In this document: one piece after another, positions 1-48,190 of the stretch | How the letters are laid out: each line of letters starts with the position of its first letter | Numbering within the stretch: the stretch's first letter is position 1 | Origin: Deltaproteobacteria bacterium HGW-Deltaproteobacteria-1 | GTDB lineage: Bacteria; Desulfobacterota; Syntrophia; Syntrophales; Smithellaceae | DNA length: 48,190 nt | Direction of reading: 5' to 3' | Assembly: GCA_002840635.1 (NCBI GenBank) | Contig: PHBN01000002.1 | Location: 1 to 48,190, forward strand | Position numbers and translations under genes: made by a program | Notes under the pieces: model-generated | Database searches by the model: none | What the model was told of the DNA's origin: nothing | The model's input: only the letters and a program-made list of their open reading frames with translations

Positions 1-453
1 CCTCAGCACTCCATCCTCGATGACCGTGTCAATATATTTGCCTTCCCGGGTTATGTTCGCTATGGTTAACGCGTCTCTTTGGTCACTCTTGGCCGATGAA
101 CTCTCATCCAGTTCCCGGTGATGCTTCAGGGCCGTTGTCCGCACAAAACGAACCTCATAGCCATGCTCTTTCCCAAAATAGGCCAGCTTCCTCCAGTAAT
201 GTCCCGTCGGTTCCATCCCGATAAGAACATCTCTCAGATGATGCTTCGTTTTTAACCCTTCAATCATATTTACAAACTGTTCAAACCCTTCCCGATTGTT
301 ATAGAGCTTTGCACAGCTTCCCAAGACGTTGCCTTCCTTGTTCATAAATCCCACTGCGTTGAAGGCATTGCCGATGTCGACCCCAACGATGAGGGTCGTT
401 TTCCTGATTCTTTGACGACGTGCCGCCTGTCTGTTATAATCATTCCTGGACAT
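1..453 (-). CDS. IS110-family (DEDD-type) transposase, first 151 codons; the gene continues beyond the left edge
   Basis: Absent from the ORF track because it is open at the window edge. The minus-strand ATG is at 453-451, preceded by GGAG (reverse complement of 462-465). The translation reads MSRNDYNRQAARRQRIRKTTLIVGVDIGNAFNAVGF...LIGMEPTGHYWRKLAYF...AKSDQRDALTIANITREGKY. It shows the IS110 N-terminal hallmarks GVDIG, EPTGxYW and K-D-x-x-DA. Confidence 0.8.
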   Translation of the reverse strand, partial: MSRNDYNRQAARRQRIRKTTLIVGVDIGNAFNAVGFMNKEGNVLGSCAKLYNNREGFEQFVNMIEGLKTKHHLRDVLIGMEPTGHYWRKLAYFGKEHGYEVRFVRTTALKHHRELDESSSAKSDQRDALTIANITREGKYIDTVIEDGVLR

Positions 454-808
454 GGTTTTTTCTCCTTTCTGCTATGGTTGTTTGGGATATTCAACTTTAA
501 CAGATCGAAAATACCATGTCCTCTCCTATCTTCCTTATAGTAAGCTGAAAGAGAGCCTCAGGCAATTTAGATAAGCATACCCCCTTCAGCCAGAATTCAT
601 TAATGTTGGCTTTTGTTTAAACTGGATAAATATTCCACAAATTACCTGCCGGGCTTTTGGTCTTTATTACCGTGAAATGCCCAGTGCCATAATTTCATTT
701 CATTTGATTTTAAACATTATTTTAATTTTTATTTTTCTTAAAAAGAGTATAAAGATAACAAAATATCGGAAATTACCGGCTAAGTATATTAATCGTTATG
801 GATAAAAG

Positions 809-1090
809 ATGATGAATAATATTATTTCTATCGTTGTTTCGCTTTTGACTTTAACACACGTCGGTATTCTACTTGTGATAGTAGGTACTGCGTTCCTAGC
901 TTATGCAGTAAAGGTCGAAAATAAATACACACTTTCCGCAAGAAGTAAGGAAAATAAAAAACGATTAGAAGACATTGTTAAAAGATCAGAAGATGGGTCA
1001 TACTATGAACCATCTATCGTTCGTGTCGATAAAATATTTTTTAGGTTGGGCCTTGCATTCGTGGCTTTAGGTAGCCTAATGCAATGGTAA
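809..1090 (+). CDS. small membrane protein (cassette ORF)
   Basis: 93-aa ORF with hydrophobic N- and C-terminal segments around a charged loop. AT-rich and followed by a degenerate attC. Confidence 0.5.
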   Translation: MMNNIISIVVSLLTLTHVGILLVIVGTAFLAYAVKVENKYTLSARSKENKKRLEDIVKRSEDGSYYEPSIVRVDKIFFRLGLAFVALGSLMQW

Positions 1091-1112
1091 AAATATGTTA
1101 AAAAAATAAAGA

Positions 1113-1166
1113 TATATAAAATAAATGCGGTTATTCGCTGCGCTCTGGCATTGCTTTACGTTGCTG
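1113..1166 (+). repeat. attC-like site (degenerate)
   Basis: TATAAAATAAATGCGG..TTCGCTGCGCTCTGGCATT..ACGTTGCTG. It shares the central CGCTGCGCTC loop with the sites at 7096 and 10602. The R' core is GTTGCTG at 1160-1166, and the R'' core lacks the AAC. Confidence 0.45.
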
Positions 1167-1196
1167 TGAACCAAATGAAATTGAAGAAGGCTCTAT

Positions 1197-1988
1197 ATGA
1201 AAAAAATAATAGTTTTTGTTTTATTTATCATTACATTCAATTACGTCATCTATAATCAAACAGCTTTTGCTGAGACTATTATTCATTCAGCCTTATATGG
1301 TTTCTCAATTAACATTCCGGATGATTGGTCTAAAAGGAAACCAACAAAATCATGGACATATTTAGTCTATGCAAATATTGAATCTGGCGCGAATATGAAT
1401 ATAAACGTTATAAATGCAAAGGGTCTTTCTTCAATAAAACAACCAACATTGGGACAGATTTTCAACCCATACTATGAACATGCTAGAATAATAGAAAAAG
1501 TTTATGAAACTGATTCCTCATCAAACATTGATTTTTTCAAATGCGTATATAGATGGGAAAATGGTGAATTTAGAAATCAGTATGAAGGAAAGCATAGATT
1601 ACAGTATTATGCAGTGCAATGGGTTAAAGACGAAAAACTATTTACTTTAACCTTTACAGATTCTGAAATAAATTTTCAAAATAATATTCAAAAATTTAAA
1701 AGAATAGCCAATTCCATTAAATTCGATAAGATCAGTGGTGAGGAATGGGAAGGGGGAAAAATGCTTATAGAAGAGAGAGGAAAAGTTATAGCTGCTTGTG
1801 AAAAAGGCATATTAAGTCAAGGCTATTCCTATGTTAAAGTACAAAAATATTGTAAGTGTTCTGTGGATTATATTACAGAATTAGCAAATAAATATTCTAA
1901 GGCACAGTTAAAAGCATTACAGAAAGAAAAAGGGGGAAACTTTATTGAAAAAGATGCGCTTCAAATGTGTAAGCATTATTTGGAGTGA
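1197..1988 (+). CDS. secreted protein of unknown function (cassette ORF)
   Basis: 263 aa with a signal-peptide-like N-terminus, MKKIIVFVLFIITFNYVIYNQTAFA/ET. Followed by an attC. Confidence 0.7.
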   Translation: MKKIIVFVLFIITFNYVIYNQTAFAETIIHSALYGFSINIPDDWSKRKPTKSWTYLVYANIESGANMNINVINAKGLSSIKQPTLGQIFNPYYEHARIIEKVYETDSSSNIDFFKCVYRWENGEFRNQYEGKHRLQYYAVQWVKDEKLFTLTFTDSEINFQNNIQKFKRIANSIKFDKISGEEWEGGKMLIEERGKVIAACEKGILSQGYSYVKVQKYCKCSVDYITELANKYSKAQLKALQKEKGGNFIEKDALQMCKHYLE

Positions 1989-2005
1989 AATTACTTACAT
2001 TAAAT

Positions 2006-2072
2006 CCATAACCCGTAGCTAGAGCCGATCGCAAGCCCGCTGGGCTGCTCCGGTTCAGCTTTTCGATTATGG
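2006..2072 (+). repeat. attC site (R' core mutated)
   Basis: R'' is CCATAAC at 2006-2012. The R' position reads ATTATGG at 2066-2072, so it matches the reverse complement of R'' except that G is replaced by A in the GTT triplet. Confidence 0.65.
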
Positions 2073-2081
2073 GATAAAGAA

Positions 2082-2576
2082 ATGAAATATATTTTTATAC
2101 CAATAACGATGTTCGTGTGGTTCTTGACTTCTTTTTATGGAATACATATCGCAGCTATCGGAATGGCATTTATTTTTTCACTAAGTTGGCTATGGGTAAT
2201 AATTGGGTTCCCATTCCTGATAGTACCAATTTTTTGGATTTCACATAGTATCCCTTCTCTGTTGCGTGTATTATTTATTAAGATCTACGGAGTATCCTGG
2301 TTTTGTTGCATTGTACATTCGCTCGCCGGGGTTATTGGGCTTGTCGGAATAATAATGTTTTATAGCGAAAGTCCGCCGGTACTGGTAATTGGGGATGAAT
2401 CATTTTTCATTTTAAGAGGAATGTGGAAGACCGCGCCATTCAAGACAGTATTTATTGCTATACCATTCCTGGGGATTGTAATTTCCATACTTTGGTCAAG
2501 TATTATTGCACCCATATACATTAAGCTATCTGGTGTTCAGATATCAGATATAGAAAAAGATAAACAAAACCCATAA
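2082..2576 (+). CDS. polytopic membrane protein (cassette ORF)
   Basis: 164 aa, almost entirely hydrophobic helices. The stop codon lies inside the R'' core of the following attC. Confidence 0.7.
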   Translation: MKYIFIPITMFVWFLTSFYGIHIAAIGMAFIFSLSWLWVIIGFPFLIVPIFWISHSIPSLLRVLFIKIYGVSWFCCIVHSLAGVIGLVGIIMFYSESPPVLVIGDESFFILRGMWKTAPFKTVFIAIPFLGIVISILWSSIIAPIYIKLSGVQISDIEKDKQNP

Positions 2577-2626
2577 CAAGGGCAATACACCCGATCGCTA
2601 CGCTCCGGGTGATTTTTTCGTTGGAC
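2571..2626 (+). repeat. attC site
   Basis: R'' is CCATAAC at 2571-2577. The stem is CACCCG/CGGGTG around an ATCGCTACGCTC loop. R' is GTTGGAC at 2620-2626. Confidence 0.8.
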
Positions 2627-2643
2627 GATAGAAGGAGCATAAG

Positions 2644-3420
2644 GTGCCTAAACCAGAAGTACGGGATGTGTTACTGCAGGTCATTTCGGAGTGCGCTCCC
2701 AAAAGGCCTGGAGACAGTAACCTTCAGTCGCGGAGCATCCTCACTGAAGTGCGCGACCGACTTGGTGGCGCTCGCGATCATGTTCTGGAGGAAGCGATTC
2801 TGACTGCCTTCCATGATCTGCTTCGAACCGGATACCTTGCTTGGGGATTCAACCTCGCTAACCCCGACCCTCCATTCTTTCATCTTACCGAGCAGGGCAG
2901 GAAATCACTAGCTAACTTGAGTCGCGATCCAAGCAATCCGGCCGGTTACTTGGCTTCGCTCTCTCAGGCTGTGACATTGAATTCGATTGCAGACGCCTAT
3001 CTTCGGGAGGCTCTCGCGTGCTTTGTAAACGATCTTCCGAAAGCGTCGGCTGTCATGGTCGGCGGTGCATCAGAAAGTATCGCTCTTGAACTCCGAGATG
3101 CAGTTGTTGGGAAGCTGCAGTCGATGAACAGAAACGTTCCAAGAGGTATGGATGATTGGCGTTTGAAGGTTGTGCTGGATGCCATGTATTCATTCCTTGA
3201 TCAGAACTCTGGGCAGATGAAAAAGGAGCTACGGGATTCGTTCAGGTCTTATTGGTCTGCCTTTTTGCAGCAGATCCGCACGGCTCGGAATGACGCAGGT
3301 CATCCTTCCAGCGTTGATCCGGTTACGTTCGATACAGTTCACGCATCACTTTTGATTTTCCCGGAGCTAGCCAAACTCACGTTTGACCTTCTCCAATGGA
3401 TCAATCATGAGTACAAGTAG
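2644..3420 (+). CDS. HEPN-like protein (R-x4-H motif) with an N-terminal wHTH-like region; cassette ORF
   Basis: GTG start preceded by GAAGGAG. 258 aa. The motif RNDAGH (R215-H220, nt 3286-3303) sits in a helical C-terminal half and fits the HEPN R-N-x3-H signature. The ORF is visibly more GC-rich than neighbouring cassettes. The function is inferred from this motif alone. Confidence 0.6.
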   Translation: MPKPEVRDVLLQVISECAPKRPGDSNLQSRSILTEVRDRLGGARDHVLEEAILTAFHDLLRTGYLAWGFNLANPDPPFFHLTEQGRKSLANLSRDPSNPAGYLASLSQAVTLNSIADAYLREALACFVNDLPKASAVMVGGASESIALELRDAVVGKLQSMNRNVPRGMDDWRLKVVLDAMYSFLDQNSGQMKKELRDSFRSYWSAFLQQIRTARNDAGHPSSVDPVTFDTVHASLLIFPELAKLTFDLLQWINHEYK

Positions 3421-3432
3421 CAAAGAAGAGGC

Positions 3433-3487
3433 GTCCAACATTTAGCTGCACCAGATTCGGGCGAAGGAACGGCCCTCTATGTTGAGC
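3433..3487 (+). repeat. attC site
   Basis: R'' is GTCCAAC at 3433-3439 and R' is GTTGAGC at 3481-3487. Both match the canonical consensus. The cassette start TTGGAC at 2621 is the exact reverse complement of GTCCAA. Confidence 0.85.
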
Positions 3488-3519
3488 AATTTGTTATACG
3501 CCAAGAAAGCGGAGGAATA

Positions 3520-4854
3520 ATGCCGAGAGTATTTCTCAGTTATTCACACGAAGAGCCAGAACATGATCAATGGGTCATGGATTTGGGGAAGCTGCTTCGG
3601 GAGAACGGGGTTGACGCGTACCTTGATAAGTGGGATCTGATACCGGGGCAAGATACAACCTACTTCATGGAATCTCAAATAAGAGACTCCGATTTTGTGA
3701 TTCTCATATGCACGCCTATTTATGCTGATAAATCTAATATCCCCCGTGGTGGTGTAGGTTACGAAAAGAACATTATCTCCGCAGAAATGTTACAGGCTAA
3801 CGATTTGCGCCCAAAATTCATCCCAGTTTTGAGAAGAGGAACGTTCGATAGCTCCTTGCCCACCTACCTTGGGAGCAAGTATGCCGTAGACTTTCGAGAC
3901 GATAAGGAACAACAGAATGCACTTGATGAATTACTTAGAGCCGTCTATAAACAACCTCATCCTGAGAAACCGCCTCTTGGATCCAACCCCTTTAACCAAC
4001 CCGTCACCCTAACTGTCGACTCATCAATGATTGCAGTGAAATCATCCGACCTTAAGCTTGAAGTCGTTCAGCAAGATCAAGACATTCATGTATGGGAAAA
4101 AGAAGCACGCGGACGTTTCGAGTATCTTTGTGCGAGTAGACTGAACAAAGAGAAGGTAAACCCTTTCGCTGACGGCTTTTGGCAAGCCAGCTTCGTTCTT
4201 CTGTCTAAGCCTGATATGAGTGGCCTCAACAAGTTTTTAGAACAGCTTAGGGCATCCGAAACGCACCGAACCGGGTGGGATATTGGGTGGGTACCGACTC
4301 GTTCTGGGATAGCACCATATCCATACCAAGGCGGAATCGAAGTCTGGCTAGCTGAGGATGGTGACAAGGGGCCAAGCCACTCAGATTTCTGGCGCGCCGA
4401 ACCGGTGGGCCGTTTTGCTTTGTTCAGGGGTTATCAGGAAGATGACTCTGATTTCCAACATCAACTTAACTTGAAGGAGAGAATCATCGATTTCTCTTTG
4501 ATCCTGTGGCGCATATCAGAGCTTCTTCTGTATATTGATAGCTTCGCAAAACAGATGTCAGTTGGAGATTCCATGGCAGTTCTGAAGATAGCATGGACAG
4601 CTTTGAATAACCGAAGGATTGGTTATCACAAGGCAGACTTCGATAAGATATATGAAAACTACATTTGCTGTCAGGACACGGTAGATTCAATGTATAAAAT
4701 TCTATCATGCGCTAATATTAAGAAGAATCTGATACACGATGTACATGAAATCACCTTACCACTTTTCGAAGCCTTTAACTTCTTCTCAGTATCGGAAGAA
4801 CAAATCAAAGATCATATAGCAAAGCTGTTCGATCCAGAGAAAGAGGGCGTATAA
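3520..4854 (+). CDS. TIR-domain protein with an uncharacterised ~300-aa C-terminal domain (cassette ORF)
   Basis: GGAGG lies 6 nt upstream of the ATG. The N-terminus MPRVFLSYSHEEPEHDQWVMDLGKLLRENGVDAYLDKWDLIPGQD...SDFVILICTPIY follows the typical bacterial TIR pattern F-[LI]-S-Y-S. I recognise no motif in residues ~150-444. Confidence 0.8.
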   Translation: MPRVFLSYSHEEPEHDQWVMDLGKLLRENGVDAYLDKWDLIPGQDTTYFMESQIRDSDFVILICTPIYADKSNIPRGGVGYEKNIISAEMLQANDLRPKFIPVLRRGTFDSSLPTYLGSKYAVDFRDDKEQQNALDELLRAVYKQPHPEKPPLGSNPFNQPVTLTVDSSMIAVKSSDLKLEVVQQDQDIHVWEKEARGRFEYLCASRLNKEKVNPFADGFWQASFVLLSKPDMSGLNKFLEQLRASETHRTGWDIGWVPTRSGIAPYPYQGGIEVWLAEDGDKGPSHSDFWRAEPVGRFALFRGYQEDDSDFQHQLNLKERIIDFSLILWRISELLLYIDSFAKQMSVGDSMAVLKIAWTALNNRRIGYHKADFDKIYENYICCQDTVDSMYKILSCANIKKNLIHDVHEITLPLFEAFNFFSVSEEQIKDHIAKLFDPEKEGV

Positions 4855-4905
4855 CCATGGCATCCACCGGACGGCTAAAACCGCCGGTGATGCCTGCCGT
4901 TGGCC
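4849..4905 (+). repeat. attC site
   Basis: R'' is GTATAAC at 4849-4855. The stem is GGCATC(C)ACCGG/CCGGTGATGCC with one unpaired C. R' is GTTGGCC at 4899-4905. Confidence 0.75.
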
Positions 4906-4922
4906 GCCGCGCTGCGCGCTTC

Positions 4923-5138
4923 GGCCAACGGCGGAACTAAGCTACCGCTTTTCAGTTCCTTTTTGGCGCCTGACAATCTATGCGTTTTATGATAATGCAG
5001 TGTATATAAAATAATTATTAGGCCTTGCGCGCTGATTCGCACGACGCCAACAAGTCACTGAAGTCGGTTGGCATTTCACATGCAAAGGAAGCTTCGCTTC
5101 CAGCATGTTAATGCCACCGCTTAGTTCCGCCGTTGGGC
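4923..5138 (+). repeat. composite or over-long attC-like structure (ORF-less interval)
   Basis: GGCCAAC-GGCGGAACTAAGC at 4923-4942 is the inverted repeat of GCTTAGTTCCGCC-GTTGGGC at 5119-5138. The 176-nt interior contains further hairpins. Confidence 0.45.
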
Positions 5139-5143
5139 ATACA

Positions 5144-6214
5144 ATGGTAACTAGAAAAGAACTAACTGAAAGAATAGAGAATATGAGTAGTAATTCTTAT
5201 GATGCCGTTTTCTATAATTCTTTTGTTCTGCCACGTGAAGCGTTATCAATATTAGCCTTTGTATATGATAAAATTCATTTGCCAGGTGTGCATATAAACA
5301 TTAATGGATTAGACAAAAATGAACTATTTAAACAGATTGAATCAATCAGGAAAGGTGGAATTCGTGATACAGACACTTTAGATCAATACCACGCTATGAT
5401 AACTGCATTAATTTATTCATATTGCCCATCTGTATTTCAACTTTCAAAACATGAGAGAAAAGCTTTTGGCTCACTCGAAGATGGTGCAGGAAATTTAGCC
5501 AAAGAAATTGAAGAACTTTACTTCGGTCCTCCCAAGCCAGGATTTATTCCCACAATAGCAACCGGTCATTGTGTACCTCTTCCAGGAGGTGCTTTCATAG
5601 ATGTTCCAGCAAAATGGACTTACCCAGCTAATTCATTAATTTATTCGTCGCAAGAACATTTGCCGCTTATAACCACTGATCCCACAATGCCGATTCCTGG
5701 ATTACCGTCTGAAGTAAAATCAAACGCCAAAATATTATCTACAATTTTAGCAATGGAGTGCATCAAGCTTGTTTTGCCAAATATAAAAACTATTGAACCT
5801 TGGGAAATTGAAGAAATTAAAGAAAAGACAAAAGAATATTTTGTACCGTTTAAATTGAGGATGTTGAAACTTTCAAAGGTATTGAATAGTGCCATATCTT
5901 CTAGTTCAACGACAGACGAAATAATAAGAGAAGCAAAATTTATATTTGAATCTGAAGTGGAACCAGAAATGATTGAGTTAAAAACAGCTATATCTCATTC
6001 TGGGCAACCCTGGCATAAAAGACTGATTGATTTGACAAAAGATATACCGCAGTTAGTCTTAGGATTCACTACGCTACCATCAAATATAGCAATTGCTAAT
6101 GTCCTAGCAAAGCTCGGAGTATTTTTCTCGGATATTCGAAGTGAACAATTATCAAAAGACGAGGCCAGAAAACGCGGAGGGCTATATTATCTATTAAAAC
6201 TCTCTCAAAAATAA
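5144..6214 (+). CDS. hypothetical protein (cassette ORF)
   Basis: The ORF-track start at 5105 falls inside the attC arm. The first ATG after the G|TTGGGC junction is at 5144 (MVTRKELTERI...). No recognisable motifs. Confidence 0.65.
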   Translation: MVTRKELTERIENMSSNSYDAVFYNSFVLPREALSILAFVYDKIHLPGVHININGLDKNELFKQIESIRKGGIRDTDTLDQYHAMITALIYSYCPSVFQLSKHERKAFGSLEDGAGNLAKEIEELYFGPPKPGFIPTIATGHCVPLPGGAFIDVPAKWTYPANSLIYSSQEHLPLITTDPTMPIPGLPSEVKSNAKILSTILAMECIKLVLPNIKTIEPWEIEEIKEKTKEYFVPFKLRMLKLSKVLNSAISSSSTTDEIIREAKFIFESEVEPEMIELKTAISHSGQPWHKRLIDLTKDIPQLVLGFTTLPSNIAIANVLAKLGVFFSDIRSEQLSKDEARKRGGLYYLLKLSQK

Positions 6215-6222
6215 TAAAAATT

Positions 6223-6285
6223 ACCCAACAAGACGCTTCACTGGACCCGGCAAACAGCGCCGGTCCAGTGAGCTTCTCGTTAGGC
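6223..6285 (+). repeat. attC site
   Basis: R'' is ACCCAAC at 6223-6229. The stem is GCTTCACTGGACCCGG/CCGGTCCAGTGAGC with unpaired bases. R' is GTTAGGC at 6279-6285. Confidence 0.85.
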
Positions 6286-6291
6286 AGGAAT

Positions 6292-7074
6292 ATGGAAAAC
6301 ATCGTTCCTAAAAAGGTGTTTCTTGATAACTGTATTGTCAGTATTAGTGACACTGTGCAAGGTGCCCAGAAAAGCACCAAGGTCAGCTGGGGTGGAAAAG
6401 AGCATACAATTCAGGTTTCTGGGTTTGAGGGAAAACCATTACCCAGGGACGACGAGGTCTGGAAACGAGAGCAGATTGAATGTATGCCAACCATCGGGAG
6501 ACTGGCAAGACAGAACGTTATTGCTTTATCTATATACGTGGAAATCCAGTTCGAGGGGTGGAAACGTCCTAGGTCATTTCCAGCTACCGCCATCGGAAAT
6601 GTGTTTAACGGAATAGAATTCGAATATGTAGATGCCGCTGTTGAGAGGTCATACTTTTTTCAATCTTCACTGGATGATCATATTGATAACCAAAGAATGA
6701 TTGACTTTTGCAAGTGGCTATTGAAGATCAATCCGGATATTTTAATTGAAAAAATCATGAAGGCTAGGGATTTTCCCGATTTTTTATTAATTAATTTAAG
6801 GAATGTTGAGAGATTCAGAGAGCTCTGCAAGGGGTTGTCTGAGAAGCAGTATCCAGATGCATTCCACCTCTGGACTGCTGAGGTCAATGGTGCGGATTGC
6901 TTCTTAACCATTGACAAAAAATTTATTCGGGTAATGACTGAAACAAATAAAGCAAAGATGCCTTGTCCGCCACTTTCACCGTCTCAACTGCTTGACGAAC
7001 TAGAAATACATGAAAGAGATCCTATTGAATACGTGGAGGGAGCCTTCTATGACATATTCGGGAGGCGTAGCTAA
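6292..7074 (+). CDS. putative PIN-like domain protein (cassette ORF)
   Basis: The first ATG after the cassette junction is at 6292. The N-terminal VFLDNCIV and C-terminal DAFHLWTAEVNGADCFLTIDKKF resemble the first and last acidic motifs of PIN domains. This is weak, motif-level evidence only. Confidence 0.5.
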   Translation: MENIVPKKVFLDNCIVSISDTVQGAQKSTKVSWGGKEHTIQVSGFEGKPLPRDDEVWKREQIECMPTIGRLARQNVIALSIYVEIQFEGWKRPRSFPATAIGNVFNGIEFEYVDAAVERSYFFQSSLDDHIDNQRMIDFCKWLLKINPDILIEKIMKARDFPDFLLINLRNVERFRELCKGLSEKQYPDAFHLWTAEVNGADCFLTIDKKFIRVMTETNKAKMPCPPLSPSQLLDELEIHERDPIEYVEGAFYDIFGRRS

Positions 7075-7095
7075 CATGAGTGGTATTCCGGCCTT

Positions 7096-7167
7096 GCCTA
7101 ACAATTTGCTGCACGCGGCAAAATTACTCGCTGCGCTCCTAATTTTCTGGTGAGCAAAGCGTTAGCA
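7096..7167 (+). repeat. attC site
   Basis: R'' is GCCTAAC at 7096-7102, the exact reverse complement of the junction GTTAGGC at 6279. The stem is TTTGCT(G)CAC/GTGAGCAAA with one unpaired G. R' is GTTAGCA at 7161-7167. Confidence 0.8.
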
Positions 7168-7174
7168 AAAATAT

Positions 7175-7915
7175 ATGAATAATAAATTAAAACACTGCTA
7201 TGACCAGATTCATCAGATACTTGGCAAAGATATTGAACCTTATGAGTCTGTTGAATTGGTGGAGAGATATCGCCAATATTGGAAACCAACGGGCAAAATC
7301 AGAGTCATTCTTTTGGCTGAATCACATGTATTCACAAGCGATGATGACCGAAAGATTAAAATACCTCAGTTACCCAATCTGCCTGGCTACGAAACACAAT
7401 ACGCAAAATTTGTCTATTGCATTGGCTACGGAGAAAGACTATTGACAGGAAATCCTTCACATCCTAAACGCGATGGCACACCTCAGTTTTGGAAAATATT
7501 TTATAGCTGTGACAATCTTATTCAAGAGAAGAATGATTTCCATCCGATTTTATCAAAAACAAAATATGAACAAAGAGTAGAGAATAAAATCAAACTTTTA
7601 TTGCGCCTTCAGCGGAACGGCATTTGGCTCATCGATTCAAGCATCGTCGCGCTATATAACAACGGAGAAAAACCTAATAATAACATCATTTCATTGGTTA
7701 TAAGAAAGTCATGGGATTGCTATATCCATAATGTAGTCGCAGAGGCAAATCCGGATTATGTGATTTGCGTTGGCAAAACCGTCGCAAACGTCTTAAAGCG
7801 CGACATTGAAAAGTTAGTTGGTAAACGTTGCACGGTTTTATCCCAACCAAATGCACATCTTCTTTCAGAAGAACATATGGCAAACTTTAGGCAATACAGC
7901 AGAATATGCCGCTGA
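7175..7915 (+). CDS. hypothetical protein (cassette ORF)
   Basis: 246-aa ORF starting 8 nt after the cassette junction. No motif recognised. Confidence 0.7.
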   Translation: MNNKLKHCYDQIHQILGKDIEPYESVELVERYRQYWKPTGKIRVILLAESHVFTSDDDRKIKIPQLPNLPGYETQYAKFVYCIGYGERLLTGNPSHPKRDGTPQFWKIFYSCDNLIQEKNDFHPILSKTKYEQRVENKIKLLLRLQRNGIWLIDSSIVALYNNGEKPNNNIISLVIRKSWDCYIHNVVAEANPDYVICVGKTVANVLKRDIEKLVGKRCTVLSQPNAHLLSEEHMANFRQYSRICR

Positions 7916-7926
7916 CATTAATTTAA

Positions 7927-7983
7927 TGCTAACAAATCAGTATAGCGGACTCGCTACGCTCCCCGCTGATTTCGTAGTAAACT
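7927..7983 (+). repeat. attC site (R' core non-canonical)
   Basis: R'' is TGCTAAC at 7927-7933, the exact reverse complement of the junction GTTAGCA. The stem is AATCAG..AGCGG/CCGCTGATT and the loop contains CGCTACGCTC. The R' position reads GTAAACT at 7977-7983, so the GTT is lost. Confidence 0.7.
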
Positions 7984-8001
7984 CATAAGGGAGAATTAAG
8001 A

Positions 8002-8439
8002 ATGAAATTATTTTTAAAGGCGACTCTAGTATTGCTACTATTTATTGTTTGCGGGTGTGCTACAACACCAGTCAGACATTCTGATGCGATTAAAGTCCCC
8101 CCAGATCGGGTACTTTCTTATCAAGATGTAAATAATAAAACTACGTCCGCAATTGTTATTACAAGAGATGAAGGGTACTTAGGGTCTGGTTGCTATTACG
8201 CTGTTTTTATTAATAGTATATTATCAGCACGATTCAATCCTGGAGAAACTGCAAAATTTTCTATTGAACCTGGAGAAATAATTTTAAAAGTAGGTAGGGA
8301 TCTGCTAGGGAATGGTTTATGTGGCGTCGGACAAGATGAATGGACACAAAGAGAAACAATATTGCGCGCGCATGAAACTAAATATTTTCGTTTAACGATA
8401 GATGTAAACGGTAAAACAGATATACAAAGGGCAGATTAA
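8002..8439 (+). CDS. putative lipoprotein (cassette ORF)
   Basis: 145 aa with the signal-plus-Cys segment MKLFLKATLVLLLFIVCGCATT. GGGAG lies upstream of the start. Confidence 0.7.
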   Translation: MKLFLKATLVLLLFIVCGCATTPVRHSDAIKVPPDRVLSYQDVNNKTTSAIVITRDEGYLGSGCYYAVFINSILSARFNPGETAKFSIEPGEIILKVGRDLLGNGLCGVGQDEWTQRETILRAHETKYFRLTIDVNGKTDIQRAD

Positions 8440-8518
8440 ACAAAAATATCTAAAAGAATATTTTAGATCATGATAGTCCATAGTTTGAGGGGACATTGGG
8501 ACGAACAAAAAATAAAGC

Positions 8519-8574
8519 GTTTAACAAAGGCAACACAGCCAATCGGTGCGTTCTGGGTAATATTTTCGATAAAA
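8519..8574 (+). repeat. attC site (R' core non-canonical)
   Basis: R'' is GTTTAAC at 8519-8525. The body is homologous to the attCs at 2571 and 8897. The R' position reads GATAAAA at 8568-8574. Confidence 0.6.
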
Positions 8575-8619
8575 GTAAAAAACATAGACTAAATACAATA
8601 TCTAAGAGGAAACAACGGT

Positions 8620-8853
8620 ATGCAAATTAAAAACATAATCTTAGCTATTTTCATTGTTACCGTTCTTGTAGGTTGTGCCCATTACAAGACCACCTTGATC
8701 AATGCGCAGGGAGAGAAGGTGATATGCGAGGCAAACGGAAAGAGTGGCGCCATTAGTGGCTATCATCTGCGCCAAGGATTCGAGGCCTGCATCAACGCTG
8801 CAAAAGCCCAGGGATTCAAAGAAGTATCTCCAATGAATTTAAAACCCGAATGA
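8620..8853 (+). CDS. small lipoprotein (cassette ORF)
   Basis: 77 aa with the lipobox LVGC in MQIKNIILAIFIVTVLVGCAHY. An AGAGGA ribosome-binding site lies upstream. Confidence 0.7.
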   Translation: MQIKNIILAIFIVTVLVGCAHYKTTLINAQGEKVICEANGKSGAISGYHLRQGFEACINAAKAQGFKEVSPMNLKPE

Positions 8854-8896
8854 GATAAAGGCAGGGTTCCATCTAAATTGACATATGAACAAAAAC

Positions 8897-8952
8897 TTTT
8901 AACAAAATCAATACAACCGATCCGTACGATCCGGATGAATTATTTGTTATGT
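8897..8952 (+). repeat. attC site
   Basis: R'' is TTTTAAC at 8897-8903. The body is AATCAATACAACCGATCCGTACGATCCGGATGAAT. R' is GTTATGT at 8946-8952. Confidence 0.75.
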
Positions 8953-8972
8953 GGGGAAGGTGAGAATCTAGA

Positions 8973-9749
8973 ATGAATTATTCTTCAATTATAAATCAAT
9001 TTATAGGTGCGACATGGTATTTTATACTAATCATAATTTTGGTAATTATAATAAAATCTTCTCGGTTCAAAGGCATAACGGGCGAATTCATAGTAAACAT
9101 CTTGGCAAGGATGTTTCTAGATAAGCATGTATACCATCTCATCAAAAATGTGACATTACCAACCGAAAATGGAACGACTCAAATTGATCATATTATTGTT
9201 TCAAAATATGGCGTATTCGTGGTTGAAACAAAAAATATGAAAGGGTGGATTTATGGTGACCCTGACCATCAGACGTGGACTCAAAAGATATACAAGCATT
9301 CAACTAAATTCCAAAACCCTCTTCACCAAAACTACAAGCACCTAAAAACTCTTGAATCCCTTCTTGGACTGAATGATCAGCAGGTTCATTCATTGGTTGT
9401 TTTTGTTGGAGACAGCACTTTCAAAACGGAAATGCCAGAAAATGTAACATATGGCCGCGGTTATGTTCGATTTATCAAATCAAAAATACAGCCTGTCCTC
9501 TCTGAAACAGAGGTTGATGCAATCTTAAGTAAAATCGGCGCCGGCATGTTAACGCGCTCATTTAAAACCAACAGCGAGCATGTAAAACATGTCAACCATA
9601 TCGTAAGCGAAAAGAAGAAGGAAAATACGTGCCCAAGATGCGGTAGCCCCATGGTGTTGAGAGAAACGAAAAATGGTCAAAATGCCGGAAAACAGTTTTT
9701 GGGATGTTCAAGATATCCAAAATGCAAAGGTGTTTTAAATATCACATAA
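8973..9749 (+). CDS. NERD-domain nuclease-like protein with a C-terminal topoisomerase-type C4 zinc ribbon (cassette ORF)
   Basis: It has an N-terminal TM segment and the NERD core IDHIIVSKYGVFVVETKNMKGWIYG. The C-terminus CPRCGSPMVLRETKNGQNAGKQFLGCSRYPKCKG forms the zinc ribbon. The stop codon lies inside the attC R'' core. Confidence 0.85.
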   Translation: MNYSSIINQFIGATWYFILIIILVIIIKSSRFKGITGEFIVNILARMFLDKHVYHLIKNVTLPTENGTTQIDHIIVSKYGVFVVETKNMKGWIYGDPDHQTWTQKIYKHSTKFQNPLHQNYKHLKTLESLLGLNDQQVHSLVVFVGDSTFKTEMPENVTYGRGYVRFIKSKIQPVLSETEVDAILSKIGAGMLTRSFKTNSEHVKHVNHIVSEKKKENTCPRCGSPMVLRETKNGQNAGKQFLGCSRYPKCKGVLNIT

Positions 9750-9808
9750 CCCATCGCTAAGTCTGATCGCGGTCCTGTGGGTCGCTCCGGCTTAACTTTT
9801 CGTTACAC
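9744..9808 (+). repeat. attC site
   Basis: R'' is ACATAAC at 9744-9750, the exact reverse complement of the junction GTTATGT at 8946. R' is GTTACAC at 9802-9808. Confidence 0.8.
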
Positions 9809-9872
9809 CTTTCAAATAGATACAGCAGCTTAGGACACTCAACGAAAGCAACAATTAGACAAAGTTTTTTAA

Positions 9873-10607
9873 ATGGGATGGGACAAATTGATAATTGACA
9901 CAAATTTTAATTTCTACTCCGATTCAAATGGCGGTGACCCTGACAGCACCAGTCCAACACTTCGTAGATACCATAAGATGCTATGGAGTAAACCATTGCC
10001 AAATGGCAGCCTATTTGAATTATTTGACAATAAAAATGATGCTTATTTATATCATAAATCAGGACTTGGAGAATTTTTTTTTGGTAGCGATGCCATAACA
10101 CACTTGTATAAAAATCATAAGAGGAAGCAGTGGCTTACAGAACAAATTCCCAGAGAAGTAAATGAACTTTTTGATACAGGTTCTACTATTGGAGCTTATA
10201 TTGTTTTCCCAAATAGAATTGACTGCAAGCATACAATCAATCAGGCGCGTGGAGTAAATAGTTTAATTGATGATAGATTTGACTTAACGTTAGAATGTAT
10301 TCGTCTTTTTTATCTGGGCCAAGAGAATCCTCTTTATTCCAGTTTATTGAGATATAAAGAATTCTTCGATTTGTTTAGCGATTTTATGGGCTACATCCAT
10401 TTCTTCTTATTGGATGATTTGATTGATGAAAATAGTGATATTAGATTTTATTTGCCATTTGATGGCTTCAAAACTCGTCCAACATTTTCAGATATTGGCC
10501 AATATCTATTATACAAAAAAGGAGTAATAAATTTTATTAAGTCAAGAAATAAACGAATAGAAAATTATATAAAACCACAAAAGACCGAGCATGATACCAG
10601 CACATAA
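9873..10607 (+). CDS. hypothetical protein (cassette ORF)
   Basis: 244-aa ORF whose stop lies inside the next attC R'' core. No motif I can name with confidence. Confidence 0.7.
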   Translation: MGWDKLIIDTNFNFYSDSNGGDPDSTSPTLRRYHKMLWSKPLPNGSLFELFDNKNDAYLYHKSGLGEFFFGSDAITHLYKNHKRKQWLTEQIPREVNELFDTGSTIGAYIVFPNRIDCKHTINQARGVNSLIDDRFDLTLECIRLFYLGQENPLYSSLLRYKEFFDLFSDFMGYIHFFLLDDLIDENSDIRFYLPFDGFKTRPTFSDIGQYLLYKKGVINFIKSRNKRIENYIKPQKTEHDTST

Positions 10608-10674
10608 CAAGGCGCTTCACTCGGACGGCAATTCCGCTGCGCTCCATTGCCGCCAGTGAGCTTGGTCGTAAACC
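10602..10674 (+). repeat. attC site (last recognisable; R' core non-canonical)
   Basis: R'' is ACATAAC at 10602-10608. The arms GCGCTTCACTCGGACGGCAA / TTGCCGCCAGTGAGC are close homologues of the attC at 6223. The R' position reads GTAAACC at 10668-10674. Confidence 0.7.
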
Positions 10675-11049
10675 TTTCAATTGGAAAGAAACACTTAACC
10701 AGACACAACAGTATTGCGACATTGTAGGTGGCGTCAGCAATAGGCGTCCCTATTTTCTTCTTCAGAATCATCCACAAAGTACTGGTTGTAAGGTTGAGTT
10801 TTTGGACATTGGATGCGACTTACAGGATGAAAGATGCGAATGGCTGATAACTGATTTTCCGCTTCTGCTGCTGGCCGCTGCCTTACTGTAAGAGAGTGTG
10901 TAAAATTTTTTACTGATGTTATTTCTTTATGTTGTGAAAGAAATACTTTCACAATAACCTTAATGTTTGCTTAACAAATAAGTTTTCAGTTTGGTGTTTT
11001 TTTACCAAAACAACGATGTAGTGTTCAACAGAAAAGGTGCCCCGAGTAA

Positions 11050-11095
11050 ATTCCTATATTCCTATATTTGTATAGCAATATATGGATATAGGAAT
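11050..11095. promoter_or_regulatory. operator-like repeat set: TCCTATAT twice in tandem plus one inverted copy
   Basis: ATTCCTATAT at 11050-11059 and ATATAGGAAT at 11086-11095 form a perfect 10-bp inverted repeat. TCCTATAT is tandemly repeated at 11052-11067. The set lies ~80 nt upstream of the ORF at 11173. Confidence 0.4.
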
Positions 11096-11172
11096 AACCA
11101 TTTGTCCCTGCCTGAAAAAACTGAGCCTTTTTTTAATTGAATTTTACCTGATAATAATGGATAATACAGCAA

Positions 11173-11502
11173 ATGAATAAAATTAAAGTATCCGTCATAA
11201 TGATTACTATATGGCTCGTGCTCGGGCTATATACTGCATTTGTGGCGATGTGTTATTTTAATTGGTTTGTCACGCGCATCCTAAATGTCAATAATGCAAG
11301 TTATCTGGAAATGCTTGGCATTGTCTGGCTATTTGGACTCTTTAAAGATAGGACCAAAAGTGTAGAACATAATAACAAGATCGATTATGAGAAACATCCG
11401 ACAATCTTCTGGGAACAAGTTTTCATAGGAGTGTTTGAGTTGATAGCAAATAATACCCTGATCTTTGCCATCGGTTATGGACTGCATCTCCTGATTAAAT
11501 AG
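11173..11502 (+). CDS. small membrane protein
   Basis: 109 aa with three hydrophobic helices. No attC follows it. Confidence 0.5.
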   Translation: MNKIKVSVIMITIWLVLGLYTAFVAMCYFNWFVTRILNVNNASYLEMLGIVWLFGLFKDRTKSVEHNNKIDYEKHPTIFWEQVFIGVFELIANNTLIFAIGYGLHLLIK

Positions 11503-12015
11503 CTAAATGAACTTAATGAAAACGTTGGGACAGTAGTGGAAAATCATGAAAGTTAAAGAAAAAGTGATGGCGGAGTTTCGTACAGTCCCCTTACGGGTAA
11601 TTCATGGAGCCAAGATAGGGAGAGCAGCTCTCAATAACCCGGATCTTCCGATTGAGTTCATACGGGACATACTGGTAGCCAGAAAACAAGGTGACTATAC
11701 GCCATTCAAGTTCGGTGCGGAATGAACATGGTTGACATGATACTTTAAAAAATAGCTATAAGATGTCGTTGGATGGAGTTTTCTTGACATAAGGTGTAAA
11801 GACGATAACGAGTGCAATAGCTGAAACAAACAAAACATCAGCTTCTTAGAATATACTACTACCTTTCAAGTAATCATCAAATCCAGCCACAGGCAGTCAT
11901 CGAATATTAGGTAGGTGGAAGAGATTGCTGAGATAGGACTTAATTGGACAATGTCTGTTAAGTCAAGTGTAAGTCGGGACAATTAATGCATTCCAGAGGA
12001 AATGACCACTTACCT

Positions 12016-13944
12016 TCAAATATAATAATAAAGAGGTAACTCCAATGCAATATCCCATTTTTTATAAACATACAGTTTATAACTACCCTCATACCCGGAT
12101 GGCCCCCACATAGGAATTATGCCCTTTTTATCTAAACAGTTAATCAAATGACTAGGCGACACATTCCATACCTTTACGATGTCCTTTGCGAAAACAGTTG
12201 TGGCAATGAATTTATTCAACGATTGGAAGGAAATTTTGGTAATATAATGGCGACCCTTCTTGCTAACTTGTTTGATCTTCTGCAACAGTCTCCTCTTCAT
12301 AAAGAAATGCACTGTTTCTTCTTTGACTTTCAGTATTTCTGCTGCCTTCTTTAGAGTGAGAAACCTTTCTTTCCCGGCCTTGTTCTCCATTGCACAACAA
12401 TCTCTGATTTGTTTCTCGCTGATAACAAAACCTGCGTTTTTTTCTTCGTTAGTTTTTCCAAAAGGAACTATTTCACCGTTGCGAATTAATTGCACAAAGT
12501 AGCGTGCCCGAAAGTGCAGAGGAGAGAATCTTTTGGCTGTTGCCTGAAATCTTAGTTCTTTCGATGAATCCATATCATCGTTATCAAAAATTCTATACTC
12601 AATATCTCTCAATAAATCCTTTATGTTTTCGATATCAAATTTCCAGCTTTTGCGATGATCAACACCTGGCCCTTGTTTAGGTCGTACACAACCTAATTGT
12701 ATTAAATCTGACAATACTTTTTTGCCAATGCCCAATCGTTCAGTTACATCCTTAAATAGAAGGAGAGTCCTGCTTTCAGTCTTGGTAGATGTGCGTTGCG
12801 GTCTGATTAAAAATCTCTTTTCTATCGGTTTTTTTTCACCGAAATAATTTAATTCCGCATCGATATCAGTTTTTCGACCAGACGTATGAAAACGGTGAGT
12901 GAAACAGATACTGTGATTGGAAATCAACCAGTTTTCAGAGACAATGTGTTTTCGGTTGAGAGAGTCAGTGGAAAAGTAGCCACCGTCCCAGCGATTCATC
13001 AAATAGTGCTTATACTCGTCTCTCATGAAATCAAATTGTTTGGATGTTAATTCATTGTGCAATGCTCTGTGAAAAGCTCTAAATTCTCTTCCTATCCCTC
13101 TGGGTGTCCTGATATTTGGGTTCTGGCCTCTGATATGTTCTAAAAATTCGTAGTAATTGTTCGGCCAATCGTCAAAAACGTGATAAGCTTTCAAGAGAAG
13201 CTGGTGAATTTGTGAGTTTGTCAGAATCGATCCTTTATAATGCATACCATAACGATCATATCGACTTGCCACTGCAAAAATTGCGGAAGTTACGCCTTCC
13301 AGACTGAGTCTGGAGAGTGCATTAATCGATTCACTATCTTCGTAAGTATTTGTCGTCAAGTTGCAAAGCTGGTATATCAACAGGGAGAGTGACGTTTCAT
13401 GTTTTTCAACGATGGGCGGAGATATGTCGAGCCAATTGCACCCACATCGACAGGCGCCAAGCTCCCTCCTGTTCCATGATATAGCCTTCCTGCAGTTGGG
13501 GCATTTGTCCAGAAGGACTATTTTATGATTGGGACAGATGGTTACCGGAACAAGGTCCCACGCCCAGCGTATGTATCCGGTTTCGCGGATGCATGCCGGA
13601 CATATCTTCGGATGCGCCAACCTTAGAAGGCAGCGCATTATTACTCCACCACAAGAAATCAATTTTACATTAGAGGTGCTTCCCCGTCTTGAAGCTGGTT
13701 GATACATCAGCGCCTTCAAGGCATTGACAGAGACACCAAAAAACGGTGCGAGAGGGGAAATATCTATGGATTTTGTAAAATAGTTTGTGAAGAGCTTCTT
13801 CTGGACAATTTTGCTTATTAGCCACTGGGGATTTTCATACCCGTTGATTTCTGAGATCCTCAGAACGTAACCCAGAAAATTCTCATCTGGCATGGGTCTT
13901 GGTGTCCTTAATAGTTTTAAAGATTCTGCCATGTGGGTGTTCAC
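12016..13944 (-). CDS. tniQ: TniQ/TnsD-like target-selection protein (642 aa)
   Basis: The N-terminal TniQ signature is PRPMPDENFLGYVLRISEINGY. A Cys-rich zinc ribbon reads CPACIRETGY...CPNHKIVLLDKCPNCRK. The long C-terminal extension has HTH-like stretches (VTERLGIGKKVLSDLIQLGCV and LKKAAEILKVKEETVHFFMKRRLL). The start overlaps the tnsC stop. Confidence 0.85.
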   Translation of the reverse strand: MNTHMAESLKLLRTPRPMPDENFLGYVLRISEINGYENPQWLISKIVQKKLFTNYFTKSIDISPLAPFFGVSVNALKALMYQPASRRGSTSNVKLISCGGVIMRCLLRLAHPKICPACIRETGYIRWAWDLVPVTICPNHKIVLLDKCPNCRKAISWNRRELGACRCGCNWLDISPPIVEKHETSLSLLIYQLCNLTTNTYEDSESINALSRLSLEGVTSAIFAVASRYDRYGMHYKGSILTNSQIHQLLLKAYHVFDDWPNNYYEFLEHIRGQNPNIRTPRGIGREFRAFHRALHNELTSKQFDFMRDEYKHYLMNRWDGGYFSTDSLNRKHIVSENWLISNHSICFTHRFHTSGRKTDIDAELNYFGEKKPIEKRFLIRPQRTSTKTESRTLLLFKDVTERLGIGKKVLSDLIQLGCVRPKQGPGVDHRKSWKFDIENIKDLLRDIEYRIFDNDDMDSSKELRFQATAKRFSPLHFRARYFVQLIRNGEIVPFGKTNEEKNAGFVISEKQIRDCCAMENKAGKERFLTLKKAAEILKVKEETVHFFMKRRLLQKIKQVSKKGRHYITKISFQSLNKFIATTVFAKDIVKVWNVSPSHLINCLDKKGIIPMWGPSGYEGSYKLYVYKKWDIALELPLYYYI

Positions 13945-14945
13945 CTGCGCAGTATTTCCGCCACGCGTCTTTTGCCTCCGTGCCTTGCGGCGTCGGATGA
14001 ATTGTGGAATGACTGTTCCAGCGATGGAATATTTAGGTTTTCATGGTCTACCAGGAAGGGATTGGACATCGTGTTGCTCAATGCGAGCTCATCGTTGTAG
14101 GCTAAGGCAAGCGCTTCTGTGGTTACGCGATCGAGATTTTTCACGTAAGCGATTTCAGCAGCTTTGCTGATCAATTTTTTTATGTACGATACTACTCCTT
14201 TTGTGGCACAGAATATCCGCAATGCAATTTCATTCGAATGCAGAATCGATGGCTGTGGAAAAAATGTTGCTTTCTCTATCATGATCAAGAACCGGAGAAA
14301 ATCGTCTCGCTCTTTCACTGGATTCCAGTTGAAGGCCTTGAGTTCACATATATTCGCAAACCTTCTCATGAGTTGGGGGTTTACCGTCAATATTGAGTTG
14401 GCATTTGGCATGCCCATCAGCACTATGGGGACCTTTGTTCGGTTTAAGACGTCTTTCAGCCAGTCGGCCGTTGACCTCAACACCCTGTCGGAGTCTCGGT
14501 CGATCAAATGCTGAAACTCGTCGAGAATAATTAGTTCGACTTTACACTCTTTTATCAGCCTGCAAAGTCGGCTGGTCATGTTGATTGTCGTCCCTCTGTC
14601 GTACAAGGGGTCGCCGAGGTCCTCAAGGAGCCTGCATGCTAGGCCCTTGATGGTTGCGTTCGACGGGATCATCGAGTAAAACACGGGAACGGTGGTTCCG
14701 TCTTTGGAGACCACCCTCGCGTATTGCCCCACGTAATGGTTAGCTATGGTGGTCTTGCCATACCCTGTATTGCCTATGAGCAGCATGCATTTCGGTTCGG
14801 TCGTGAGTTTCGACCTTTCATGGCATTCCCTTATCATGGCTATTGCCTGTTTGAAGGATGGAGAGAGGACTATTGTGTTTTCTATGTGTCTTATCTTTTT
14901 GTTGATCGACATCCCTGTTTCTTCCACTGCCTGGTATTGTCGCAT
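13941..14945 (-). CDS. tnsC: TnsC/TniB-like AAA+ ATPase (334 aa, short TniB-sized form)
   Basis: Walker A is LLIGNTGYGKTT and Walker B is LIILDEFQHL. AAGGAGGG lies upstream of the ATG at 14945. Confidence 0.9.
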   Translation of the reverse strand: MRQYQAVEETGMSINKKIRHIENTIVLSPSFKQAIAMIRECHERSKLTTEPKCMLLIGNTGYGKTTIANHYVGQYARVVSKDGTTVPVFYSMIPSNATIKGLACRLLEDLGDPLYDRGTTINMTSRLCRLIKECKVELIILDEFQHLIDRDSDRVLRSTADWLKDVLNRTKVPIVLMGMPNANSILTVNPQLMRRFANICELKAFNWNPVKERDDFLRFLIMIEKATFFPQPSILHSNEIALRIFCATKGVVSYIKKLISKAAEIAYVKNLDRVTTEALALAYNDELALSNTMSNPFLVDHENLNIPSLEQSFHNSSDAARHGGKRRVAEILRR

Positions 14946-14963
14946 CTCATACTCCCTCCTTTC

Positions 14964-17183
14964 CTACCGCTTGACATAGCCTAATTCCCAGCCTGTCAGG
15001 TCGAGCTTTTCCGAAGGATCTTCTTTCGCCTTTACTGTCGCGGGATTCTGCACATCTTCCGTTTGTTTGTTTTTTTGCCCCTTTTTTCTTGATGCCCCAA
15101 CTTTTTTCTTACCCTTCTGTTTTATTGTTTCAATCGTCATGGTGTCCTCCTTACCGACACTGGAAACATTTGTTTCGTTGCCCGTTTCCGCTTTAATTAT
15201 TGTGGTTTGCGGTAAATCTGAAATTCCTTTGTGCAGACCGGACTCCTTCTTTATCATCTCGACCATGGACTGGTCTCCCTGACACTGGGGTTCCGTCGAA
15301 TCCTGATCGGCAACGCGGGGCTTTTCCCGTTCAAGAACGCCGCGGCTATCTGACGACAACCACCGGGCCATCTTTACACGGGTCTCGCTTTTGCCGGTTC
15401 TATGCCACGCGTCCTCCACGATGCGTTGTATTTCTTCCTTCGCGATGCATAAGTCCACCATATCGAAATTTGCCTTTATGTGTTCGCGCGTGTGCTTTCT
15501 TATGACATCGTGCTGCCAGAGTGTAAGTCCGCTGGTGTATTTTTGATTGACGGCGCGGACAGCGAAGAATTTTTTAGTCAATGTGTCGATTACGTATATC
15601 AAGGACAAGTCTTCCGGGTCGTATTTGATCTTGACTTTTCCGTCCGCCTGATTTTGACGGCGGAATTTGTTTAGATTGTCGTCATTGTAAAAAATACCCT
15701 TGAATTCAATGCCAGATCTTGTGATGGTCCGCTCTGCCGTCATCCCGGTCATCACGCGCAAATCCTCCACACTCGCGGGCAGGGATGGCGGATAAATTTC
15801 TATCCCCTTCTCCCAGATCAGATATGGCAAAGATTTTAATCCTTTGTGGGGTTCCCTGTTGTACACGTCGATGACCCATTTGTGCACAATAAGTTGCAAT
15901 GTCGGCATGTCGATCGTCGCATTTTTCATCGGGTCGTAGTCTGCTTTGTCGAAAATATTGGAAAAAGTAGTTCCCGGTTGGTTATGCAGGAGACTCATGT
16001 TGAGTGTCCTAAAGTAACGTTCCACCGTCCCCTTATACCAGGCCAATTTTACCGGCGCATACTGGATAACGATGCCGAGTTGCAGGCAGGCATCTTCGAG
16101 GTCATTACTCCAGAATTCTTTTCCGTTGTCGACAACCAGTGTGCCAATCAGGCCGTATGTGTTCCATTTTTGGTTGATCGCCTTGAATTCCTCTTCGACA
16201 TAATTCTTCGGCATGATGGCATTCTGTAAACACTTCATAACCGACAAATAGGAAGGTGGATTAAAACTGATATAAAAGCCCAGAACACATTTCGAGTAAA
16301 CATCTATCGCGGAGGTCAGCCAGGGTCGGCCTATCGGCATCCTCCTTTCGCCGTCCACGATAAAAAGGTCGAGTTTGGTATGATCGATCTCGACCCTTTC
16401 CAACGGATGGGATGGCTCCGGCCCTTGCTGCTGGGGCTTGAATTGGCGATCCGCCGCCAGTTTCCCATAGCGCGATCTCATCACTTCGTAGGGATCCAGT
16501 TTTTTTATAGCGCGGTAGACAAGCCAATATGAAGGGATCTTCAATTTGTTTTCGGCTCGCAGTTTGTTTTGTCGACCGAATTCTCCGACGACGGCCTCGT
16601 ACACAACTTTAACGCTGGTGCGGGGCTGGTTAAGGTATCGTTCCCTGATAATTCCGTCCATTAAATTTAGTTCCTCTTGCGTGAAATGGCTTTTTGTATT
16701 TCCTCTGCGGTTGAACATGGGGATCAGTGCCCTTACGTTGCCGCCGGACCGATGGTAGTCCCTGAACCATCTGTATACCTGAATTCCCGAGGGATGATTC
16801 GGATCGTTAATCTCATGGCTTATTTCTTTGACGAGTTGATCGAACTCACTTGTTGTGAGTTTTACTTTTCCCTTTTTAATACGGCTGACATATGCATGTC
16901 TCCTTCTTAGTTGTTCTCTCTCTGTGCCAGAGAGAGCTGATATGTCGGCCTCTTGTAGAGTTCCCATTTTCCGGGTCGCGAACAACTCCGTTTGGGGATC
17001 GTGAAGAAGGCGCAGATCACCTCGGGAATAAATATCGAGCAGGTTCTCAACTGGTCGTTTCATGCATGTATTGGTGGCGACATCCATTAGTCGCAGACTG
17101 TCGTCGCTCAAAACCAAATCGACAATATGCTCTCTTCCGCCGATGAGCATGCGCTGTCCTGTTTTGAATCCCATAGGGTTCAT
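14964..17183 (-). CDS. tnsB: TnsB-type DDE (Mu/rve-like) transposase
   Basis: The rve-type core includes VEIDHTKLDLFIVD, VVDNGKEF and WYKGTVERYF. The preferred start is the ATG at 17183-17181 (GGAGGAAAAGAT upstream), which overlaps the tnsA stop as ATGA. The ORF-track start at 17222 is also possible. Confidence 0.9.
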   Translation of the reverse strand: MNPMGFKTGQRMLIGGREHIVDLVLSDDSLRLMDVATNTCMKRPVENLLDIYSRGDLRLLHDPQTELFATRKMGTLQEADISALSGTEREQLRRRHAYVSRIKKGKVKLTTSEFDQLVKEISHEINDPNHPSGIQVYRWFRDYHRSGGNVRALIPMFNRRGNTKSHFTQEELNLMDGIIRERYLNQPRTSVKVVYEAVVGEFGRQNKLRAENKLKIPSYWLVYRAIKKLDPYEVMRSRYGKLAADRQFKPQQQGPEPSHPLERVEIDHTKLDLFIVDGERRMPIGRPWLTSAIDVYSKCVLGFYISFNPPSYLSVMKCLQNAIMPKNYVEEEFKAINQKWNTYGLIGTLVVDNGKEFWSNDLEDACLQLGIVIQYAPVKLAWYKGTVERYFRTLNMSLLHNQPGTTFSNIFDKADYDPMKNATIDMPTLQLIVHKWVIDVYNREPHKGLKSLPYLIWEKGIEIYPPSLPASVEDLRVMTGMTAERTITRSGIEFKGIFYNDDNLNKFRRQNQADGKVKIKYDPEDLSLIYVIDTLTKKFFAVRAVNQKYTSGLTLWQHDVIRKHTREHIKANFDMVDLCIAKEEIQRIVEDAWHRTGKSETRVKMARWLSSDSRGVLEREKPRVADQDSTEPQCQGDQSMVEMIKKESGLHKGISDLPQTTIIKAETGNETNVSSVGKEDTMTIETIKQKGKKKVGASRKKGQKNKQTEDVQNPATVKAKEDPSEKLDLTGWELGYVKR

Positions 17184-17833
17184 ATCTTTTCCTCCCCACA
17201 TTTCATTGAATTGAGCAAACAAGTCACTATAGCGGTGTTGTTAATTTCTTTGCGGAGGTCCAGTGACAATATCCCATGTCGGAGCAGTGCGAAAACCTCT
17301 TGCTTCAAAAAACCCCGTGAGCCCATCAAGCCGACGATTTCACCAAAGGGCATGTTTTCTCTGTTCGATAATATGTCGTTTAGGCTAAGCAGGTGGCTGT
17401 CCGAAATCGGAATCATGGAATATTTCTGCAGTAGTTTCACGTTGTCGAGAAGGGGCTGTTCCCTGATCATGCTGTCGGTAACGACCATGAATTCATAACC
17501 TTCGCGGTATATGACCGGAGCGACGCGTTGAAACAATTGACGGCAATCATCACTTTTTGCGGTTTTGTCGTCCTTGACTTCCACAACCTGGACCCGGTTT
17601 CCAACCCTTGTAACCAGGAAGTCCGGGGTGTATCGATGGATTTTACTGTCCCTGTCGTCATGGTACCTTACGCAAACTGATTGTTCTTCAAAAGATATGA
17701 CCTCCGGATCGAATTCCAACAAATATATGTAATCGCGCTCGATTTGGGATTCCCACATCACCATCCTGCCCATTTTTTGGCTGGGGAACTTCCCGATCAC
17801 TTTCCTGCCACCGTTTGTAATTTTTCTAATCAT
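17180..17833 (-). CDS. tnsA: TnsA endonuclease
   Basis: WESQIERDYIYLLEFDPEVISFEEQ...YTPDFLVTR...VQVVEVKDD matches the TnsA N-terminal restriction-endonuclease-like fold with its E/D/ExK residues. Confidence 0.85.
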   Translation of the reverse strand: MIRKITNGGRKVIGKFPSQKMGRMVMWESQIERDYIYLLEFDPEVISFEEQSVCVRYHDDRDSKIHRYTPDFLVTRVGNRVQVVEVKDDKTAKSDDCRQLFQRVAPVIYREGYEFMVVTDSMIREQPLLDNVKLLQKYSMIPISDSHLLSLNDILSNRENMPFGEIVGLMGSRGFLKQEVFALLRHGILSLDLRKEINNTAIVTCLLNSMKCGEEKI

Positions 17834-17857
17834 GGCGATCTTTCAATACTTATTATA

Positions 17858-17903
17858 CAAGTGATAAAAACTTATATTATAATATGAATTATGTCAAGTG
17901 ATA
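17858..17903. promoter_or_regulatory. two direct CAAGTGATA copies in the tnsA/xre divergent intergenic region
   Basis: CAAGTGATA occurs at 17858-17866 and 17895-17903, within the 108-bp gap between the divergent tnsA and XRE-type genes. Confidence 0.3.
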
Positions 17904-17941
17904 TTTGTTGACCACTCTTATTTTATAAGTTAGGAGTTCTT

Positions 17942-18829
17942 ATGGAAAATTTACCGTTGTTTTTGAAAATGGTGCGGGACGCGCAAGGAATCAGCCAATC
18001 TGAGCTGTCTGAAGATCTCGGAGTCAGCCAATCAGCGATTGCCCAGTTCGAGAAAATGAAAGCGACTCTCTCAATGGGACGCATGATAAGAATGGCGCCG
18101 ATCCTGAATGTGAATCCCAACTATTTGCAAACGGGGATTGGCAATCCCTTCAGGCAAACTATTAAACAGAAAACGATCAAGATGTTCTTCCCCGAAGATC
18201 CTCTAGGACGGATGGATACAACTCTCGTAAGGCTCATAATAGATGCCAACAAGCAGGCGGAATTTTTCTTCTTGAGGCCGGGGTATATTGACTCTCTCTC
18301 GATAGCAAAAGAGGGTGGAACTGTAAAGAAGGCGCTCAGCCAATGGCAGAGACAGCGGGCGAAAAACACCATGGTATGTGCCTTGTTCGTTTGTGACGGC
18401 GATGACAATACCTTCCTCTTCAAGAGGAAGAATAACCGCCTTTTCGACAATGAGGAACTTATGGTGTATTTTTTACGGAGAACAGGAGAAATTGATTATA
18501 AATGTTTTACTCTTGATACTATTAATTTGAGTTTGCCTGAATGCATTGAAATAATCAAGTGGCATGACTCACCGTGCGAAAAATTATTTGAGGAAATATT
18601 ATACTTGAAATCTCACAATGATCGTACATTCGTTACACGACTTTTGAATGACCTTTGGTCTCGAAAGGAGTTCATGAAAGATAGCAGAAACTATGAAATG
18701 GCCATGGAAATGATTAGAGGAATGCACGATGATAGCCTACGTAGGTCGTTGTCGGTTTTGGTGCCCCGCATGGCTAAGGTTGTAGAAGAAACATTTGTTT
18801 CGAACAATGATGACGAAGAAAAAGACTGA
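17942..18829 (+). CDS. XRE-family HTH protein with a ~220-aa uncharacterised C-terminal domain
   Basis: The N-terminal sequence LKMVRDAQGISQSELSEDLGVSQSAIAQFEKMK is an HTH_3-like pattern. A GGAG ribosome-binding site is present. The gene is divergent from tnsA. Confidence 0.75.
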   Translation: MENLPLFLKMVRDAQGISQSELSEDLGVSQSAIAQFEKMKATLSMGRMIRMAPILNVNPNYLQTGIGNPFRQTIKQKTIKMFFPEDPLGRMDTTLVRLIIDANKQAEFFFLRPGYIDSLSIAKEGGTVKKALSQWQRQRAKNTMVCALFVCDGDDNTFLFKRKNNRLFDNEELMVYFLRRTGEIDYKCFTLDTINLSLPECIEIIKWHDSPCEKLFEEILYLKSHNDRTFVTRLLNDLWSRKEFMKDSRNYEMAMEMIRGMHDDSLRRSLSVLVPRMAKVVEETFVSNNDDEEKD

Positions 18830-19255
18830 ATCTGTCTATATTATCAGTTCGGCGCACCGAACTAACAATTTGATAATGAATACAACTGTGTAGCTTGATT
18901 GTAATGTTTTTTATATCCATCGCTGCTGGTATTGGTGGGAGAAGATAGATGAGCTTGATTTCGCTTACAAATACCAGAGTCGTCTTTATGCCGTGGAGGT
19001 CAAATCCTGAATTTACCCCGAAAAATGTACCAAGTTCAAATTAAGTCTTTGCTCCTGTTGAAGTCAAATTTTTTCGACCTCAAAACCTGAACAATTTGTA
19101 AACCAACAAATTAACGGTTATTTGTCAATATATCGTTAATATAGAAATGAAGATGAGATAATTAACGGCAAATGTTTCTCATGGGAGGCCTGTTTTGGAA
19201 ATCCTCTTCGGGAAAAAGGGTTGGTATCTTCGGCAGAGTGGGATGACAGGGGGAT

Positions 19256-19306
19256 CGAAATACCAAATACCGAAATTTCGATACCAAAATTTCGATACCG
19301 AAAAAC
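19256..19306. repeat. short tandem repeats, 14-nt unit ATACC[GA]AAATTTCG
   Basis: ATACCGAAATTTCG at 19267-19280 and ATACCAAAATTTCG at 19281-19294 are flanked by partial units on both sides. Confidence 0.8.
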
Positions 19307-19396
19307 AGTATCTGTATAAAGATTTGTTGTTAATAAGAATCCGTGAATTATCTCGTGACCGCTACATGCAAATTTTGATTGTTAAAAGAGGGGAAT

Positions 19397-19427
19397 GGTT
19401 TGAGGTCGCAAATTGCGACCTCAAACC
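19397..19427. repeat. perfect 31-nt palindrome (15-bp arms, 1-nt centre)
   Basis: GGTTTGAGGTCGCAA-A-TTGCGACCTCAAACC. A near-copy of one arm, CGACCTCAAAACC, occurs at 19075-19087. Confidence 0.95.
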
Positions 19428-19833
19428 TTGGAAAGAAAATTATGAAGTTATCATAATTATATTTTGATAATCTGTTTATAATTGGGAAGTAAATTATATC
19501 ATTTCTGAACAGGTAAAACGAACCGGTCGTTAAAAATATATTACAACCGCAAATGTTTACCACATCCCGATGATATAATGTCTTTTGAGTTTTCCCCCTT
19601 TGAATATTCCTGAAGTTGTACCGACAAAAGCTCCGCCCTGTCCATACTTTTCCAAACGATTGATCTAAAAAGGTTTTTCTATCATAGTAACAATACCTAT
19701 CATATTATCGGATAATTTGTATAGTATAGTTAGTCCTGGTTTATTAAGTCCTTGTCGAATTTTCTGGACATATACAATCATTATCATTATAATAACGTCA
19801 TTATAATGACAATATCAATGGGAGGCTAAATGT

Positions 19834-20115
19834 ATGGCACAAACGGAGAGGATAACCTTTTTGGTGACAAAGGACTTTAAAAAATGGTTGACGGCGGAAG
19901 CAAAAAAATCAGGGTTGAGCATATCAGAACTAATCCGTTTGCGCTGCGAGAGTGGATCAAGCGAAGATATAATAACCATAAAGGCATCTGTTAACGAACT
20001 TAAAATTGCAACTGCAAGAGCGAACAGGGCTTTGGATGAAGGGCTTAAAGAAGCGTATAAAGTAATTAATCAACTTCGGAAAGGTAGAGAAATCCGAAAA
20101 AAAGGACTAAAATGA
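19834..20115 (+). CDS. ribbon-helix-helix (CopG/MobC-like) protein
   Basis: The N-terminus ERITFLVTKDFKKWLTAEAKKSGLSISELIRLRCE has a beta-strand then helix-helix pattern. A GGGAGG ribosome-binding site is present. Confidence 0.7.
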   Translation: MAQTERITFLVTKDFKKWLTAEAKKSGLSISELIRLRCESGSSEDIITIKASVNELKIATARANRALDEGLKEAYKVINQLRKGREIRKKGLK

Positions 20116-20160
20116 GAAAAATTATCAGAAAAAGCGGCATTAAAATCATGGAGTGAGATT

Positions 20161-20421
20161 GTGAAAATATACACCTATTCGGAAGCAAGAGAGCGTCTTG
20201 CCGAGATTCTTAATATCGCGCGTGAGGAAGATGTGATGATCCAAGGGCGCGGAGGTGAAGTATTTCCGATTGTCCTTAAAAAGAAATCTCGTTCTCCTTT
20301 TGCAATACCCGGTATAAAAACCCAAGCCTCCACTAAAGATATTCTTCAGGCTGTTAAGGACTCGAGAAGGCAAATTGCCAAACCAATCAATCCATTGGAC
20401 GACCGTTCCTCGCATCGGTGA
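20161..20421 (+). CDS. Phd/YefM-family antitoxin-like protein (no adjacent toxin)
   Basis: GTG start. KIYTYSEARERLAEILNIAREEDVMIQGRGGEVFPIV matches the Phd/YefM N-terminal fold pattern. The next gene is convergent. Confidence 0.7.
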   Translation: MKIYTYSEARERLAEILNIAREEDVMIQGRGGEVFPIVLKKKSRSPFAIPGIKTQASTKDILQAVKDSRRQIAKPINPLDDRSSHR

Positions 20422-20435
20422 CAGCTTCTTTTAAA

Positions 20436-20891
20436 CTATGGGCATTGTTTGAACTTGCCATTCTTGAAGATACCTAGTTCACGTTTCCCATTGAGCTCAC
20501 GTATGATTATACCTTTTCGATTTGGATCGGCATAATATAGAGGAACGTCCTTTATAGGTTTGATTACTACGCCAGGCTTAATTATTTTCCATATTGCCCT
20601 AGCTAGAGCGCCCTGACCTGCCTTAATATTGCGTTTGGTACTTACTTTGTTTGGTGGCTGAATATTAAAGATTATAGAAGAGCCGAAGCGAATCGGCCCG
20701 GGAATCACTTCTCCAGTTTGGCTCATATCCTTGATGATACCCTGAACAATTTTCCGGATACCCTTCAGGGCTGCCTCAGGTGTCTTGTCCAGGCAGCTCA
20801 GGCTTGGAAATTCAACACACGAACCTACGTATGCCAGATCATCCTCAGACCAGGTTAGGAGATAGGTATAACGATCATTCTTCAGCGGCAT
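20436..20891 (-). CDS. HicB-like (UPF0150-type) domain protein with an extra C-terminal domain
   Basis: The preferred start is the ATG at 20891, with GGAGG 7 nt upstream and located after the upstream gene's stop. YTYLLTWSEDDLAYVGSCVEFPSLSCLDKTPEAALKGIRKIVQGIIKDM is a typical HicB-antitoxin N-domain pattern. Confidence 0.6.
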   Translation of the reverse strand: MPLKNDRYTYLLTWSEDDLAYVGSCVEFPSLSCLDKTPEAALKGIRKIVQGIIKDMSQTGEVIPGPIRFGSSIIFNIQPPNKVSTKRNIKAGQGALARAIWKIIKPGVVIKPIKDVPLYYADPNRKGIIIRELNGKRELGIFKNGKFKQCP

Positions 20892-20919
20892 GCTCAACCT
20901 CCAGCGGTATTGTGCGCGC

Positions 20920-21297
20920 TCAGGATATAAGTCCATGTTCAATGCGGCCGAGCTCATTCAGCACCTGGTCAATCCCCTTATCGGAGATCATCAATTCCAT
21001 GTGAGTTTGGGGACCTGGGCCAATAACTTCCGATTGAAGCCATTCTTCGGCGGCCGCGGTACTGCCAAATACTTCTATGCTCCGCTTCTGGACCTTGATT
21101 AGGTTCGCCACATGTTTTTTGTCACGCTTCAACATACGGTTTTCTTCGCGTTGCCCCGGTTTTATTTCCTCTTCGATTTGGCTGATAAGCCTCTGGGCTT
21201 TGCGGATGGTTTCATCGAGAGTCAATTTTGTGGCGGCTTTTAAAAAAAACACGGTGAGGTTTAATAAATCATGATCGACTTTTTCGTTGGCTTTCAT
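20920..21297 (-). CDS. MbcA/ParS/Xre-type antitoxin-domain (DUF2384-like) protein
   Basis: The C-terminus AAAEEWLQSEVIGPGPQTHMELMISDKGIDQVLNELGRIEHGLIS fits the A-x2-WL...P..L...G...V...L.RIE.G pattern of this family. A GGAGGG ribosome-binding site is present. Confidence 0.65.
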   Translation of the reverse strand: MKANEKVDHDLLNLTVFFLKAATKLTLDETIRKAQRLISQIEEEIKPGQREENRMLKRDKKHVANLIKVQKRSIEVFGSTAAAEEWLQSEVIGPGPQTHMELMISDKGIDQVLNELGRIEHGLIS

Positions 21298-21402
21298 TTT
21301 CTCCCTCCTTTACAGATTTATATCAAATCAACAAAGCGATATCAATGAAATGTCAATAGAACAGGTGTTCCGGTAGTGGTTCAGTTTGAGTGAAAATTAA
21401 TT

Positions 21403-21696
21403 TTATTGATTTTGAAAAGTAGGGACTGGGTATGTTGAATCTTCTTGTTTGTGTGAATCGGCCAACTTTTGCATTGATATTTTCATATACGATAGAGCTT
21501 GATGGTATTCTTGTGGCTCAGGATCGGTTAGCATTCTTGCACTCATATTATCCTTCATGCCCTGTATCACAGCAATACGGATTGGCTCATTTACGCCGCA
21601 AGTATTTATTTGTATCGCCACATCAAATGTCCACAACACTGAAAATATTCCGTCTACAATTCCTGGTAGTCCATCCTTCCAGAAAATATCACGCAT
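21403..21696 (-). CDS. hypothetical protein
   Basis: 97-aa ORF with no motif. An overlapping plus-strand ORF of similar size exists, so the coding strand is uncertain. Confidence 0.3.
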   Translation of the reverse strand: MRDIFWKDGLPGIVDGIFSVLWTFDVAIQINTCGVNEPIRIAVIQGMKDNMSARMLTDPEPQEYHQALSYMKISMQKLADSHKQEDSTYPVPTFQNQ

Positions 21697-22001
21697 AAAT
21701 GCTAAATATGTCTACATTTTCTCTGTTCTTTGTAAATTATTAACATTTAAGAAATATATTTTGAGGAAAAAGATTCTCAGATAGATAATTTCTAAATTAT
21801 ACAGTTACAACTATTGTATAATTTTTAGCCCAATTCTAATCGCTATAAAACAAAACATGGGCATTATAAGGCCATCTTATCAGATCAAAATTATACATTA
21901 TTTCTTCTTTTGTATAAGAACTAATCTAGATCCACACCCAGTGAACCATCCAAATAAATCTATAGGGGGTGTTTAGGCCGTTTCTAACGCATATTAAAAT
22001 A

Positions 22002-22343
22002 TTAGATATGCGGGTAAAGTCCTCGAAGGACAAAGAATAATTGTCGCAGGTCATCTTCTGATATACCTTTTACAATTTTCGCCATCCGAGCTTCAATATC
22101 TTTTCGATTTGTGGATTCATGTTCAAAACGAAACAATTCAAAAGACTCAACATCTAGTGCTCCGGCAATCTTTTCCAGTGTGTCAAAAGAAGGGTTTTGC
22201 AGACCGCGTTCAATTTCGCCCACAAATTTATAACTGACGTCTGCTTTTGAACCCAATTTCTCCTGAGTAAGGCCTTTCGCCGTTCTTATCTCTCGAATCC
22301 TCCGGCCAAGAAGTGCTTTTTTATTATTTTGTTTATTTTCCAT
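22002..22343 (-). CDS. XRE-family HTH transcriptional regulator
   Basis: LGRRIREIRTAKGLTQEKLGSKADVSYKFVGEIERGLQNPSFDTLEKIAGALDV is a canonical HTH_3. Confidence 0.85.
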   Translation of the reverse strand: MENKQNNKKALLGRRIREIRTAKGLTQEKLGSKADVSYKFVGEIERGLQNPSFDTLEKIAGALDVESFELFRFEHESTNRKDIEARMAKIVKGISEDDLRQLFFVLRGLYPHI

Positions 22344-22571
22344 GTAGGAACTATAGAAGGTCTTTCAGGCATGATAAACCCTGTATTAGTGTTATATTAT
22401 CTTGACATAATACCAATACTGGGTAATGCTAAATAAAATAAATAGATACATAAACCTGGCTGATCATTGATTCAAAACCCTGAATGTCATGGCTAAGCAG
22501 AAAATCGATACTGCATTGTCGGTTGAACTGTAACTAAACGGTATATAGAAAAAGCATAAATAGGAGAAAAA

Positions 22572-23015
22572 ATGATAATTTATTTTGAGGTTCAAAATGA
22601 CTGGGAAATTCATAGAATCAAATGGGGAGGCACAGAGATAATAAGTTATCCACTAGTCGAACTTAGTGCAAATGGAAATATATTTCTCGTTGATGCAGAA
22701 ATTGAAATAGAAGAGGGTGAAACTTTAGTGAACAGATACATATTGGGTTCAGTGATAGACACCCTAAGATTTATTAATCAAAAGATAATCAAGGATAGCA
22801 AGATAACTCTTCTATCTACACGCTGCGACAATGAAGATGATTATGGAATTTCCGATTTGGTCGAAATTATTGAGGCTAAAGACGAAGCAGACCAGATCTC
22901 TTATATTCTGTGCTGTAAAAATGGAAGAACATATATAGATTCTGCACTTGCAAATAGCAAAGATGAGCTAACTGACTATAAAACGATATATCAGAAAAGT
23001 CTGACAAAAAAATAA
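22572..23015 (+). CDS. hypothetical protein
   Basis: 147-aa ORF with a GGAG ribosome-binding site, divergent from the XRE gene. No motif. Confidence 0.55.
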   Translation: MIIYFEVQNDWEIHRIKWGGTEIISYPLVELSANGNIFLVDAEIEIEEGETLVNRYILGSVIDTLRFINQKIIKDSKITLLSTRCDNEDDYGISDLVEIIEAKDEADQISYILCCKNGRTYIDSALANSKDELTDYKTIYQKSLTKK

Positions 23016-23448
23016 ACAAAATAATAATGCTTTTTATTGATATGTCTTAATAAAGTCTCGTTACAAGTGATTTTAAGAGGTCACTTTTGCCCACCTGGAT
23101 TGTGTTTATTTGATGACGCAATAGCTTTACACCAAACAATAAATAGCAAATTGCCTAATTAGTGGGCAAATATAAGCTAACTAAGTTTACTTGTATTTTA
23201 AAAGGATGCTCCATTTTATGAAAAGGATATTTTGGGCCGCTGCTGCAATATTGATGCTTATGCATTTGATAACTATTCAGGTCGGTAATACCGCCATCCG
23301 AACGGTGATCAGGACAGTCACCAAAGTTTCAGATGGCGATTTACAGTAATATTTCAATCTAAAAACACGTTCAAATAATCACTCCTCATCGCTATCCCCA
23401 GCAGGCAGGCATAAAATTAAGTTTATTTTATACCACTATTGTTCCACG

Positions 23449-23460
23449 TTTTTTTTTTTT
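23449..23460 (+). repeat. T12 homopolymer tract upstream of hsdR
   Basis: Twelve consecutive T residues, ~150 nt upstream of the hsdR start. Confidence 0.95.
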
Positions 23461-23613
23461 GCTGATCAGTTATTCGCTGATAATGATGGAATATTTTTCT
23501 TTCAAAAAAAGGAAGTTGTGCTATTTTACAAACCATTGATTCGAAAAACAAAGCTCAGATATTAATTGTATAACTGACTAGGGCCTAAAATCGGATTATT
23601 GGGAGTATAAGGC

Positions 23614-26600
23614 ATGAGCTTTAATGAAAATACTAGAGTGAAAATTCCTGCCATCCTACATTTGTGTAGATTGGGATACAATTACTTATCGCTTGCTAAT
23701 GCAAAACGAGATGAAACTACAAATATCTTCACTGATTTGTTTTCAGAAAGCATCAAACAAATAAATCCGGATGTTGAAGAAATTGATATTAAACGCTTAT
23801 TAGAAGATATCTCTCTGGCTCTGGATAATGAGGATTTGGGCGAAGCTTTTTACAAAATGCTTACAAACAGCTCAGGCATTAAGCTAATAGATTTTAACGA
23901 TTTCAAGAACAACTCTTTTCATGTTGTAACGGAACTGATCTGCAAAAATAGTGATGATGAATTTCGACCGGACATTACTCTTCTAATAAATGGAATGCCC
24001 CTTGTCTTTATCGAAGTAAAGAAACCCAATAATCACGAAGGAATTTTAGCAGAAAGAGACCGTATCAATATTCGTTTTAAGAATAAGAAGTTCAGAAAAT
24101 TTATAAACATTTCACAAGTACTCGTTTTTTCTAACAACATGGAATATGATCACCAATCAATAGAACCTATTCAAGGCGCATTTTATTCTTCAACTTCATA
24201 TAATGAAGCAAATTTTAATTGCTTCAGAGAAGAAGAACAATTTAATTTACAATACATTCTTAAACCAGAAGGTGATGAAATTGAAAACATTGTTTTAAAA
24301 GACAATAACCTTTCTGCAATTAAACACTCACCAGAGTTTATAACCAATAAAGAACCCGATACTCCGACAAATAGGATTTTAACGTCGCTATTTTCCAAAG
24401 TCCGGCTGTCAATGCTTTTAAAACACTGTATCGCCTATGTACGAGAAACAAATGGTCTGGAAAAACATATAATGCGTTACCCGCAACTATTTGCGACAAA
24501 GGCAATTGAGCAAAAAATTGATACCGGCACTAAAAGAGGCATTATCTGGCACACGCAAGGAAGTGGAAAGACAGCTCTCGCCTACTATAATGTTCATTAT
24601 TTAACAGATTATTTCCAGCAAAAGGGCATTATCCCAAAGTTCTATTTTATTGTTGATCGCATCGACCTGATGCACCAGGCTAAACGAGAGTTTGCCATAA
24701 GAGGTTTGTCGGTACACACTGTTGATTCCAAGGAAGCATTACTTAAGGATTTTAGACTGAAACAGGCAATTCATAACCTTTCCGGCGAACGGGAAATTAC
24801 AGTTGTTAATATCCAGAAATTTAAAGATGATACTGATGTGTTGAAGGTCAATGATTATGACATCAATATTCAGAGGATTTATTTCCTTGATGAAGTCCAC
24901 CGGAGTTACAATCCTACCGGCAGCTTTTTAGCAAATTTATATAATTCCGACAGGAATGCTATTCTTATAGGATTGACGGGTACGCCCTTGATATTGTCCG
25001 ACAGGAAATCGCGAGACACCTTTGGCGATTATATCCATAAATATTATTACAATGCGTCTATTGCCGATGGCTATACTTTGCGACTTATCCGGGAAGGAAT
25101 AGAGACTAATTATAAGATTCAACTTGCCCAGGCATTAAAAGAGGTTGAGGTTCTAAAGGGAGACGTGGATAAACGCATCATATACGCCCACGAGAGATTT
25201 GTCGAACCTATGCTTGATTACATTGTTCAGGACTTTATAAAAAGCAGAATCCGTTTCAATGACTACTCCATTGGTGGGATGGTAGTTTGCGATAGCGCAG
25301 AGCAGGCCAGAAAACTCTTTCAAATATTTATTGCCAAATACAATCCCCAGCAGCAAACAGTAGAAGAAGTATCAACCGAATATCTAAAAGTTGCTGAGCC
25401 ACCAGTTGAATACGGGTTATATCAGAATGATCAAAAAAGAAGATTAACAGCATCGTTGATATTATATGATGTTGGCTCGAAGGATGAACGCAAGGATGAA
25501 GTTGACGACTTTAAAGATGGGAAAATAGATTTGCTATTTGTTTACAACATGCTTCTTACCGGCTTCGATGCAAAAAGATTAAAGAAATTATATATTGGCC
25601 GCATAATCAAAGATCATAATCTGCTGCAAATGCTTACACGTGTCAATCGTCCCTATAAAAAGTTCAGATATGGATTTATAGTTGATTTTGCCGATATCCG
25701 CAAAGAATTCGACGCGACCAATAAAGCATATTTTGAAGAATTACAGGCCGAACTCGGCGATGAAATGAAAAACTATTCCAATCTCTTTAAATCAAAGGAA
25801 GAGATAGAAGAAGAAATCAGAGACATCAAAGAAAAGCTGTTTCATTATAATTTAAATAATGCAGAAATATTCTCTCAACAAATAAGCCTGATTGAAGACC
25901 GGGAGAAGGTTTTAGAAATTAAGAAAGCCTTGGAGAATGCCAGAAACCTATATAATATAATCCGGCTATACGGGTATTTTGAACTATTAGAAAAGGTGGA
26001 TTTCAAAAAGCTGAATCAGCTGCTTAATGAAACGGTGCGCCATCTGGAATTGTTGAACCTGAAAAATACTATTCAAAATAGTGCTGATACTGCCAATCTG
26101 CTGAATGTAGCATTGGAAAATGTAATTTTCATGTTCCGAAAAGTTTCCGAAGAAGAAATGATTATTGCCGACCAACTTAAAGATATGCTGCGTAAAGCAA
26201 GAGAGGCCTTAGGTGGTAATTTTGATCAGAAAGACCCTGTATTTGTTACCTTGTATGATGAGTTGAAAAGGCTTTTTGAAAAAAAGAATCTTGACGAAAT
26301 AACTCAGGAAGAAATGAAGCAGAATATTGGTTCTTTACGGCAGATATATGACAGAGTATCAGAGCTTAACCGCAAGAATAATCTATTGAAGGCAAAGTAC
26401 GAAAATGATGCTAAGTATGCTCGAATACATAAAAGGATTTTAGAAAAAGGAACAATCACAAAAAAAGAGAGTACAATTCACGAAACATTGATGGATATAA
26501 AAAAACAGACTGATGATATAGTGCTGCTCAATACTAAGGTACTGGAAAATGAAAGTTATTTTGCACATAGGCTGATGCCGATAGTGATTGATGGATTTAA

Positions 26601-26700
26601 TAAAGTTCGAGTAGAGCTGGAACCTGATTCAGCACGGTATATCAACACCTGTGTGGCAAAGGAATACATGAACGAATATCAGGGAGCTTCTGCATGGTAA
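23614..26700 (+). CDS. hsdR: type I restriction enzyme R subunit
   Basis: 1028 aa. The N-terminal nuclease region reads FRPDITLLINGMPLVFIEVKKP. The helicase motifs are TQGSGKT (motif I) and the DEVH box. The gene overlaps hsdM by 7 nt. Confidence 0.95.
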   Translation: MSFNENTRVKIPAILHLCRLGYNYLSLANAKRDETTNIFTDLFSESIKQINPDVEEIDIKRLLEDISLALDNEDLGEAFYKMLTNSSGIKLIDFNDFKNNSFHVVTELICKNSDDEFRPDITLLINGMPLVFIEVKKPNNHEGILAERDRINIRFKNKKFRKFINISQVLVFSNNMEYDHQSIEPIQGAFYSSTSYNEANFNCFREEEQFNLQYILKPEGDEIENIVLKDNNLSAIKHSPEFITNKEPDTPTNRILTSLFSKVRLSMLLKHCIAYVRETNGLEKHIMRYPQLFATKAIEQKIDTGTKRGIIWHTQGSGKTALAYYNVHYLTDYFQQKGIIPKFYFIVDRIDLMHQAKREFAIRGLSVHTVDSKEALLKDFRLKQAIHNLSGEREITVVNIQKFKDDTDVLKVNDYDINIQRIYFLDEVHRSYNPTGSFLANLYNSDRNAILIGLTGTPLILSDRKSRDTFGDYIHKYYYNASIADGYTLRLIREGIETNYKIQLAQALKEVEVLKGDVDKRIIYAHERFVEPMLDYIVQDFIKSRIRFNDYSIGGMVVCDSAEQARKLFQIFIAKYNPQQQTVEEVSTEYLKVAEPPVEYGLYQNDQKRRLTASLILYDVGSKDERKDEVDDFKDGKIDLLFVYNMLLTGFDAKRLKKLYIGRIIKDHNLLQMLTRVNRPYKKFRYGFIVDFADIRKEFDATNKAYFEELQAELGDEMKNYSNLFKSKEEIEEEIRDIKEKLFHYNLNNAEIFSQQISLIEDREKVLEIKKALENARNLYNIIRLYGYFELLEKVDFKKLNQLLNETVRHLELLNLKNTIQNSADTANLLNVALENVIFMFRKVSEEEMIIADQLKDMLRKAREALGGNFDQKDPVFVTLYDELKRLFEKKNLDEITQEEMKQNIGSLRQIYDRVSELNRKNNLLKAKYENDAKYARIHKRILEKGTITKKESTIHETLMDIKKQTDDIVLLNTKVLENESYFAHRLMPIVIDGFNKVRVELEPDSARYINTCVAKEYMNEYQGASAW

Positions 26701-28322
26701 CACAAGATTTTACAGTTGACACAAAAGAGCTGATTGATAACCTTAAGGGTGTTTGTGCATCTTACGGTTTGGGGAATGACGGGAATGAATTTAAAATCAT
26801 TACCCAGGTATTTCTCTATAAATTTATGAACGACAAGTTTGGCTATGAAGTGAAAGAATTAGATGCCAAATTAAAAAAATCCACGAATTGGGAACAGAAG
26901 ATTGCAGGCTATTCGGATAAACAATATGAGATGCTACTGTTAAAAATGAGTCCCGATAGCGCAAAACTGAAAAGAGAGCATTTTTTATCCAACCTTTTTA
27001 ACAATCAAAACAAAGAACAATATGCCAAGTTCTTTGATGATACGCTGCGGGATATAGCCATTTTTAATAATGAAATATTTTCAGTTAAGACCGGAACTGG
27101 CGCAAAAATTACTCTGTTTGACGAGTTAAGTAATTACATCACAGACAGCTCAAAGCGTGATGACTTCTGTCGCGCTCTCATTAACCATTTGATAAATTTT
27201 AGTTTTGAAAAAATATTCCATCAGAAATTTGACTTTTTCTCTACAATCTTTGAATACCTGATAAAAGATTATAATAAAGATGGTGGCGGGAAATATGCAG
27301 AATACTACACGCCCCATGCCGTTGCTAAAATCATGGCTTCAATTCTTGTAGATAAGCCGGTGAGTAATGTAACCTGTTACGACCCGGCGGCTGGTTCCGG
27401 GACATTGCTCATGAACCTTGCTCATGCCATCGGCGAAGATCGCTGTACCATTTACTCACAGGATATTTCGCAAAAGTCATCAAGCATGTTACGGTTAAAC
27501 CTGATTTTGAATAACCTCGTGCATTCCATCCCCAATATTATTCAAGGTAATACCCTGCTCACGCCGTATCATAAAACCGGCGACAAGCTGATGAACTTTG
27601 ATTACATTGTTTCTAATCCGCCCTTCAAAATAGATTTCAGCGATTACCGCGACGACTTGGATACAAAACAGAACCACAATCGCTTTTTTGCGGACATTCC
27701 TAAAATACCTAATAAAGATAAAGATAAAATGGCCATCTATTTGCTCTTTATTCAACATATAATGTTTTCACTCTCTGCTAAGGGGAAAGCCGCAATTGTT
27801 GTACCAACCGGATTTATTACAGCTCAAAGTGGGATTGAAAAAAAAATCCGGACAAAACTGGTAGAAGAAAAAATGCTTCGCGGTGTGGTCTCCATGCCGA
27901 GTAATATTTTTGCTACCACCGGCACCAATGTTTCGGTTCTTTTTTTGGATAAGGCCAATACCAAAGGCGATATTGTGTTGATGGATGCCTCTAAACTTGG
28001 CACAACTATTAAAGACGGGAAAAACCAGAAAACATTGCTCTCTCCGAATGAAGAAGACTTAATTGTTAAAACATTCCATGGACACAAAACTGTAGAAGAT
28101 TTTGCCGTCGTGGTTTCATATGAGCAGATTAAAGAGAAAAATTACTCGCTGAGTGCAGGCCAGTATTTTGATGTGAAGATAGAATATAAAGATATTACGC
28201 CGGACGAATTTGAGGCGAAGATGAATGGATATAAGAACAATCTCGATAAAATATTTAAAGAATCAAAAAGGCTTGAGAATGAGGTTAAGAAGCAGTTGGC
28301 GGGGTTGAAGTATGATTTATAA
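26694..28322 (+). CDS. hsdM: type I restriction-modification N6-adenine DNA methyltransferase subunit
   Basis: EYYTPHAVAKIM, DPAAGSGTLLM (AdoMet binding) and the catalytic motif VSNPPFK. Confidence 0.95.
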   Translation: MVTQDFTVDTKELIDNLKGVCASYGLGNDGNEFKIITQVFLYKFMNDKFGYEVKELDAKLKKSTNWEQKIAGYSDKQYEMLLLKMSPDSAKLKREHFLSNLFNNQNKEQYAKFFDDTLRDIAIFNNEIFSVKTGTGAKITLFDELSNYITDSSKRDDFCRALINHLINFSFEKIFHQKFDFFSTIFEYLIKDYNKDGGGKYAEYYTPHAVAKIMASILVDKPVSNVTCYDPAAGSGTLLMNLAHAIGEDRCTIYSQDISQKSSSMLRLNLILNNLVHSIPNIIQGNTLLTPYHKTGDKLMNFDYIVSNPPFKIDFSDYRDDLDTKQNHNRFFADIPKIPNKDKDKMAIYLLFIQHIMFSLSAKGKAAIVVPTGFITAQSGIEKKIRTKLVEEKMLRGVVSMPSNIFATTGTNVSVLFLDKANTKGDIVLMDASKLGTTIKDGKNQKTLLSPNEEDLIVKTFHGHKTVEDFAVVVSYEQIKEKNYSLSAGQYFDVKIEYKDITPDEFEAKMNGYKNNLDKIFKESKRLENEVKKQLAGLKYDL

Positions 28323-29574
28323 TGACTCAAAATATAACGCTGACTGGGAGGAAAAACCTCTTAATCGGTTAGGTGAATTCAGTAGAGGTAAATCAAAACA
28401 TAGACCAAGAAATGATAAAAAATTATTTGTGGATGGAAAGTACCCTTTTATTCAGACTGGGGAAATTAAAGCTGCAAATTTGTTCATTAATAGCCATTCA
28501 GAAATGTACAATGATTTTGGGTTAAAACAAAGTAGATTATGGGATAATAATACGTTATGTATTACAATAGCTGCAAATATCGCGGAAACTGCTTTACTCG
28601 GTTATCCAATGTGTTTTCCAGATAGTGTTGTTGGTTTCAACGCGTATCCAAACGAATCATCTGAACTATTCATGCATTATGTATTTACCTATATAAAAAA
28701 ATCGATTCAAAACTCTGCTTCTGGTAGTATTCAAGATAACATTAATATTGATTATTTAACGGCATTGAATTTTAGGATTCCCAAAAAGAAATATCAGGAT
28801 AAAATTGTCGCCGTTCTATATGCCCTCGATTCCAAAATCGAATTCAATAACCGAATTAATGCCGCGCTGGAAGCAATGGCTAAAACGTTATACGATTTTT
28901 GGTTTGTGCAGTTTGATTTTCCAGATAAGAACGGCATGCCATACAAATCCAGTGGCGGTAAAATGGTATGGCATGCGGAGTTGAAACGGGAGATTCCGGA
29001 GGGGTGGGAAGTTAAAAGTCTCAACGAATTAACAGAAGTAAGCAACGAACAGGTTAATCCTATAGCTATACCCGATAAAGAGTATAAGCATTATAGTATC
29101 CCAGCTTTTGATGCTTGCGGTTCATATAAATCTGAAAAAGGTATTGATATACTTAGTAATAAATTTAAAATTAGAAAAACAGATGTTCTCGTTTCTAAAT
29201 TGAACCCATGGTTTAGTCGGGTAATTTATGCAACCGATGAATCAGATTTGATTTCATCGACTGAATTTGTTGTATGGCGTGAAAAAAATATAGGCAAGAA
29301 AAACTACCTTTTCATGATTGCTCGTGATGCTTCTTTCGTTACCTATTGCACTCAATCTGCCGCTGGCACTTCAAATAGTCATAAGAGAGTTACTCCAAAA
29401 GTCATGATGAAATATCGTGTTGTTTACAATGAACAAGTAGCGGAATCATTCGGTATTATTTTAGGCTCGACTATTAAGATGTATGCAAAGAATCAAATCG
29501 AAACTAATAATCTTTCCGAACTCCGGGATTGGCTTCTCCCCATGCTAATGAATGGCCAGGTTAAAGTTAAATAG
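28312..29574 (+). CDS. hsdS: type I restriction-modification specificity subunit
   Basis: 420 aa with two target-recognition halves separated by a conserved helical spacer (IVAVLYALDSKIEFNNRINAALEAMAKTLYDFWFVQFDFP). A second spacer lies at the C-terminus (LSELRDWLLPMLMNGQV). Confidence 0.9.
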   Translation: MIYNDSKYNADWEEKPLNRLGEFSRGKSKHRPRNDKKLFVDGKYPFIQTGEIKAANLFINSHSEMYNDFGLKQSRLWDNNTLCITIAANIAETALLGYPMCFPDSVVGFNAYPNESSELFMHYVFTYIKKSIQNSASGSIQDNINIDYLTALNFRIPKKKYQDKIVAVLYALDSKIEFNNRINAALEAMAKTLYDFWFVQFDFPDKNGMPYKSSGGKMVWHAELKREIPEGWEVKSLNELTEVSNEQVNPIAIPDKEYKHYSIPAFDACGSYKSEKGIDILSNKFKIRKTDVLVSKLNPWFSRVIYATDESDLISSTEFVVWREKNIGKKNYLFMIARDASFVTYCTQSAAGTSNSHKRVTPKVMMKYRVVYNEQVAESFGIILGSTIKMYAKNQIETNNLSELRDWLLPMLMNGQVKVK

Positions 29575-29705
29575 GTATGAATAATTTATGATTTTAACTG
29601 AATCCCAACCTGTTTCAGAAGAAATCGAAATTTCCGAAAGTGATGGTACTCAAATTTGGAGGGTTTTTTAGTCAGAAAGATATCGTTTGTGAATGTAAAA
29701 TTAAA

Positions 29706-29735
29706 GGGGCTCTGCCATTTTACAAGCAGAGCCCC
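29706..29735 (-). terminator. rho-independent terminator-like hairpin
   Basis: GGGGCTCTGC at 29706-29715 pairs with GCAGAGCCCC at 29726-29735 around a 10-nt loop. On the minus strand the hairpin is followed by TTTAATTTT. Confidence 0.55.
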
Positions 29736-29742
29736 TGCTAAA

Positions 29743-29865
29743 TTACTTCTTCTTTTTAATAGTTTCCACTACATGATGCTTCGGATCTTGCTGAGCTTTT
29801 TTTACAGTAGTGAATCTTCCGTTATCGGCCCTTCTCCCAATCTTCTGAGCACTGCTTTTAGCCAT
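29743..29865 (-). CDS. small basic protein (40 aa), hypothetical
   Basis: MAKSSAQKIGRRADNGRFTTVKKAQQDPKHHVVETIKKKK. GAGAGGTGA lies upstream of the ATG at 29865 and a terminator hairpin follows immediately downstream. It is below the ORF-track size cutoff. Confidence 0.4.
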   Translation of the reverse strand: MAKSSAQKIGRRADNGRFTTVKKAQQDPKHHVVETIKKKK

Positions 29866-30244
29866 TCCTATCACCTCTCTTTCCCCGGCATAAATTAAAA
29901 TATACCCTTAGGGGAAAGATGGTCTTGGGATTTCGCTTGACGAAAACTTCCTGTCTATGCTACGTCTCAATTAAATCTAAGCTAAAGCCTTATGGGCAAT
30001 TTCAACCGGAACCCCAGTTCTCTGCAAAGACTGGGGTTTTCTTTGTAAAAAATCATACCACTACATATAGTGCTTGTCAATAGCATGGATACAATATATT
30101 GTAAGCTTGTATAATATATTGATAATATTCAACATTTATATTATTCCTAAGTATATAATTTATTTGTATATATAATATTTAATTATATTCTTGACATATT
30201 ATATAAAATTATTTAACATGTTTTCCAAACAGAAAGGAGGCTCT

Positions 30245-31372
30245 ATGACAAGAGAGGAACTTGCTTTACGTCTTAAAGCCGCCCGTGAAACAACAGGTTT
30301 GTCATTAGGTGATGCAGCGACCCGTCTTGGATTTCCAAGTTATCAAACACTGAGTAGTATCGAAAATGGGCAAAGAGAGGTAAAGGTTTCTGAACTGGCC
30401 CGTTTTGCCCGGATTTATTTTTACAATCTGAGTGACTTCCTGGCGGAACAAGCATCGCAGTCGGAATGCCCTATTCTGTGGCGTAATCCACCTGAAGCCG
30501 AAGAGCAGAAGAAGCAAGCACAGCGAGAGATATTCTCCTTGTGTGAGCAATATCATGTGCTGGAGAAGTTGCTCGGCATCAAGTCGGAAAAGGGATTTAT
30601 GGAAGTAACGCGCGAATCCATAAATTCCAATCAAGCCATTAATCGTCTGGCAAAGGAAACGAGGAATCTTCTGGGATTAGGTCAAAGACCGGCATGTTCG
30701 CTCCAGAAGGTTTTGGAACAGGATTATGGCGTAAAGATTCTCTACTATCCTCTTGCTTATGGATCGGCCGCGTCCATGGTTCATCCTGACATGGGTAAAG
30801 CGGTTGTGATCAATGCCAACGAAGTGTCGTGGCGGCAGAATTACGATCTGGCGCACGAACTTTTCCATCTGATTCTGTGGAAAGTTTTTTCTCTGGATGA
30901 AATGAACGATACGCTCTTCTTTTCGGATGTGGAAAAAAAGGCTGATCGTTTTGCCTCCATGCTGCTTTTGCCGGAAGATGAGGTCCGGCGTGAACTGGAG
31001 CAGGTCATGGCAAACAATAAGCAGGTCAATTTTTCCGATATTGTGGACATTGCCATGGACTTCGGTGTTTCCGCCAAGGCCCTGGTATATCGTCTTGCCT
31101 CTGTCAATTTGATTAAATGGGAAATGGCCGATACGCTGGCACATGATGAGGAACTGGCGGAAATCAGCAGGCAGAAAAGAAAACAGGAACAGCAAACAAA
31201 GCAGTCCGAACGTTTTAATGCACTGGCCGTGCGCTGCCTGCGAAAAGGATTCATTTCACGGGGGAAATTCGCCGAACTGATCAACATTGACCGCAGCGAT
31301 ATAGATGATCATATCGAAAACATGGGCATGATGGAATCGGAGGGGAAAGCGGTTGAAGTTATGGCTTCTTGA
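30245..31372 (+). CDS. XRE-type HTH fused to an ImmA/IrrE-family zinc metallopeptidase domain
   Basis: The preferred start is at 30245 (AAAGGAGG upstream). The HTH reads LALRLKAARETTGLSLGDAATRLGF. The HExxH motif lies in NYDLAHELFHLILW. Confidence 0.85.
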   Translation: MTREELALRLKAARETTGLSLGDAATRLGFPSYQTLSSIENGQREVKVSELARFARIYFYNLSDFLAEQASQSECPILWRNPPEAEEQKKQAQREIFSLCEQYHVLEKLLGIKSEKGFMEVTRESINSNQAINRLAKETRNLLGLGQRPACSLQKVLEQDYGVKILYYPLAYGSAASMVHPDMGKAVVINANEVSWRQNYDLAHELFHLILWKVFSLDEMNDTLFFSDVEKKADRFASMLLLPEDEVRRELEQVMANNKQVNFSDIVDIAMDFGVSAKALVYRLASVNLIKWEMADTLAHDEELAEISRQKRKQEQQTKQSERFNALAVRCLRKGFISRGKFAELINIDRSDIDDHIENMGMMESEGKAVEVMAS

Positions 31373-31865
31373 CGCCGATATCCTGATCGATTTCTTATCT
31401 CGTGATCTGCTTGATAAACTGGTGGAGAAGCACGAGATCTATGCGGCAAGTTCTGTGATCGATGAAGTCAGGTACTTCAAACGCAATATTGAAAAGATCG
31501 ATGCCAGGTTCCGCGAAAGGTACGTCCAAACAGGTCTGATCAAAGAGGTGAGCGCCACTGCCGAAGAGGCTTCATGTCTTTTGAACCATTTCACTAACGA
31601 TTTCAAATTTACCATACATGCAGGCGAAATCGAGTCCCTTGCCGTATTGATCAGGCAGACGGAATTAATATTCTGTACCTGCGATGCGGCCGCTATCCGA
31701 ACTCTTCCGCTTCTTGATCTTACTGAGCGAGGAATCTCCGCCGAAAAACTCCTCAGACAATCGGGATTGTATAAACCGGGCCTTAAAGAAAGACATACCG
31801 AAGAGTATTTCAAGAGCAATATTTCCATCGGACGTGAGTACAAAATTTATAATCTTAAAAGCTAA
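31353..31865 (+). CDS. putative PIN-like nuclease domain protein
   Basis: It overlaps the upstream gene by 20 nt and has a non-ATG (TTG) start. Acidic motifs are LLDADILID, HAGEIESLAV and IFCTCDAAAI, spaced as in PIN domains. Evidence is motif-level only. Confidence 0.55.
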   Translation: MKLWLLDADILIDFLSRDLLDKLVEKHEIYAASSVIDEVRYFKRNIEKIDARFRERYVQTGLIKEVSATAEEASCLLNHFTNDFKFTIHAGEIESLAVLIRQTELIFCTCDAAAIRTLPLLDLTERGISAEKLLRQSGLYKPGLKERHTEEYFKSNISIGREYKIYNLKS

Positions 31866-31979
31866 CATTAGTAAGCTTTAATTTATCCCACCCTGTTTGA
31901 GGTGATTAATCTGTAATAGCTGTTTTCCATTTCTGTGGGTAACTCAGGGGACATAACACTTAATTCACATCCTTTATAT

Positions 31980-32105
31980 CTATCTATCGTCTAATATTAC
32001 ATTCAACTCTTCATCGGTGATCCGGGAATACTGCATCGAGTAGGCTGCGTTCTTATGGCCCAGTTGTCTTGTTCCTCTATACGTAAGAATAACTTCCTGA
32101 ACGTG
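31980..32105 (-). pseudogene. remnant of a tyrosine recombinase/integrase C-terminus
   Basis: The minus-strand frame reads [41 protein letters not shown]. The L-G-H-x(6-9)-Y pattern matches the final catalytic His/Tyr box of phage-type integrases. An in-frame stop lies immediately upstream at 32106-32108, so only ~41 codons survive. Confidence 0.4.
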
Positions 32106-32308
32106 TTAGAATTACTTTTTCCGTTGGACTCCAAAACTTCAAATACAAGTCTTCACATACATTAATCACTTGATTATATTGACTTCGGGATGAAAAGGTG
32201 CAAAATCTATTAGCACAATTATTGGGTATGCCCTAGTGGCTGAACTGTGCATCGGTGTCGTGATAAAACTGCGAGATAAGAAAGTAACTTAAGGTGTAAC
32301 ATTCTGAC

Positions 32309-33298
32309 ATGATAGAAAAGATCGAACCCATCCCCAAATATATTCCTGAATCGCTCCGTCTCGCAGCGATTCAGAGAAAGCTCATTCCGTTTATTGGCGC
32401 AGGGGTCTCTCAACTCGGAGGCTGCCCAAACTGGTGTGAATTTGCCGATGCCTCTCTTAATTTTTTTGTTGAAAAAGGGAAGTTGAATCATGCCCAACTT
32501 GCCCAAATTGCGCCTCTTTCTTCTCGGGTGAAGTTGTCTGTGGCTCTGGAGCTTGAAAAGCAGCACAATCTTCGCATCGACTTCAAGAAATTGCTGACAC
32601 CGTCCGGGGCCAAGAAAAAAATCGGGAATGAGGTTTATGCGAACCTCTCAAGACTGGCAACTACTTTTGTTACGACAAATTATGATGATTGGTTGGACCA
32701 AATTCCACCAGAACCTTTGCGGGCTGATGATCTGGCACCTTCTCAGTCACTGCCACTTGGCACAACACGCCATTGCTTTTACAAACGCAACGATATCTCT
32801 GTTGAGAACCTGGACGTCCCGAATGCAGTGTTCCACATACATGGTTCTATCCGTGATCGAGATAGCATGGTGATAAGGACTGTCGACTACCTCGATTGTT
32901 ATTCAAGCCATAGAATTGATGGAAAAGAGAATCACGAAAATGCGTTCCTGACATTTCTACAAACGCTTTTCCAGTTGAAGAATGTCCTATTCATTGGTTA
33001 TGGCCTTAATGAGATGGAAGTCCTTGAGTACATTGTTCAGAAGGGGATCCGGAAGCCAAAAACTGATGAGGAACCAAGACACTACGTTCTGCAGGGTTTT
33101 TTCACGCACGACTTGGAACTCGCACGCAGTTTGGAGAGCTATTTTCATGAGTTCGGGATCGGGTTACTTCCATTTTCACGTGACGACTGTAATTGGGATC
33201 AACTGATTGCTGTCATTGACTACCTTGCCCGGGAGATTCCCCCTGGTCCACCATTGGCTTTGCCAAAACGCCTCGAAATGGAGGAGTTACTATCGTGA
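32309..33298 (+). CDS. SIR2-like (SIR2_2-type) NAD-utilising domain protein
   Basis: The motifs are LIPFIGAGVSQLGGCPNW, FVTTNYDDWLD (N124), VFHIHGSI (H178) and VLFIGYGLNEMEV, in the order and spacing typical of defence-associated SIR2 domains. Confidence 0.85.
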   Translation: MIEKIEPIPKYIPESLRLAAIQRKLIPFIGAGVSQLGGCPNWCEFADASLNFFVEKGKLNHAQLAQIAPLSSRVKLSVALELEKQHNLRIDFKKLLTPSGAKKKIGNEVYANLSRLATTFVTTNYDDWLDQIPPEPLRADDLAPSQSLPLGTTRHCFYKRNDISVENLDVPNAVFHIHGSIRDRDSMVIRTVDYLDCYSSHRIDGKENHENAFLTFLQTLFQLKNVLFIGYGLNEMEVLEYIVQKGIRKPKTDEEPRHYVLQGFFTHDLELARSLESYFHEFGIGLLPFSRDDCNWDQLIAVIDYLAREIPPGPPLALPKRLEMEELLS

Positions 33299-36135
33299 GT
33301 CTGGTATTAATGACAAAGCAAACGTTGTTTATTAAGCGGATGACCGAAAATCAAGAACAAGCGAAATGGGGTTTTGAGATTCTACTCAAGCAGCAAAATT
33401 TCGCTGAATATTTTGGCCACTTAAAAGATGCTGGCCTTTTTGCTCCAGAACATAATTTGGATCCGATACAATCCGAGGACAGCAGGTTTGTGCGAATCCC
33501 CTATTGGAGTGCGCTTGACTATTTGGTGGCGGTTGCGAAGCAGGCTGGGGCCAACAAAGACATCCCGTTAGCACGAAAGGTTATGGACGTCATTCGCACC
33601 GTAAGTGGCTTTTGCGGTTCCGATGGTAGAAGTCGTGACAATTATCATACCTATATGAAATTTGCCGAAATTCTCGGTCTTCTGCCAACGGCTTCAATTG
33701 AAAAAGAAGACCTCAGTCTTATCCCGATCTGGCTGAGCAGCAAATACGACCGAGGAATGGTTGGTCATTCCCTTGATATAGGAGCACTAAGGCAGTTGCT
33801 AGCGAGCGAAGCGCCTGACGACTGGGAAAAAGCCGTCATAATACTTGACTATTGCACGGCTATTCTTTGGGCTGAGGAAAAAGGCGTTAGTAAAGGGCGG
33901 AAGAAGCCGGTAGCAGTTATTGAGGGCTACTGGTTTAAGGAACTGATCAAACACCATGTAGATATCTTCGGCGCTAAGACAGGCAGAGAAGCGGCTCAGA
34001 TATTCCGTAATAGGCTTTCGGTAATTTTTGGTGAAGAATTCGGCGATCTTCCGACCTACTTGAGCCGACCAGCTGTTGAGGATCATCCGCAAAACCATTC
34101 GTGGGATGAAGTTGTCAACGGAATTGTCGAAGGACTTCGAGATGTCTTATTGTCCTGGATTGAAAACAAGTCAGAGAGTGCTTCTGCATTTGTTGAAGAG
34201 ATCCTTGAAGATAAAGACGAGATGGTTCGTCGGATCGCCATTTATATTCTTGCTCAGCGATGGTCTGTGCTGAAAAGTCTCTATAAGAATATTATTAGCA
34301 CCCACCTCTTTGATTCGAGAAATATCCACGAAACATACCACTTACTCAAAGATCGCTTTTCCGAATTCAGCGATTCGGAAAAGGCCTTAACACTTGAGGC
34401 GATTCGCCAGTTGTCACCACCAGATCATGAAGATCCGGAGCGGCTTCTGAAGCACACGCAGCGAAACTGGCTGTCAGCAATCGCGGGAAAGGGATATGAG
34501 CCAGCTGACAGCTGGTTTAGGGAACTCGATACTGACCCGAACATAGGCAGACTGTCAGAGCATCCTGATTTTCACTCCTATATGGAGACATGGTCTGGTC
34601 CAGGCCCTTCACCCTATTCAACCCAAGAACTGCTTGCGTTTGCAGAGGACGGCAGCTTAATAAAAAGATTAACCGAGTTTCAGCAATCCAGTGATTGGCA
34701 AGGCCCGTCAACCCCATCAATTAAAGCTCTCGTTGATACACTTGAGGAAATTGTAGGAAGCAATCCCCGAAAATTTCTTCAGCTCCTGCCGGCATTCCTT
34801 GATGCCAAAAGGCCATATCAGTATGGTATCATCAATGGTTTCAAAAGTATCTGGGATAAACCTAAGGATAAACAGCAGGATCTTGACTGGGACGTCGTAT
34901 GGGGCCGATTAATTGATTTTTTTGTACAGTTGCTGGATAAACCTGATTTCTGGACAGAAGAAGTAGTCAATGATCATGATTTAACCCCCACTCGTGACTG
35001 GATTCCACCAATAATTGCTGAATTTCTGCATGCTGGTACGAGAGATGACAGTAAAGCCTATCCACCAAAATTTCTTACGAGTACGTTTGCGTTAATAAAA
35101 ATTTTATTAGAGAAATTGGAGCCCGTTGATGATGCGAAAGAGGATGCCATGTTTCAGGCAATCAACTCATCCAAGGGTAAGGCGATTGAAGCACTTTTTA
35201 GCCATACACTCAGGGTGTGCCGCATCAGCGACAAAGAGCGGGGAGATCATACGGAAGCTTGGAAAGATATCAAGCCAACCTTTGATGTAGAACTGGCAAA
35301 ATGCGAGAATACCAATTACGAATTCTCCACTCTGGCGGCGGCTTATCTTACAAATATAGATTACATTAGCCACGACTGGCTGTTGCCAAGTATTGATAAG
35401 ATTTTCCCTAAAGACTTCCCGGAAAATTTTGCATGTGCCATAGACGGATTGGCTTATGCATCAGCATCTCGATCAATCTATCAGCTGTTACTTGAACATG
35501 GAGTGCTGGACAGAGCTTTGCGTCTAAATCGGACTCGAAAGCAAGCTCACAAAAAAATCATTGAACGGATCGCGCTTGCTTATCTCTTGGGCGATGAAAC
35601 ACTGACTTCGCCGAGGTTATCTTATCTGTTCGAAGGGGACCAGATTGAGGATCTTCAAGATGCCATCGGGTTTTTTTCAAATGCAAGAATGCAGGAGTTG
35701 ACGAAAGAACAAATCGAACGGATCATCTGTTTTTGGGAAAAATGCGTGACTTGGGCGGAAGCTTTGACCGAACCGCCGAAATTGCTTCTTTCGAGATTAA
35801 GCCTTTTGATTTGTTACATATCTGTACTTACAGATAGAGAAATCAGACTTTTGATGGCGGTAGCACCGTATATAGATGTTGAATATCGTGCCGACACGTT
35901 TATCGAAGAACTCGATCGCTTGCTTGAGAAAGATCCTGCAACGGTTAGCCTTGTGTTAGGAAAGGCTCTCGAAACATATCAGCCGGACTTTGACTATGAA
36001 GATCGACTGAAGAATCTTCTGAAAAAATTGGCTCAAAGAGGGAGACGCGACGATGTTCTTCGTTACATTGATCGTGTAAGAAGACTTCCTGGAGTTGACG
36101 AGTTATTCAAACAATTGACCGGCGTGTCGATATAA
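33295..36135 (+). CDS. 946-aa protein of unknown function, apparently all-helical repeat-like
   Basis: The GTG start overlaps the SIR2 gene stop (GTGA at 33295-33298), which implies translational coupling. I see no catalytic or NTP-binding motif. The sequence is rich in amphipathic helix-like segments. Confidence 0.75.
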   Translation: MSLVLMTKQTLFIKRMTENQEQAKWGFEILLKQQNFAEYFGHLKDAGLFAPEHNLDPIQSEDSRFVRIPYWSALDYLVAVAKQAGANKDIPLARKVMDVIRTVSGFCGSDGRSRDNYHTYMKFAEILGLLPTASIEKEDLSLIPIWLSSKYDRGMVGHSLDIGALRQLLASEAPDDWEKAVIILDYCTAILWAEEKGVSKGRKKPVAVIEGYWFKELIKHHVDIFGAKTGREAAQIFRNRLSVIFGEEFGDLPTYLSRPAVEDHPQNHSWDEVVNGIVEGLRDVLLSWIENKSESASAFVEEILEDKDEMVRRIAIYILAQRWSVLKSLYKNIISTHLFDSRNIHETYHLLKDRFSEFSDSEKALTLEAIRQLSPPDHEDPERLLKHTQRNWLSAIAGKGYEPADSWFRELDTDPNIGRLSEHPDFHSYMETWSGPGPSPYSTQELLAFAEDGSLIKRLTEFQQSSDWQGPSTPSIKALVDTLEEIVGSNPRKFLQLLPAFLDAKRPYQYGIINGFKSIWDKPKDKQQDLDWDVVWGRLIDFFVQLLDKPDFWTEEVVNDHDLTPTRDWIPPIIAEFLHAGTRDDSKAYPPKFLTSTFALIKILLEKLEPVDDAKEDAMFQAINSSKGKAIEALFSHTLRVCRISDKERGDHTEAWKDIKPTFDVELAKCENTNYEFSTLAAAYLTNIDYISHDWLLPSIDKIFPKDFPENFACAIDGLAYASASRSIYQLLLEHGVLDRALRLNRTRKQAHKKIIERIALAYLLGDETLTSPRLSYLFEGDQIEDLQDAIGFFSNARMQELTKEQIERIICFWEKCVTWAEALTEPPKLLLSRLSLLICYISVLTDREIRLLMAVAPYIDVEYRADTFIEELDRLLEKDPATVSLVLGKALETYQPDFDYEDRLKNLLKKLAQRGRRDDVLRYIDRVRRLPGVDELFKQLTGVSI

Positions 36136-36179
36136 GAGTCACATCATTTCTAACGTAACTATACGATCCCTGAAAAGAA

Positions 36180-39100
36180 ATGGAACCACAAAATATGGGA
36201 ATAGATTGTTTACATTCAATTCTTGTTGGTCTCAAGCCGACAGGACCGACCGGATTTGAAGGATTAGTTCGAGAACTATTGGAATGTTGGACAGGACAAA
36301 GATTTCGTTTGGCACGCTCAGGAAGCCAATCAGGCAAAGACGCAACTTCAGATTCTTCTTTCGGTACTGTGATTGCCGCTGAGATGAAACGGTATGAGCA
36401 ACAATCTACTCTCAGCTTGCGCCAGCTTCTGGGTGGATTTTCTGAAGCCATACAAACCTTTCCCGATCTTGATCTTTGGGTTTTAGCAGCAACAAAGGAA
36501 ATTGGTGACAAAGAAGCCGAGGGGCTTAAAAAGCAAGCAGAACTTGCAGGTATTGAGAATCTAATCCTGGATTCGAGGGCTGATGGCAGTGGTTATCTTG
36601 AAACGTTCTGTGCAAGATATCCAGATGTTATTAAGGATTATTTCCGCAGGAACATTCCGGGCAGCGATATTGAAGACTTGGACTCAAGAATCAGATGTAT
36701 CCAGAATCATGCAAATTACGAAAAATTTGTTAGACAACTGGATGATATACTGAATGCCGCGGTTTTCGGCTTCAACGGTACACGTAATAGCGCATTTCAG
36801 TGGTTGAATAGCCATATTGATACTCGAACAGAATCAATGGCCGCATTTCTTCAAGACATTGGATTGCGTGACACAAATCGCCAAACGCCTATTATCCGTA
36901 CTCGCCTGAATATCCAATTCGATTCCTGGTGGGAAAACAGAAATGCGGATTCGGCGCATGCTGTCCTTCTTGGGGAAGAGGGTACTGGAAAAACCTGGGC
37001 TGTTATGGCTTGGCTGGCAAACAAGTTCGACGACGAAGCCAGTCCTATTCTCCTGCCCATTACGTCGGCTCAATTATCGGAGACCACAGACCTTTACACA
37101 CTTATCAGTGAGACGTTGATAAAACGATGCGGGAAAACGGATACTTTCTGGAAGAAGCGTCTGGACGGATGGATGAGTCATCCGAGAACCAATGGGCCAT
37201 TATTTCTTCTTTATCTCGATGGCTTAAATGAGAAACCCAACTTTCTCTGGCGCAATTTAATTGCACAAGCTAATTCCCGCGATTGGTATGGACGCATAAC
37301 CATATTCATGACCAGCCGCAAGGAATTTTATAAGACAAAGGTGGCTTCTAGGGCTTCAGGCGTTAGAGAAATCGAAACGACTGGCTACGATAACACTGAA
37401 CTTAACCAGGAATTGGATCGTGCCGGTATATCAAGACCGACCGTAATCCCAGAAGATCTGCGATCCTTAATTCGGAAACCACGATATTGCGATTTGGCAC
37501 TGCAATATTTTAAGAATCTTTTGGTAAGCGGTGACCTTACAGTTGAACGCCTACTTTATCAAGATTATAAAGATAGAGTGGAACGTAAGCTAAATCATCC
37601 CGTTATGGACGATGATTTCAATCAGATACTATGTGATCTGGCAAAGAAATACATGTCTGGAGCGCGTGTTTTTGGCAAAGCAGATCTTGTGACGATTCTT
37701 CCAGGATCGGATGAAGGCGATACCATTCTACAGGAAATTATTGATGGCGGTCTCTTGGTAAGGACGAATCAGTTATCGGCACCTTATCGCGTGGAACCCC
37801 GGAGGCTTGTCTATGGATTGGGAATGCTTCTTGCCGATCATGTAGCTAATGAACCATGCGTATCAATTGACGAATATACCAATGCAGCACAAAAATGGTT
37901 GGAACCGCAATCGGATATGGAACTGAAGGTTTCTGTAGCTGGCGCAGCAGCATTTATAAGCATCGTGGATAAGAATTTTCCGGTGAACGCCAGGCGGGCA
38001 CTGCTAAGGCTTTGGATCGGATCGCGCAACATGACGGACATACAGGAGAGGGCTGTGACTGCGTATCTGCCTGATTGTGCGTCTGATATCGTGGAGGTAG
38101 CCAATGTTTTTTGGAGCACGGGGCAAGACAATGGCATTGCGCAGGAGAGGTTAGCGGCGGCCTTCCTAAAACACCGTGATGACTCAAAGGTCAAGCCCAT
38201 ACTGGCCGCCGCCTGCAAACGTTGGATGAGTTATGTCAATATTAATGGACACCCATTGGAGCGGGGGGCAAACGATGCAAATATAGATGAACTTAGGCAG
38301 GCCTTATTCAATCGTTTAGGTAAGAAAGTTGCCAGCGGAGATAATACGACTTTCTATGGTCGGGATTTTTTAATTACCGAAGATGACAATCTGTTACGTA
38401 TGGCCAGGTTCGCAATGTTCCTCATATCTGCGGGAGACAGGCTACCCTTCATAGAGTCTTTCTTTCAATGGGCCATTTCTAGACGTTTAATGGGTCGATA
38501 TTCGGAATTTGATGAGGCCGCATGGGTTCTACGTCTTTCAGATGAAGACCTCTGGCCCGCTTTTGGGACTAATTTAATGCAAATGGCCATGTCTGAGGAT
38601 GACACGCTTAAGAGGGCAGCTAGCCTTCTTTCAACATGCATAGGGAGCCGAGCTTCAAATGAACTAGTTGAAAGCCACCTTCAAGGCCTTTCTTCAGCGT
38701 CAGCACTGCAAATAGAATACAAAAAAGACCCTTACGCCAGTATTTTTGCCTTGCCTTCCCGCGACGACTGCGAACCATGCATGGCCAGAGATGATCTTTC
38801 AATATGGCACATTGTACAGAAAATCACTAATTACATCAATGATCCGGAGGTTGCAGCTCCGGAAGGATTCATCGGCCGATTGCGTGAAACAGTGTCATTG
38901 CTCCCAGTCACGGGTTATTGTGCTACGTTCGGCCATACCATTGAAGATCATCAAATCGAGACCTATCTCCCGGTTCTCGCGCGTTTTGCCTATCAAAACT
39001 TAGCAGAGTTGATGCGGAAGACCGTACATACGCTGGATCAAAGAAATGAAGAGGGCGTCCGCCAACTTCTGATCAATATTCCCGAATTCGGAATTGTCCT

Positions 39101-40910
39101 ACAGGACCCAGAGCTTGCTATTCTCGACAAGTTTCTGGCGATATACCACCGAAAGGTATGTATATGGCCGAATCATCGTGACGGTGTACCTCTTGATAGC
39201 GAAATATTTGCCGAGTCGCGTGGGGCACTTGCCCGCATCATGCATATGACGGCCGATGAGTCCGCTGTGTTTATTCTGAATCGGCCAGAGAAGGCTTTGG
39301 ATTTGGAATCTCTTGGCCGCTGGTTTCAGCCTTTACCCGCAGAAACAATCAGAGATTTTTTATCGCGATTTTTAACAGAATCGTCAACTGTTACTCAGCA
39401 TAGAATCCTGTGGCTGCTATATAATGCAAAGCCTGTTCTTTCCGATACCCATAGGTATATATTGATCCAATGGATGGAAAGCAGGTGTAACGTCCTTGAA
39501 TATTGTGCTTTTCAATTTGCGTGGTTATCCGGTGACCAAAACCTCGTCGATCATGTCCTCCAGCAAGAGGGCTTCTTGCACCCTGAAACGAGCAGAATTG
39601 ACACTTGGGTTGCAAATATTTATAAAAGATATGGTCGTGAAGTACCTTTTCAAAAACTAGCTCAACGTCTTCCGCTGGAATGGGTCGGCACTATTATCTG
39701 TGGTGATTCATGTCGATCATGTGATGTTCAACTTTTTGCCAATCTCCTAGATGAAGTCTGGGAACTTATTGCTCAGGATGAGAAATTAGATGATATGGAA
39801 TTTCTATCGCCACAGGTGGAAGAAGATCAAGAAGCCGGTGCTACTTTCTTCCACTATAGAGAGCCGACATCTGACCGTTCGATTCGCTATGTCTCGTTAT
39901 TCACGTCTTGGCGTAGTGGAAGATCGGAAGAAAATAATGTCAACCCCAATTTTTCTTTACAGGATTCTCCCGAAGACTTTGCCACAAGACAACATACCTT
40001 CAATAAGCAAATCGAGGTTTTGGTGCAGGATGAAAAAACGCGCTGGCGGTATTGTCAATTAGACACAAACGTATTGACTCGTGTTTGCCGAGACCATGTC
40101 GAAATGGTTAATAAGTGGATTGATGCAGTTTTAGAAGGCAATTCTAAAAAAGATCTCCTCCTTATTTGTAGTGGTTTTTACCAATCCTTAAGTGCTGCTC
40201 TTTTCACCATAGGACACCCCCAGGGCGTTCTTCTTTGGAGAAAAATCCGCGAGCATCCACATCAAGTCAACTTTAATAATAAGCATGCGGGAGCTGATTG
40301 GATGACTTGTCTACCTTTTGCCGCATTGCCTTCCGCAGACGCAGACAATACCGCAGTTGAACTACTGGATAACTGTCACAGTGATATAGGTCTTTTGGAA
40401 CTAGCCACTGTCGCCTGTGCGTATAAACGACAAACATGGATTCTGGAAAAGACTGAGGATCTTATTGGCAAGCCACAGTTATGGCTCAGGGCAAAAGGTC
40501 TCATGTTGCTTTCCCTAGCTGATATGGATTGTGAAATTGACAGACTCATACAATCTTCTGATATTGGAGGAACATGGGTAGAAAAACTGCTCCCACAAAT
40601 CGAATATTTGCACGATAGAAACCGATGGGCACGCCACTGGTATAACCGTTTTCTGACAGTTGCCGAAAATGATGAAGCCTTCGCTTGTTTCCTGCTTGTC
40701 CTAAAGTGCATAGATAGGCGATTCCACCTTTGGATGGATGAACTTGATGAGGAAGCACAAAAGTCTGGTGCCATGGATGAAAAAAGAAAGAAATTCCGGA
40801 TCACCAATAATGATCAAATTGAGAGGGCAATTAAAGAAAATGAAAAAGAGTTAGACAATCATTTTTTGACGTTGAAATTTGAGAAAGGACAAGTGCTACC
40901 ATTTTTATGA
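36180..40910 (+). CDS. 1576-aa protein: N-terminal Mrr-like PD-(D/E)xK nuclease, then STAND/NACHT-like P-loop NTPase, then a ~1200-aa C-terminal region
   Basis: FEGLVRELLECW...SGKDAT...VIAAEMKRY (D54, E68-x-K70) resembles the Mrr/restriction-endonuclease core. Walker A is LLGEEGTGKTW (nt 36972-36995). Walker B is LFLLYLDGLNE (around nt 37218-37232), which resembles the hhhhDGLDE motif of NACHT/STAND proteins. Confidence 0.8.
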   Translation: MEPQNMGIDCLHSILVGLKPTGPTGFEGLVRELLECWTGQRFRLARSGSQSGKDATSDSSFGTVIAAEMKRYEQQSTLSLRQLLGGFSEAIQTFPDLDLWVLAATKEIGDKEAEGLKKQAELAGIENLILDSRADGSGYLETFCARYPDVIKDYFRRNIPGSDIEDLDSRIRCIQNHANYEKFVRQLDDILNAAVFGFNGTRNSAFQWLNSHIDTRTESMAAFLQDIGLRDTNRQTPIIRTRLNIQFDSWWENRNADSAHAVLLGEEGTGKTWAVMAWLANKFDDEASPILLPITSAQLSETTDLYTLISETLIKRCGKTDTFWKKRLDGWMSHPRTNGPLFLLYLDGLNEKPNFLWRNLIAQANSRDWYGRITIFMTSRKEFYKTKVASRASGVREIETTGYDNTELNQELDRAGISRPTVIPEDLRSLIRKPRYCDLALQYFKNLLVSGDLTVERLLYQDYKDRVERKLNHPVMDDDFNQILCDLAKKYMSGARVFGKADLVTILPGSDEGDTILQEIIDGGLLVRTNQLSAPYRVEPRRLVYGLGMLLADHVANEPCVSIDEYTNAAQKWLEPQSDMELKVSVAGAAAFISIVDKNFPVNARRALLRLWIGSRNMTDIQERAVTAYLPDCASDIVEVANVFWSTGQDNGIAQERLAAAFLKHRDDSKVKPILAAACKRWMSYVNINGHPLERGANDANIDELRQALFNRLGKKVASGDNTTFYGRDFLITEDDNLLRMARFAMFLISAGDRLPFIESFFQWAISRRLMGRYSEFDEAAWVLRLSDEDLWPAFGTNLMQMAMSEDDTLKRAASLLSTCIGSRASNELVESHLQGLSSASALQIEYKKDPYASIFALPSRDDCEPCMARDDLSIWHIVQKITNYINDPEVAAPEGFIGRLRETVSLLPVTGYCATFGHTIEDHQIETYLPVLARFAYQNLAELMRKTVHTLDQRNEEGVRQLLINIPEFGIVLQDPELAILDKFLAIYHRKVCIWPNHRDGVPLDSEIFAESRGALARIMHMTADESAVFILNRPEKALDLESLGRWFQPLPAETIRDFLSRFLTESSTVTQHRILWLLYNAKPVLSDTHRYILIQWMESRCNVLEYCAFQFAWLSGDQNLVDHVLQQEGFLHPETSRIDTWVANIYKRYGREVPFQKLAQRLPLEWVGTIICGDSCRSCDVQLFANLLDEVWELIAQDEKLDDMEFLSPQVEEDQEAGATFFHYREPTSDRSIRYVSLFTSWRSGRSEENNVNPNFSLQDSPEDFATRQHTFNKQIEVLVQDEKTRWRYCQLDTNVLTRVCRDHVEMVNKWIDAVLEGNSKKDLLLICSGFYQSLSAALFTIGHPQGVLLWRKIREHPHQVNFNNKHAGADWMTCLPFAALPSADADNTAVELLDNCHSDIGLLELATVACAYKRQTWILEKTEDLIGKPQLWLRAKGLMLLSLADMDCEIDRLIQSSDIGGTWVEKLLPQIEYLHDRNRWARHWYNRFLTVAENDEAFACFLLVLKCIDRRFHLWMDELDEEAQKSGAMDEKRKKFRITNNDQIERAIKENEKELDNHFLTLKFEKGQVLPFL

Positions 40911-41224
40911 TGCTCTTTTGACAATGTCTGGCTATTTCGGGTAAAGATCATAAGTAGATGAATGAGACTATATAGAGAAAACTTTCATAATGATTATATT
41001 TGAAATCGTATATATAATTCTACGTTAATGATCTGTAAATTACAGAGGAAGGAACAAATAGCCTCCATAATCAAGACAATAGCCCCCTATAAAATGCACC
41101 TTTTCTTTCGTATTCATTGATTCAGGCTGATCGGCAAATCTTTTTGCCTATTGGTAATCTACCTATAATAAGGTAGTCGAATATGTACAAAAAGCATTTT
41201 CAAATCCCATTTTCAACGAGTAGT

Positions 41225-41288
41225 AATTTCACTTTATGTGCAAAATAATTTCACTTTATGCGCAAAGAATTTCATTTTATGTGCAAAC
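41225..41288 (+). repeat. three tandem direct repeats of 21-22 bp
   Basis: AATTTCACTTTATGTGCAAAAT, then AATTTCACTTTATGCGCAAAG, then AATTTCATTTTATGTGCAAAC. Confidence 0.95.
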
Positions 41289-41341
41289 TTACATAGCCGA
41301 TTCATCTTGTCAGAATCCGCTTGACTTTTTTTCACATATAT

Positions 41342-41383
41342 TTAACCATCTGGTTAAACCTTATGGTTGAATCAGATGGTTAA
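41342..41383. promoter_or_regulatory. TetR-type operator candidate (nested palindromes)
   Basis: TTAACCATCTGGTTAA at 41342-41357 is a 6-4-6 palindrome. TTAACCATCTG at 41342-41352 is the exact inverted repeat of CAGATGGTTAA at 41373-41383. TTGACT lies ~15 nt upstream. Confidence 0.5.
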
Positions 41384-41501
41384 TGCGGTATTTTCGTCAC
41401 GGGAATTAAACCCGGCAGATGAATTCCCGCCGGCAAATCTCCGACGGCCGCTGCATGGACCGAAGGGGGCAATTTCAAATGCTTTGTTTCGGAAAAGGAC
41501 C

Positions 41502-42164
41502 ATGGATCACAGAAAACGGAAACCGGCATTAATTAAAAAGCAAATGGATTTCAGGGAACCGGGAAAGACGGCCGAGAAGATTCTGGCTGCTGCAAGGAAG
41601 GTTTTTGCCGAAAACGGCTACAGCGGGACACACATGGACGAGATTGCCGCACGGGCAGGTGTCAACAAGGCCACGCTTTACTATCAGATCGGCGACAAGG
41701 ACACACTCTACGCCAATGTCATACATCAGGTTCTGGGGAACGTCGCCCAGGACATCGCTGAATCTGTAGCGAAAGCGGACAATCCTGAAGAGAAACTGAA
41801 AATATACATCAACTGTATCGCCTCTGCGGTGGACGAGAATCCCGAAATTCCGCCGATTATGATGCGGGAGATGGCCTCGGGCGGCACACATTTGCCCCGT
41901 GTTGTCGCTGAAGATATGGCGTCAGTTGTGACGATTCTGCTGGGCATTCTGGAAGATGGGACACACAAGGGAATATTCGTGGAGAAAGCGCCATTTCTCA
42001 TTCACATGATGATCGTGGGTACAATTCTTTTTTATAAAAAAGGCGCCCCTATTAAGGAGAAGCAGTTGTGGCTGCCGGCCGCGCTCAAATCCCGTGATAA
42101 AAAACTTATGGGAAGTTTGGGGGATGAGGTGGGAAGGCTTGTTCTCAGGGCGATAAAAAAATGA
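41502..42164 (+). CDS. TetR/AcrR-family transcriptional regulator
   Basis: The HTH reads EKILAAARKVFAENGYSGTHMDEIAARAGVNKATLYYQIGDKDTLY. The ORF-track TTG start at 41367 lies inside the operator palindromes, so a start at 41502 or 41544 is more likely. The start remains uncertain. Confidence 0.8.
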   Translation: MDHRKRKPALIKKQMDFREPGKTAEKILAAARKVFAENGYSGTHMDEIAARAGVNKATLYYQIGDKDTLYANVIHQVLGNVAQDIAESVAKADNPEEKLKIYINCIASAVDENPEIPPIMMREMASGGTHLPRVVAEDMASVVTILLGILEDGTHKGIFVEKAPFLIHMMIVGTILFYKKGAPIKEKQLWLPAALKSRDKKLMGSLGDEVGRLVLRAIKK

Positions 42165-42278
42165 TGGTTTTGTCCCGTTTGCGTAAGTGGTACTGTTCTA
42201 AAGAGAGGTTCGGCATCCTTTGAATGGTAGTATTTTAGAGTTCATCAAACTGAAGAATTTTAGTCTGGAGTAAAGCCT

Positions 42279-43133
42279 GTGAAAAAGAGAATAATCATTG
42301 CCGTATTTGTGCTGCTTTTTGTCAGCGTGGGTCTGCTTGTTTACATCGGTCAGAAGAATAAAAAGCCCGGGGAATTGTTTTATTCAGGCACGATCGAAAC
42401 GACGCAGGCCAGATTGTCTTTTCAGGTTCCGGGACGGATTTCCATGGTGGACGTGCAGGAAGGTCAGGCCGTTAAAAAAGAACAGATCATCGCAGAGCTT
42501 GACACGGCGGAATTTGAATCTCGATATGAACAGGCCAGGGCCAATCTTGATCGGGCGCAGAAAGTGAAACAGCAGTTGGAAACGGCACTTGAAATCAGTA
42601 AAAATACCCTGCCCGCGGAGGTTTCCCGCGCGGAAGCCGCCCTGAAGAGCGCCAGAGATTCAATGATGGATGCCTCAAAAAATTACCGGCGCTTTGAAGA
42701 ATTGTTCCGCAAAGAGGTGGTTACGGAAAAAGAACGCGATACGCTGAAGCTGCAATATGATGTCGCAAAATCACGGGTTGTAGAAAGCGAATCGCTTCTC
42801 AGACTGGCCAGAGGAAACCTTGAAAGGATTGACGCGGCCAGAGATGACATCGCCACTGCAGCGGCTCAGATTGATGTGGCCAAAGCATCTCTGAGCCAGG
42901 CCGCTGTCCAGCTGGGGTACACGAAGCTGAAATCTCCGCTCGACGGGGTGGTTACCAGCCGTAATATCGAACCGGGGGAAACCGTCAATGTCGGGAGAGA
43001 AGTGATTACGATTTCCGATCTTCATCGGGTGGATTTGAAAATATTTGTGGATGAAACCGTGATCGGTAAAGTGAAACCCGGGCAAAAAGTTGAAGTGACC
43101 GTCCGGAAAGCCGGCAGCAGCTGGTGGAAGTGA
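42279..43133 (+). CDS. HlyD/YbhG-like membrane fusion protein (appears C-terminally short)
   Basis: GTG start with a GGAG ribosome-binding site, followed by an N-terminal TM helix. Also present are the lipoyl-like motif GRISMVDVQEGQAVKKEQIIAELD, a coiled-coil region, and YTKLKSPLDGVVTSRNIEPGE. Confidence 0.8.
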   Translation: MKKRIIIAVFVLLFVSVGLLVYIGQKNKKPGELFYSGTIETTQARLSFQVPGRISMVDVQEGQAVKKEQIIAELDTAEFESRYEQARANLDRAQKVKQQLETALEISKNTLPAEVSRAEAALKSARDSMMDASKNYRRFEELFRKEVVTEKERDTLKLQYDVAKSRVVESESLLRLARGNLERIDAARDDIATAAAQIDVAKASLSQAAVQLGYTKLKSPLDGVVTSRNIEPGETVNVGREVITISDLHRVDLKIFVDETVIGKVKPGQKVEVTVRKAGSSWWK

Positions 43134-43864
43134 AGAACCTTTCACACACGTTCAAGCTCGTTGAAGCGATCCGCAATATTTCATTTCGTGTGCCCGGTAA
43201 GAGTATTTTCGGGCTGGTTGGGTCCGATGGAGCCGGAAAGTCCACGGTTCTGCGGCTGATTGCCGGGATGATGAAACCGTCCAATGGCGAAATCATGATA
43301 GACGGTCTGTCCTCCGTTTCCGAGAGGCAAAAAATAAAGCACATCATCGGCTACATGCCCCAGCGATTCGGTCTTTACCAGGATCTGACCGTGGAAGAAA
43401 ATATGAATTTTTTTATGGACGTTTTCGGCATTCCGCACTCCGACAGGAAAAACCGCATGGAAAAATACCTGAGCTTTTCCAACCTTTTGCCTTTTACGGA
43501 CAGACTGGCCGGTGATCTTTCCGGTGGCATGAAACAGAAACTGGGCCTGGCCTGTGTTCTGGTTCATGAACCGCGCCTGCTGATTCTGGATGAGCCGACC
43601 AATGGTGTTGACCCGGTCTCCCGGCACGAATTCTGGGATATTCTGGACACTATGAAACAGGAGGGGATGACGCTTATCATTTCGACTGCCTATCTGGACG
43701 AAGGCGAAAAATGTGACCGTTTGGCCTTGATGCACGCCGGTGTCATTCTGGAGGAAAACTCACCCGACGCAATGCGGGGAATTCACCCGACACTGGAAGC
43801 GGCCATCATTGCGCGGATCACCGAAGTGGACAAGGAGCTTGTTCATGACGCCTTCTCCTTCTGA
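43124..43864 (+). CDS. ABC transporter ATP-binding protein (first of two)
   Basis: Walker A is GSDGAGKST, the signature is LSGGMKQKL and Walker B is LLILDEP. Confidence 0.9.
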   Translation: MEVKNLSHTFKLVEAIRNISFRVPGKSIFGLVGSDGAGKSTVLRLIAGMMKPSNGEIMIDGLSSVSERQKIKHIIGYMPQRFGLYQDLTVEENMNFFMDVFGIPHSDRKNRMEKYLSFSNLLPFTDRLAGDLSGGMKQKLGLACVLVHEPRLLILDEPTNGVDPVSRHEFWDILDTMKQEGMTLIISTAYLDEGEKCDRLALMHAGVILEENSPDAMRGIHPTLEAAIIARITEVDKELVHDAFSF

Positions 43865-44600
43865 ATCCATTTCGGTTTCTCAACTGGAAAAAAAATTCGG
43901 CAAATTTGTCGCCGTCAATAAAATCACGTTTTCAGTCAAAAAAGGAGAAATCTTCGGGTTCCTGGGCTCAAACGGATCCGGAAAATCAACGACTATACGC
44001 ATGCTATGCGGCATTATTACCCCCACATCCGGTACCGGTATGGTTGCCGGATATGACATGATCAGCCAGAGCGAAGAAATCAAGCAGGCCATCGGCTATA
44101 TGTCACAGAAGTTTTCCCTCTATGAAGATCTGACGCCTTACGAAAATGTGCGTTTCTATCTGGGAATATACAGCGTTCCGCAAGATCAATGGCCCGAACG
44201 CATCGACTGGATACTGAACATGACGCGCCTGCAGGATGTTCGCGATCGCCTCACGCGGGAATTGCCTCCGGGCTGGCGTCAGCGGCTGGCGCTGGGCTGC
44301 GCACTGTTGCATCGGCCGCAGATTCTGTTTCTGGACGAACCCACGTCCGGCGTTGATCCCATTACACGCCAGCACTTCTGGAATTTTATCAGGCGCATCG
44401 CGGCTGACGGTGTTACAGTCTTTGTCACCACGCATTACATGGATGAAGCCCTTTTTTGTGAACGCATTGTCATGATTAACTCGGGCACCATTGTAGCGTC
44501 AGGTTCTCCATCTGAAATTATCGCGGAGGCCTGCCCGGACATGCCTGACGCTGATCTGAACGATGCCTTCGTGTCGCTGATGAAGAGGATGCCGGAGTGA
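43845..44600 (+). CDS. ABC transporter ATP-binding protein (second of two)
   Basis: The start at 43845 (MTPSPSESISVSQLEKKFG) overlaps the previous gene by 20 nt. Walker A is GSNGSGKST and Walker B is ILFLDEP. Together the two ATPases resemble the two halves of E. coli YbhF. Confidence 0.9.
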   Translation: MTPSPSESISVSQLEKKFGKFVAVNKITFSVKKGEIFGFLGSNGSGKSTTIRMLCGIITPTSGTGMVAGYDMISQSEEIKQAIGYMSQKFSLYEDLTPYENVRFYLGIYSVPQDQWPERIDWILNMTRLQDVRDRLTRELPPGWRQRLALGCALLHRPQILFLDEPTSGVDPITRQHFWNFIRRIAADGVTVFVTTHYMDEALFCERIVMINSGTIVASGSPSEIIAEACPDMPDADLNDAFVSLMKRMPE

Positions 44601-45730
44601 ATCCCTTAAGATTGAAAGCCATTGTCCAGAAAGAATTTTACCACCTGATCCGCGATTACCGCAGCCTGTATCTGGCGTTTGCCATTCCGCTGATTCTGAT
44701 CATTCTTTTCGGTTATGCGCTGAGCCTGGACGTCGATCATATCAAAACCGTCGTGATTGACTATGACAAGACATGGCTGAGCCGCGATTTTACGACGAAA
44801 CTGGATGCATCTCCCTACTTTGACGTGGTGGCGAGACTTGATTCATCGCGGCAGGTCGCAGACTATATCGATCACGACAGAGCATCTGTGGCGATTCATA
44901 TTCCTCCTGATTTTATGAAAAATGCCGGAGCGGACCGGGATGCGCAGATGCAGATAATTATTGACGGCAGCGATCCGATCTTTGCCGGCGCCGTCCGGGG
45001 GTATTTGACGGCTTTCACCGAATCTTATAATTCAAAACTGCTTGTTTCTTTTCTCAACCGTCAGGGGCAGAGGGCCATCAAGGTTCCCGTGGAAGGCCGT
45101 ATCCGCATCTGGTTTAACGAAGATCTGGAGAGCCGCAATTTTATTATTCCGGGGATCATCGCCATTATCATCATGATTGTCGGCGCCATGCTGACGTCAC
45201 TGGTGATTGCGCGGGAATACGAGGATGGCACGATGGAGACGATCAAATCTCTGCCGATTCACGCCGGTGAATTTCTTCTGGGCAAGTCGATCCCTTATTT
45301 TTTCATCGGACTGGCCAATGTGCTGATTGCCATGCTGCTGGGGCAGCTTCTTTTCGGCATTGTGCTTAAGGGGAATTTCTGGCTGATGCTCATCGCCACA
45401 TCTTTGTATCTGCTCTGCGCGCTGTCTCTGGGGCTGTTTATTTCATCCGTGACCAAATCGCAATTAGTGGCCAATCAGGGAGCGGTTATGTTTACGTATT
45501 TGCCGTCACTGCTTTTGTCCAACTTTGTTTTCCCGATCATCAACATGCCGCAGGCGCTGCAGTGGGTGACGTATTTTGTTCCCGCAAGATACTATATCGA
45601 CATCCTGGTCGGCCTCTATCTGCGCGATACCGGTCTTGCCTACTTGGGACCAAACATGGTTGTCCTAGGCGGTATGTGCGTCGTCATGATCGGACTCAAT
45701 TATATTCTGCTGAAAAAGGAAGGTTTATGA
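44597..45730 (+). CDS. ABC-2 type transporter permease (YbhS/YbhR-like)
   Basis: The GTG start overlaps the upstream stop. The N-terminus is KEFYHLIRDYRSL, followed by a large periplasmic loop and then 5 TM helices. Confidence 0.9.
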   Translation: MNPLRLKAIVQKEFYHLIRDYRSLYLAFAIPLILIILFGYALSLDVDHIKTVVIDYDKTWLSRDFTTKLDASPYFDVVARLDSSRQVADYIDHDRASVAIHIPPDFMKNAGADRDAQMQIIIDGSDPIFAGAVRGYLTAFTESYNSKLLVSFLNRQGQRAIKVPVEGRIRIWFNEDLESRNFIIPGIIAIIIMIVGAMLTSLVIAREYEDGTMETIKSLPIHAGEFLLGKSIPYFFIGLANVLIAMLLGQLLFGIVLKGNFWLMLIATSLYLLCALSLGLFISSVTKSQLVANQGAVMFTYLPSLLLSNFVFPIINMPQALQWVTYFVPARYYIDILVGLYLRDTGLAYLGPNMVVLGGMCVVMIGLNYILLKKEGL

Positions 45731-46853
45731 GCTGGCCGAGGATTAGGGAATTAGTCCGCAAAGAATTTATTCAACTGCTGCGCGATAAGCGAAACCGTGT
45801 GATTCTCTTTGCGGCGCCAATCATCCAGATGCTGGTTTTTGGCTATGTGGTCAATTATGACATCCGGAATATCCGTGTGGCCGTTGTTGATTATTCACAC
45901 ACAATGGAAAGCCGGAAACTCATTGATGCCTTTGAAGGCAGCCACATCTTTTCAATCACCCATTTCCTGAATGACGAAAGGAAGTTTGAGGATCTGCTGC
46001 TCAGGGGCCAGGTGGACATGGGGATTAAAATTGCACCCGATTTCGCGGCGATCATCCGCAGGGGACAGACGGCCCCTGTCCAGATTGTCGCGGATGGTTC
46101 CATGAGCAACATGGCGGCATTGCGCATGGCCTATACGACGTCTGTACTCGATCAATTCAACCGCGGGATGCTCCGGGAACTTTATCCGCAGCATATGAGC
46201 TATGGCAGAATTGACGCGCGCATCCGCACCTGGTATAACCCGAATATCGAAAGTCAGCATTTCTTTGTCCCGGGGATTGTGGCGTTTGTCATCATGCTGA
46301 TTTCCCTGCTTTTGACATCCATTGCCATTATCCGTGAAAAAGAAGCGGGCACAATGGAGCAGATCATCGTCACCCCTTTGAAATCTTATGAATTTATTCT
46401 CGGGAAAACGATTCCCTATATCATTCTTTCTCTCTTGCAGTTGACGGTGGTCATTATCGTCGCCATCTACTGGTTTGAAATACCCCTGGCGGGAAGCATT
46501 CCGCTTTTGTTTTTTGCCGCCTGTTTGTTTCTGCTTGGCACTTTAGGCATCGGTCTGTTTATCTCGACGATTTCAAAGACACAGCAGCAGGCCATGATGA
46601 CGACGTTCTTTTTTATTCTTCCGTTCTTCATGCTCAGCGGTTTTGTTTTCCCGATTGCCAATATGCCGGACGTCGTTCAATGGCTTACCTACCTGAACCC
46701 GCTGAGGTATTTCCTGGTTATCCTGAGGGGCATTTTTCTCAAGGGCGTCGGGCTGGATGTTCTGTTCTCTGGCCTCAATATCTCCTGATGGCGGTTTTGG
46801 GTACGATCGTTTTTTCGGGTGCAATTGTCCGCTTCAAAAAACGTCTGGATTAG
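45727..46853 (+). pseudogene. ABC-2 type transporter permease (YbhR/YbhS-like) with a frameshift near the 3' end
   Basis: The ATG at 45727 overlaps the upstream stop (ATGA). The annotated frame stops at 46788. A tandem GTTCT-GTTCT occurs at 46759-46768. Removing one copy restores ...GLDVLWPQYLLMAVLGTIVFSGAIVRFKKRLD* ending at 46853, which parallels the C-terminus of the paralogue at 44597-45730. Confidence 0.7.
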
Positions 46854-46894
46854 TGTAAACATGGGTTAAAGGCGAAAGGCCTGAGGATGCGGGG

Positions 46895-47593
46895 ATGCTT
46901 AAAGTTATTGAAGATGAAAAACTGATTGCCAGATATGCGCGGCGGTTTGCGGGAACGTTCAGGCCGTTCACGGACGAAAAGATCAGGGTAAAGCTGGGGC
47001 ACCAGGGTGCGAGTTTCAGCGCGAAGGTTTCATGGTCAAAAAGACTCGGTATCTGGATATTTTCCCACTCGGCAAAAGATGTCCGCTACTGGAATGCGTT
47101 CGGTCTTGGCAAACCCCAAGTATCCGGCCACCTGCCGATAACAGCGGAAATCAATTTTCCGCGGGCGGGAATCGACCGGAAAACGGGTGCGGCTTTTGCC
47201 CGGGACGCATGGAACAATGTCTACGTAATACACCGGGGTAAAATTGGCGGCGGAAAAAAGGGTATCGGAAAGACCCTTTTTGAAGAAAACTATCGGGGTA
47301 ACTGGGCCTGGATGGAAGACGGAGATTCACTGGCGGAAGTTGCGGTGATCGGTGCGCTGCAGAGCCCACGTTTTGCCCTGCAGGCAGCCCATTTTGTCAG
47401 GAAAATTGAAAAACTCAAGTCGGCGGCATCGTTTTCTTCCCAGACGTCAATTAATTTTTCAGAGGCGGCATTTCATGAGGAGCTTGTCGGAAGTCCGCCC
47501 TCATCACCTCCGGATAATATTGCCGACGCCTGTGACCATGACTTGATTATCAGTCAGCTGGCTGCGCTTCTTCACCGCTGGAAATTTCGGTGA
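46895..47593 (+). CDS. hypothetical protein
   Basis: 232-aa ORF with GC content like the flanking core genes. No motif recognised. Confidence 0.55.
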   Translation: MLKVIEDEKLIARYARRFAGTFRPFTDEKIRVKLGHQGASFSAKVSWSKRLGIWIFSHSAKDVRYWNAFGLGKPQVSGHLPITAEINFPRAGIDRKTGAAFARDAWNNVYVIHRGKIGGGKKGIGKTLFEENYRGNWAWMEDGDSLAEVAVIGALQSPRFALQAAHFVRKIEKLKSAASFSSQTSINFSEAAFHEELVGSPPSSPPDNIADACDHDLIISQLAALLHRWKFR

Positions 47594-47799
47594 TGGCTGT
47601 GGCGGCAAAACTGCTTTTACAAAAAGCCGTCCAGGCAGGTCATCCCTCCGCCATCCTATTGTTGCCGGAAGACAAATTGGATCTGTATGCGCATCAAATG
47701 CAGCAGCTGCAAATTGACGTGCTCGGTTTTCGGGTGGAAGGTGAAAAAATAATTTTCCCGGATCTGGGAAGAATCAGGCATGAAACTATGCAGCAGTAA
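47590..47799 (+). CDS. hypothetical small protein (may be the C-terminal part of the preceding gene)
   Basis: 69-aa ORF overlapping the preceding stop by 4 nt. Confidence 0.3.
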   Translation: MMAVAAKLLLQKAVQAGHPSAILLLPEDKLDLYAHQMQQLQIDVLGFRVEGEKIIFPDLGRIRHETMQQ

Positions 47800-48058
47800 A
47801 AAAACAGAGGATAAAATTAAGGAAGCATCTATCAAATATTATTGACATCTTTATGGACGATAAAAGAAAATCATTCGCCACCAAACCCTAAGTAAATCTA
47901 TTATCTTTTTAAAATCATTTTGTTATGCAGACCCTGTCTTTCAAGGAAATCCTTTTTTTGCAAATATTTGCTTGTAAAGGCCATGGATATTTGGTTAATT
48001 ACGGAGTGAAGTTTTTAACCTTATTAAGCCGGGCAATGAAAAAAAATGAGGAGTATCT

Positions 48059-48190
48059 ATGGGCGAAGGCATAAATGATTGCACAAATAACATCGTTGAT
48101 CTGAGGCGACACATGTGGATGGATGGCGTCGAAGTGGAATTACGCCGGCTGATCTGGCAGATTGCGGTGGTGGGCAAGTACATCTCCGCA
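48059..48190 (+). CDS. fbp: probable class 1 fructose-1,6-bisphosphatase, N-terminal 44 codons (runs off the right edge)
   Basis: GAGGAG lies 7 nt upstream of the ATG at 48059. MGEGINDCTNNIVDLRRHMWMDGVEVELRRLIWQIAVVGKYISA resembles the FBPase class 1 N-terminus (L-x-R-H/F...L..L...I....K.IS). The fragment is short, so this is tentative. Confidence 0.4.
   Translation, partial: MGEGINDCTNNIVDLRRHMWMDGVEVELRRLIWQIAVVGKYISA

Follow-up and report, generated by a model that had tools for sequence, protein, structure and literature searches.

An integrase-less array of integron gene cassettes in the cargo of a Tn7-like transposon

How does a row of integron gene cassettes come to lie in a chromosome with no integrase gene nearby? 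This question is raised by a 48,190-nt stretch (the window) from the chromosome of a Smithella-like syntrophic deltaproteobacterium. An earlier note had seen here an attC array assembled through G|TT recombination without a nearby integrase, taken it for a sedentary chromosomal integron, and placed an IS110 element in the position of the integrase. The first part of this interpretation holds, whereas the sedentary integron and the replacement by IS110 do not. The locus is a real array of about 12 integron gene cassettes, which has no integrase of its own and is cargo of a 42.8-kb Tn7-like transposon. Elements of this type are already known. What is new is a conserved docking sequence left of the array, at which other genomes carry other cassettes.

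attC sites and cassette junctions

We searched the 48 kb with a covariance model whose training set consisted solely of 12 bona fide attC sites of class 1 integrons. Eight sites matched at E<0.1, all on the plus strand and all inside 2006-10673, and the rest of the 48 kb contained no further match at E<0.2. In a control of 123 kb of plasmid DNA, the model matched true attCs exclusively, and the arr-3 attC, which was left out of training, scored 18-29 bits. Eight of the palindromes listed in the earlier note thus do score as attCs, co-oriented and confined to the array.

In sequence and structure, the sites fall into one family with the attCs of mobile class 1 integrons. The R''/L''/L'/R' layout, the CGCTGCGCTC loop and the unpaired bases of the R''-L'' arm are all shared with estX, aadA, aadB, blaVIM-2, cmlA1 and other class 1 attCs, and site H closely resembles the attC of the estX cassette over its whole length, with a near-identical layout. 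As had been noticed before, the stems carry unpaired bases: DNA folds give bulged stems, and the two unpaired R''-L'' arm positions of the model are occupied in the matches. Unlike class 1 attCs, several window sites have weak stems and decayed cores (GAT or GTA for GTT). The window attCs are heterogeneous, ranging from 54 to 94 nt with a mean column identity of 54%; site J resembles sites C and K in alignment, and site L forms one subfamily with site B and the attC of another block-bearing locus (L020). The loop CGCT[A/G]CGCTC, reported earlier as common to five sites, indeed occurs exactly five times, on the plus strand throughout and never outside the array. As the CGCTGCGCTC loop is also found in mobile class 1 cassette attCs (blaVIM-2, estX and dfrA27), it is uninformative on a sedentary integron.

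The cassettes are each joined via the G|TT crossover. The cassette start is exactly reverse-complementary to the R'' core of its own attC in 8/12 cassettes (Table 1). Seven core pairs quoted before were all found at their coordinates (six exact, and TTGGGC(5133)/ACCCAA(6223) at 5/6), and two further pairs are exact, TTATAC(3494)/GTATAA(4849) and TTATGG(796)/CCATAA(2006). At the four variable positions the matches sum to 41, compared with 19.4 ± 3.8 and a maximum of 35 for permuted pairings; none of 100,000 permutations reached 41, and the complementarity is therefore better than that of shuffled junctions. R'' and R' at the same junction agree at only 21, the pattern predicted for a TTRRRY half contributed by the following cassette. 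Together with the model matches, the permutation test confirms the array.

Table 1. Features of the array and of the transposon (window coordinates unless stated otherwise; start/R'', agreement of the cassette start with the R'' core of its own attC)
Feature	Position	Strand	Start/R''	Particulars
Transposon left end	L001 4125-4266			1,516 bp left of window start; TGTAAC..., four repeats, TAGCC
IS110/IS1111-family IS, right part	1..544	-		transposase start codon 453; gene exits window leftward
Conserved 253-bp block	545..797	+		ends exactly at first G|TT (G795, TT796-797)
Cassette 1	796..2066	+	6/6	ORFs 809-1090 and 1197-1988 (PsbP-like, Pfam); remnant and attC B; TTATGG/CCATAA
attC-like remnant after first ORF	1108-1166			decayed; unscored by model
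attC B	2006-2072	+		16 bits, E=0.07
Cassette 2	2067..2620	+	6/6	ORF 2082-2576, 164 aa, no assigned function; attC C
attC C	2571-2626	+		19.6 bits, E=0.008
Cassette 3	2621..3493	+	6/6	ORF 2644-3420, weak DUF4145 (Pfam); GC 0.51; attC D
attC D	3433-3499	ambiguous		weak, 8-11 bits
Cassette 4	3494..4899	+	6/6	ORF 3520-4854, TIR/SEFIR protein; attC E; TTATAC/GTATAA
attC E	4849-4905	+		31.4 bits, E=5e-6
Cassette 5	4900..5132	+	6/6	no ORF; attC and inverted copy of its 3' arm, 4923-4942
attC of cassette 5	5045-5138	+		94 nt; 28 bits, E=4e-5
Cassette 6	5133..6279	+	5/6	ORF 5105/5144-6214, no assigned function; attC G
attC G	6223-6285	+		37.2 bits, E=2e-7; opposite strand 9 bits
Cassette 7	6280..7161	+	6/6	ORF 6292-7074, no assigned function; attC H
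attC H	7096-7167	+		42.1 bits, E=8e-9
Cassette 8	7162..7974	+	6/6	ORF 7175-7915, no assigned function; attC I
attC I	7927-7980	+		16.3 bits, E=0.06 (model match 7927-7979); R' degenerated to GTA
Cassette 9	7975..8568	+	2/6	ORF 8002-8439; attC J
attC J	8519-8574			decayed, R' = GAT; unscored by model; poor fold
Cassette 10	8569..8946	+	5/6	ORF 8620-8853, 77 aa; attC K
attC K	8897-8952			weak, 10.8 bits, E=0.36 in array-only search
Cassette 11	8947..9802	+	6/6	ORF 8973-9749, NERD nuclease with Top1-type zinc ribbon; attC L
attC L	9744-9808			decayed B-subfamily member; 7 bits
Cassette 12	9803..10667	+	3/6	ORF 9873-10607, DUF6994 (Pfam 3e-87); attC M
attC M	10602-10674	+		33.4 bits, E=2e-6 (model match 10602-10673)
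Conserved right flank	10668..10736	+		G|TAAACC TTTCAATTGGAAAGAAACAC...TTGTAGGTG
tniQ	12016-13944	-		Pfam TniQ 8e-14
tnsC/tniB	13941-14945	-		Pfam TniB 2e-30
tnsB	14964-17222	-		Pfam Mu-transpos_C and rve
tnsA	17180-17833	-		Pfam Tn7_TnsA-like_N
Transposon right end	41223..41298	-		three contiguous 21-nt TnsB-type repeats 41223-41286; terminus ...ACA at 41293; TAGCC 41294-41298

Cassette composition is mosaic, as noted before, with GC contents of 0.325 to 0.512; the GC-rich cassettes are 3-5, rather than only the two at 2621-4899. The cassette 4 protein (Pfam TIR_2 6e-21, SEFIR 2e-13) matches the bSEFIR anti-phage defence family (PADLOC, 222 bits), the cassette 11 protein matches NERD at 4e-34 (Pfam), and homologues of the cassette 12 DUF6994 protein elsewhere are encoded in or beside attC sites. 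Cassette 5 is bounded by a terminal inverted repeat (19/20), and a scan of its region (4850-5200) gave no promoter-like consensus.

A Tn7-like transposon without an integrase gene

The array is enclosed by a transposon of 42,810 bp with TnsA, TnsB, TnsC and TniQ, repeated TnsB-type end sites and a 5-bp duplication, TAGCC. Three TnsB-type repeats were found per side, where 0.01 are expected by chance. The 5.6 kb left of the window runs past the transposon into hflC-like, GIY-YIG, acyltransferase and DEAD-helicase genes. The element has no integrase: tblastn with IntI1 over the window and these 5.6 kb (53.8 kb) detected neither intI nor a remnant (no IntI-like match at E<0.3), and Pfam searches of the large ORFs found no tyrosine recombinase. 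This agrees with the absence of an integrase seen earlier near the array, and the leftward extension proposed then exits the transposon without meeting intI.

An intact or partial integron occurs in 10% of Tn7-like transposons (Benler et al. 2021, PMC8649781), and the present element, like others of these, also carries defence systems. Its array occupies the part of the cargo that extends from tniQ/tnsD to the left end, which is also where Tn7 has its class 2 integron. In contrast to Tn7, the present element lacks an intI2-like gene or pseudogene, has environmental cassettes (bSEFIR, NERD, DUF6994) instead of resistance genes, resides in an anaerobic syntroph, and carries cargo on both sides of the tns operon. 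The nearest Tn7-like relatives (TniQ 79-90% identical) carry tniQ without an adjoining array. Contigs of the same population have identical cassette content and thus do not directly indicate that cassettes are still moving.

The insertion sequence left of the array spans about 1.6 kb, from about position 4568 of L001 to 544 of the window, with its boundaries taken from the empty site of an IS-free relative (L017). Its transposase (Pfam DEDD_Tnp_IS110 2e-21) is encoded in L001 by a full gene of 426 aa with Transposase_20, downstream of which lies a long non-coding region as in IS1111-type elements (PMC11187229); no target match of at least 7 nt was found in this region. The IS is inserted some 250 bp ahead of the first cassette. 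L017 has the same block and left flank but no intI. Once the IS is subtracted, the first junction lies only about 570 bp from the left-end repeats, an interval too short for intI. The locus has thus undergone a simple IS insertion, and the idea that IS110 occupies the integrase position is rejected. An IS1111-attC group of insertion sequences is attributed to Tetu and Holmes (2008) in PMC11187229; going by that citation, the present IS is likewise physically associated with a cassette array but is inserted at the block start, not within an attC.

A conserved docking sequence beside the array

The 253-bp block left of the array, whose actual beginning is CTTCCT just upstream of 545, recurs with 91-96% identity in six independent contexts. 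In all of them homology ends at G|TT, and the first cassette differs in each. The cassettes after the block start with TTATGG, TTGGGC (two different cassettes), TTGGCA, TTGTGC and TTGGCT, and match the R'' of their own attC at 6/6 in five of the six contexts; in the sixth (L023), the first 'cassette' has no recognisable attC. No integron integrase adjoins those block copies for which upstream sequence (roughly 0.1-6 kb) was retrieved. As all block copies share the same left boundary, they descend from a single ancestor that lacked an integrase, and their cassettes came to differ with the integrase already missing. The class 1 model does not recognise an attC in the block, and a search of it for a promoter-like consensus was likewise negative. 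Judged from these junction comparisons, the block may act like an attI, accepting cassettes although no integrase gene accompanies it. In the L021 group and in L027, where G|TTTCAATTGG forms the junction, the last attC is immediately succeeded by a sequence 83-88% identical to the right flank. This flank probably represents what was originally the right half of the insertion site. We found no description of such a recurring integrase-less site for CALINs in the literature compared.

Origin of the array

A complete integron may have decayed here, its left intI/attI module destroyed or displaced by the IS110-family insertion. The transposase gene directly left of the array fits this, and CALINs are thought to derive in part from intI loss (PMC4889954). 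Such decay is nevertheless unlikely, given the IS-free L017 without intI, the short interval left once the IS is removed, the lack of an IntI-like remnant and the block copies without an adjoining integrase. A sedentary chromosomal integron with its integrase outside the window is highly improbable: the 12 cassettes of a chromosomal array, mostly of unassigned function, and the loop motif common to five sites speak for it, but the array is enclosed by transposon ends with a target duplication, and the 5.6 kb of leftward sequence holds housekeeping-type genes and no intI. The attC homogeneity from which it had been deduced is contradicted by the heterogeneity of the sites.

It is very unlikely that a non-canonical recombinase moves the cassettes. 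The candidate is a tandem pair of Xer-like tyrosine recombinases (383 aa and 297 aa) in L027, a single MAG. There, 85 bp separate the pair from the block, which follows it on the same strand, and the layout is like that of 'inverted' integrons. Both proteins, however, lack the IntI-specific additional domain and reach 112 and 80 bits against the TIGR02249 cut-off of 265, with the match split in two. Thousands of near-identical copies of the family on 1-3 kb contigs behave as a separate multi-copy mobile element. The pair is missing from the window, L017 and the L021 group (upstream sequence in L020 and L023 extends only about 120 nt), a recombinase fragment near the other block copy of the same MAG is unrelated to it (27% identity), and the window attCs are canonical IntI substrates. 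Reading the palindromes as REP-like repeats or transcription terminators, as imperfect hairpins downstream of ORFs might suggest, is refuted by the strand-specific matches of a model from real attCs and by the own-cassette permutation test; the palindromes match no Rfam family, terminator-like sites are absent from the two stretches scanned (454-1300 and 4850-5200), and the chance left to this reading is negligible.

We favor, with a probability of roughly 0.8, a CALIN that is carried as transposon cargo and that an integrase working in trans assembled at an orphan attI-like site. Cassettes would have been inserted singly, as circular substrates with single-stranded-folded attCs, into the attI-like block, and resident attCs may have offered further insertion sites. 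A canonical integron integrase would have catalysed this, its gene lying at another place in the cell or on a co-resident element, and the transposon would then carry the whole array between genomes. Points against this reading are that no such integrase was identified in the organism within the 53.8 kb searched, that cassette content does not vary within the population, that the nearest Tn7-like relatives lack an array beside tniQ, that the block neither scores as an attC nor shows a promoter-like consensus, and that the first 'cassette' of L023 lacks a recognisable attC. Several sites (GAT/GTA for GTT; J, L and the remnant at 1108-1166) have since decayed, and the array has therefore probably become frozen in part.

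Both CALINs (PMC4889954) and the insertion of cassettes by IntI in trans at non-att GWT sites (bioRxiv 10.1101/2022.09.11.507474) are established. As in CALINs (PMC4889954; IntegronFinder 2.0, PMC9024848), the attCs are co-oriented, less than 4 kb apart and without intI nearby, an attC follows each promoter-less ORF, and most cassette functions are unassigned; unlike CALINs, the array adjoins a recurring attI-like block and a conserved right flank. The attG/SALIN route (Loot et al., bioRxiv 10.1101/2022.09.11.507474) likewise has G|TT, G|AT or G|TA as the junction between cassettes and non-integron DNA, and such joining without a local integrase implies that the integrase must act in trans. 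Whereas attG sites are described as numerous and degenerate, a single site flanked by 253 bp is used repeatedly here, in the manner of an attI.

Cassette junctions and attC sites

Between positions 796 and 10,674 of the window, all substantial ORFs lie on the plus strand, and behind each of them is an imperfect palindrome that starts with ..AAC and ends with G-TT... Twelve junction sites (B to M, from left to right) were delimited, and the thirteen attC-like sites counted in the earlier note are reached by adding a decayed look-alike at 1108-1166, after the first ORF. The sites carry the inverted R″/R′ cores, 50-150 nt apart, that are conserved in attCs. R″ ends in AAC at 12/12 sites, and R′ is GTT at eight of them and GAT, GATT or GTA at the other four.

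If the crossover occurs at G|TT, the six bases past the G are part of the downstream cassette, and they have to complement the R″ core of its own attC. The matches in the twelve cassettes were 6, 6, 6, 6, 6, 5, 6, 6, 2, 5, 6 and 3 out of 6, that is, exact in eight cassettes and 5/6 in two. The seven core pairs quoted in the earlier note all lie where it had placed them, and two further exact pairs had been overlooked, TTATAC(3494)/GTATAA(4849) and TTATGG(796)/CCATAA(2006). At the four informative positions the observed total was 41 versus 19.4 ± 3.8 (maximum 35) for permuted pairings, and none of 100,000 permutations reached 41. The total for R″ versus R′ of the same junction was only 21.

The MAFFT alignments of the window's own attCs were too poor to model, so we built a covariance model from known attCs of class 1 integrons, which also avoided circularity. 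The twelve training sites, independent of the window, came from integrons collected from public plasmids with IntI1 as the query (the attCs of aadB, aadA1, aadA2, psp, blaVIM-2, aacA4, estX, cmlA1, dfrA27, aadA5, an ORF with a DUF1010 domain, and dfrA5). The model describes the R box, the L box and two unpaired positions and was run with filters off; as a custom 12-sequence build and not that of IntegronFinder, it gives rough E-values. Over the whole 48 kb, eight plus-strand sites scored at E≤0.07 (see the table), and there was no other match below E=0.2. A search restricted to the array returned ten sites at E<2, with K and D marginal. Three did not pass, namely L with 7 bits, J and the remnant at 1108-1166; by alignment they fall into the subfamilies of the scoring sites, and they look decayed.

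Coordinates of transposon features and of the attC sites scored by the covariance model over the whole window
Feature	Position (window unless stated)	Strand	Remark
Left transposon end, four 21-nt repeats (TTGCGCATAAAATGAAATTAT-like)	-1509..-1380 (end at L001 4125-4266)	+	behind TGTAAC terminus
Site B	2006-2072	+	E=0.07
Site C	2571-2626	+	E=0.008
Site E	4849-4905	+	E=5e-6
attC of cassette 5	5045-5138	+	E=4e-5
Site G	6223-6285	+	E=2e-7
Site H	7096-7167	+	E=8e-9
Site I	7927-7979	+	E=0.06
Site M	10602-10673	+	E=2e-6
tniQ, tnsC/tniB, tnsB, tnsA	12016-17833	-	right of array; Pfam
Right transposon end, three contiguous 21-nt repeats	41223-41286	-	behind matching terminus

In control plasmid DNA (~123 kb) the model matched cassette attCs only, and the arr-3 attC, which is outside the training set, scored 18-29 bits, in the range of the weaker window sites. 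The window sites are polar, the plus strand scoring far above the minus strand (e.g. 37 versus 9 bits). Both unpaired positions of the R″-L″ arm are filled in the matched sites, with the A of 'GA' conserved, and site H resembles the estX attC over its entire length. The loop CGCT[A/G]CGCTC occurs five times, as the earlier note had counted, on the plus strand and within the array only. The GC content of the cassettes ranges from 0.325 to 0.512, and scanning the window for Rfam families and tRNAs gave no matches. Since the model scores these sites and the complementarity exceeds that of shuffled junctions, they are genuine attC sites and the cassette array is real. The internal comparison of each cassette start with its own R″ core, which needs nothing beyond the sequence, can show that a cassette array is authentic.

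Degenerate cores with GAT or GTA for GTT, along with sites J and L and the 1108-1166 remnant, suggest that some of the array has lost its mobility. The ORF-less cassette at 4900-5138 consists of a 94-nt attC and an inverted copy of its own 3′ arm (19/20 inverted repeat), perhaps left over from an inverted attC × attC event. A promoter scan of this cassette found nothing.

The array as cargo of a Tn7-like transposon

A contig obtained by exact-protein look-up (L001) is identical to the window over 11,988 nt and adds 5.6 kb leftward. The earlier note had seen no integrase and had proposed extending the sequence in this direction to look for intI. The extension contained none: tblastn with IntI1, using a query 100% identical to database copies, gave nothing better than E=0.36 over the window and the added 5.6 kb. 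Pfam detected no Phage_integrase or tyrosine recombinase domain in the larger ORFs of the window. The array thus lacks the adjacent intI gene with the IntI-specific additional domain that belongs to a complete integron. As for a Pc promoter directed into the cassettes, no sigma-70 consensus, which may not suit the promoters of this host, was found on the plus strand of 454-1180. With at least two attCs less than 4 kb apart and no integron integrase within 4 kb, the array is a CALIN, a cluster of attCs without a nearby integron integrase.

The array lies within a Tn7-like transposon of 42,810 bp, from L001 4130 to window 41293. Its termini are of the TGT...ACA type with multiple TnsB-type repeats, spaced at the left end and contiguous at the right, and TAGCC on both sides forms a 5-bp target duplication. 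Pfam assigned TnsA, the TnsB DDE transposase, the TnsC AAA+ protein and TniQ/TnsD. The insertion point has an hflC-like gene on one side and a tetR/hlyD/ABC operon on the other. These flanking genes have their nearest named relatives in Smithella, Smithellaceae and 'Deltaproteobacteria' MAGs. Exact-protein look-up, which returned only the same strain, gave no empty Tn7 attachment site. As the array lies between the transposon ends, it is mobile cargo, like the integron of Tn7 itself. Intact or partial integrons have been reported in 10% of Tn7-like elements (PMC8649781).

The earlier note had taken the homogeneity of the attCs as characteristic of a sedentary chromosomal integron. This reading did not hold, as the array is inside a mobile element and not at a fixed chromosomal place. 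The heterogeneity of the attCs (mean column identity 54%, lengths 54-94 nt, at least three subfamilies visible) and the fact that mobile class 1 attCs have the shared loop too also point away from it. In kind, the array is a CALIN within Tn7-like cargo, a type already known. Its context is corrected to that of mobile cargo in a Tn7-like defence island of an uncultured anaerobic syntroph.

The remaining cargo comprises a type I restriction-modification system, a split Dsr1, toxin-antitoxin modules and the bSEFIR gene of cassette 4. The split Dsr1-like system (32309-40910) pairs a 329-aa SIR2 protein with a 946-aa protein that matches the remainder of Dsr1, and the 1,576-aa protein that follows has no Pfam or PADLOC match. 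Unusually, the HTH-tnsABC-tniQ core has large cargo to its left and to its right. TniQ is 642 aa long with a C-terminal HTH_17/MerR-type domain. A ~50-nt sequence (CTTACCCCGAAA.ATGTACC...) lies just inside the left end (L001 4299-4347), and an inverted copy lies beside the HTH gene adjoining tnsA (window 19005-19057). This sequence, also present in two loci discussed below (L017 4877-4919, and L027), is where the homology among related transposons stops. One related MAG has a left transposon end only 14 bp from a right end (L018 17570-17802), and thus tandem Tn7-like elements of this family also occur. No array adjoins tniQ in the loci of the closest TniQ relatives (L017-L019).

A conserved block and right flank bordering the cassettes

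The sequence between the left edge at 545 and the first G|TT junction (545-797, the block) is 91-96% identical to copies in L017, whose TniQ is 90% identical and which has the block with one cassette elsewhere in the element, and in eight loci retrieved with a 27-nt probe from metagenomes and one MAG, Deltaproteobacteria bacterium ADurb.Bin151 (MWDG01). The copies represent six independent contexts. GCA_964612345.1 and Smithella genomes are among the further carriers of the platform described below. In all six, homology ends at G|TT and is followed by differing cassette starts (TTATGG, TTGGGC in two different cassettes, TTGGCA, TTGTGC and TTGGCT), which in five of the six exactly complement the R″ of their own attC. 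The right flank (10668-10736) is conserved as well and sits past the last attC in two other block-bearing loci, the L021 group and L027, with the junction G|TTTCAATTGG. The conservation on both sides defines a platform composed of the left block, 1, 2 or 12 cassettes and the right flank. The empty platform is predicted to read ...GTATATTAATYG|TTTCAATTGGAAAGAAACAC..., and the block, judged by its behavior at the junctions, behaves like an attI site. A promoter scan of the block found nothing.

In the L021 group, the platform is flanked by ~26-nt imperfect direct repeats (TTCAACGCTT.ACA..GCCTTCC; L021 2917-2942 and 3926-3949). A paralogue of the first 17 nt of the block (CCTT[C/A]CTG[A/T]AAGAGAGTG...) occurs past the array both in the window (10882-10900) and in another block locus (L023 1128-1165). 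The left edge of the block could be taken for a recombination junction (CTTCC|TG), but a block that begins with CTTCCTG explains it more simply.

In the window, cassettes with canonical attCs are joined head to tail by G|TT crossovers at one conserved site within an integrase-less Tn7-like transposon. In the earlier note, an IS110 transposase gene occupied the expected position of the integrase. The element is of the IS1111 type, ~1.6 kb long, and its long non-coding region follows the transposase gene, as described for such elements (PMC11187229). The same flanking sequences are present in L017 with the IS absent, which places its boundaries at ~L001 4568 and window 544. Without it, only ~570 bp separate the left-end repeats of the transposon from the first cassette junction. 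The IS did not take the place of an integrase. It is inserted where the 253-bp block begins, ~250 bp away from the first junction, and not within an attC as in the IS1111-attC group. The earlier interpretation is thus partly supported: the array is real and lacks an integrase, and the IS is incidental to it. The one candidate recombinase is a pair of overlapping, tandem Xer-like tyrosine recombinase genes in L027 (5370-7320, minus strand; 383 and 297 aa); the block follows 85 bp downstream of the pair and is on the same strand. Both proteins lack the IntI-specific domain, and the pair is not linked to the other platform copies with readable upstream sequence. Their family has >7,700 close homologues, thousands of them near-identical and most on contigs of 1-3 kb, a pattern typical of a separate repeated mobile element. 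That the pair is the integrase of the platform is therefore unlikely.

No integron integrase was found beside the block among the copies whose upstream sequence was fetched. The left boundary common to all copies implies descent from one integrase-less ancestor, and the cassette differences, being later than this ancestor, would require an integrase acting in trans. One reading, with a probability of about 0.45, is that the block and the ~70-bp right flank constitute a portable 'orphan attI', which lacks an integrase, rides Tn7-like transposons and islands of Smithella/Syntrophales-type bacteria and steadily gains different cassettes from a community pool through a trans-acting integron integrase. 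A more radical variant, in which a recombinase other than IntI services the platform, is unlikely. An integrase encoded elsewhere would fold the bottom strands of the attCs and recombine them with the double-stranded attI-like site, and TnsABC-TniQ would then carry the array to new places. This proposal fits the known activity of IntI in trans at attI, attC and GWT 'attG' sites (bioRxiv 10.1101/2022.09.11.507474). If it is correct, the cassette store is separated from its recombinase. The recurrent attI-like platform is the sole aspect of the array that may be new. Should this conserved integrase-less docking site prove real, some CALINs would be platforms in active use via trans-acting integrases and not only debris of dead integrons, which bears on how cassettes such as the bSEFIR defence gene spread into lineages and elements devoid of integrases.

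The 251-nt non-coding region of the IS (L001 4568-4818; cf. window 454-544) is predicted to fold strongly (-76.8 kcal/mol) and is a candidate seekRNA; it showed no target matches of at least 7 nt. The left ends of the window and of the same-population contig L003 both fall inside the IS. The L027 pair seems to be an uncharacterised mobile element with two recombinases, abundant in Syntrophales-type bacteria.

Variation and sharing of cassettes

No cassette polymorphism was seen among the contigs encoding the same proteins: L002 is 100% identical to L004, and 32 substitutions and 2 gaps set L003 apart. The DUF6994 protein of the cassette gene at 9873-10607 has >2,700 close homologues, and the best 120 listed are 73-92% identical and come from MAGs whose names point to very different phyla (Atribacteria, Chloroflexota, Spirochaetota, Euryarchaeota and Halobeggiatoa). 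One homologue shares a separate attC array with an IS110-family gene and a group II intron RT (L033), and in two loci a partial attC is located immediately 3′ of the DUF6994 gene (L029 and L030). This distribution and these attC contexts indicate that the cassettes are part of a widely shared pool. The DUF6994 gene, whose function is unassigned, is exceptionally mobile.

Follow-up and report, generated by a model that had tools for sequence, protein, structure and literature searches.

Tn7 of E. coli encodes TnsA, TnsB, TnsC and a TnsD-type selector and is bounded by TGT...ACA termini, with ∼22-bp TnsB sites that are set apart at the left end but contiguous at the right. On insertion it generates a 5-bp duplication, and its right end comes to lie beside a recognised gene. 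In the class 2 integron of Tn7 the cassettes are located near the left end and point inward, so that cassettes and tns genes converge. All of these features recur in the element described here, from a 48,190-nucleotide stretch of the Deltaproteobacteria bacterium HGW-Deltaproteobacteria-1 MAG (PHBN01000002.1:1-48190; hereafter the window). However, Tn7 keeps tnsE and intI2, whereas the element has no intI or attI and no tnsE among the large ORFs scanned; tnsA adjoins the right end in Tn7 and lies 23.5 kb from it here; TnsC is 555 aa long in Tn7 and 334 aa in the element; and the attachment site is glmS in Tn7 but an SPFH|TetR intergenic region in the element.

The closest solved homologues of the Tns proteins are those of the type I-F3 CASTs (Tn6677/VchCAST and PseCAST) and their non-CRISPR relatives. 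Unlike these CASTs, the element has no cas match in the ORFs scanned and no CRISPR array, and its selector, 642 aa long, is TnsD-like and carries an HTH region; targeting is presumably protein-guided. Long TniQ proteins with C-terminal HTH domains are an architecture already described as TnsD-like (PMC10293859).

Tn7-like transposons with integrons are also already documented. In the survey of 6,549 Tn7-like elements by Benler et al. (2021), ∼10% had an intact or partial integron, the 2,334 cassettes were mostly resistance genes (qacE, dfrA1), defence systems were abundant and internal IS elements were frequent (PMC8649781). The present element, which shares the integron, the defence cargo and the internal IS, is a well-documented example of an already known type of element and reveals no new mechanism, but its recognisable cassettes are of defence type, its host is an anaerobic syntroph and its cargo lies on both sides of the tns module. 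IntegronFinder defines an attC cluster without an integrase as a CALIN, for which two or more sites with no integrase nearby suffice. The array here has at least 11 co-oriented attC sites at cassette-sized spacing and no intI; it differs in lying inside an intact-looking transposon, in a genome that has further arrays of this attC type and, at another locus, a partial intI.

We consider it highly probable that a single Tn7-like transposon of 42,810 bp accounts for window positions 1–41293, which make up its right-hand 41.3 kb (Table 1). Its insertion site, in a groundwater Smithella, has an SPFH/Band-7 gene on one side and a TetR-family gene on the other. Its order runs from a left end with four spaced TnsB sites through ∼430 bp, an IS110 copy, a leader and an inward-reading array of 11–12 cassettes to the converging tniQ-tnsC-tnsB-tnsA operon, a divergent XRE gene, 22.4 kb of defence and toxin–antitoxin cargo and the right end.

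Table 1. Features of the element and its right flank (window coordinates)
Feature	Position	Strand	Evidence
IS110-family insertion, right-hand 549 bp of 1,636 bp	1..549	-	Pfam DEDD_Tnp_IS110
Leader, non-coding, ahead of first cassette ORF	550..808	+	blastn
Integron-type cassette array without integrase (CALIN)	809..10676	+	attC structure, covariance model, domain matches
Degenerate attC site	1112-1168		
attC sites 1-6	2003-2074, 2568-2629, 3430-3502, 4846-4908, 6220-6288, 7093-7170	+	covariance model
attC sites 7-11	7924-7985, 8516-8577, 8894-8955, 9741-9811, 10599-10676	+	covariance model
Cassette, weak DUF4145 match	2644-3420	+	
Cassette, bSEFIR/TIR	3520-4854	+	
Cassette, NERD with Topo zinc ribbon	8973-9749	+	
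Cassette, DUF6994	9873-10607	+	
Spacer cargo, array to tniQ	10677..12015	+	no TnsB sites
109-aa ORF	11173-11502		
59-aa ParD-like ORF	11546-11725		
75-bp dispersed repeat	11911-11987		
tniQ/tnsD-like target selector, 642 aa	12016..13944	-	Pfam TniQ + HTH_17; PDB matches
tnsC AAA+ regulator, 334 aa	13941..14945	-	Pfam TniB/AAA_22; PDB match
tnsB DDE transposase, 752 aa	14964..17222	-	Pfam Mu-transposase_C/rve; PDB matches
tnsA endonuclease, 217 aa	17180..17833	-	Pfam Tn7_TnsA-like_N; PDB match
XRE-family HTH gene, 295 aa, divergent from tnsA	17942..18829	+	Pfam
Second cargo region, XRE gene to right end	18830..41224	.	Pfam
RHH/NikA-like and Xre_MbcA_ParS_C toxin-antitoxin-like genes	19834-21297		
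HTH gene	22002-22343		
Type I R-M genes hsdR, hsdM, hsdS	23614-29574		
HTH-M78 gene	30191-31372		
Split Dsr1 (SIR2 part; second part)	32309-33298; 33295-36135		
Orphan 1576-aa ORF	36180-40910		
Right end: three contiguous TnsB-binding repeats, then terminal ...CTTACA	41225..41293	+	motif scan
5-bp target-site duplication TAGCC	41294..41298	.	second copy at C157:1582-1586, directly before TGTAAC...
Chromosomal flank, probable attachment region	41299..42164	+	empty-site alignment

Transposition genes

The four genes at 12.0–17.8 kb, named in the earlier note as tniQ, tnsC, tnsB and tnsA on the minus strand, were assigned likewise by Pfam. As in the Tn7 family, a heteromeric TnsA and TnsB are combined within one operon with TnsC and a TniQ/TnsD selector. 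The catalytic motifs are intact both in TnsB (EIDHT, VVDNGKEF and ERYF conserved) and in TnsA (E..PDF..EVK). When compared with PDB homologues, TnsB scored 308 bits against PseCAST, 287 bits against Tn6677 and 100 bits against Tn7 TnsB, TnsC scored 157 bits against the 330-aa VchTnsC of Tn6677, and TnsA matched PseTnsA. A search for related loci with the TnsB protein alone gave no relative, and among 40 related genomes TnsB matched only in G019, at 30% identity. The selector has a TniQ domain at residues 13–144 and HTH_17 at residues 528–581 (Pfam), and its PDB matches are the TniQ proteins of CASTs and TnsD. The earlier note had called the module atypical on account of its short ATPase and long, HTH-bearing TniQ. 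Both proteins are indeed present, but their sizes and architecture are normal, the TnsC fitting the type I-F3-CAST-like clade and the TniQ the TnsD-like selectors.

The same note saw no tnsE, cas or CRISPR component, in agreement with our searches: the large ORFs scanned, up to 47.6 kb in the window, gave no match to tnsE, cas or integron integrase genes. No ORF follows tniQ in the operon, which therefore has no tnsE-like gene. Since the only tandem repeats in the window are the TnsB sites and one 14-nt repeat, there is no CRISPR array, and the tniQ-cas8/5-cas7-cas6 operon of a type I-F3 CRISPR-associated transposon was likewise not found among the ORFs scanned. The divergent XRE gene accompanies the tns module in all five related elements that reach that side (L008, L009, L010, L012 and L032), and so is probably the regulator of the element.

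Ends of the element and the insertion site

The right-end repeats are about 20–22 bp each (41225–41244, 41247–41266 and 41268–41287); the 20-nt repeat AATTTCACTTTATGYGCAAA has three matches, against 0.02 expected by chance, and within the window is found only at 41225–41287. The left end lies on a second contig of the same MAG, C157, and reads TAGCC|TGTAAC..., with TGTAAC starting at C157:1587. It is followed by an inverted set of TnsB sites within C157:1593–1721, with four spaced sites at 1593, ∼1649, 1671 and 1702, that at ∼1649 being weaker and identified by eye against the related element L010. Each terminus occurs exactly once in the MAG. Asymmetric TGT...ACA termini with inverted ∼20–22-bp TnsB repeats are thus accompanied, as expected for the Tn7 family, by a 5-bp duplication and by an empty site in relatives.

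The left end is ∼2.3 kb to the left of the first cassette ORF, beyond the array, and no cluster of TnsB sites was found at 10.7–12.0 kb or at 18.8–19.1 kb. The earlier note had suggested that the array is transposon cargo, and had proposed locating both ends and the duplication; a left end between 10.7 and 12.0 kb would have placed the array outside. With the right end at 41293, the left end on C157 and TAGCC on both sides, its suggestion is supported. The actual ends are distant from the tns genes. A first guessed end motif matched at chance level, and a comparison of the XRE side with the region left of tniQ (repeat search; 18-mer scan with ≤4 mismatches) gave no convincing inverted repeats. 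A candidate left end at 11905–11990 was dismissed, being a dispersed repeat without TnsB sites at which relatives diverge at differing positions.

When joined, the two flanks align unbroken to the sister Smithella species G062 (91%), G005 (90%), G051, G057 and G041, where the SPFH|TetR site is uninterrupted. The pentamer of the empty site is single in G062 (TGGCC), G005 (TAGAG) and G051 (TACAG), and the alignment is gapped there in G057 and G041. The flank beside the right end contains conserved promoter/operator sequences (TTGACT... and TTAACCATCTGGTTAA) and the TetR-family gene (41367–42164). A further genome, G002, has a decayed 5.3-kb element without tns genes but with these termini, at this insertion site. 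This makes two occupants of the site (G000 and G002) among 116 family genomes, which is the one hint of site-specific targeting; they could derive from one ancestral insertion, and so may not be independent targeting events.

As to the overall geometry, the cassettes do point from the left end towards the interior, where they meet the tns operon head-on in the manner of Tn7, as the earlier note had it. Its placing of tnsA outermost at the right end does not stand: 23,460 bp separate tnsA from the right end, with defence cargo between, and the cargo here is variable in close relatives. Such a mid-element tns operon is unusual for Tn7-like elements, and a composite history could account for it.

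The cassette array

Each plus-strand ORF between 0.8 and 10.7 kb is followed by an imperfect palindrome delimited by two boxes, R'' (TAAC, invariant) and R' (of CGTT type). RNAalifold found no consensus structure in the MAFFT alignment of these attC sites because of bulged bases, and a hand-drawn stem was supplied instead. In this stem 66.7% of cells are paired, compared with 29–46% in slid controls, and its covariation score was matched by one of 500 shuffles. A covariance model made from the 11 sites recovered all 11, all on the plus strand (2003–10676), and apart from a single weak echo on the minus strand (E 0.54), which coincides with one of them, nothing else matched in the 48-kb window; it also picked up 18 sites outside its training set, spread over six further contigs of this genome. 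The plus-strand cassette array that the earlier note placed at 0.8–10.7 kb is thereby confirmed, at a size of 11–12 cassettes. With filters off, the model left unconfirmed the attC-like sequences seen by eye near the L010 left end and after the 361-aa ORF of L008. The recognisable cassettes are of defence type (bSEFIR/TIR, NERD), most others match no library, and no match to a resistance family was seen among the cassettes scanned.

The integron-integrase model TIGR02249 has no match within the 42.8-kb element. Its matches are confined to C225, C494 and C460, all three lying outside the element; that at the end of the unrelated contig C225 is a partial intI (209 bits, C-terminal 136 aa). The stretch from the left end to the first cassette comprises only ∼430 bp, the IS110 copy and the 259-bp leader, with no intI or attI, and in this respect the parallel drawn earlier with the class 2 integron fails. 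With 11 attC sites and no integrase in 42.8 kb, the array is a CALIN; the intI, attI and Pc of a complete integron were not found together here.

Contiguity and alternative histories

Joining C157 to the window via the IS110 copy gives the complete 42,810-bp element. Three other assemblies (L041, L042 and L043) link C157, 916 bp of the IS and C390 1–11988 at 100% identity, and the joins are shared, again at 100% identity, by at least four separate assemblies (the MAG, two ENA MEGAHIT assemblies and one JGI assembly). It is probable that the bridging contigs, being identical to the MAG, come from the same groundwater population, and they are independent assemblies rather than independent biology. 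Logan contigs, which are short assembled pieces of public runs, span both end junctions, and none crosses the four-copy IS. Depth is equal over the left junction, the array, the 18.5-kb right-hand piece and the flank, at ∼20x in runs X1 and X2 and ∼1,200–1,460x in run X3. Over the IS110 portion it is ∼4x the depth of the neighbouring sequence, and position 549 is where other copies diverge; this multi-copy repeat is the cause of the contig break in the MAG. The window encodes the N-terminal 151 aa of the IS110 transposase (1–453), the full 426-aa form being present in L041 and L042, and in the complete genome G008 both IS halves are likewise ordered and oriented. When the MAG was scaffolded by exact overlaps, other array contigs were joined (C211-C511-C152), and no partner emerged for the ends of C157, C390 and C225.

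The source MAG, with 558 contigs and 83% completeness, contains multi-copy IS110 and repeated attC and leader sequences, at which an array, a tns module and a defence island from different genomes might have been joined by assembly or binning. Given the identical joins in the separate assemblies, an 80.7-kb second JGI contig that also contains the right-hand part, the equal depths and the lack of alternative branches in X1 and X2, such a chimera is barely conceivable. Nor is there much more to be said for a sedentary array of the chromosome next to which the element happens to lie, with a left end or rearrangement junction at 10.7–12.0 kb. The host's further arrays of this attC type and its partial intI, found on other contigs, would suit it, as would the recombination documented in L012 at the 11911–11987 repeat. 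This reading is nonetheless highly improbable, since that interval has no TnsB sites, the left end with its matching TAGCC is beyond the array and in three assemblies shares a contig with it, sister species have the SPFH and TetR flanks side by side, and depth is uniform.

A third possibility, which we think improbable, is that the left and right ends belong to an older element that lost its tns genes, into which a younger XRE-tnsABC-tniQ module (∼11.5–19.1 kb) was nested, so that the array is cargo of the outer shell only. The mid-element position of the module fits this. In the relatives compared, the conserved block is only ∼11.98–19.0 kb, with variable DNA on both sides, and L008 also has 11514–12015 in common with the window. 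The 75-bp repeat lies just downstream of tniQ, and in L012 the junction with core-like DNA falls there, which shows that recombination occurs at this repeat. Against nesting, there is no second set of terminal repeats around the module, the homology breakpoints vary from relative to relative instead of marking one discrete end, and the genome has a single left and a single right terminus. Moreover, a left end of this type also accompanies tniQ in L010 (TnsB 79% identical; the same four-site end, 5.8 kb downstream of tniQ) and in L034 (TnsB 84% identical; near the tniQ side). Either way, the array lies between functional-looking ends alongside a cognate transposase.

Proposed movement of the element

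For the single transposon that we favour, established Tn7 biology would have TnsA and TnsB excise the element at its TGT...ACA termini and TnsC couple them to the TnsD-like TniQ, with insertion generating the 5-bp duplication. The C-terminal HTH region of TniQ may read sequence in the TetR promoter/gene region beside the right end. The entire cassette bank would travel as passive cargo; no second copy of the element, bearing this array at another site, came to light. Because the attC type is common to other arrays in the genome and a partial intI is present elsewhere, the cassettes were probably loaded, and are probably still exchangeable, by the host integron integrase in trans.

An uncultured anaerobic syntroph thus has a fully delimited Tn7-family transposon, its ends, duplication and empty site known, that carries a sedentary-type cassette bank of 10 kb, lacking its own integrase, plus a defence island of 22 kb. 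The element favours the view that, well beyond clinical bacteria, arrays of cassettes co-travel with defence genes on site-specific transposons, and for work with reconstituted systems it supplies defined ends, a TnsD-like selector and a candidate attachment site.

A broader and rather unlikely extension is that Smithella Tn7-like elements serve as export vehicles for the sedentary integron. Their promoter-bearing leaders would then be integrase-independent landing or expression platforms, where cassettes whose attC type is that of the chromosome, in many cases defence genes, are loaded in trans and moved between genomes as a block, and the mid-element tns module, flanked by cargo on either side, would be a clade-specific architecture. 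The leader at 550–808 is 91% identical to one before a different ORF in L008, where it is uninterrupted and follows a GTTAGAC core and a TTGACA box.

Ends of the element and the empty site

The MAG, which comes from groundwater metagenomes of 2016, comprises 558 contigs, is 83% complete, and includes the window as the whole of contig C390. By the named relatives of an ABC-transporter gene in the flank, the host is a Smithella (Smithellaceae, Syntrophales). Direct searches of the window for inverted repeats beside the tns genes yielded no convincing pair. Close relatives of TnsB (79–93% identity) were then taken with their genomic contexts and compared with the window by blastn. The stretch common to all of them covers only ∼11.98–19.0 kb, and on both sides the homology breakpoints vary from relative to relative. 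One related element, L010, additionally aligns to 41193–41290, where the window contains three tandem 22-bp repeats, AATTTCACTTTATGYGCAAA, ending ...CTTACA; beyond these lie TetR and ABC-transporter genes, and the G+C content goes up. L010 carries these repeats as an end of four sites, terminating in GTTACA, which lies 5.8 kb downstream of tniQ and borders the remnant of a right end in inverted orientation; the same four-site end is found near the tniQ side of L034 (TnsB 84% identical). Since this end stands on the tniQ side in both relatives, the 22-bp repeats are the TnsB sites of this transposase family.

A scan of the entire MAG located the inverted repeat set on C157, a 2.2-kb contig, downstream of an SPFH/Band-7 gene. 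Both transposon ends and the 5-bp duplication that the earlier note had called for could thus be placed: the left junction, on C157, passes from ...CCGTT TAGCC into TGTAACTTTGCGCATAAAGTGAAATT..., the right junction, in the window, from ...TGTGCAAACTTACA into TAGCC GATTC..., and the pentamer TAGCC stands beside each. When the SPFH and TetR flanks are joined, the resulting sequence matches five sister species (77–91% identity) with no break, and the three closest of these show a single copy of the pentamer at the empty site when aligned across the junction. A sixth species, G002, has at the same spot a 5.3-kb decayed element with the same termini (L025, G002:C288:9244-14567), in which each end has a single TnsB site; between them lie an IS3-family element and two unknown ORFs, with no tns genes. 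Among 116 Smithellaceae species genomes the termini occur only in the present genome and in G002, one per orientation in each.

Contiguity and length

C157 and the start of the window both run into a repeat of ∼fourfold depth. In the genomes G008 (complete), G001 and G041, the two repeat pieces are halves of one IS110-family element, in correct order and orientation and ∼900 bp apart. Looking up the second cassette protein led to three contigs of other assemblies (48.8, 46.5 and 44.1 kb), in which C157 is joined through 916 bp of IS interior to window 1–11988, all at 100% identity. This gives the element a length of 42,810 bp, with the 1,636-bp IS110 copy lying ∼430 bp inward of the left end. 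Both end junctions are crossed by Logan contigs (short assembled pieces of public runs), and the left junction, the array, a piece of 18.5 kb that extends to the right flank, and the chromosomal flank all have equal depth, ∼20x in two runs and ∼1,200–1,460x in the third.

The tns module

Pfam confirmed the minus-strand tnsA-tnsB-tnsC-tniQ order described in the earlier note, together with the TniB-sized ATPase and the long TniQ bearing an HTH domain. The XRE-family gene accompanies the module in all five related elements having contigs out to that side.

Coordinates of the tns genes, the neighbouring XRE-family gene and the ORF at the right end
Feature	Position	Strand	Remark
tnsA	17180-17833	minus	Pfam
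tnsB	14964-17222	minus	Pfam
tnsC	13941-14945	minus	TniB-type, 334 aa; Pfam
tniQ	12016-13944	minus	642 aa, C-terminal HTH_17 domain; Pfam
XRE-family gene	17942-18829	plus	295 aa, divergent from tnsA
1576-aa ORF	36180-40910	plus	adjoins right end, after split Dsr1 homologue

Among solved structures, TnsB matches best PseTnsB (308 bits) and Tn6677 TnsB (287 bits), and TnsC matches best VchTnsC (330 aa, 157 bits); the nearest solved homologues of both are thus those of type I-F3 CASTs. In contrast, both are distant from Tn7's own proteins, with scores of 100 bits for TnsB and 36 bits for TnsC. The TnsD-like architecture, in which an extended C-terminal region with HTH domains follows the TniQ core, has been published (PMC10293859). 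The module is therefore not atypical, contrary to what the earlier note had supposed. The catalytic motifs of TnsB (EIDHT, VVDNGKEF, ERYF) and TnsA (E, PDF, EVK) are all intact, the four genes have kept their open reading frames, and the ends and duplication are without damage. The ORFs scanned in the window gave no tnsE or cas family match and its tandem repeats included no CRISPR-like array, in agreement with the absences already noted.

The cassette array

Each of the plus-strand ORFs at 0.8–10.7 kb is followed on its 3' side by an imperfect palindrome with an invariant TAAC box on one side and a box of CGTT type on the other. In the manually defined attC stem 66.7% of cells are paired, against 29–46% with the partners slid, and its covariation score was equalled by just one of 500 shuffles. 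A covariance model trained on the 11 sites of this array recovered all 11 on the plus strand (2003–10676), the sole further match in the window being a faint signal (E 0.54) on the minus strand at one of these same sites. Outside the window, it picked up 18 sites on which it had not been trained, spread over six more contigs of the MAG and co-oriented within each contig. Together with the stem statistics, this establishes that the array claimed in the earlier note is real and that its attC sites are of the type used elsewhere by the host.

The element contains no integron integrase, the integron-integrase model giving matches only on other contigs of the MAG, of which the top one, at the end of C225, is a C-terminal fragment. 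The intI whose presence between the left end and the array had been raised as a point to check is thus not there, and the array is a CALIN (a cluster of attC sites lacking an integron integrase). Further arrays with the same attC type were seen on host contigs C211, C511, C152, C302, C198, C375 and C26; end overlaps of 99 bp lead from C211 to the reverse complement of C511 and on to C152, and a partial integron integrase stands at the end of C225 (C91-C225). Taken as a whole, these observations point to a sedentary chromosomal integron in fragmented form.

The leader 5' of the first cassette (550–808) has 91% identity to a leader in the related element L008, where it comes after a GTTAGAC core and a TTGACA box and before a different ORF; it may supply a promoter. 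The IS110-family element, with ∼4 copies judged by depth, is inserted in C157 (2017–2187) and C198 (10623–10714) into a repeated sequence, ...CTTGACAGCAAGYGTNAAGACGATCAYGAATCAYGA..., at one identical position (at least two copies; compare window 1–549). As this sequence lies directly 3' of an attC-type GTTAGRC core in C198 and L008, the IS seems to target a conserved cassette leader.

Layout, cargo and alternative origins

The geometry of Tn7, which the earlier note had recognised here, holds for the left half of the element: as in Tn7, the cassettes are close to the left end and point into the element, towards the tns genes, which read in the opposite direction. It fails on the right, since tnsA is not outermost; 23,460 bp separate it from the right end. 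This stretch carries the XRE gene, toxin-antitoxin-like genes, a type I R-M system, an HTH-M78 gene, a Dsr1 homologue split in two (a SIR2 gene of 329 aa and a gene of 946 aa) and the 1576-aa orphan, which had no match in Pfam, NCBIfam, PADLOC or PDB sequences. The relatives' cargo on the same side is also variable, with R-M, AIPR and, in L010, two attC sites.

Beyond the XRE gene, window 18990–19430 is repeat-dense and non-coding, and contains a 31-nt perfect palindrome (19397–19427), further instances of its arm, and tandem 14-nt repeats of ATACCGAAATTTCG. Because it is common to the related element L012 and absent in L008 and L010, we read it as cargo, neither core module nor end. Just downstream of tniQ (11911–11987) is a ∼75-bp dispersed repeat, with copies on C220, C364, C371 and C279 and a weaker, intergenic copy in the core-like contig C382. 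In L012 it is precisely at this repeat that the tns module meets C382-homologous DNA, a junction that hints at recombination.

That the array is cargo of the transposon, as had been proposed, follows from its position inside the element: the left end lies beyond the array, and none was found between 10.7 and 12.0 kb. An array external to the transposon is accordingly very improbable, and an assembly chimera marginally more so, since the joins, the depths and also the empty site speak against both. Slightly more weight is due to the view that the tns module has a nested or composite origin, although this too is unlikely; the module's mid-element location and the recombination-prone repeat directly after tniQ leave some room for it, whereas a second pair of ends is absent and the left-end type goes with tniQ in two relatives.

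Proposed movement and wider setting

For a transposon carrying the array as cargo, established Tn7 biology would predict cut-and-paste transposition guided by the TnsD-like TniQ. The target would be a sequence beside the right end, within the conserved TetR promoter/operator region, with the predicted recognition sequence in the conserved TTGACT...TTAACCATCTGGTTAA region, 15–65 bp from that end. The array would be carried passively when the element moves. Given that its attC sites are of the host type, insertion in trans by the host IntI is the most likely way in which the cassettes arrived, and the same route could allow their exchange even now.

An intact or partial integron is reported in ∼10% of 6,549 Tn7-like transposons, and their cargo often includes defence systems and internal IS elements (Benler et al. 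2021, PMC8649781). The present element belongs to that documented kind, and is clean and fully delimited. What stands out is the defence-flavoured cassette array without an integrase, the selector-only, I-F3-like tns module, and the flanking of this module by cargo on both sides; none of the three is a new principle.

In the deepest public run, X3, Logan contigs branch exactly at the right-end junction (window 41295–41440), with no loose ends reported there, and the first ∼150 bp of the right flank are deeper (∼1,700–1,830 vs 1,245). Both the branching and the extra depth could come from a co-occurring strain whose site is empty or different.

Follow-up and report, generated by a model that had tools for sequence, protein, structure and literature searches.

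Organization of the locus

The gene under study occupies positions 3520..4854 on the forward strand of the window, that is, of the whole 48,190-nucleotide stretch that was analysed, and encodes a protein of 444 amino acids. It lies in an array of 12 co-oriented ORFs (809-11502) with recurring attC-like spacers between them, in a window that also holds Tn7-like genes, a Type I restriction-modification (R-M) system, SIR2 and NERD genes. A Shine-Dalgarno sequence, GGAGG, is found on the same strand at 3511..3515, 4 nt upstream of the ATG. Two modules can be distinguished in the protein, both encoded on the forward strand: an N-terminal SEFIR (TIR-like) domain of residues 1-150 (3520..3969), predicted from Pfam, PADLOC, PDB and Foldseek matches to be an NADase effector, and a C-terminal alpha/beta module of residues 186-444 (4075..4851), delimited from the alignment and an AF2 model, for which a sensory or regulatory role is proposed. 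The latter is here termed domain X and the protein SEFIR-X. The two are tied by a variable and disordered linker of residues 155-185 (3982..4074), and in the model the pLDDT of residues 153-183 is below 50.

Among the 212 homologs found, the best 120 share 51-84% identity, almost all of them span the full length and their motifs are strongly conserved, which argues for purifying selection. Mean identity is 0.74 in the SEFIR domain, 0.60 in domain X and 0.20 in the linker, so that X ranks second in conservation, after the SEFIR domain. Nucleotide homology with relatives opens at 3493-3520 and stops at the ORF edges. A promoter and terminator scan of the region gave no excess over chance and no promoter-like site upstream of the gene, so that expression would depend on read-through of the array, and an Rfam search of the window returned no RNA family.

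Putative cassette limits and origin of the gene

The preliminary description had placed the gene on a mobile integron cassette with limits at 3482 and 4899, of which the left limit agrees better with the sequence than the right. The attC-like site that ends the preceding, HEPN-like cassette (3433..3487, forward strand), recognized by reading the sequence and by a core-pair scan, carries GTCCAAC at 3433-3439 as its R″ core and GTTGAGC at 3481-3487 as its R′ core, and the putative crossover G/TT at 3481/3482 would bound the SEFIR cassette on the left, although the predicted single-stranded fold of the site is weak (-5.9 kcal/mol, z=+0.37). On the right, the stop codon is followed at once by a pair of near-perfect, GC-rich hairpins side by side (4859-4894 and 4896-4932), which together fold with -36.4 kcal/mol (z=-6.2), a value that none of 200 shuffled sequences reached. 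The second of these (4896-4932), a perfect hairpin, encloses GTTGGCC at 4899-4905 and is not a typical attC, and the pair (4859-4932) is not shared with homologous loci. An inverted-repeat search also revealed a 216-nt attC-like structure on the forward strand (4923..5138) with perfect 18-nt arms (4925-4942 and 5119-5136), an R″-like core GGCCAAC at 4923-4929 and an R′ core GTTGGGC at 5132-5138. The right boundary is therefore ambiguous between 4899 and 5132, and in the latter case the start of the next ORF shifts to the ATG at 5144.

In contigs from three metagenome runs the region 2593-6600 is unbroken and of flat depth, and none of the positions 3482, 4899 and 5132 shows an alternative joint, although contigs can hide rare variants; mapping at 3433-3487 yielded no extra contigs. 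The neighbouring cassette at 2066-2583 is skipped in some metagenome contigs and thus occurs as presence/absence variants, and its attC sites show a 10- to 100-fold excess of depth. A search of the window for intI found none; a fragment of it (209 bits) lies on a different contig of this MAG (C225), at the contig edge, and its linkage to the array has been lost in assembly. Overall, the co-oriented attC-like array and the intI fragment make it plausible that the SEFIR-X gene resides on an integron cassette, whereas mobility of this particular gene finds no counterpart in joints at its limits.

The gene is missing from all 60 of the relatives compared and is thus accessory. Its GC content of 44.6% is indeed above the array mean of 39.3%, as had been noted, but the recent acquisition read from this difference does not follow, since the gene is near the genome mean (47.9%, sd 4.4%), at the 21st percentile of genome windows, and it is the AT-rich rest of the array that is the outlier. 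A foreign origin is better supported by the absence of the gene from the 60 relatives. The expectation that it has no partner is borne out in the six homolog contexts inspected, in none of which a conserved partner gene was seen: the homologs are found next to Type I and MmeI R-M systems, toxin-antitoxin pairs or IS elements, or alone amid housekeeping genes, the last including close homologs (74-81% identity) that lack an attC context. The HEPN-like gene directly upstream (2644-3420) was considered as a partner and rejected, as it adjoins no homolog in these contexts.

Assignment of the N-terminal domain to SEFIR

The N-terminal part, previously described as a TIR domain, does belong to the TIR superfamily, but the sequence places it more specifically. 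In Pfam, hmmscan ranks TIR_2 (residues 4-139, E=5.6e-21, 75.7 bits) above SEFIR (residues 3-125, E=1.7e-13, 51.5 bits). The PDB sequence search, in turn, finds the "Sefir domain protein" 5Y8E with E=6e-25, compared to 0.019 for the best TIR chain, and a family-profile search gives 5e-30 for SEFIR, 1e-4 for the SEFIR of Act1 and 2e-4 for TIR. The PADLOC bSEFIR profile matches the 444-residue protein with E=4.6e-66 (222 bits) and is found with E=3.9e-66 in a six-frame search of the genome, and the top Foldseek matches of the N-terminal domain are 5Y8F and 5Y8E (E=1.5e-7, TMt 0.76). Judged by the PDB, family-profile, PADLOC and Foldseek matches, the N-terminal ~150 residues are best assigned to a bacterial SEFIR domain specifically. 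All 107 sequences compared, drawn from the canonical bSEFIR and the SEFIR-X families alike, retain residues D36, E51 and E82 and the motif G77-G78-V79-G80-x-E82 unchanged; by position, D36 would correspond to D40 of the reference bSEFIR and E82 to the catalytic glutamate of TIR domains.

Relationship to the known bacterial SEFIR proteins

bSEFIR has been described as a single-gene anti-phage system, in which the validated gene from Bacillus sp. NIO-1130 (PADLOC PDLC03957) shields B. subtilis from phi29 and the D40A substitution abolishes protection (Millman et al. 2022, preprint, 10.1101/2022.05.11.491447); the NAD+-depleting family has also been published by Osterman et al. (2024, preprint, 10.1101/2024.02.11.579819). 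The authors of the former assigned proteins to bSEFIR when SEFIR scored above TIR by HHsearch against PDB and Pfam; for SEFIR-X the PDB sequence search favours SEFIR and Pfam, by hmmscan, favours TIR_2. The head of the window protein is 42% identical over 160 residues to a canonical member, and hhalign aligns it with the canonical N-termini at 100% probability (E=8e-48). Like the canonical systems, SEFIR-X is a lone, partnerless gene of ~450 codons in defence and mobile contexts.

The resemblance ends with the head. The ~260-residue C-terminus of SEFIR-X is unrelated to the canonical one (hhalign probability 0.2-0.4%), an HMM of the canonical C-terminus fails to find SEFIR-X even with the threshold relaxed to E<=10, and, reciprocally, the HMM of X finds no canonical bSEFIR members. 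The PADLOC profile is covered only at positions 39-263 of 412, in contrast to 35-384 in a canonical member, and BLASTP similarity is limited to residues 2-157 of SEFIR-X. On profile coverage, BLASTP, hhalign and the reciprocal HMMs, the idea that X equals the C-terminal portion of the PADLOC bSEFIR model was rejected, and since the match spans only the N-terminal part of that profile, function is not transferable from the validated bSEFIR as a whole. In the phylogeny, the SEFIR domains of SEFIR-X split from the canonical ones with full support (100/100); none of 80 sampled SEFIR loci carries X, and one metagenomic contig has a canonical bSEFIR and a SEFIR-X gene in tandem.

The best match of the head in both sequence and structure, over residues 2-153, is BcSEFIR from Bacillus cereus (PDB 5Y8E/5Y8F), whose structure, unlike the protein considered here, is that of an isolated domain only. 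The closest full-length relative of BcSEFIR that was found, a protein from Alkalihalobacillus alcalophilus with 81% identity, has a C-terminus of a third type, neither canonical bSEFIR nor X. SEFIR heads thus occur with at least three unrelated C-termini, a pattern of an effector combined with a variable sensor. Based on its sequence, the effector half of SEFIR-X belongs to the published bSEFIR family, and the gene is largely of a known kind; the proposal that it is a compact defence gene therefore holds in that it very probably encodes a single-gene, NAD+-consuming system, but not in that the system would be of a new kind.

Domain X has no recognizable relatives of known structure

As had been suspected, the C-terminal ~260-300 residues match nothing in the curated family collections: no Pfam, NCBIfam or PADLOC model (5027 models in the last) recognizes domain X, and no description of it was found in the literature on SEFIR, PD-T4-6, SoFic and AlbA_2. 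The alignment shows the motifs RTGWDIGWVPTR, PYPY, GIEVWLAE, SDFWRAE, RGYQED and WRxxE, and the invariant charged and aromatic residues are E274, D289, W291, R292, R303, D308, E334 and R365. The AF2 model of X is very confident (pLDDT 95, pTM 0.93), yet the PDB offers no neighbour for it; the best Foldseek matches have E=0.034 in the PDB and E=0.005 in BFVD, both of low probability and not significant. TBP-like and AdoMetDC-like folds recur among the top matches in the two databases but, with E>=0.03, probability <=0.3 and TM<=0.27, were rejected as an assignment and are at most a weak lead. Neither sequence nor fold similarity was found to SAVED, CARF, STING or SLOG.

Distribution of domain X and its partner enzymes

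Domain X is present in 728 clusters (50% identity) and is C-terminal in every case. In a sample of 81 its partner is most often AlbA_2 (25), followed by TIR (12) and a kinase (5), and also includes Fic, PNP and pP_pnuc_2. At least seven classes of N-terminal head can be counted: the SEFIR and TIR NADases, the Schlafen/AlbA_2 nuclease-like domains, the PD-T4-6-like Ser/Thr kinases and, as the remaining three, SoFic-like Fic, PNP nucleosidase and the pPIWI-associated nuclease, the last found in one X-protein. Two of these heads match known defence systems closely in PADLOC, the kinase head PD-T4-6 with E=3e-46 and the Fic head SoFic with E=2e-95. The heads of two further X-proteins (P0123 and P0125) gave no match in a PDB sequence search. 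The tree of X requires at least 34 changes of partner, and the well-supported clade that holds the window protein contains 18 SEFIR, 2 TIR, 1 kinase and 2 other partners. In temperate Burkholderia phages, X genes lie in the accessory end and adjoin a RelE toxin-antitoxin pair.

A stand-alone X next to a separate effector gene, which would have favoured a two-gene form of the system, was also considered, and in both cases checked the genes proved to be AlbA_2-X genes with mis-called starts. Wrongly placed start codons account for many of the X genes annotated as "stand-alone". In the source databases X-proteins are labelled "transcriptional regulator" or "ATP-binding protein", names which stem from the AlbA_2 partner or from generic pipelines and are not evidence of function.

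The distribution points to X being a portable sensor or regulatory module. That it is a widespread infection-sensing or regulatory module of a fold new to the PDB, repeatedly combined with at least seven toxic head classes, is a tentative proposal which we rate slightly short of an even chance.

Proposed function

We consider it probable that SEFIR-X is a single-polypeptide, abortive-infection-type defence protein in which an NAD+-hydrolysing SEFIR effector is controlled by X as a regulator and sensor of the trigger. The NADase activity, the function of X as a sensor and the kind of trigger are inferred, as follows. In uninfected cells X would hold the effector off, and detection of an infection cue would turn it on; the SEFIR domains would then self-associate and, by homology with the validated bSEFIR, hydrolyse NAD+ to ADP-ribose and nicotinamide, and the loss of NAD+ would starve both the infected cell and the phage. 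Since X is deeply conserved, a rapidly evolving phage protein is a less likely cue than a conserved molecular pattern, such as a nucleic-acid form, a nucleotide or a metabolite. Diversification is the usual fate of sensors that recognize phage proteins, and as X is well conserved it could equally be catalytic or a scaffold.

An N-terminal toxic enzyme joined to a C-terminal non-catalytic control region is likewise the arrangement of the DSR1/DSR2 SIR2 proteins, the PD-T4-6 kinases, SoFic and the single-gene TIR systems, and the heads of some X-proteins match both PD-T4-6 and SoFic. The 361-position SoFic profile is, however, fully consumed by the Fic part of a Fic-X protein, so that the catalogued SoFic is without X. 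SPARTA TIR-APAZ similarly combines a TIR-like head with a ~250-residue tail, and Foldseek aligns SEFIR-X over ~400 columns to 8K34_A, 8ISY_B and 8QLP_I, but at an rmsd of ~28 Å and with a TM not above that of the TIR domain alone; a search with X by itself returns neither APAZ nor Argonaute chains, no pAgo gene is adjacent, and kinship with SPARTA was rejected. Thoeris is also distinct: the ThsB profiles match only with E=4e-4 to 7e-3 over ~65 residues, NCBIfam ThcB4 reaches 21.7 bits where the cut-off is 220, and the genes on either side of SEFIR-X encode a DUF4145/HEPN-like protein and an unknown one, with no ThsA-type effector adjacent. The preliminary description had allowed that the C-terminal domain might reveal a member of a described TIR system in need of absent partners; with no conserved partner and a C-terminal domain that occurs in no catalogued system, this does not appear to be the case.

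Two alternative roles for X appear about equally unlikely. Like SAVED, STING or CARF, X could serve as a receptor for a nucleotide second messenger, and the protein would be the effector arm of a multi-gene CBASS, type III CRISPR or Thoeris-like signalling system whose synthase is encoded elsewhere or absent. Its invariant charged and aromatic residues would suit a small-ligand pocket, the effectors paired with X span the same range as those of CARF and SAVED, and TIR-SAVED and TIR-STING proteins are precedents, with TIR-STING among the Foldseek matches of the N-terminal domain. Yet the nine genomic contexts examined showed neither a cyclase nor any other conserved partner, no SMODS CD-NTase or Csm1/Cas10 was detected in the 83%-complete MAG, and X resembles none of the known receptor domains compared. 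Alternatively, X could be the enzyme or toxic effector and SEFIR merely an adaptor for homotypic interaction or oligomerisation, as in eukaryotic IL-17R/Act1 signalling. Yang et al. (2018), who solved BcSEFIR, proposed bacterial SEFIR domains as interaction modules, as their work is cited in 10.1101/2022.05.11.491447, and D40A, which abolishes bSEFIR defence, is an interface mutation; the invariant acidic and basic residues E274, D289, R292, D308, E334 and R365 could likewise serve catalysis. Against such a role, published work attributes the NAD+ depletion to the SEFIR domain, the candidate catalytic E82 is invariant, no catalytic fold is recognisable in X, and its N-terminal partners are all enzymes (NADase, kinase, Fic AMPylase, nucleases and PNP), so that two catalytic killers per protein would be the less parsimonious arrangement.

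That the gene is inactive for defence here, as silent or decaying mobile cargo or in a non-immune regulatory role, is the least probable reading, for which the lack of an upstream promoter-like site and the database names might speak, but which the intact ORF with its strong Shine-Dalgarno sequence, the conservation among the best homologs, surroundings rich in defence and mobile elements and the origin of those names argue against.

Implications

Only about five types of effector domain are known to deplete NAD+ in bacterial immunity, and bSEFIR is one of them. SEFIR-X most likely is a single-protein, NAD+-destroying anti-phage defence, in which the usual bSEFIR tail has given way to an unnamed, structurally unmatched domain that many other defence-type enzymes carry. 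The SEFIR proteins provide a natural domain swap, with SEFIR attached to at least three tails and the X tail common to kinase, Fic, TIR and Schlafen-type heads. For automated annotation, a "bSEFIR" label given from the N-terminal domain alone would hide a different sensing half. If X is indeed a shared sensory module, it would define a super-family of one-protein abortive-infection systems with a common trigger logic, of which SEFIR-X is one member, and finding the ligand of X would account at once for how an entire group of single-protein systems is activated.

Domain architecture of the SEFIR-X protein

The SEFIR-X gene occupies positions 3520–4854 of the forward strand and encodes a protein of 444 residues from an ATG start, with a GGAGG sequence (3511–3515, same strand) 4 nt before it. 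Matches in Pfam are confined to the N-terminal part (TIR_2, residues 4–139, E=5.6e-21; SEFIR, residues 3–125, E=1.7e-13) with none elsewhere in the protein, which agrees with the preliminary description of a TIR-superfamily head followed by an unrecognised tail of about 300 residues. In a PDB sequence search, residues 2–153 match the crystallised Bacillus cereus SEFIR domain (BcSEFIR; 5Y8E/5Y8F, "Sefir domain protein", E=6e-25), and the best TIR chain reaches only 0.019. With a family profile the SEFIR match improves to 5e-30 and the human Act1 SEFIR is also picked up; 5Y8F and 5Y8E are likewise the top Foldseek matches of the full-length AF2 model. The PADLOC profile of the canonical bSEFIR proteins (PDLC03957), a published single-gene family of NAD+-depleting anti-phage proteins, matches with E=4.6e-66, although only residues 2–244 align, to profile positions 39–263 of 412.

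A word-indexed search with the protein returned 212 homologs, the best 120 of which are nearly all full-length (432–492 aa, 51–84% identity) and originate from a wide range of metagenomes and MAGs, Nitrospinae and Chloroflexi among them. In the family alignment, mean identity to the SEFIR-X protein is 0.74 over the SEFIR domain (residues 1–150), 0.20 over a variable linker (155–185) and 0.60, with a core of 0.70, over the conserved C-terminal domain X (186–444), in which the motifs RTGWDIGWVPTR, PYPY, GIEVWLAE, SDFWRAE, RGYQED and WRxxE are kept. X alone has no match in Pfam, even at E≤10, or in PADLOC; NCBIfam matches of the full protein are confined to the head, and the one family that X does match is phrog_38563 (E=4e-10), whose function is unknown. 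The expectation that the C-terminal domain is uncharacterised is borne out by structure comparison as well, since the AF2 model of X alone (pLDDT 95, pTM 0.93) finds nothing significant by Foldseek in the PDB (best E=0.034, probability 0.21, TM≤0.27) or BFVD (best E=0.005, probability 0.21); TBP-like folds recur among the matches, but weakly.

Relation to the canonical bSEFIR proteins

The SEFIR-X and canonical proteins share a common head, in which D36, E51 and the motif GGVGxE82 show no variation among the 107 sequences compared (39 relatives of the SEFIR-X protein and 68 sampled full-length, mostly canonical, bSEFIR proteins), whereas their tails differ. Identity of X with the canonical tail was considered and rejected: hhalign gives a probability of 0.2–0.4% for X against the canonical C-terminus (100%, E=8e-48, for the SEFIR–SEFIR control), and the C-terminal HMMs are mutually exclusive, neither matching the other's tails even at E≤10. 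In addition, an alignment with 5Y8E as its seed served to scan GTDB species genomes, and the 80 highest-ranking SEFIR loci were kept; they come from named organisms such as Alkalihalobacillus, Metabacillus, Paenibacillus, Flavobacterium, Chryseobacterium, Bradyrhizobium, Pseudomonas and Methanoperedens. The common canonical C-terminus is present in 71 of these and X, sought by HMM, in none, proportions that do not represent population frequencies because the loci are ranked by similarity to BcSEFIR. The closest full-length BcSEFIR relative (81% identity), from Alkalihalobacillus alcalophilus ATCC 27647 (locus L014, 1882–3114), carries a third type of tail that matches neither. In a tree of SEFIR domains, one fully supported split (100/100) sets the SEFIR-X proteins apart.

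Both types adjoin each other in JGI 3300010294 contig Ga0126332_10000066 (locus L006, 6505–9353), where a canonical bSEFIR protein of 479 aa is encoded directly upstream of a 450-aa SEFIR-X protein, in tandem on the same strand with a gap of 57 nt, so that neighbouring genes combine SEFIR heads with unrelated tails. The PADLOC bSEFIR profile covers positions 35–384 in the former (404 bits) and only 38–249 in the latter, and BLASTP aligns our protein to the 479-aa paralog over residues 2–157 only (42% identity).

Distribution of domain X

An exhaustive phmmer search of 1.8 billion representatives found X in 728 clusters at E≤1e-3, always C-terminal, in proteins of about 250–1517 aa. Among 81 sampled carriers the N-terminal partners are AlbA_2/Schlafen (25), TIR_2 (12), Pkinase (5), and SEFIR, ParA-like and AbiEi_2 (2 each), with single cases of Fic, PNP_UDP_1, pP_pnuc_2 and HipA-N. 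Several X-linked heads match defence profiles in PADLOC, namely a kinase (PD-T4-6, 3e-46), a Fic domain (SoFic, 2e-95) and one TIR head (PDC-S66/ThsB). In a tree of 114 X domains the partner labels require at least 34 changes, and the clade of our X (SH-aLRT 100) combines 18 SEFIR, 2 TIR, 1 kinase and 2 other heads.

A profile search added 395 proteins, mostly AlbA_2-X of about 440–453 aa, whose source-database names are generic and mutually conflicting. Two apparently stand-alone X genes, L094 (4326–5780) and L096 (1906–3321), were rejected as such: they are called at 259 and 292 aa, but the surrounding open frames measure 484 and 471 aa and match AlbA_2 in their upstream parts. Wrongly placed starts seem to affect many proteins with X in public gene calls. 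X genes also occur on Sinorhizobium megaplasmids and in temperate Burkholderia phages, where they occupy the accessory end and adjoin a RelE toxin–antitoxin pair. In phi1026b, for example, gp78 (locus L098, 2817–4211), a 464-aa "ATP-binding protein", lies in the accessory right end beside a RelE-like pair and has counterparts in phiE125 (gp67) and 10 related phages.

Genomic setting

The window, 48 kb long, makes up an entire contig of a groundwater MAG that is 83% complete, and contains a truncated IS110 transposase, Tn7-like tnsA/tnsB/tnsC(TniB)/tniQ genes, a Type I R-M system, a SIR2 gene and an array of 12 co-oriented ORFs with attC-like spacers. Downstream of the R-M operon and an HTH-M78 peptidase gene, a SIR2_2 gene (329 aa) and ORFs of 946 and 1576 aa follow on the same strand (32309–40910), which may be another NAD+-related defence locus. 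An integron integrase fragment (C-terminal 136 aa, TIGR02249, 209 bits) is truncated by the edge of a 2.5-kb contig of the same MAG (C225, 2157–2567, reverse strand); the MAG therefore has intI, its attI and cassettes having been lost in an assembly gap.

The preliminary description of the gene as an integron cassette holds in part. In its favour, besides the attC-like array, some source-metagenome contigs skip 2066–2583 (joints 2065 to 2583/2588), a case of natural presence/absence variation in the cassette with ORF 2082–2576, and the attC sites at 2019–2065 and 2567–2624 are in 10- to 100-fold excess in those contigs; the metagenome thus confirms integron behaviour for this neighbouring cassette. 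Around the SEFIR-X gene, however, no alternative joints were seen, the contigs being unbroken over 2593–6600, and the left attC-like site (3433–3487) is weak. The right side holds a pair of perfect GC hairpins (-36.4 kcal/mol, z=-6.2) together with an inverted-repeat structure of 216 nt that has GTTGGGC (5132–5138) at its end, and the right limit is therefore either 4899, as first proposed, or 5132. The next ORF, listed from ATG 5105, overlaps the repeat arm and the GTTGGGC core at 5119–5138, and the in-frame ATG 5144 (MVTRKELTER...) is its more likely start. The upstream cassette (2644–3420, 51.5% GC) encodes a 258-aa protein with a sub-threshold DUF4145 match (E=2.8e-4), which was not found beside SEFIR-X homologs at other loci.

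The gene is absent from all 36 genomes of the same genus and 24 of the same order that were searched. Homologs at 71–78% nucleotide identity share only the ORF and at most 27 nt upstream, and stand alone among housekeeping genes or adjoin R-M, toxin–antitoxin or IS genes. The argument for recent acquisition from GC content was mistaken, as the gene (44.6%, 21st percentile) is near the genome mean (47.9%, sd 4.4%) and it is the other cassettes, at 30–42%, that deviate.

Proposed mode of action

The best-supported reading, and a reasonably probable one, is that SEFIR-X acts as a one-protein abortive-infection system. X would keep the SEFIR NADase inactive in the uninfected cell; on sensing infection it would free the SEFIR domain, probably via SEFIR–SEFIR assembly, which would then cleave NAD+ to ADPR and nicotinamide. 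The effector identity of the head is predicted from homology and published work on the canonical family, and we infer a regulatory role for X because its distribution is modular, partner genes are lacking and SEFIR takes different tails. That X might instead be a receptor for a second messenger is improbable, as no partner gene was seen in the 9 genomic contexts examined and neither SMODS nor Csm1 was detected in the 83% complete MAG. An equally unlikely arrangement would make X the enzyme and SEFIR its adaptor, and inactive cargo is the least probable of all.

The preliminary idea of a candidate compact defence gene is sound in general, but a new defence gene was too strong a claim, as the head is of the known bSEFIR type. 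Because X is so deeply conserved, its putative trigger is more likely a conserved ligand than a variable phage protein. SEFIR-X is a bSEFIR-type head joined to a tail that has no name or solved-structure counterpart and yet is widespread.

Follow-up and report, generated by a model that had tools for sequence, protein, structure and literature searches.

Two overlapping genes in the window (the whole 48,190-nucleotide stretch of DNA that was analysed) probably constitute a functional two-gene Dsr1 anti-phage system, in which translationally coupled genes would supply a complex of a SIR2 NADase and a sensor that depletes NAD+ upon a phage trigger. The case for a two-gene Dsr1 is made by full-length homology, intact motifs, a conserved split and overlap, purifying selection, co-divergence of the two proteins and a defence-island context. 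Dsr1 stands for defence-associated sirtuin 1 (Gao et al. 2020). The features of the locus are as follows.

32152..32180, forward strand: candidate promoter TTCACA-17-TATATT (consensus scan, 10/12 matches; weak)
32309..33298, forward strand: SIR2 effector gene, 329 aa, ATG start
32396-32410, forward strand: SIR2 motif GAGVS, aa 30-34
32672-32686, forward strand: SIR2 motif TTNYD, with N124/D126
32834-32848, forward strand: SIR2 motif HIHGS, with H178
33280..33298, forward strand: coupling junction with GGAGG, GTG start and TGA stop, read directly from the sequence
33295..36135, forward strand: sensor gene, 946 aa, GTG start
34066-34095, forward strand: strongly conserved sensor motif RPAxExHxQN, aa 258-267
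34327-34332, forward strand: strongly conserved sensor motif HE, aa 345-346
34561-34581, forward strand: strongly conserved sensor motif HPDFxxY, aa 423-429
36180-40910, forward strand: NACHT NTPase gene, 1576 aa, ATG start

When coordinates and junction were re-read, they agreed with the first-pass annotation, which had described two open reading frames joined by a TGA/GTG overlap. The sequence between the SIR2 and sensor genes reads ...ATGGAGGAGTTACTATCGTGAGT. The GTG of the sensor occupies 33295-33297 and the TGA of SIR2 33296-33298, giving an overlap of 4 nt. A GGAGG at 33280-33284 lies within the codons of the SIR2 tail (…EMEELLS), 10 nt 5' of the GTG. The sensor frame is the −1 frame relative to SIR2, and it is open for just 25 codons upstream of its start.

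Judging by its sequence, the upstream protein is a SIR2_2-type sirtuin of the defence NADase type. It matches Pfam SIR2_2 (E 6.6e-18), and GAGVS, TTNYD and HIHGS are invariant across 36 SIR2 homologues, indicating that the NAD-binding and catalytic residues are intact. A dN/dS of ~0.10 places the gene under purifying selection. The AF2 model of the protein (pLDDT 83, pTM 0.83) ends in a low-confidence tail of ~20 residues. In Foldseek comparisons it matched the SIR2 domains of ThsA, KomC, DSR2 and Avs5 (E 4e-11 to 1e-8), and a profile search of the PDB recovered KomC and DSR2. PADLOC matches to ThsA and LmuA were limited to the SIR2 domain, and no ThsB-TIR, HerA ATPase or short pAgo partner was found among the neighbours of the SIR2 gene.

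The downstream protein had been called motif-less, and this label is correct because Pfam gives no match, nucleotide-binding and nuclease domains included. The three sensor motifs are conserved over 66 diverse sequences, and the polar motifs ExHxQN, HE and HPDF are invariant. The sensor gene is also under purifying selection (dN/dS ~0.18). Homologues of 925-950 aa with 49-92% identity to the protein make up more than 120 clusters, and 1767 representatives were found at E<1e-3. The AF2 model (pLDDT 86.6, pTM 0.54) is an all-alpha solenoid of ~50 helices. In Foldseek searches of the PDB its top 50 matches were generic HEAT/ARM solenoids only (TM 0.2-0.3), with no Dsr1 or Avs7 entry among them. 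PDB sequence searches with the single sequence and two profiles gave nothing relevant and no DSR2; matches to NANOG and TRPV3 (E~0.1) were rejected as noise.

Dsr1 is represented by the PADLOC models PDLC04166, PDLC04167 and PDLC02183 and by NCBIfam NF041818. The two proteins are collinear along one Dsr1 profile, PDLC04166, of whose 1227 positions the SIR2 protein covers 4-283 (E 1.2e-48) and the sensor 313-1200 (E 3.3e-107). When the pair was concatenated, residues 12-1244 aligned in one BLASTP segment, at 31% identity, with a fused SIR2-sensor relative of 1250 aa, P0223 (residues 6-1224). BLASTP matches to fused SIR2-sensor relatives ranged from E 1e-110 to 1e-136. One of these, P0261, matches PDLC04166 end to end (767 bits), and together with P0223 and P0266 it bridges the split and single-chain forms. 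On the Dsr1 equivalog NF041818, which has a cut-off of 1400 bits, the sensor scored 23.1 bits and the SIR2 protein gave no match. The fused relatives (41-79 bits) are also far under this cut-off, so that the whole subfamily lies outside the equivalog, and by these scores the pair stands far from the E. coli-type Dsr1 that has been characterised. Of the features that mark Dsr1, the pair has the SIR2 domain and the Dsr1-type sensor (homologous to Dsr1 residues ~310-1220) and lacks the single polypeptide.

The modules and their order are those of Dsr1, an NADase-type SIR2 domain followed by an alpha-helical repeat sensor of ~900 aa; Dsr1 is one chain, whereas the pair consists of two polypeptides from overlapping genes. 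The first-pass annotation had suggested a split DSR protein of either kind. Collinearity on PDLC04166, the single BLASTP segment and the conserved split support this idea for DSR1 and not for DSR2. The pair resembles DSR2 in the fold of its SIR2 NADase (Foldseek E 3e-9, TMq 0.52-0.57) and in its general logic, which joins SIR2 to a large helical module for sensing a phage structural protein. However, DSR2 is a single chain that shares only the SIR2 fold with the pair, as do ThsA, KomC and Avs5; PADLOC Dsr2 gave no match to the window's proteins, and DSR2 was not among the sensor's top 50 Foldseek matches. In Avs7 a TPR sensor resembling that of Dsr1 is part of a STAND NTPase; the sensors of Avs7 and Dsr1 are reported to be homologous, to share a bilobed, bent TPR architecture and both to be triggered by the phage major capsid protein (PMC13581612). 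By its PADLOC match the window's sensor is of the Dsr1 type, and the pair differs from Avs7 in that its effector and sensor are not separated by a STAND NTPase module. The same sensor recurs in TIR-sensor fusions (P0221, P0237 and P0262; 28-31% identity, PDLC04166 positions 302-1224), in which a fused TIR effector replaces the separate SIR2 protein. Short pAgo with SIR2-APAZ (SPARSA) and SIR2-HerA are two-gene defence operons whose SIR2 NADase is under the control of a partner protein in trans (Garb et al. preprint 10.1101/2021.12.14.472415). The pair would likewise be a two-gene defence operon with a SIR2 NADase, presumably under trans control, but the SIR2 partner here differs from both Argonaute and HerA ATPase.

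The split itself is conserved. Sufficient upstream DNA was available for 78 non-redundant related loci, and in every one of them a SIR2 gene immediately precedes the sensor gene, is read in a different frame and overlaps its start. The overlap measures 4 nt in 37 loci, 8 nt in 39, and 11 nt and 1 nt in one locus each, giving two kinds of frame offset (38 and 40 loci). The sensor start codon is ATG in 67 of the 78, and most loci keep an ATGGAGG-like motif, roughly as far from the start as in the window. Within this set the arrangement persists to 28% sensor identity, and the gene contexts of nine individual sensor homologues, down to 27% identity, likewise have SIR2 upstream. The earlier question of fused close homologues was answered in the negative for identities of at least 49%. 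Among the best 150 sensor representatives, 119 are near-full-length (at least 900 aa), 112 of which stand alone; fusions to SIR2 or TIR turn up rarely and are dispersed among these sensors. Every stand-alone sensor with examined context sits behind a separate SIR2 gene. SIR2 and sensor diverge together (Mantel r 0.83; 0/999 permutations as high), and at some loci the sensors are 59-70% identical and the SIR2 proteins merely 37-48%. A genome contig scan with a single-protein query recovered 2 loci. A phage-borne origin was rejected because neither a scan of viral contigs nor tblastn against phage GenBank found relatives. This comparison of loci indicates that the split form is old, widespread and unannotated, and not a sequencing error.

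Defence genes in the window comprise a type I R-M system, an HTH-M78/PIN-like pair and the NACHT protein, and the neighbours of the SIR2-sensor pair are the HTH-M78 protein, the PIN-like ORF and the NACHT protein. This defence-island context is what the window itself offers in favour of phage defence by infection-triggered NAD+ depletion. The last is a member of its own conserved single-protein family of ~1570 aa, and the idea that it shares the sensor, as in Avs7, was rejected (hhalign probability 0.4%). The candidate promoter sits in the 443-nt gap 5' of the SIR2 gene. The promoter scan of the region gave 10 sites against 7.3±2.9 in shuffled sequence, not above expectation, and nothing in the combined promoter and terminator scan exceeded the shuffled expectation.

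In the proposed two-gene Dsr1, the upstream gene would encode a free-standing SIR2 NADase effector and the downstream, translationally coupled gene a Dsr1-type alpha-solenoid sensor. The stop/start overlap and the internal GGAGG would provide coupled, near-equimolar synthesis. SIR2 and sensor, which we infer to assemble in trans, would bind each other non-covalently in a complex that corresponds to single-chain Dsr1; the C-terminal tail of SIR2 and the N-terminus of the sensor would stand in for the linker. On the model of E. coli Dsr1 and Avs7, the sensor would bind a phage structural protein, and this binding would turn on NAD+ hydrolysis by SIR2 and deprive the phage of NAD+. Depletion of NAD+ by DSR1 has been reported (Garb et al. 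preprint 10.1101/2021.12.14.472415), as has triggering of the EcDsr1 and Avs7 sensors by the major capsid protein (PMC13581612, PMC12803255). The phage trigger is probably the major capsid protein here as well, as published for E. coli Dsr1; since the pair is distant from E. coli-type Dsr1, the trigger may differ.

Two other accounts of the junction would make the pair a single protein. Reading frames that are adjacent and overlap by 4 nt could in principle result from a 1-nt indel, so one fused Dsr1 gene might have been broken by a sequencing or assembly error or by a recent pseudogenising frameshift. The same split is found at the same place in 78 of 78 loci from independent assemblies, at identities from 92% to 27-28%, in two overlap classes (4 and 8 nt) that differ in frame offset, and with proper start codons (ATG in 67). 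The geometry is therefore neither chance nor a sequencing frameshift. Both genes have low dN/dS, and fused homologues are absent at 49% identity and above. The comparative data have already refuted the broken-gene account, and we give it almost no weight; the artefact that the first-pass annotation wished to exclude at this junction is excluded. Programmed ribosomal frameshifting near the SIR2 stop could instead join the two frames into one Dsr1-like polypeptide, and a sensor frame that is open for 25 codons 5' of its start, at −1 relative to SIR2, would allow it. However, the two frame offsets are about equally common (38 versus 40 loci), and a single frameshift mechanism cannot serve both. 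An inspection by eye of the ~24 nt that precede the SIR2 stop in the window gave no X-XXY-YYZ slippery heptamer. In most loci a GGAGG-like motif is kept 9-10 nt ahead of a start codon, the pattern that independent but coupled initiation would produce. Frameshifting is a highly improbable reading.

Two further accounts accept the split and alter the mechanism. The downstream NACHT NTPase might be a third component that supplies the real sensing or oligomerisation module; it lies on the same strand, its ATG 44 nt from the sensor stop, and no terminator-like site was found by scan between them. Against this, tblastn detected no NACHT homologue in 89 related loci, the individual gene contexts agree, and the NACHT protein belongs to a family of its own, with no similarity to the sensor. 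We consider a three-component system very unlikely. It is also conceivable, if unlikely, that the pair is no stable Dsr1-like holoenzyme: the sensor would keep SIR2 inactive until a phage protein binds, and the SIR2 then set free would assemble with itself into active oligomers or filaments. In structure the SIR2 protein comes closest to ThsA, KomC and Avs5, whose entry titles describe helical or filament assemblies, and the ~20 residues modelled with low confidence at the end of SIR2 are as expected of a docking tail. Physical release is moreover possible for split chains and impossible for a fused one. On the other hand, fused SIR2-sensor relatives are nested among the split ones, suggesting that the mechanism tolerates a covalent link. 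The reading that we prefer remains a coupled, two-chain Dsr1 acting as a complex.

Dsr1 is regarded as a defence system of one gene, and only a methods remark on a split form was found in the literature. PGAP names the two proteins "SIR2 family protein" and "hypothetical protein". With a majority of stand-alone sensors and such generic public names, detection rules and models built on single-chain Dsr1 may miss or misdescribe the pair. More speculatively, and with a rather low probability in our estimate, the split could be the prevailing state in this Dsr1 subfamily and possibly also the ancestral one, in which case single-chain Dsr1 and TIR-sensor proteins would have arisen later by fusion; it may also release free SIR2 for self-assembly. 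If so, release of SIR2 upon capture of a phage protein would be an activation route unavailable to fused proteins, and effector swapping would be easy, as is hinted by the loci in which the sensors are more alike than the SIR2 proteins. The natural split provides separable sensor and effector proteins for experiments, in which one can ask how recognition is relayed to the SIR2 NADase, whether activation occurs in trans and how much freedom there is to recombine sensors with effectors. A cultured source of the pair is Vibrio coralliilyticus OCN014, whose plasmid pOCN014 carries the split form as WP_040122581.1 and WP_040122582.1.

The SIR2 protein and the 946-aa sensor are encoded by two adjacent genes:

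32309..33298, + strand: SIR2 gene, ATG start, 329 aa
33295..36135, + strand: sensor gene, GTG start, 946 aa

As the first-pass annotation had described, the two frames meet in a stop/start overlap (ATGGAGGAGTTACTATCGTGAGT), in which the sensor GTG (33295-33297) overlaps the SIR2 stop TGA (33296-33298). A GGAGG at 33280-33284 lies 10 nt before the GTG, and the sensor frame extends no more than 25 codons upstream of this codon. The SIR2 protein matches Pfam SIR2_2 (E 6.6e-18). A Pfam search with the sensor returned no domain, so its earlier description as motif-less holds at the Pfam level.

We found that both proteins match PDLC04166, the PADLOC profile of Dsr1 (1227 positions). The SIR2 protein covers positions 4-283 (E 1.2e-48) and the sensor positions 313-1200 (E 3.3e-107), indicating that the two follow each other along one Dsr1 profile and part at about position 300. 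When concatenated, the pair (12-1244) aligned with the fused relative P0223 (6-1224) in one BLASTP segment at 31% identity. All-against-library HMMER searches placed SIR2_2 at the N-terminus of the fused relatives P0223 (1250 aa), P0261 (1227 aa) and P0266 (1271 aa), and a TIR domain in its place in P0221, P0237 and P0262; P0261 matched PDLC04166 end to end (767 bits). Fused versions also occur on Bacillus cereus-group plasmids. Against the curated NCBIfam Dsr1 equivalog NF041818 (cut-off 1400 bits), the sensor match was weak (23 bits), as were those of fused relatives (41-79 bits). The pair represents a subfamily of Dsr1 remote from the E. coli-type protein.

Sensor homologues at 49-92% identity fell into more than 120 clusters, almost all of 925-951 aa (shortest 900 aa), and SIR2 homologues are also about 330 aa. 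Among the 150 best representatives of clusters made at 50% identity, 119 sensors were at least 900 aa long; 112 stood alone (912-964 aa) and only 7 were fused, one of the latter being cut by a contig end. A SIR2_2 gene lay directly upstream of every sensor whose gene context was examined, including those of a Nitrospira MAG (sensor identity 51%), a Desulfovibrionales MAG (75%) and two deltaproteobacterial MAGs, and it persisted in representatives with only 27-31% sensor identity.

Junctions were surveyed in 89 fetched loci and the window, which gave 78 non-redundant places where the upstream DNA was long enough. SIR2 was immediately 5' of the sensor and in another reading frame in all of them, with an overlap of 4 nt in 37, 8 nt in 39, 11 nt in 1 and 1 nt in 1. 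Sensors started with ATG (67), GTG (9) or TTG (2), and most were preceded, at 9-10 nt, by an ATGGAGG-like motif. The 4-nt and 8-nt classes have different frame offsets, indicating that the overlap has persisted through evolutionary remodelling of the junction. Comparison with relatives whose sensors are 71-90% identical gave dN/dS values of 0.10 (SIR2) and 0.18 (sensor). A sequencing artefact at the junction (for which the first-pass annotation had proposed a check), a recent pseudogene and programmed frameshifting can each be ruled out or considered very improbable. A cultured example of the split pair, with an 8-nt overlap, is carried by plasmid pOCN014 of Vibrio coralliilyticus OCN014 and provides a source for experiments:

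NZ_CP009266.1 248126-251867: WP_040122581.1 ('SIR2 family protein') and WP_040122582.1 ('hypothetical protein')

Close to it lie a gene for a SLATT-domain protein and a Phd/YefM antitoxin.

The SIR2 model (pLDDT 83, pTM 0.83) matched the defence NADases ThsA, KomC, DSR2 and Avs5 (E 4e-11 to 1e-8, TMq 0.5-0.62), and a SIR2 profile finds KomC and DSR2 by sequence. Motifs GAGVS, TTNYD (N124, D126) and HIHGS (H178) are invariant among homologues, and the protein is an intact NADase-type SIR2. Built from a 31-sequence alignment, the sensor model (pLDDT 86.6, pTM 0.54) has about 50 helices arranged as an all-alpha solenoid. Foldseek against the PDB gave generic HEAT/ARM matches only (importin-beta, CAND1, SF3b; TM 0.2-0.3), and PDB sequence and profile searches gave no match. 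The earlier reading of a split DSR1/DSR2-type protein is upheld for DSR1 by the profile tiling and single BLASTP segment; its DSR2 side is not borne out for the sensor, DSR2 being absent from the top 50 Foldseek PDB matches. Three sensor motifs are nearly invariant across 66 sensors, TIR-fused ones included:

34066-34095: RPAxExHxQN, aa 258-267
34327-34332: HE, aa 345-346
34561-34581: HPDFxxY, aa 423-429

RPAxExHxQN and HPDFxxY lie in or beside low-confidence AF2 segments (250-256, 268-270, 426-435). A pure repeat scaffold would not usually carry nearly invariant polar motifs of this kind.

Distance matrices of SIR2 and sensor from 71 pairs were strongly correlated, with a Mantel r of 0.83, reached by 0 of 999 permutations, showing that the two are usually inherited as a unit. 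Sensors of loci L017 and L024 are 70% identical and their SIR2 proteins only 48%; those of fused P0223 (locus L090) and split L006 are 59% identical and their SIR2 parts only 37%. L017 and L024 belong to two sets, L017/L018/L019 and L022/L024/L028, that show this pattern, the range with L090 and L006 being 59-70% for sensors and only 37-48% for SIR2 parts. Such SIR2 divergence despite similar sensors implies that effector modules are sometimes exchanged, and indicates that lineages have swapped SIR2 modules at the junction. In a neighbour-joining sensor tree, fused SIR2 or TIR forms are interspersed with the stand-alone sensors at three or four positions, the majority being grouped in one clade. 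This pattern, seen among the 150 representatives nearest the query, suggests that fusion or fission happened more than once.

DSR1, a single protein with a SIR2 domain, is reported to deplete NAD+ upon infection (10.1101/2021.12.14.472415). The Dsr1 sensor is homologous to that of Avs7, and SeAvs7 and EcDsr1 are both triggered by phage major capsid protein (PMC12803255, PMC13581612). We take as established the conserved two-gene arrangement, selection on both genes, Dsr1 homology, the intact NADase-type SIR2 and defence-island context. The two proteins would be produced in a coupled manner and form a non-covalent complex; the sensor would bind a phage structural protein, most likely capsid protein, and binding would turn on the SIR2 NADase, which might then either remain bound or be released to oligomerise.

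Our literature search turned up the split form only in a methods remark, and no paper that describes Dsr1 as a two-gene system. Defence systems often come in both split and fused versions, so that a split Dsr1 would be no great surprise to a specialist; what is worth recording is the extent and age of the split, invisible in annotation.

The pair is surrounded by a defence island:

20436-20957, - strand: 173-aa partner of the antitoxin below
20920-21297, - strand: Xre/MbcA/ParS-type antitoxin
23614-29574, + strand: complete type I R-M operon of overlapping genes, hsdR (1028 aa), hsdM (542 aa), hsdS (420 aa)
30191-31865, + strand: HTH + M78 peptidase protein (PADLOC RmrA-like; NCBIfam spr1629-type repressor/antitoxin), then a 170-aa ORF
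36180-40910, + strand: NACHT protein ORF, 1576 aa, starting 44 nt after the sensor stop

The R-M operon and antitoxin pair mark the region as such. The 170-aa ORF, which overlaps the HTH-M78 gene by 20 nt, has a PIN-like N-terminus (LLDADILIDFL) and no family match; the two, which directly precede the SIR2 operon, may form a toxin-antitoxin or regulator pair. The 1576-aa ORF carries Walker A (GEEGTGKTW) and Walker B-like (LLYLDGLNE) motifs. It has no confident Pfam, PADLOC, NCBIfam or PDB match itself, and belongs to a conserved family of ~1500-1600 aa (about 1570) with Pfam NACHT (PF05729) in several members. We rejected it as part of the SIR2-sensor system, since tblastn found no homologue in any of the 89 related loci, it has its own family and it does not resemble the sensor. 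Probably it is a single-protein defence gene of the STAND/NACHT type, as yet uncharacterised.

A Tn7-like transposition module (12016-17833, - strand) is also present, listed here with the DUF6994 gene beside it:

9873-10607, + strand: DUF6994 protein (Pfam E 2.6e-87), on the tniQ-distal side
12016-13944, - strand: TniQ
13941-14945, - strand: TniB/TnsC ATPase
14964-17222, - strand: TnsB (rve + Mu-transposase C)
17180-17833, - strand: TnsA-like endonuclease

Going by gene order, the defence island (20-41 kb) seems to be situated beyond the tnsA-proximal end of this module, and the DUF6994 gene may be transposon cargo.

Follow-up and report, generated by a model that had tools for sequence, protein, structure and literature searches.

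A putative nuclease-NACHT receptor of the antiviral STAND type with a portable HEAT-like sensor, encoded next to a split Dsr1 system

Antiviral STAND (Avs) and bacterial NACHT proteins are NLR-like receptors which combine an effector, a STAND NTPase and a sensor. EcAvs4 (AVAST type 4; PDB 8DGF) comprises about 1,550 residues in one chain, in which an Mrr-like PD-(D/E)xK nuclease and a STAND NTPase precede a large helical sensor. In clade 6 of the bacterial NACHT proteins, bNACHT25 and bNACHT32 carry an Mrr-like PD-(D/E)xK effector followed by the NACHT module; each works as a single gene and breaks down DNA when the cell is infected (Kibby et al. 2023; PMC12169576). In bNACHT25, the exchange D48A abolishes DNA degradation on infection (PMC12169576; 10.1101/2022.07.19.500537), and the protein carries NCH1 at its C-terminus and detects infection via host DnaJ (PMC12169576). 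SeAvs7 (nuclease at about 1-225, NTPase, sensor at 561-1523) is activated by oligomerization of its PD-(D/E)xK nuclease, which is described as Cap4-type, and its sensor, homologous to that of Dsr1, is also combined with other effectors and found in proteins that lack a STAND NTPase (PMC13581612). The study reporting this modular effector exchange compiled 589 STAND clades and 684 sensor clusters from NCBI nr (Lee et al. 2026; PMC13581612).

Here, we describe the gene P0001 at positions 36180..40910 on the plus strand of the window, i.e. the whole stretch of 48,190 nt of a deltaproteobacterial genome that was analyzed. According to the ORF list and the translation, the reading frame is intact with zero internal stops and encodes 1576 aa; public gene calls place the start at M6, five codons downstream, which yields 1571 aa. 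Full-length collinear homologues number 62. Searched alone, P0001 gave no usable family assignment above threshold in Pfam, PADLOC, NCBIfam or PDB phmmer, and it was assigned via its homologue set only, with profile scans on 31 relatives. The layout of effector, STAND NTPase and sensor typical of Avs and bacterial NACHT proteins, which a preliminary description had recognized, is borne out by conserved motifs, Pfam matches in relatives and a Foldseek match to EcAvs4. The same description had called the protein unusually long for its class, which does not hold: the EcAvs4 chains comprise 1534-1541 modelled residues and the sensor of SeAvs7 spans residues 561-1523 (PMC13581612). Its figure of about 1200 residues behind the NTPase is right if counted from the Walker B region, but once HD1 and WHD are counted as part of the NTPase module, the sensor proper comprises about 1,020 residues (556-1576). 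P0001 is an ordinary-looking, uncharacterized, putative bacterial NLR-like receptor, and its size is normal for Avs proteins. We consider it probable that it is a self-contained single-polypeptide antiviral STAND receptor of the Avs/bacterial NACHT type, i.e. a sensor-triggered DNase causing abortive infection. The observations that speak for this reading are domain composition and folds, conservation of catalytic residues, the lack of a conserved partner gene, location in defense or mobile regions, patchiness and effector exchange. Counting against it are the lack of a Pfam, PADLOC or NCBIfam match above threshold for P0001 itself, the weak profile matches of the nuclease and a Walker B that departs from the canonical NACHT form.

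The N-terminal PD-(D/E)xK nuclease core covers residues ~10-160 (36207..36659, plus strand) and was delimited by motifs, model, Pfam and Foldseek. As putative catalytic residues we regard E27 (helix 1), D54 (preceding strand 2) and the E68-x-K70 pair (strand 3); all four are invariant in 10 diverse relatives and near-invariant in 138 full-length relatives. The predicted topology is alpha-beta-beta-beta-alpha-beta (H26-38, E42-44, E55-57, E64-70, H80-93, E97-104). Profile matches are weak: Pfam Mrr_cat matches two of the 31 relatives at about 1e-3, and a profile search of the nuclease domain alone against the PDB returned a marginal match to AspBHI only (E 0.83). The Foldseek alignment to EcAvs4 takes in this domain as well. 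With the motif E...D...(D/E)xK on a predicted restriction-endonuclease fold, the domain is classified as a putative Mrr-like PD-(D/E)xK nuclease. It is followed by a helical linker at residues ~161-235 (36660..36884, plus strand; predicted helices H164-223), which is kept even where a CHAT domain replaces the nuclease, as judged from CHAT-bearing relatives that align from about residue 187-199 onward.

The NACHT-type STAND NTPase extends over residues ~236-555 (36885..37844, plus strand) and was recognized by Pfam, motifs and Foldseek. Walker A reads GEEGTGKT at residues 265-272 (nt 36972-36995), and Walker B lies at residues 343-351 (nt 37206-37232) with LDGLNE at 346-351; further features are R240, the sensor-1 residue R380 and P434-R435. 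In 48 aligned and 138 full-length relatives, P-loop, Walker B and R380 are invariant or nearly so, and the Walker motifs are thus genuine and not the non-homologous chance matches that the preliminary description had named as a possible refutation. Pfam NACHT (PF05729) matches 14 of the 31 relatives (best E 2.1e-7) and NPHP3_N matches two, while in P0001 itself NACHT stays below the reporting thresholds and only AAA_7 and AAA_22 are found. The Sphingobium homologue bears the PGAP name "NACHT domain-containing protein". At the level of sequence profiles, P0001 is assigned to NACHT through the matches of its relatives. Compared with the Walker B signature D[GAS]hDE of bacterial NACHT proteins (Kibby et al.), D347-G-L-N350-E351 of P0001 has the small residue and the last Glu, but carries a near-invariant Asn at the first acidic position.

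In a model of residues 1-650 (pLDDT 85.6), strands and helices follow one another as in NBD-HD1-WHD. The best structural match of this model in Foldseek is EcAvs4 (E 3e-12, about 644 alignment columns covering nuclease and NTPase), followed by NLRC4, NLRP9, NOD2, CED-4 and Apaf-1. Motifs, order of elements in the AF2 model and Foldseek matches together place the predicted NTPase in the STAND superfamily. P0001 resembles the animal NLRs and CED-4/Apaf-1 in the NBD-HD1-WHD fold (Foldseek E 1e-7 to 1e-6) and in the logic of effector, NOD and sensor, but its effector is an enzyme rather than a CARD or PYD adaptor, its sensor is HEAT-like instead of LRR or WD40, and its Walker B reads DGLNE. To EcAvs4, which has nearly the same build, sequence identity is only 13-14%; there is no PADLOC Avs4 match, and the family profile fails to reach the PDB Avs4 sequence at E<1. 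The sensor fold also differs from that of Avs4, and the same trigger by homology is therefore unlikely.

The C-terminal sensor (residues ~556-1576; 37845..40907, plus strand) is predicted to be an all-alpha HEAT-like solenoid with small beta inserts. The AF2 model is confident (pLDDT 91, pTM 0.90), which provides the structure prediction of the C-terminal region that the preliminary description had proposed. Against the PDB, it matches generic HEAT/ARM solenoids only, with TM of at most 0.26, and the profile search finds similarity to alphaRep repeats of the HEAT-like kind at about 1045-1180 (E 1.7e-7). A TPR consensus is not detectable, in agreement with the preliminary description, which had seen none. 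Its suggestion of a separate sensor specificity agrees with the absence of any sensor match in PADLOC, NCBIfam, Pfam and PDB. Likewise, a search of viral folds (BFVD) returned no meaningful match, profile and fold searches revealed no DNA-binding domain in the sensor, and none of the 31 relatives matches a Pfam NACHT-associated C-terminal domain.

The sensor is about as conserved as the NTPase. The least conserved part of the protein is an insert at residues ~1191-1290 (39750..40049, plus strand; 0.91 bits versus 1.4-1.8 elsewhere), which contains a beta-hairpin and a disordered loop and at which the BLAST alignments of many relatives break. Here, the model shows low pLDDT in blocks of 10 residues around model residues 671-710 (about 1230-1270 of the protein), with values <50 at 689-701. 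Near the end lies a conserved motif block at residues ~1481-1518 (40620..40733, plus strand), reading N-x-W-A-R-H-W-Y ... D1512-R-R1514 ... W1518 with near-invariant W1487, D1512 and R1514; it may serve as an autoinhibitory contact or as a surface that binds the trigger.

For comparison with known families, P0001 was searched against the profiles of Avs1-5, as the preliminary description had advised, and belongs to none of these clades. PADLOC has no match for P0001; its Avs2 model weakly matches three of the 31 relatives (5.6e-6), in the NTPase only, and Avs2 appears in the PDB profile search at E 0.39 only. The sensor model is unlike any solved Avs2, Avs3, Avs4 or Avs5 sensor. Avs7 had come into consideration through the adjacent Dsr1 and the sensor shared by Avs7 and Dsr1 (PMC13581612), and P0001 has nearly the same proportions as SeAvs7. 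Its nuclease looks Mrr-like and not Cap4-type. Membership was rejected, as the sensor shows no similarity to the Dsr1/Avs7 sensor. An hhalign comparison of the P0001-family sensor profile with that of the split-Dsr1 sensor family gave probabilities of 0.1-0.4%, BLASTP of P0001 against the neighboring sensor subunit P0002 gave nothing, and the PADLOC Dsr1 model, which matches P0002 at 3e-107, has 0 matches among the 31 relatives.

It is rather unlikely that P0001 belongs to an already characterized family, either one of Avs8-24 (Lee et al. 2026) or bNACHT clade 6. In that case the same mechanism would hold without any novelty, and its trigger may have been identified before. The order of effector and NACHT is the same in bNACHT25, and the catalytic residues are both near the N-terminus (D48 versus D54 of P0001; 10.1101/2022.07.19.500537; PMC12169576). 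However, bNACHT25 was compared by description only, and the C-terminus of P0001 is a predicted HEAT-like solenoid of about 1,020 residues, with no NACHT-associated C-terminal Pfam domain. The family has members in NCBI, including WP_228167503.1 (Sphingobium yanoikuyae), WP_149201754.1 (Azospirillum oryzae), KAF1083679.1 and MCX5831014.1, and since the catalogue of Lee et al. is drawn from NCBI nr, it is probably covered by their tables, if only as a cluster without a name. Against a characterized family stand the PADLOC, Pfam and sensor-fold results given above and the lack of an NCBIfam model. In addition, no enterobacterial match was found among 72,556 plasmids, whereas most of the tested Avs8-24 proteins come from Enterobacteriaceae, and a full-text search for six family accessions found no paper citing them. 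The chances appear evenly balanced that P0001 represents a lineage outside Avs1-24 and the tested bNACHTs, with a portable sensor of about 1,000 residues and a trigger (a phage protein or a perturbed host factor) of no assigned bacterial receptor, the families compared directly being Avs1-5 and Avs7.

Clustered at 50% identity, the proteins with this sensor form about 1,306 groups, and the family is distributed sparsely and patchily across phyla, mostly in uncultured anaerobes (Smithella, Desulfomonilia and Geobacter-type MAGs) and on alphaproteobacterial plasmids. The P0001 gene is missing from all 40 related genomes, of which 24 belong to the same genus, and occurs in three of the 401 genomes of the phylum; a tblastn search of 50,697 phage genomes found nothing. 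The same sensor stands behind CHAT-NACHT in four clusters and behind TIR without an NTPase in two, and is thus a portable module with effector exchange between Mrr-nuclease-NACHT, CHAT-NACHT and NTPase-less TIR proteins, of the kind reported for Avs7 (Lee et al. 2026; PMC13581612).

This exchange bears on another explanation. Mrr-family nucleases are classic modification-dependent enzymes, and P0001 might be an NTP-dependent restriction-like enzyme of the type IV or McrBC-like kind, whose solenoid and Mrr-like domain recognize modified or foreign DNA directly. The marginal AspBHI match and the restriction-modification systems adjoining the gene in the window and in one further locus (L010) would fit such an enzyme. 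The NTPase, however, is of the STAND/NACHT type and not a McrB GTPase or AAA+ protein, the sensor has no detected DNA-binding domain, and this sensor is also coupled to CHAT protease and TIR effectors, neither of which acts on DNA, which argues for detection of a signal independent of DNA cleavage. We regard a restriction-like enzyme as very improbable and prefer the sensor-triggered receptor.

The genomic surroundings of the family are diverse. In the window, the island around P0001 contains a type I restriction-modification system, an HTH-M78 gene and the split Dsr1. A locus search with 15 close sequences yielded seven genome loci. No conserved neighbor was found within 10 kb across L001-L004 and L007 (tblastn/BLASTP) or among called genes and Pfam annotations around L009-L011. 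The neighbors are AbiEi/AbiEii and HipA in L009, an MmeI-type restriction-modification system and a PIN gene in L010, and IS66 elements in L012; L011 is a plasmid with a HORMA/SMODS/SAVED CBASS system and AAA_21, and L013 is a Sphingobium plasmid with VapBC and AAA+RloB. A relative with 36% identity lies inside a prophage, between tail genes and a CI-like repressor. Many STAND clades are unrelated to defense, and P0001 could in principle be a signaling or transcription regulator or a housekeeping protein. Since its nuclease effector is conserved, its distribution patchy and an HTH output domain absent, and since relatives lie in defense islands, on plasmids and in a prophage, a role outside defense is extremely improbable.

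As an antiviral receptor, P0001 would act as follows, by analogy with EcAvs4, SeAvs3, SeAvs7 and bNACHT25, from which trigger binding, oligomerization, DNA cleavage and abortive infection are taken over. In the resting state, the solenoid, probably with the conserved C-terminal block, would keep NTPase and nuclease as an inactive monomer. Binding of a phage-derived protein or an infection-altered host protein to the solenoid would release this inhibition, upon which the NACHT module would bind ATP (K271, D347, R380) and oligomerize. Oligomerization would unite the Mrr-like domains into an active DNase (E27, D54, E68, K70), which would cut DNA indiscriminately, and the infection would be aborted. 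If confirmed, this would extend the bacterial NLR-like repertoire by a further sensor family, from environments (uncultured anaerobes and alphaproteobacterial plasmids) out of which few Avs proteins have been tested. Being well modelled, conserved and re-used with three effectors, the sensor lends itself to co-folding or co-expression screens for its trigger. It also suits the question of how one sensor drives STAND-dependent and STAND-independent outputs, as recently shown for Avs7/Dsr1.

Directly upstream of P0001, two further genes on the plus strand form a split Dsr1 (32309..36135; PADLOC Dsr1, Pfam SIR2_2). The SIR2 subunit (32309-33298; Pfam SIR2_2) matches the PADLOC Dsr1 model at positions 4-283 (1.2e-48), and the 946-aa sensor subunit P0002 (33295-36135) matches it at positions 313-1200 (3.3e-107) and has 378 homologues of about 943 aa. 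The two genes overlap by 4 nt, and judged from these profile matches, they together reconstitute a full-length Dsr1. The preliminary description had considered P0001 as a possible regulatory hub for the two upstream genes, i.e. as the third, regulatory or sensing component of one system. The genes are co-directional and close to each other, and the sensor shared by Avs7 and Dsr1 makes a functional link imaginable. This idea is contradicted from both sides. The two upstream genes are sufficient for a full-length Dsr1, and homologues of the pair with 75-84% identity in L014-L018 are followed by unrelated genes and occur without a NACHT gene. Conversely, no SIR2 or Dsr1 gene was found within 10 kb of P0001 relatives with 29-67% identity in L001-L004 and L007 (tblastn/BLASTP) or among called genes and Pfam annotations of L009-L011, and the sensor profiles of P0001 and Dsr1 are dissimilar (hhalign probability <1%). 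Because Dsr1 homologues occur without the NACHT gene and NACHT homologues without Dsr1, we consider a hub function highly unlikely and treat P0001 as a system of its own. A three-gene SIR2/helical/STAND operon as a candidate system was rejected by the same neighborhood comparison; in loci viewed from both sides, the three genes were not found together outside the window. The region of 32.3-40.9 kb comprises two predicted, independent defense systems, the split Dsr1 and the Avs-like nuclease-NACHT gene, and is to be read in this way in the genome annotation, not as one three-gene system. P0001 may nevertheless be co-transcribed with Dsr1 in this genome, since the gap of 44 nt between the co-directional Dsr1 sensor gene and P0001 contains no terminator-like site and no promoter above chance.

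The open reading frame at 36180-40910 on the forward strand, which the preliminary description had read as a giant STAND protein with an N-terminal nuclease, is an intact gene: the ORF list and the translation give 1576 uninterrupted codons for its product (P0001). The identical protein in public gene calls has 1571 aa, its start lying five codons downstream. The window comprises a whole contig of 48,190 bp, and the gene is single-copy in the 83%-complete metagenome-assembled genome (MAG) to which this contig belongs. Searched alone, P0001 yielded only sub-threshold Pfam matches to AAA_7 and AAA_22 (residues 235-319) and no match in PADLOC, NCBIfam or the PDB sequences. A word-indexed search detected 62 clusters of collinear homologues of approximately 1,450-1,600 aa with 22-72% identity. 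In an alignment of 48 sequences, the residues found to be invariant or at least 90% conserved comprise E27, G48, Q50, G52, D54, E68 and K70 in the nuclease region and R240, G265, G268, G270, K271, W273, D347, G348, N350, E351, R380, P434 and R435 in the NTPase region; among 138 full-length members, these positions are again the most conserved. Conservation extends to all catalytic residues, with the PD-(D/E)xK motif formed by E27 ... D54 ... E68-x-K70, the P-loop reading GEEGTGKT, a NACHT-like Walker B reading LDGLNE and the sensor-1 arginine located in 'TSR'. Pfam searches with 31 relatives, one by one, gave NACHT in 14 (best 2.1e-7), NPHP3_N in two, Mrr_cat in two and HEAT_2 in one. Because these residues are conserved across the relatives and NACHT is recognized in 14 of 31, the Walker motifs are genuine and homologous, and the chance resemblance considered in the preliminary description is excluded. 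Within Walker B (37206-37232; residues 348-349 at 37221-37226), the NACHT signature D[GAS]hDE reads DGLNE, and the Asn at its first acidic position is near-invariant throughout the family.

The model of residues 1-650, built with the family alignment (pLDDT 85.6, pTM 0.81), shows the alpha-beta-beta-beta-alpha-beta order of the restriction-endonuclease fold in the first ~130 residues, with the conserved acids and the lysine in the expected elements, followed by a helical linker and an NBD-HD1-WHD module. In a Foldseek search against the PDB, the top match of this model was EcAvs4 (8DGF; E 3e-12, ~644 columns), which covers both nuclease and NTPase, followed by NLRC4, NLRP9/14/7, NOD2, CED-4 and Apaf-1. 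The combination of nuclease, NACHT-type NTPase and helical sensor, together with EcAvs4 as the top fold match, supports the earlier interpretation, and P0001 is quite probably a receptor of the Avs/bNACHT type. By analogy with EcAvs4, SeAvs3, SeAvs7 and bNACHT25, binding of a trigger to the solenoid would relieve autoinhibition, and ATP-dependent oligomerisation through NACHT would then bring the Mrr-like domains together as an active DNase, whose DNA cleavage would abort infection.

The sensor was modelled very confidently (residues 560-1576; pLDDT 91.0, pTM 0.90) as an all-alpha solenoid in which one disordered loop and three short beta elements break the run of helices. The absence of a TPR consensus had been correctly noted; the region is a HEAT-like solenoid instead, and the family profile matches designed alphaRep (HEAT-like) repeats at ~1045-1180 (E 1.7e-7). 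Its neighbours in the PDB are generic HEAT/ARM solenoids alone (Kap121, importins, CAND1), none with a TM-score above 0.26, the sensors of Avs2, Avs3, Avs4, Avs5 or DSR being absent from these fold matches, and a search of predicted viral structures with the same model gave no match. With ~1,020 residues the sensor is of normal size for the class and not unusually long as first described, since EcAvs4, whose chains have 1534-1541 modelled residues, and SeAvs7 are comparable. Outside the insert at 1191-1290, the sensor is conserved almost as strongly as the NTPase, which would be compatible, speculatively, with recognition of a conserved fold; likewise, the near-invariant C-terminal block W1487, D1512 and R1514 could be an autoinhibitory or a ligand contact. 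In a 1497-aa relative from a Geobacter MAG (L004:10001-14494), ~80 residues are missing, and the gap coincides exactly with the variable insert (P0001 1194-1274), which is thus dispensable for an intact reading frame.

According to Lee et al. (Nature 2026, PMC13581612), the major capsid protein is what Avs7 senses, and the sensor of Avs7 is also that of Dsr1. In SeAvs7 the sensor occupies 561-1523, alongside a nuclease and a STAND NTPase (K292, D358, R395) (PMC13581612). Since P0001 is built to almost the same proportions and its gene adjoins a Dsr1, identity with Avs7 was put to a direct test. P0001 had no BLASTP match to the neighbouring Dsr1 sensor (P0002), an hhalign comparison of the P0001 sensor profile, built from 48 sequences, with an alignment of 31 Dsr1 sensors returned probabilities of 0.1-0.4%, and none of the 31 relatives matched the PADLOC Dsr1 model. 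P0001 thus lacks the Dsr1-type sensor that defines Avs7, and this assignment was rejected; Avs1-5 are excluded at the profile level. Alternatively, P0001 might fall in a family already named and tested elsewhere: the sensor catalogue of Lee et al. contains 684 sensor clusters with named families including Avs8-24 (PMC13581612), and bNACHT clade 6 includes bNACHT25/32, which combine an Mrr-like REase with NACHT and NCH1 (PMC12169576; 10.1101/2022.07.19.500537). A full-text literature search found no searchable paper citing the accessions of the family, and we consider such a membership rather unlikely. Within a profile comparison covering Avs1-5 and Avs7, P0001 stands as an uncharacterised representative of a well-known type of system.

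An exhaustive HMM search of 1.84 billion proteins with an eight-sequence sensor profile detected 1,306 cluster representatives at E<=1e-3, 531 of them at E<=1e-30; most sensor-bearing proteins have 1,450-1,620 aa and a sensor starting at about residue 555-570. The backbone of linker, NTPase and sensor is complete in 160 of 200 family proteins inspected. In four of these 160 (P0242, P0252, P0254 and P0256; 1,722-1,780 aa), a CHAT caspase-like protease (Pfam 2e-14 to 8e-21) replaces the nuclease core, and the alignment to P0001 runs from about residue 190 onward. Two further clusters (1,140-1,149 aa) carry a TIR domain fused straight to the sensor and have no NTPase; the ORFs of P0302 (L026:2726-6175) and P0334 (L025:2743-6165) are both complete, and neither is preceded by a NACHT gene. 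Such swapping of effectors in front of an unchanged sensor, STAND-less forms among them, is also the pattern reported for Avs7 and points to the solenoid as the signal-recognition module. The TIR-sensor form represents a STAND-independent use of the sensor, in parallel to Avs7/Dsr1. Judged from where they begin, eight independent clusters of ~1,030-1,150 aa that start at P0001 residues 437-459, the HD1/WHD boundary (P0199, P0203, P0205, P0221, P0232, P0271, P0273 and P0330), may represent a variant in which the gene is split into nuclease-NBD-HD1 and WHD-sensor parts, as opposed to random fragments.

The two genes upstream, for which P0001 had been suggested as a regulatory hub, match Dsr1. 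A 329-aa SIR2_2 protein (32309-33298) corresponds to positions 4-283 of the 1,227-position PADLOC Dsr1 model (1.2e-48) and a 946-aa protein (33295-36135) to positions 313-1200 (3.3e-107); the pair (32309-36135), overlapping by 4 nt (GTGA), makes up a two-gene, split Dsr1. This split form is common, its sensor subunit having 378 database matches, those listed with ~900-951 aa. Close homologues of this subunit (75-84% identity) always have a 327-329-aa SIR2 gene upstream with the same 4-nt overlap; the genes downstream of them are unrelated (MarR-like, small ORFs, a 750-aa ORF), and a ~1,570-aa gene never follows in the loci compared. Conversely, tblastn and all-against-all BLASTP comparison of the window with five long loci of P0001 relatives (Smithella, Desulfomonilia, Rhodospirillaceae, Geobacter and Rifleibacterium MAGs) revealed no SIR2/Dsr1 homologue and no other shared neighbour within 10 kb. 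Two shorter loci (L005, L006) contain little flank, and the called genes and Pfam annotations of L009-L011 include no SIR2/Dsr1 gene beside the relative. Because, in the loci compared, the Dsr1 pair recurs without a P0001-type gene and P0001 relatives recur without Dsr1, the hub reading was rejected; the P0001 gene is autonomous. The 44-nt spacer between them contains no terminator-like site, so read-through transcription from the split Dsr1 into the P0001 gene is possible, as is common in defence islands.

The P0001 gene is absent from all 40 related genomes examined, 24 of them of the same genus, and present in three of 401 sampled across the phylum. Named carriers include Desulfobacterota-type MAGs, Geobacter, Terriglobia, Nitrospirota (Manganitrophus plasmids), Rifleibacterium and Parabeggiatoa as well as alphaproteobacterial plasmids of Azospirillum, Rhizobium, Sphingobium, Sphingomonas, Methylobacterium and Ensifer. 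Relatives are accompanied by AbiEi/AbiEii and HipA, by an MmeI-type R-M system and a PIN gene, by a HORMA/SMODS/SAVED CBASS system with AAA_21 on a RepA/ParA plasmid, by IS66 copies, or by a VapBC pair and an AAA ATPase/RloB-domain pair flanking the NACHT homologue WP_228167503.1 (L013:12607-14384, Sphingobium yanoikuyae plasmid). Deposited phage genomes contain no copy. A full-length relative with 36% identity (L024:7860-12719; IMG/VR UViG, 41.4 kb) is carried by a prophage, flanked by genes for tail tube, tail and a pectate-lyase-like fibre on one side and by a CI-like repressor on the other, a typical moron or defence position. In the window, the gene is the last of an island that is followed by TetR, HlyD and ABC transporter genes and includes, besides the split Dsr1 and an HTH-M78 gene with its partner ORF, a complete type I R-M operon (23614-29574; hsdR 1028 aa, hsdM 542 aa, hsdS 420 aa) in a segment of lower GC (~0.35-0.39). 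This patchy occurrence, the plasmid, prophage and defence-gene neighbourhoods and the island itself are together characteristic of a single-gene defence system that moves horizontally. Between the R-M system and the split Dsr1 (30191-31865), a 393-aa fusion of HTH_31/HTH_3 and Peptidase_M78 (ImmA/IrrE-like) overlaps a 170-aa partner ORF that has no Pfam match. The Sphingobium yanoikuyae plasmid represents a cultured, tractable carrier of the family.
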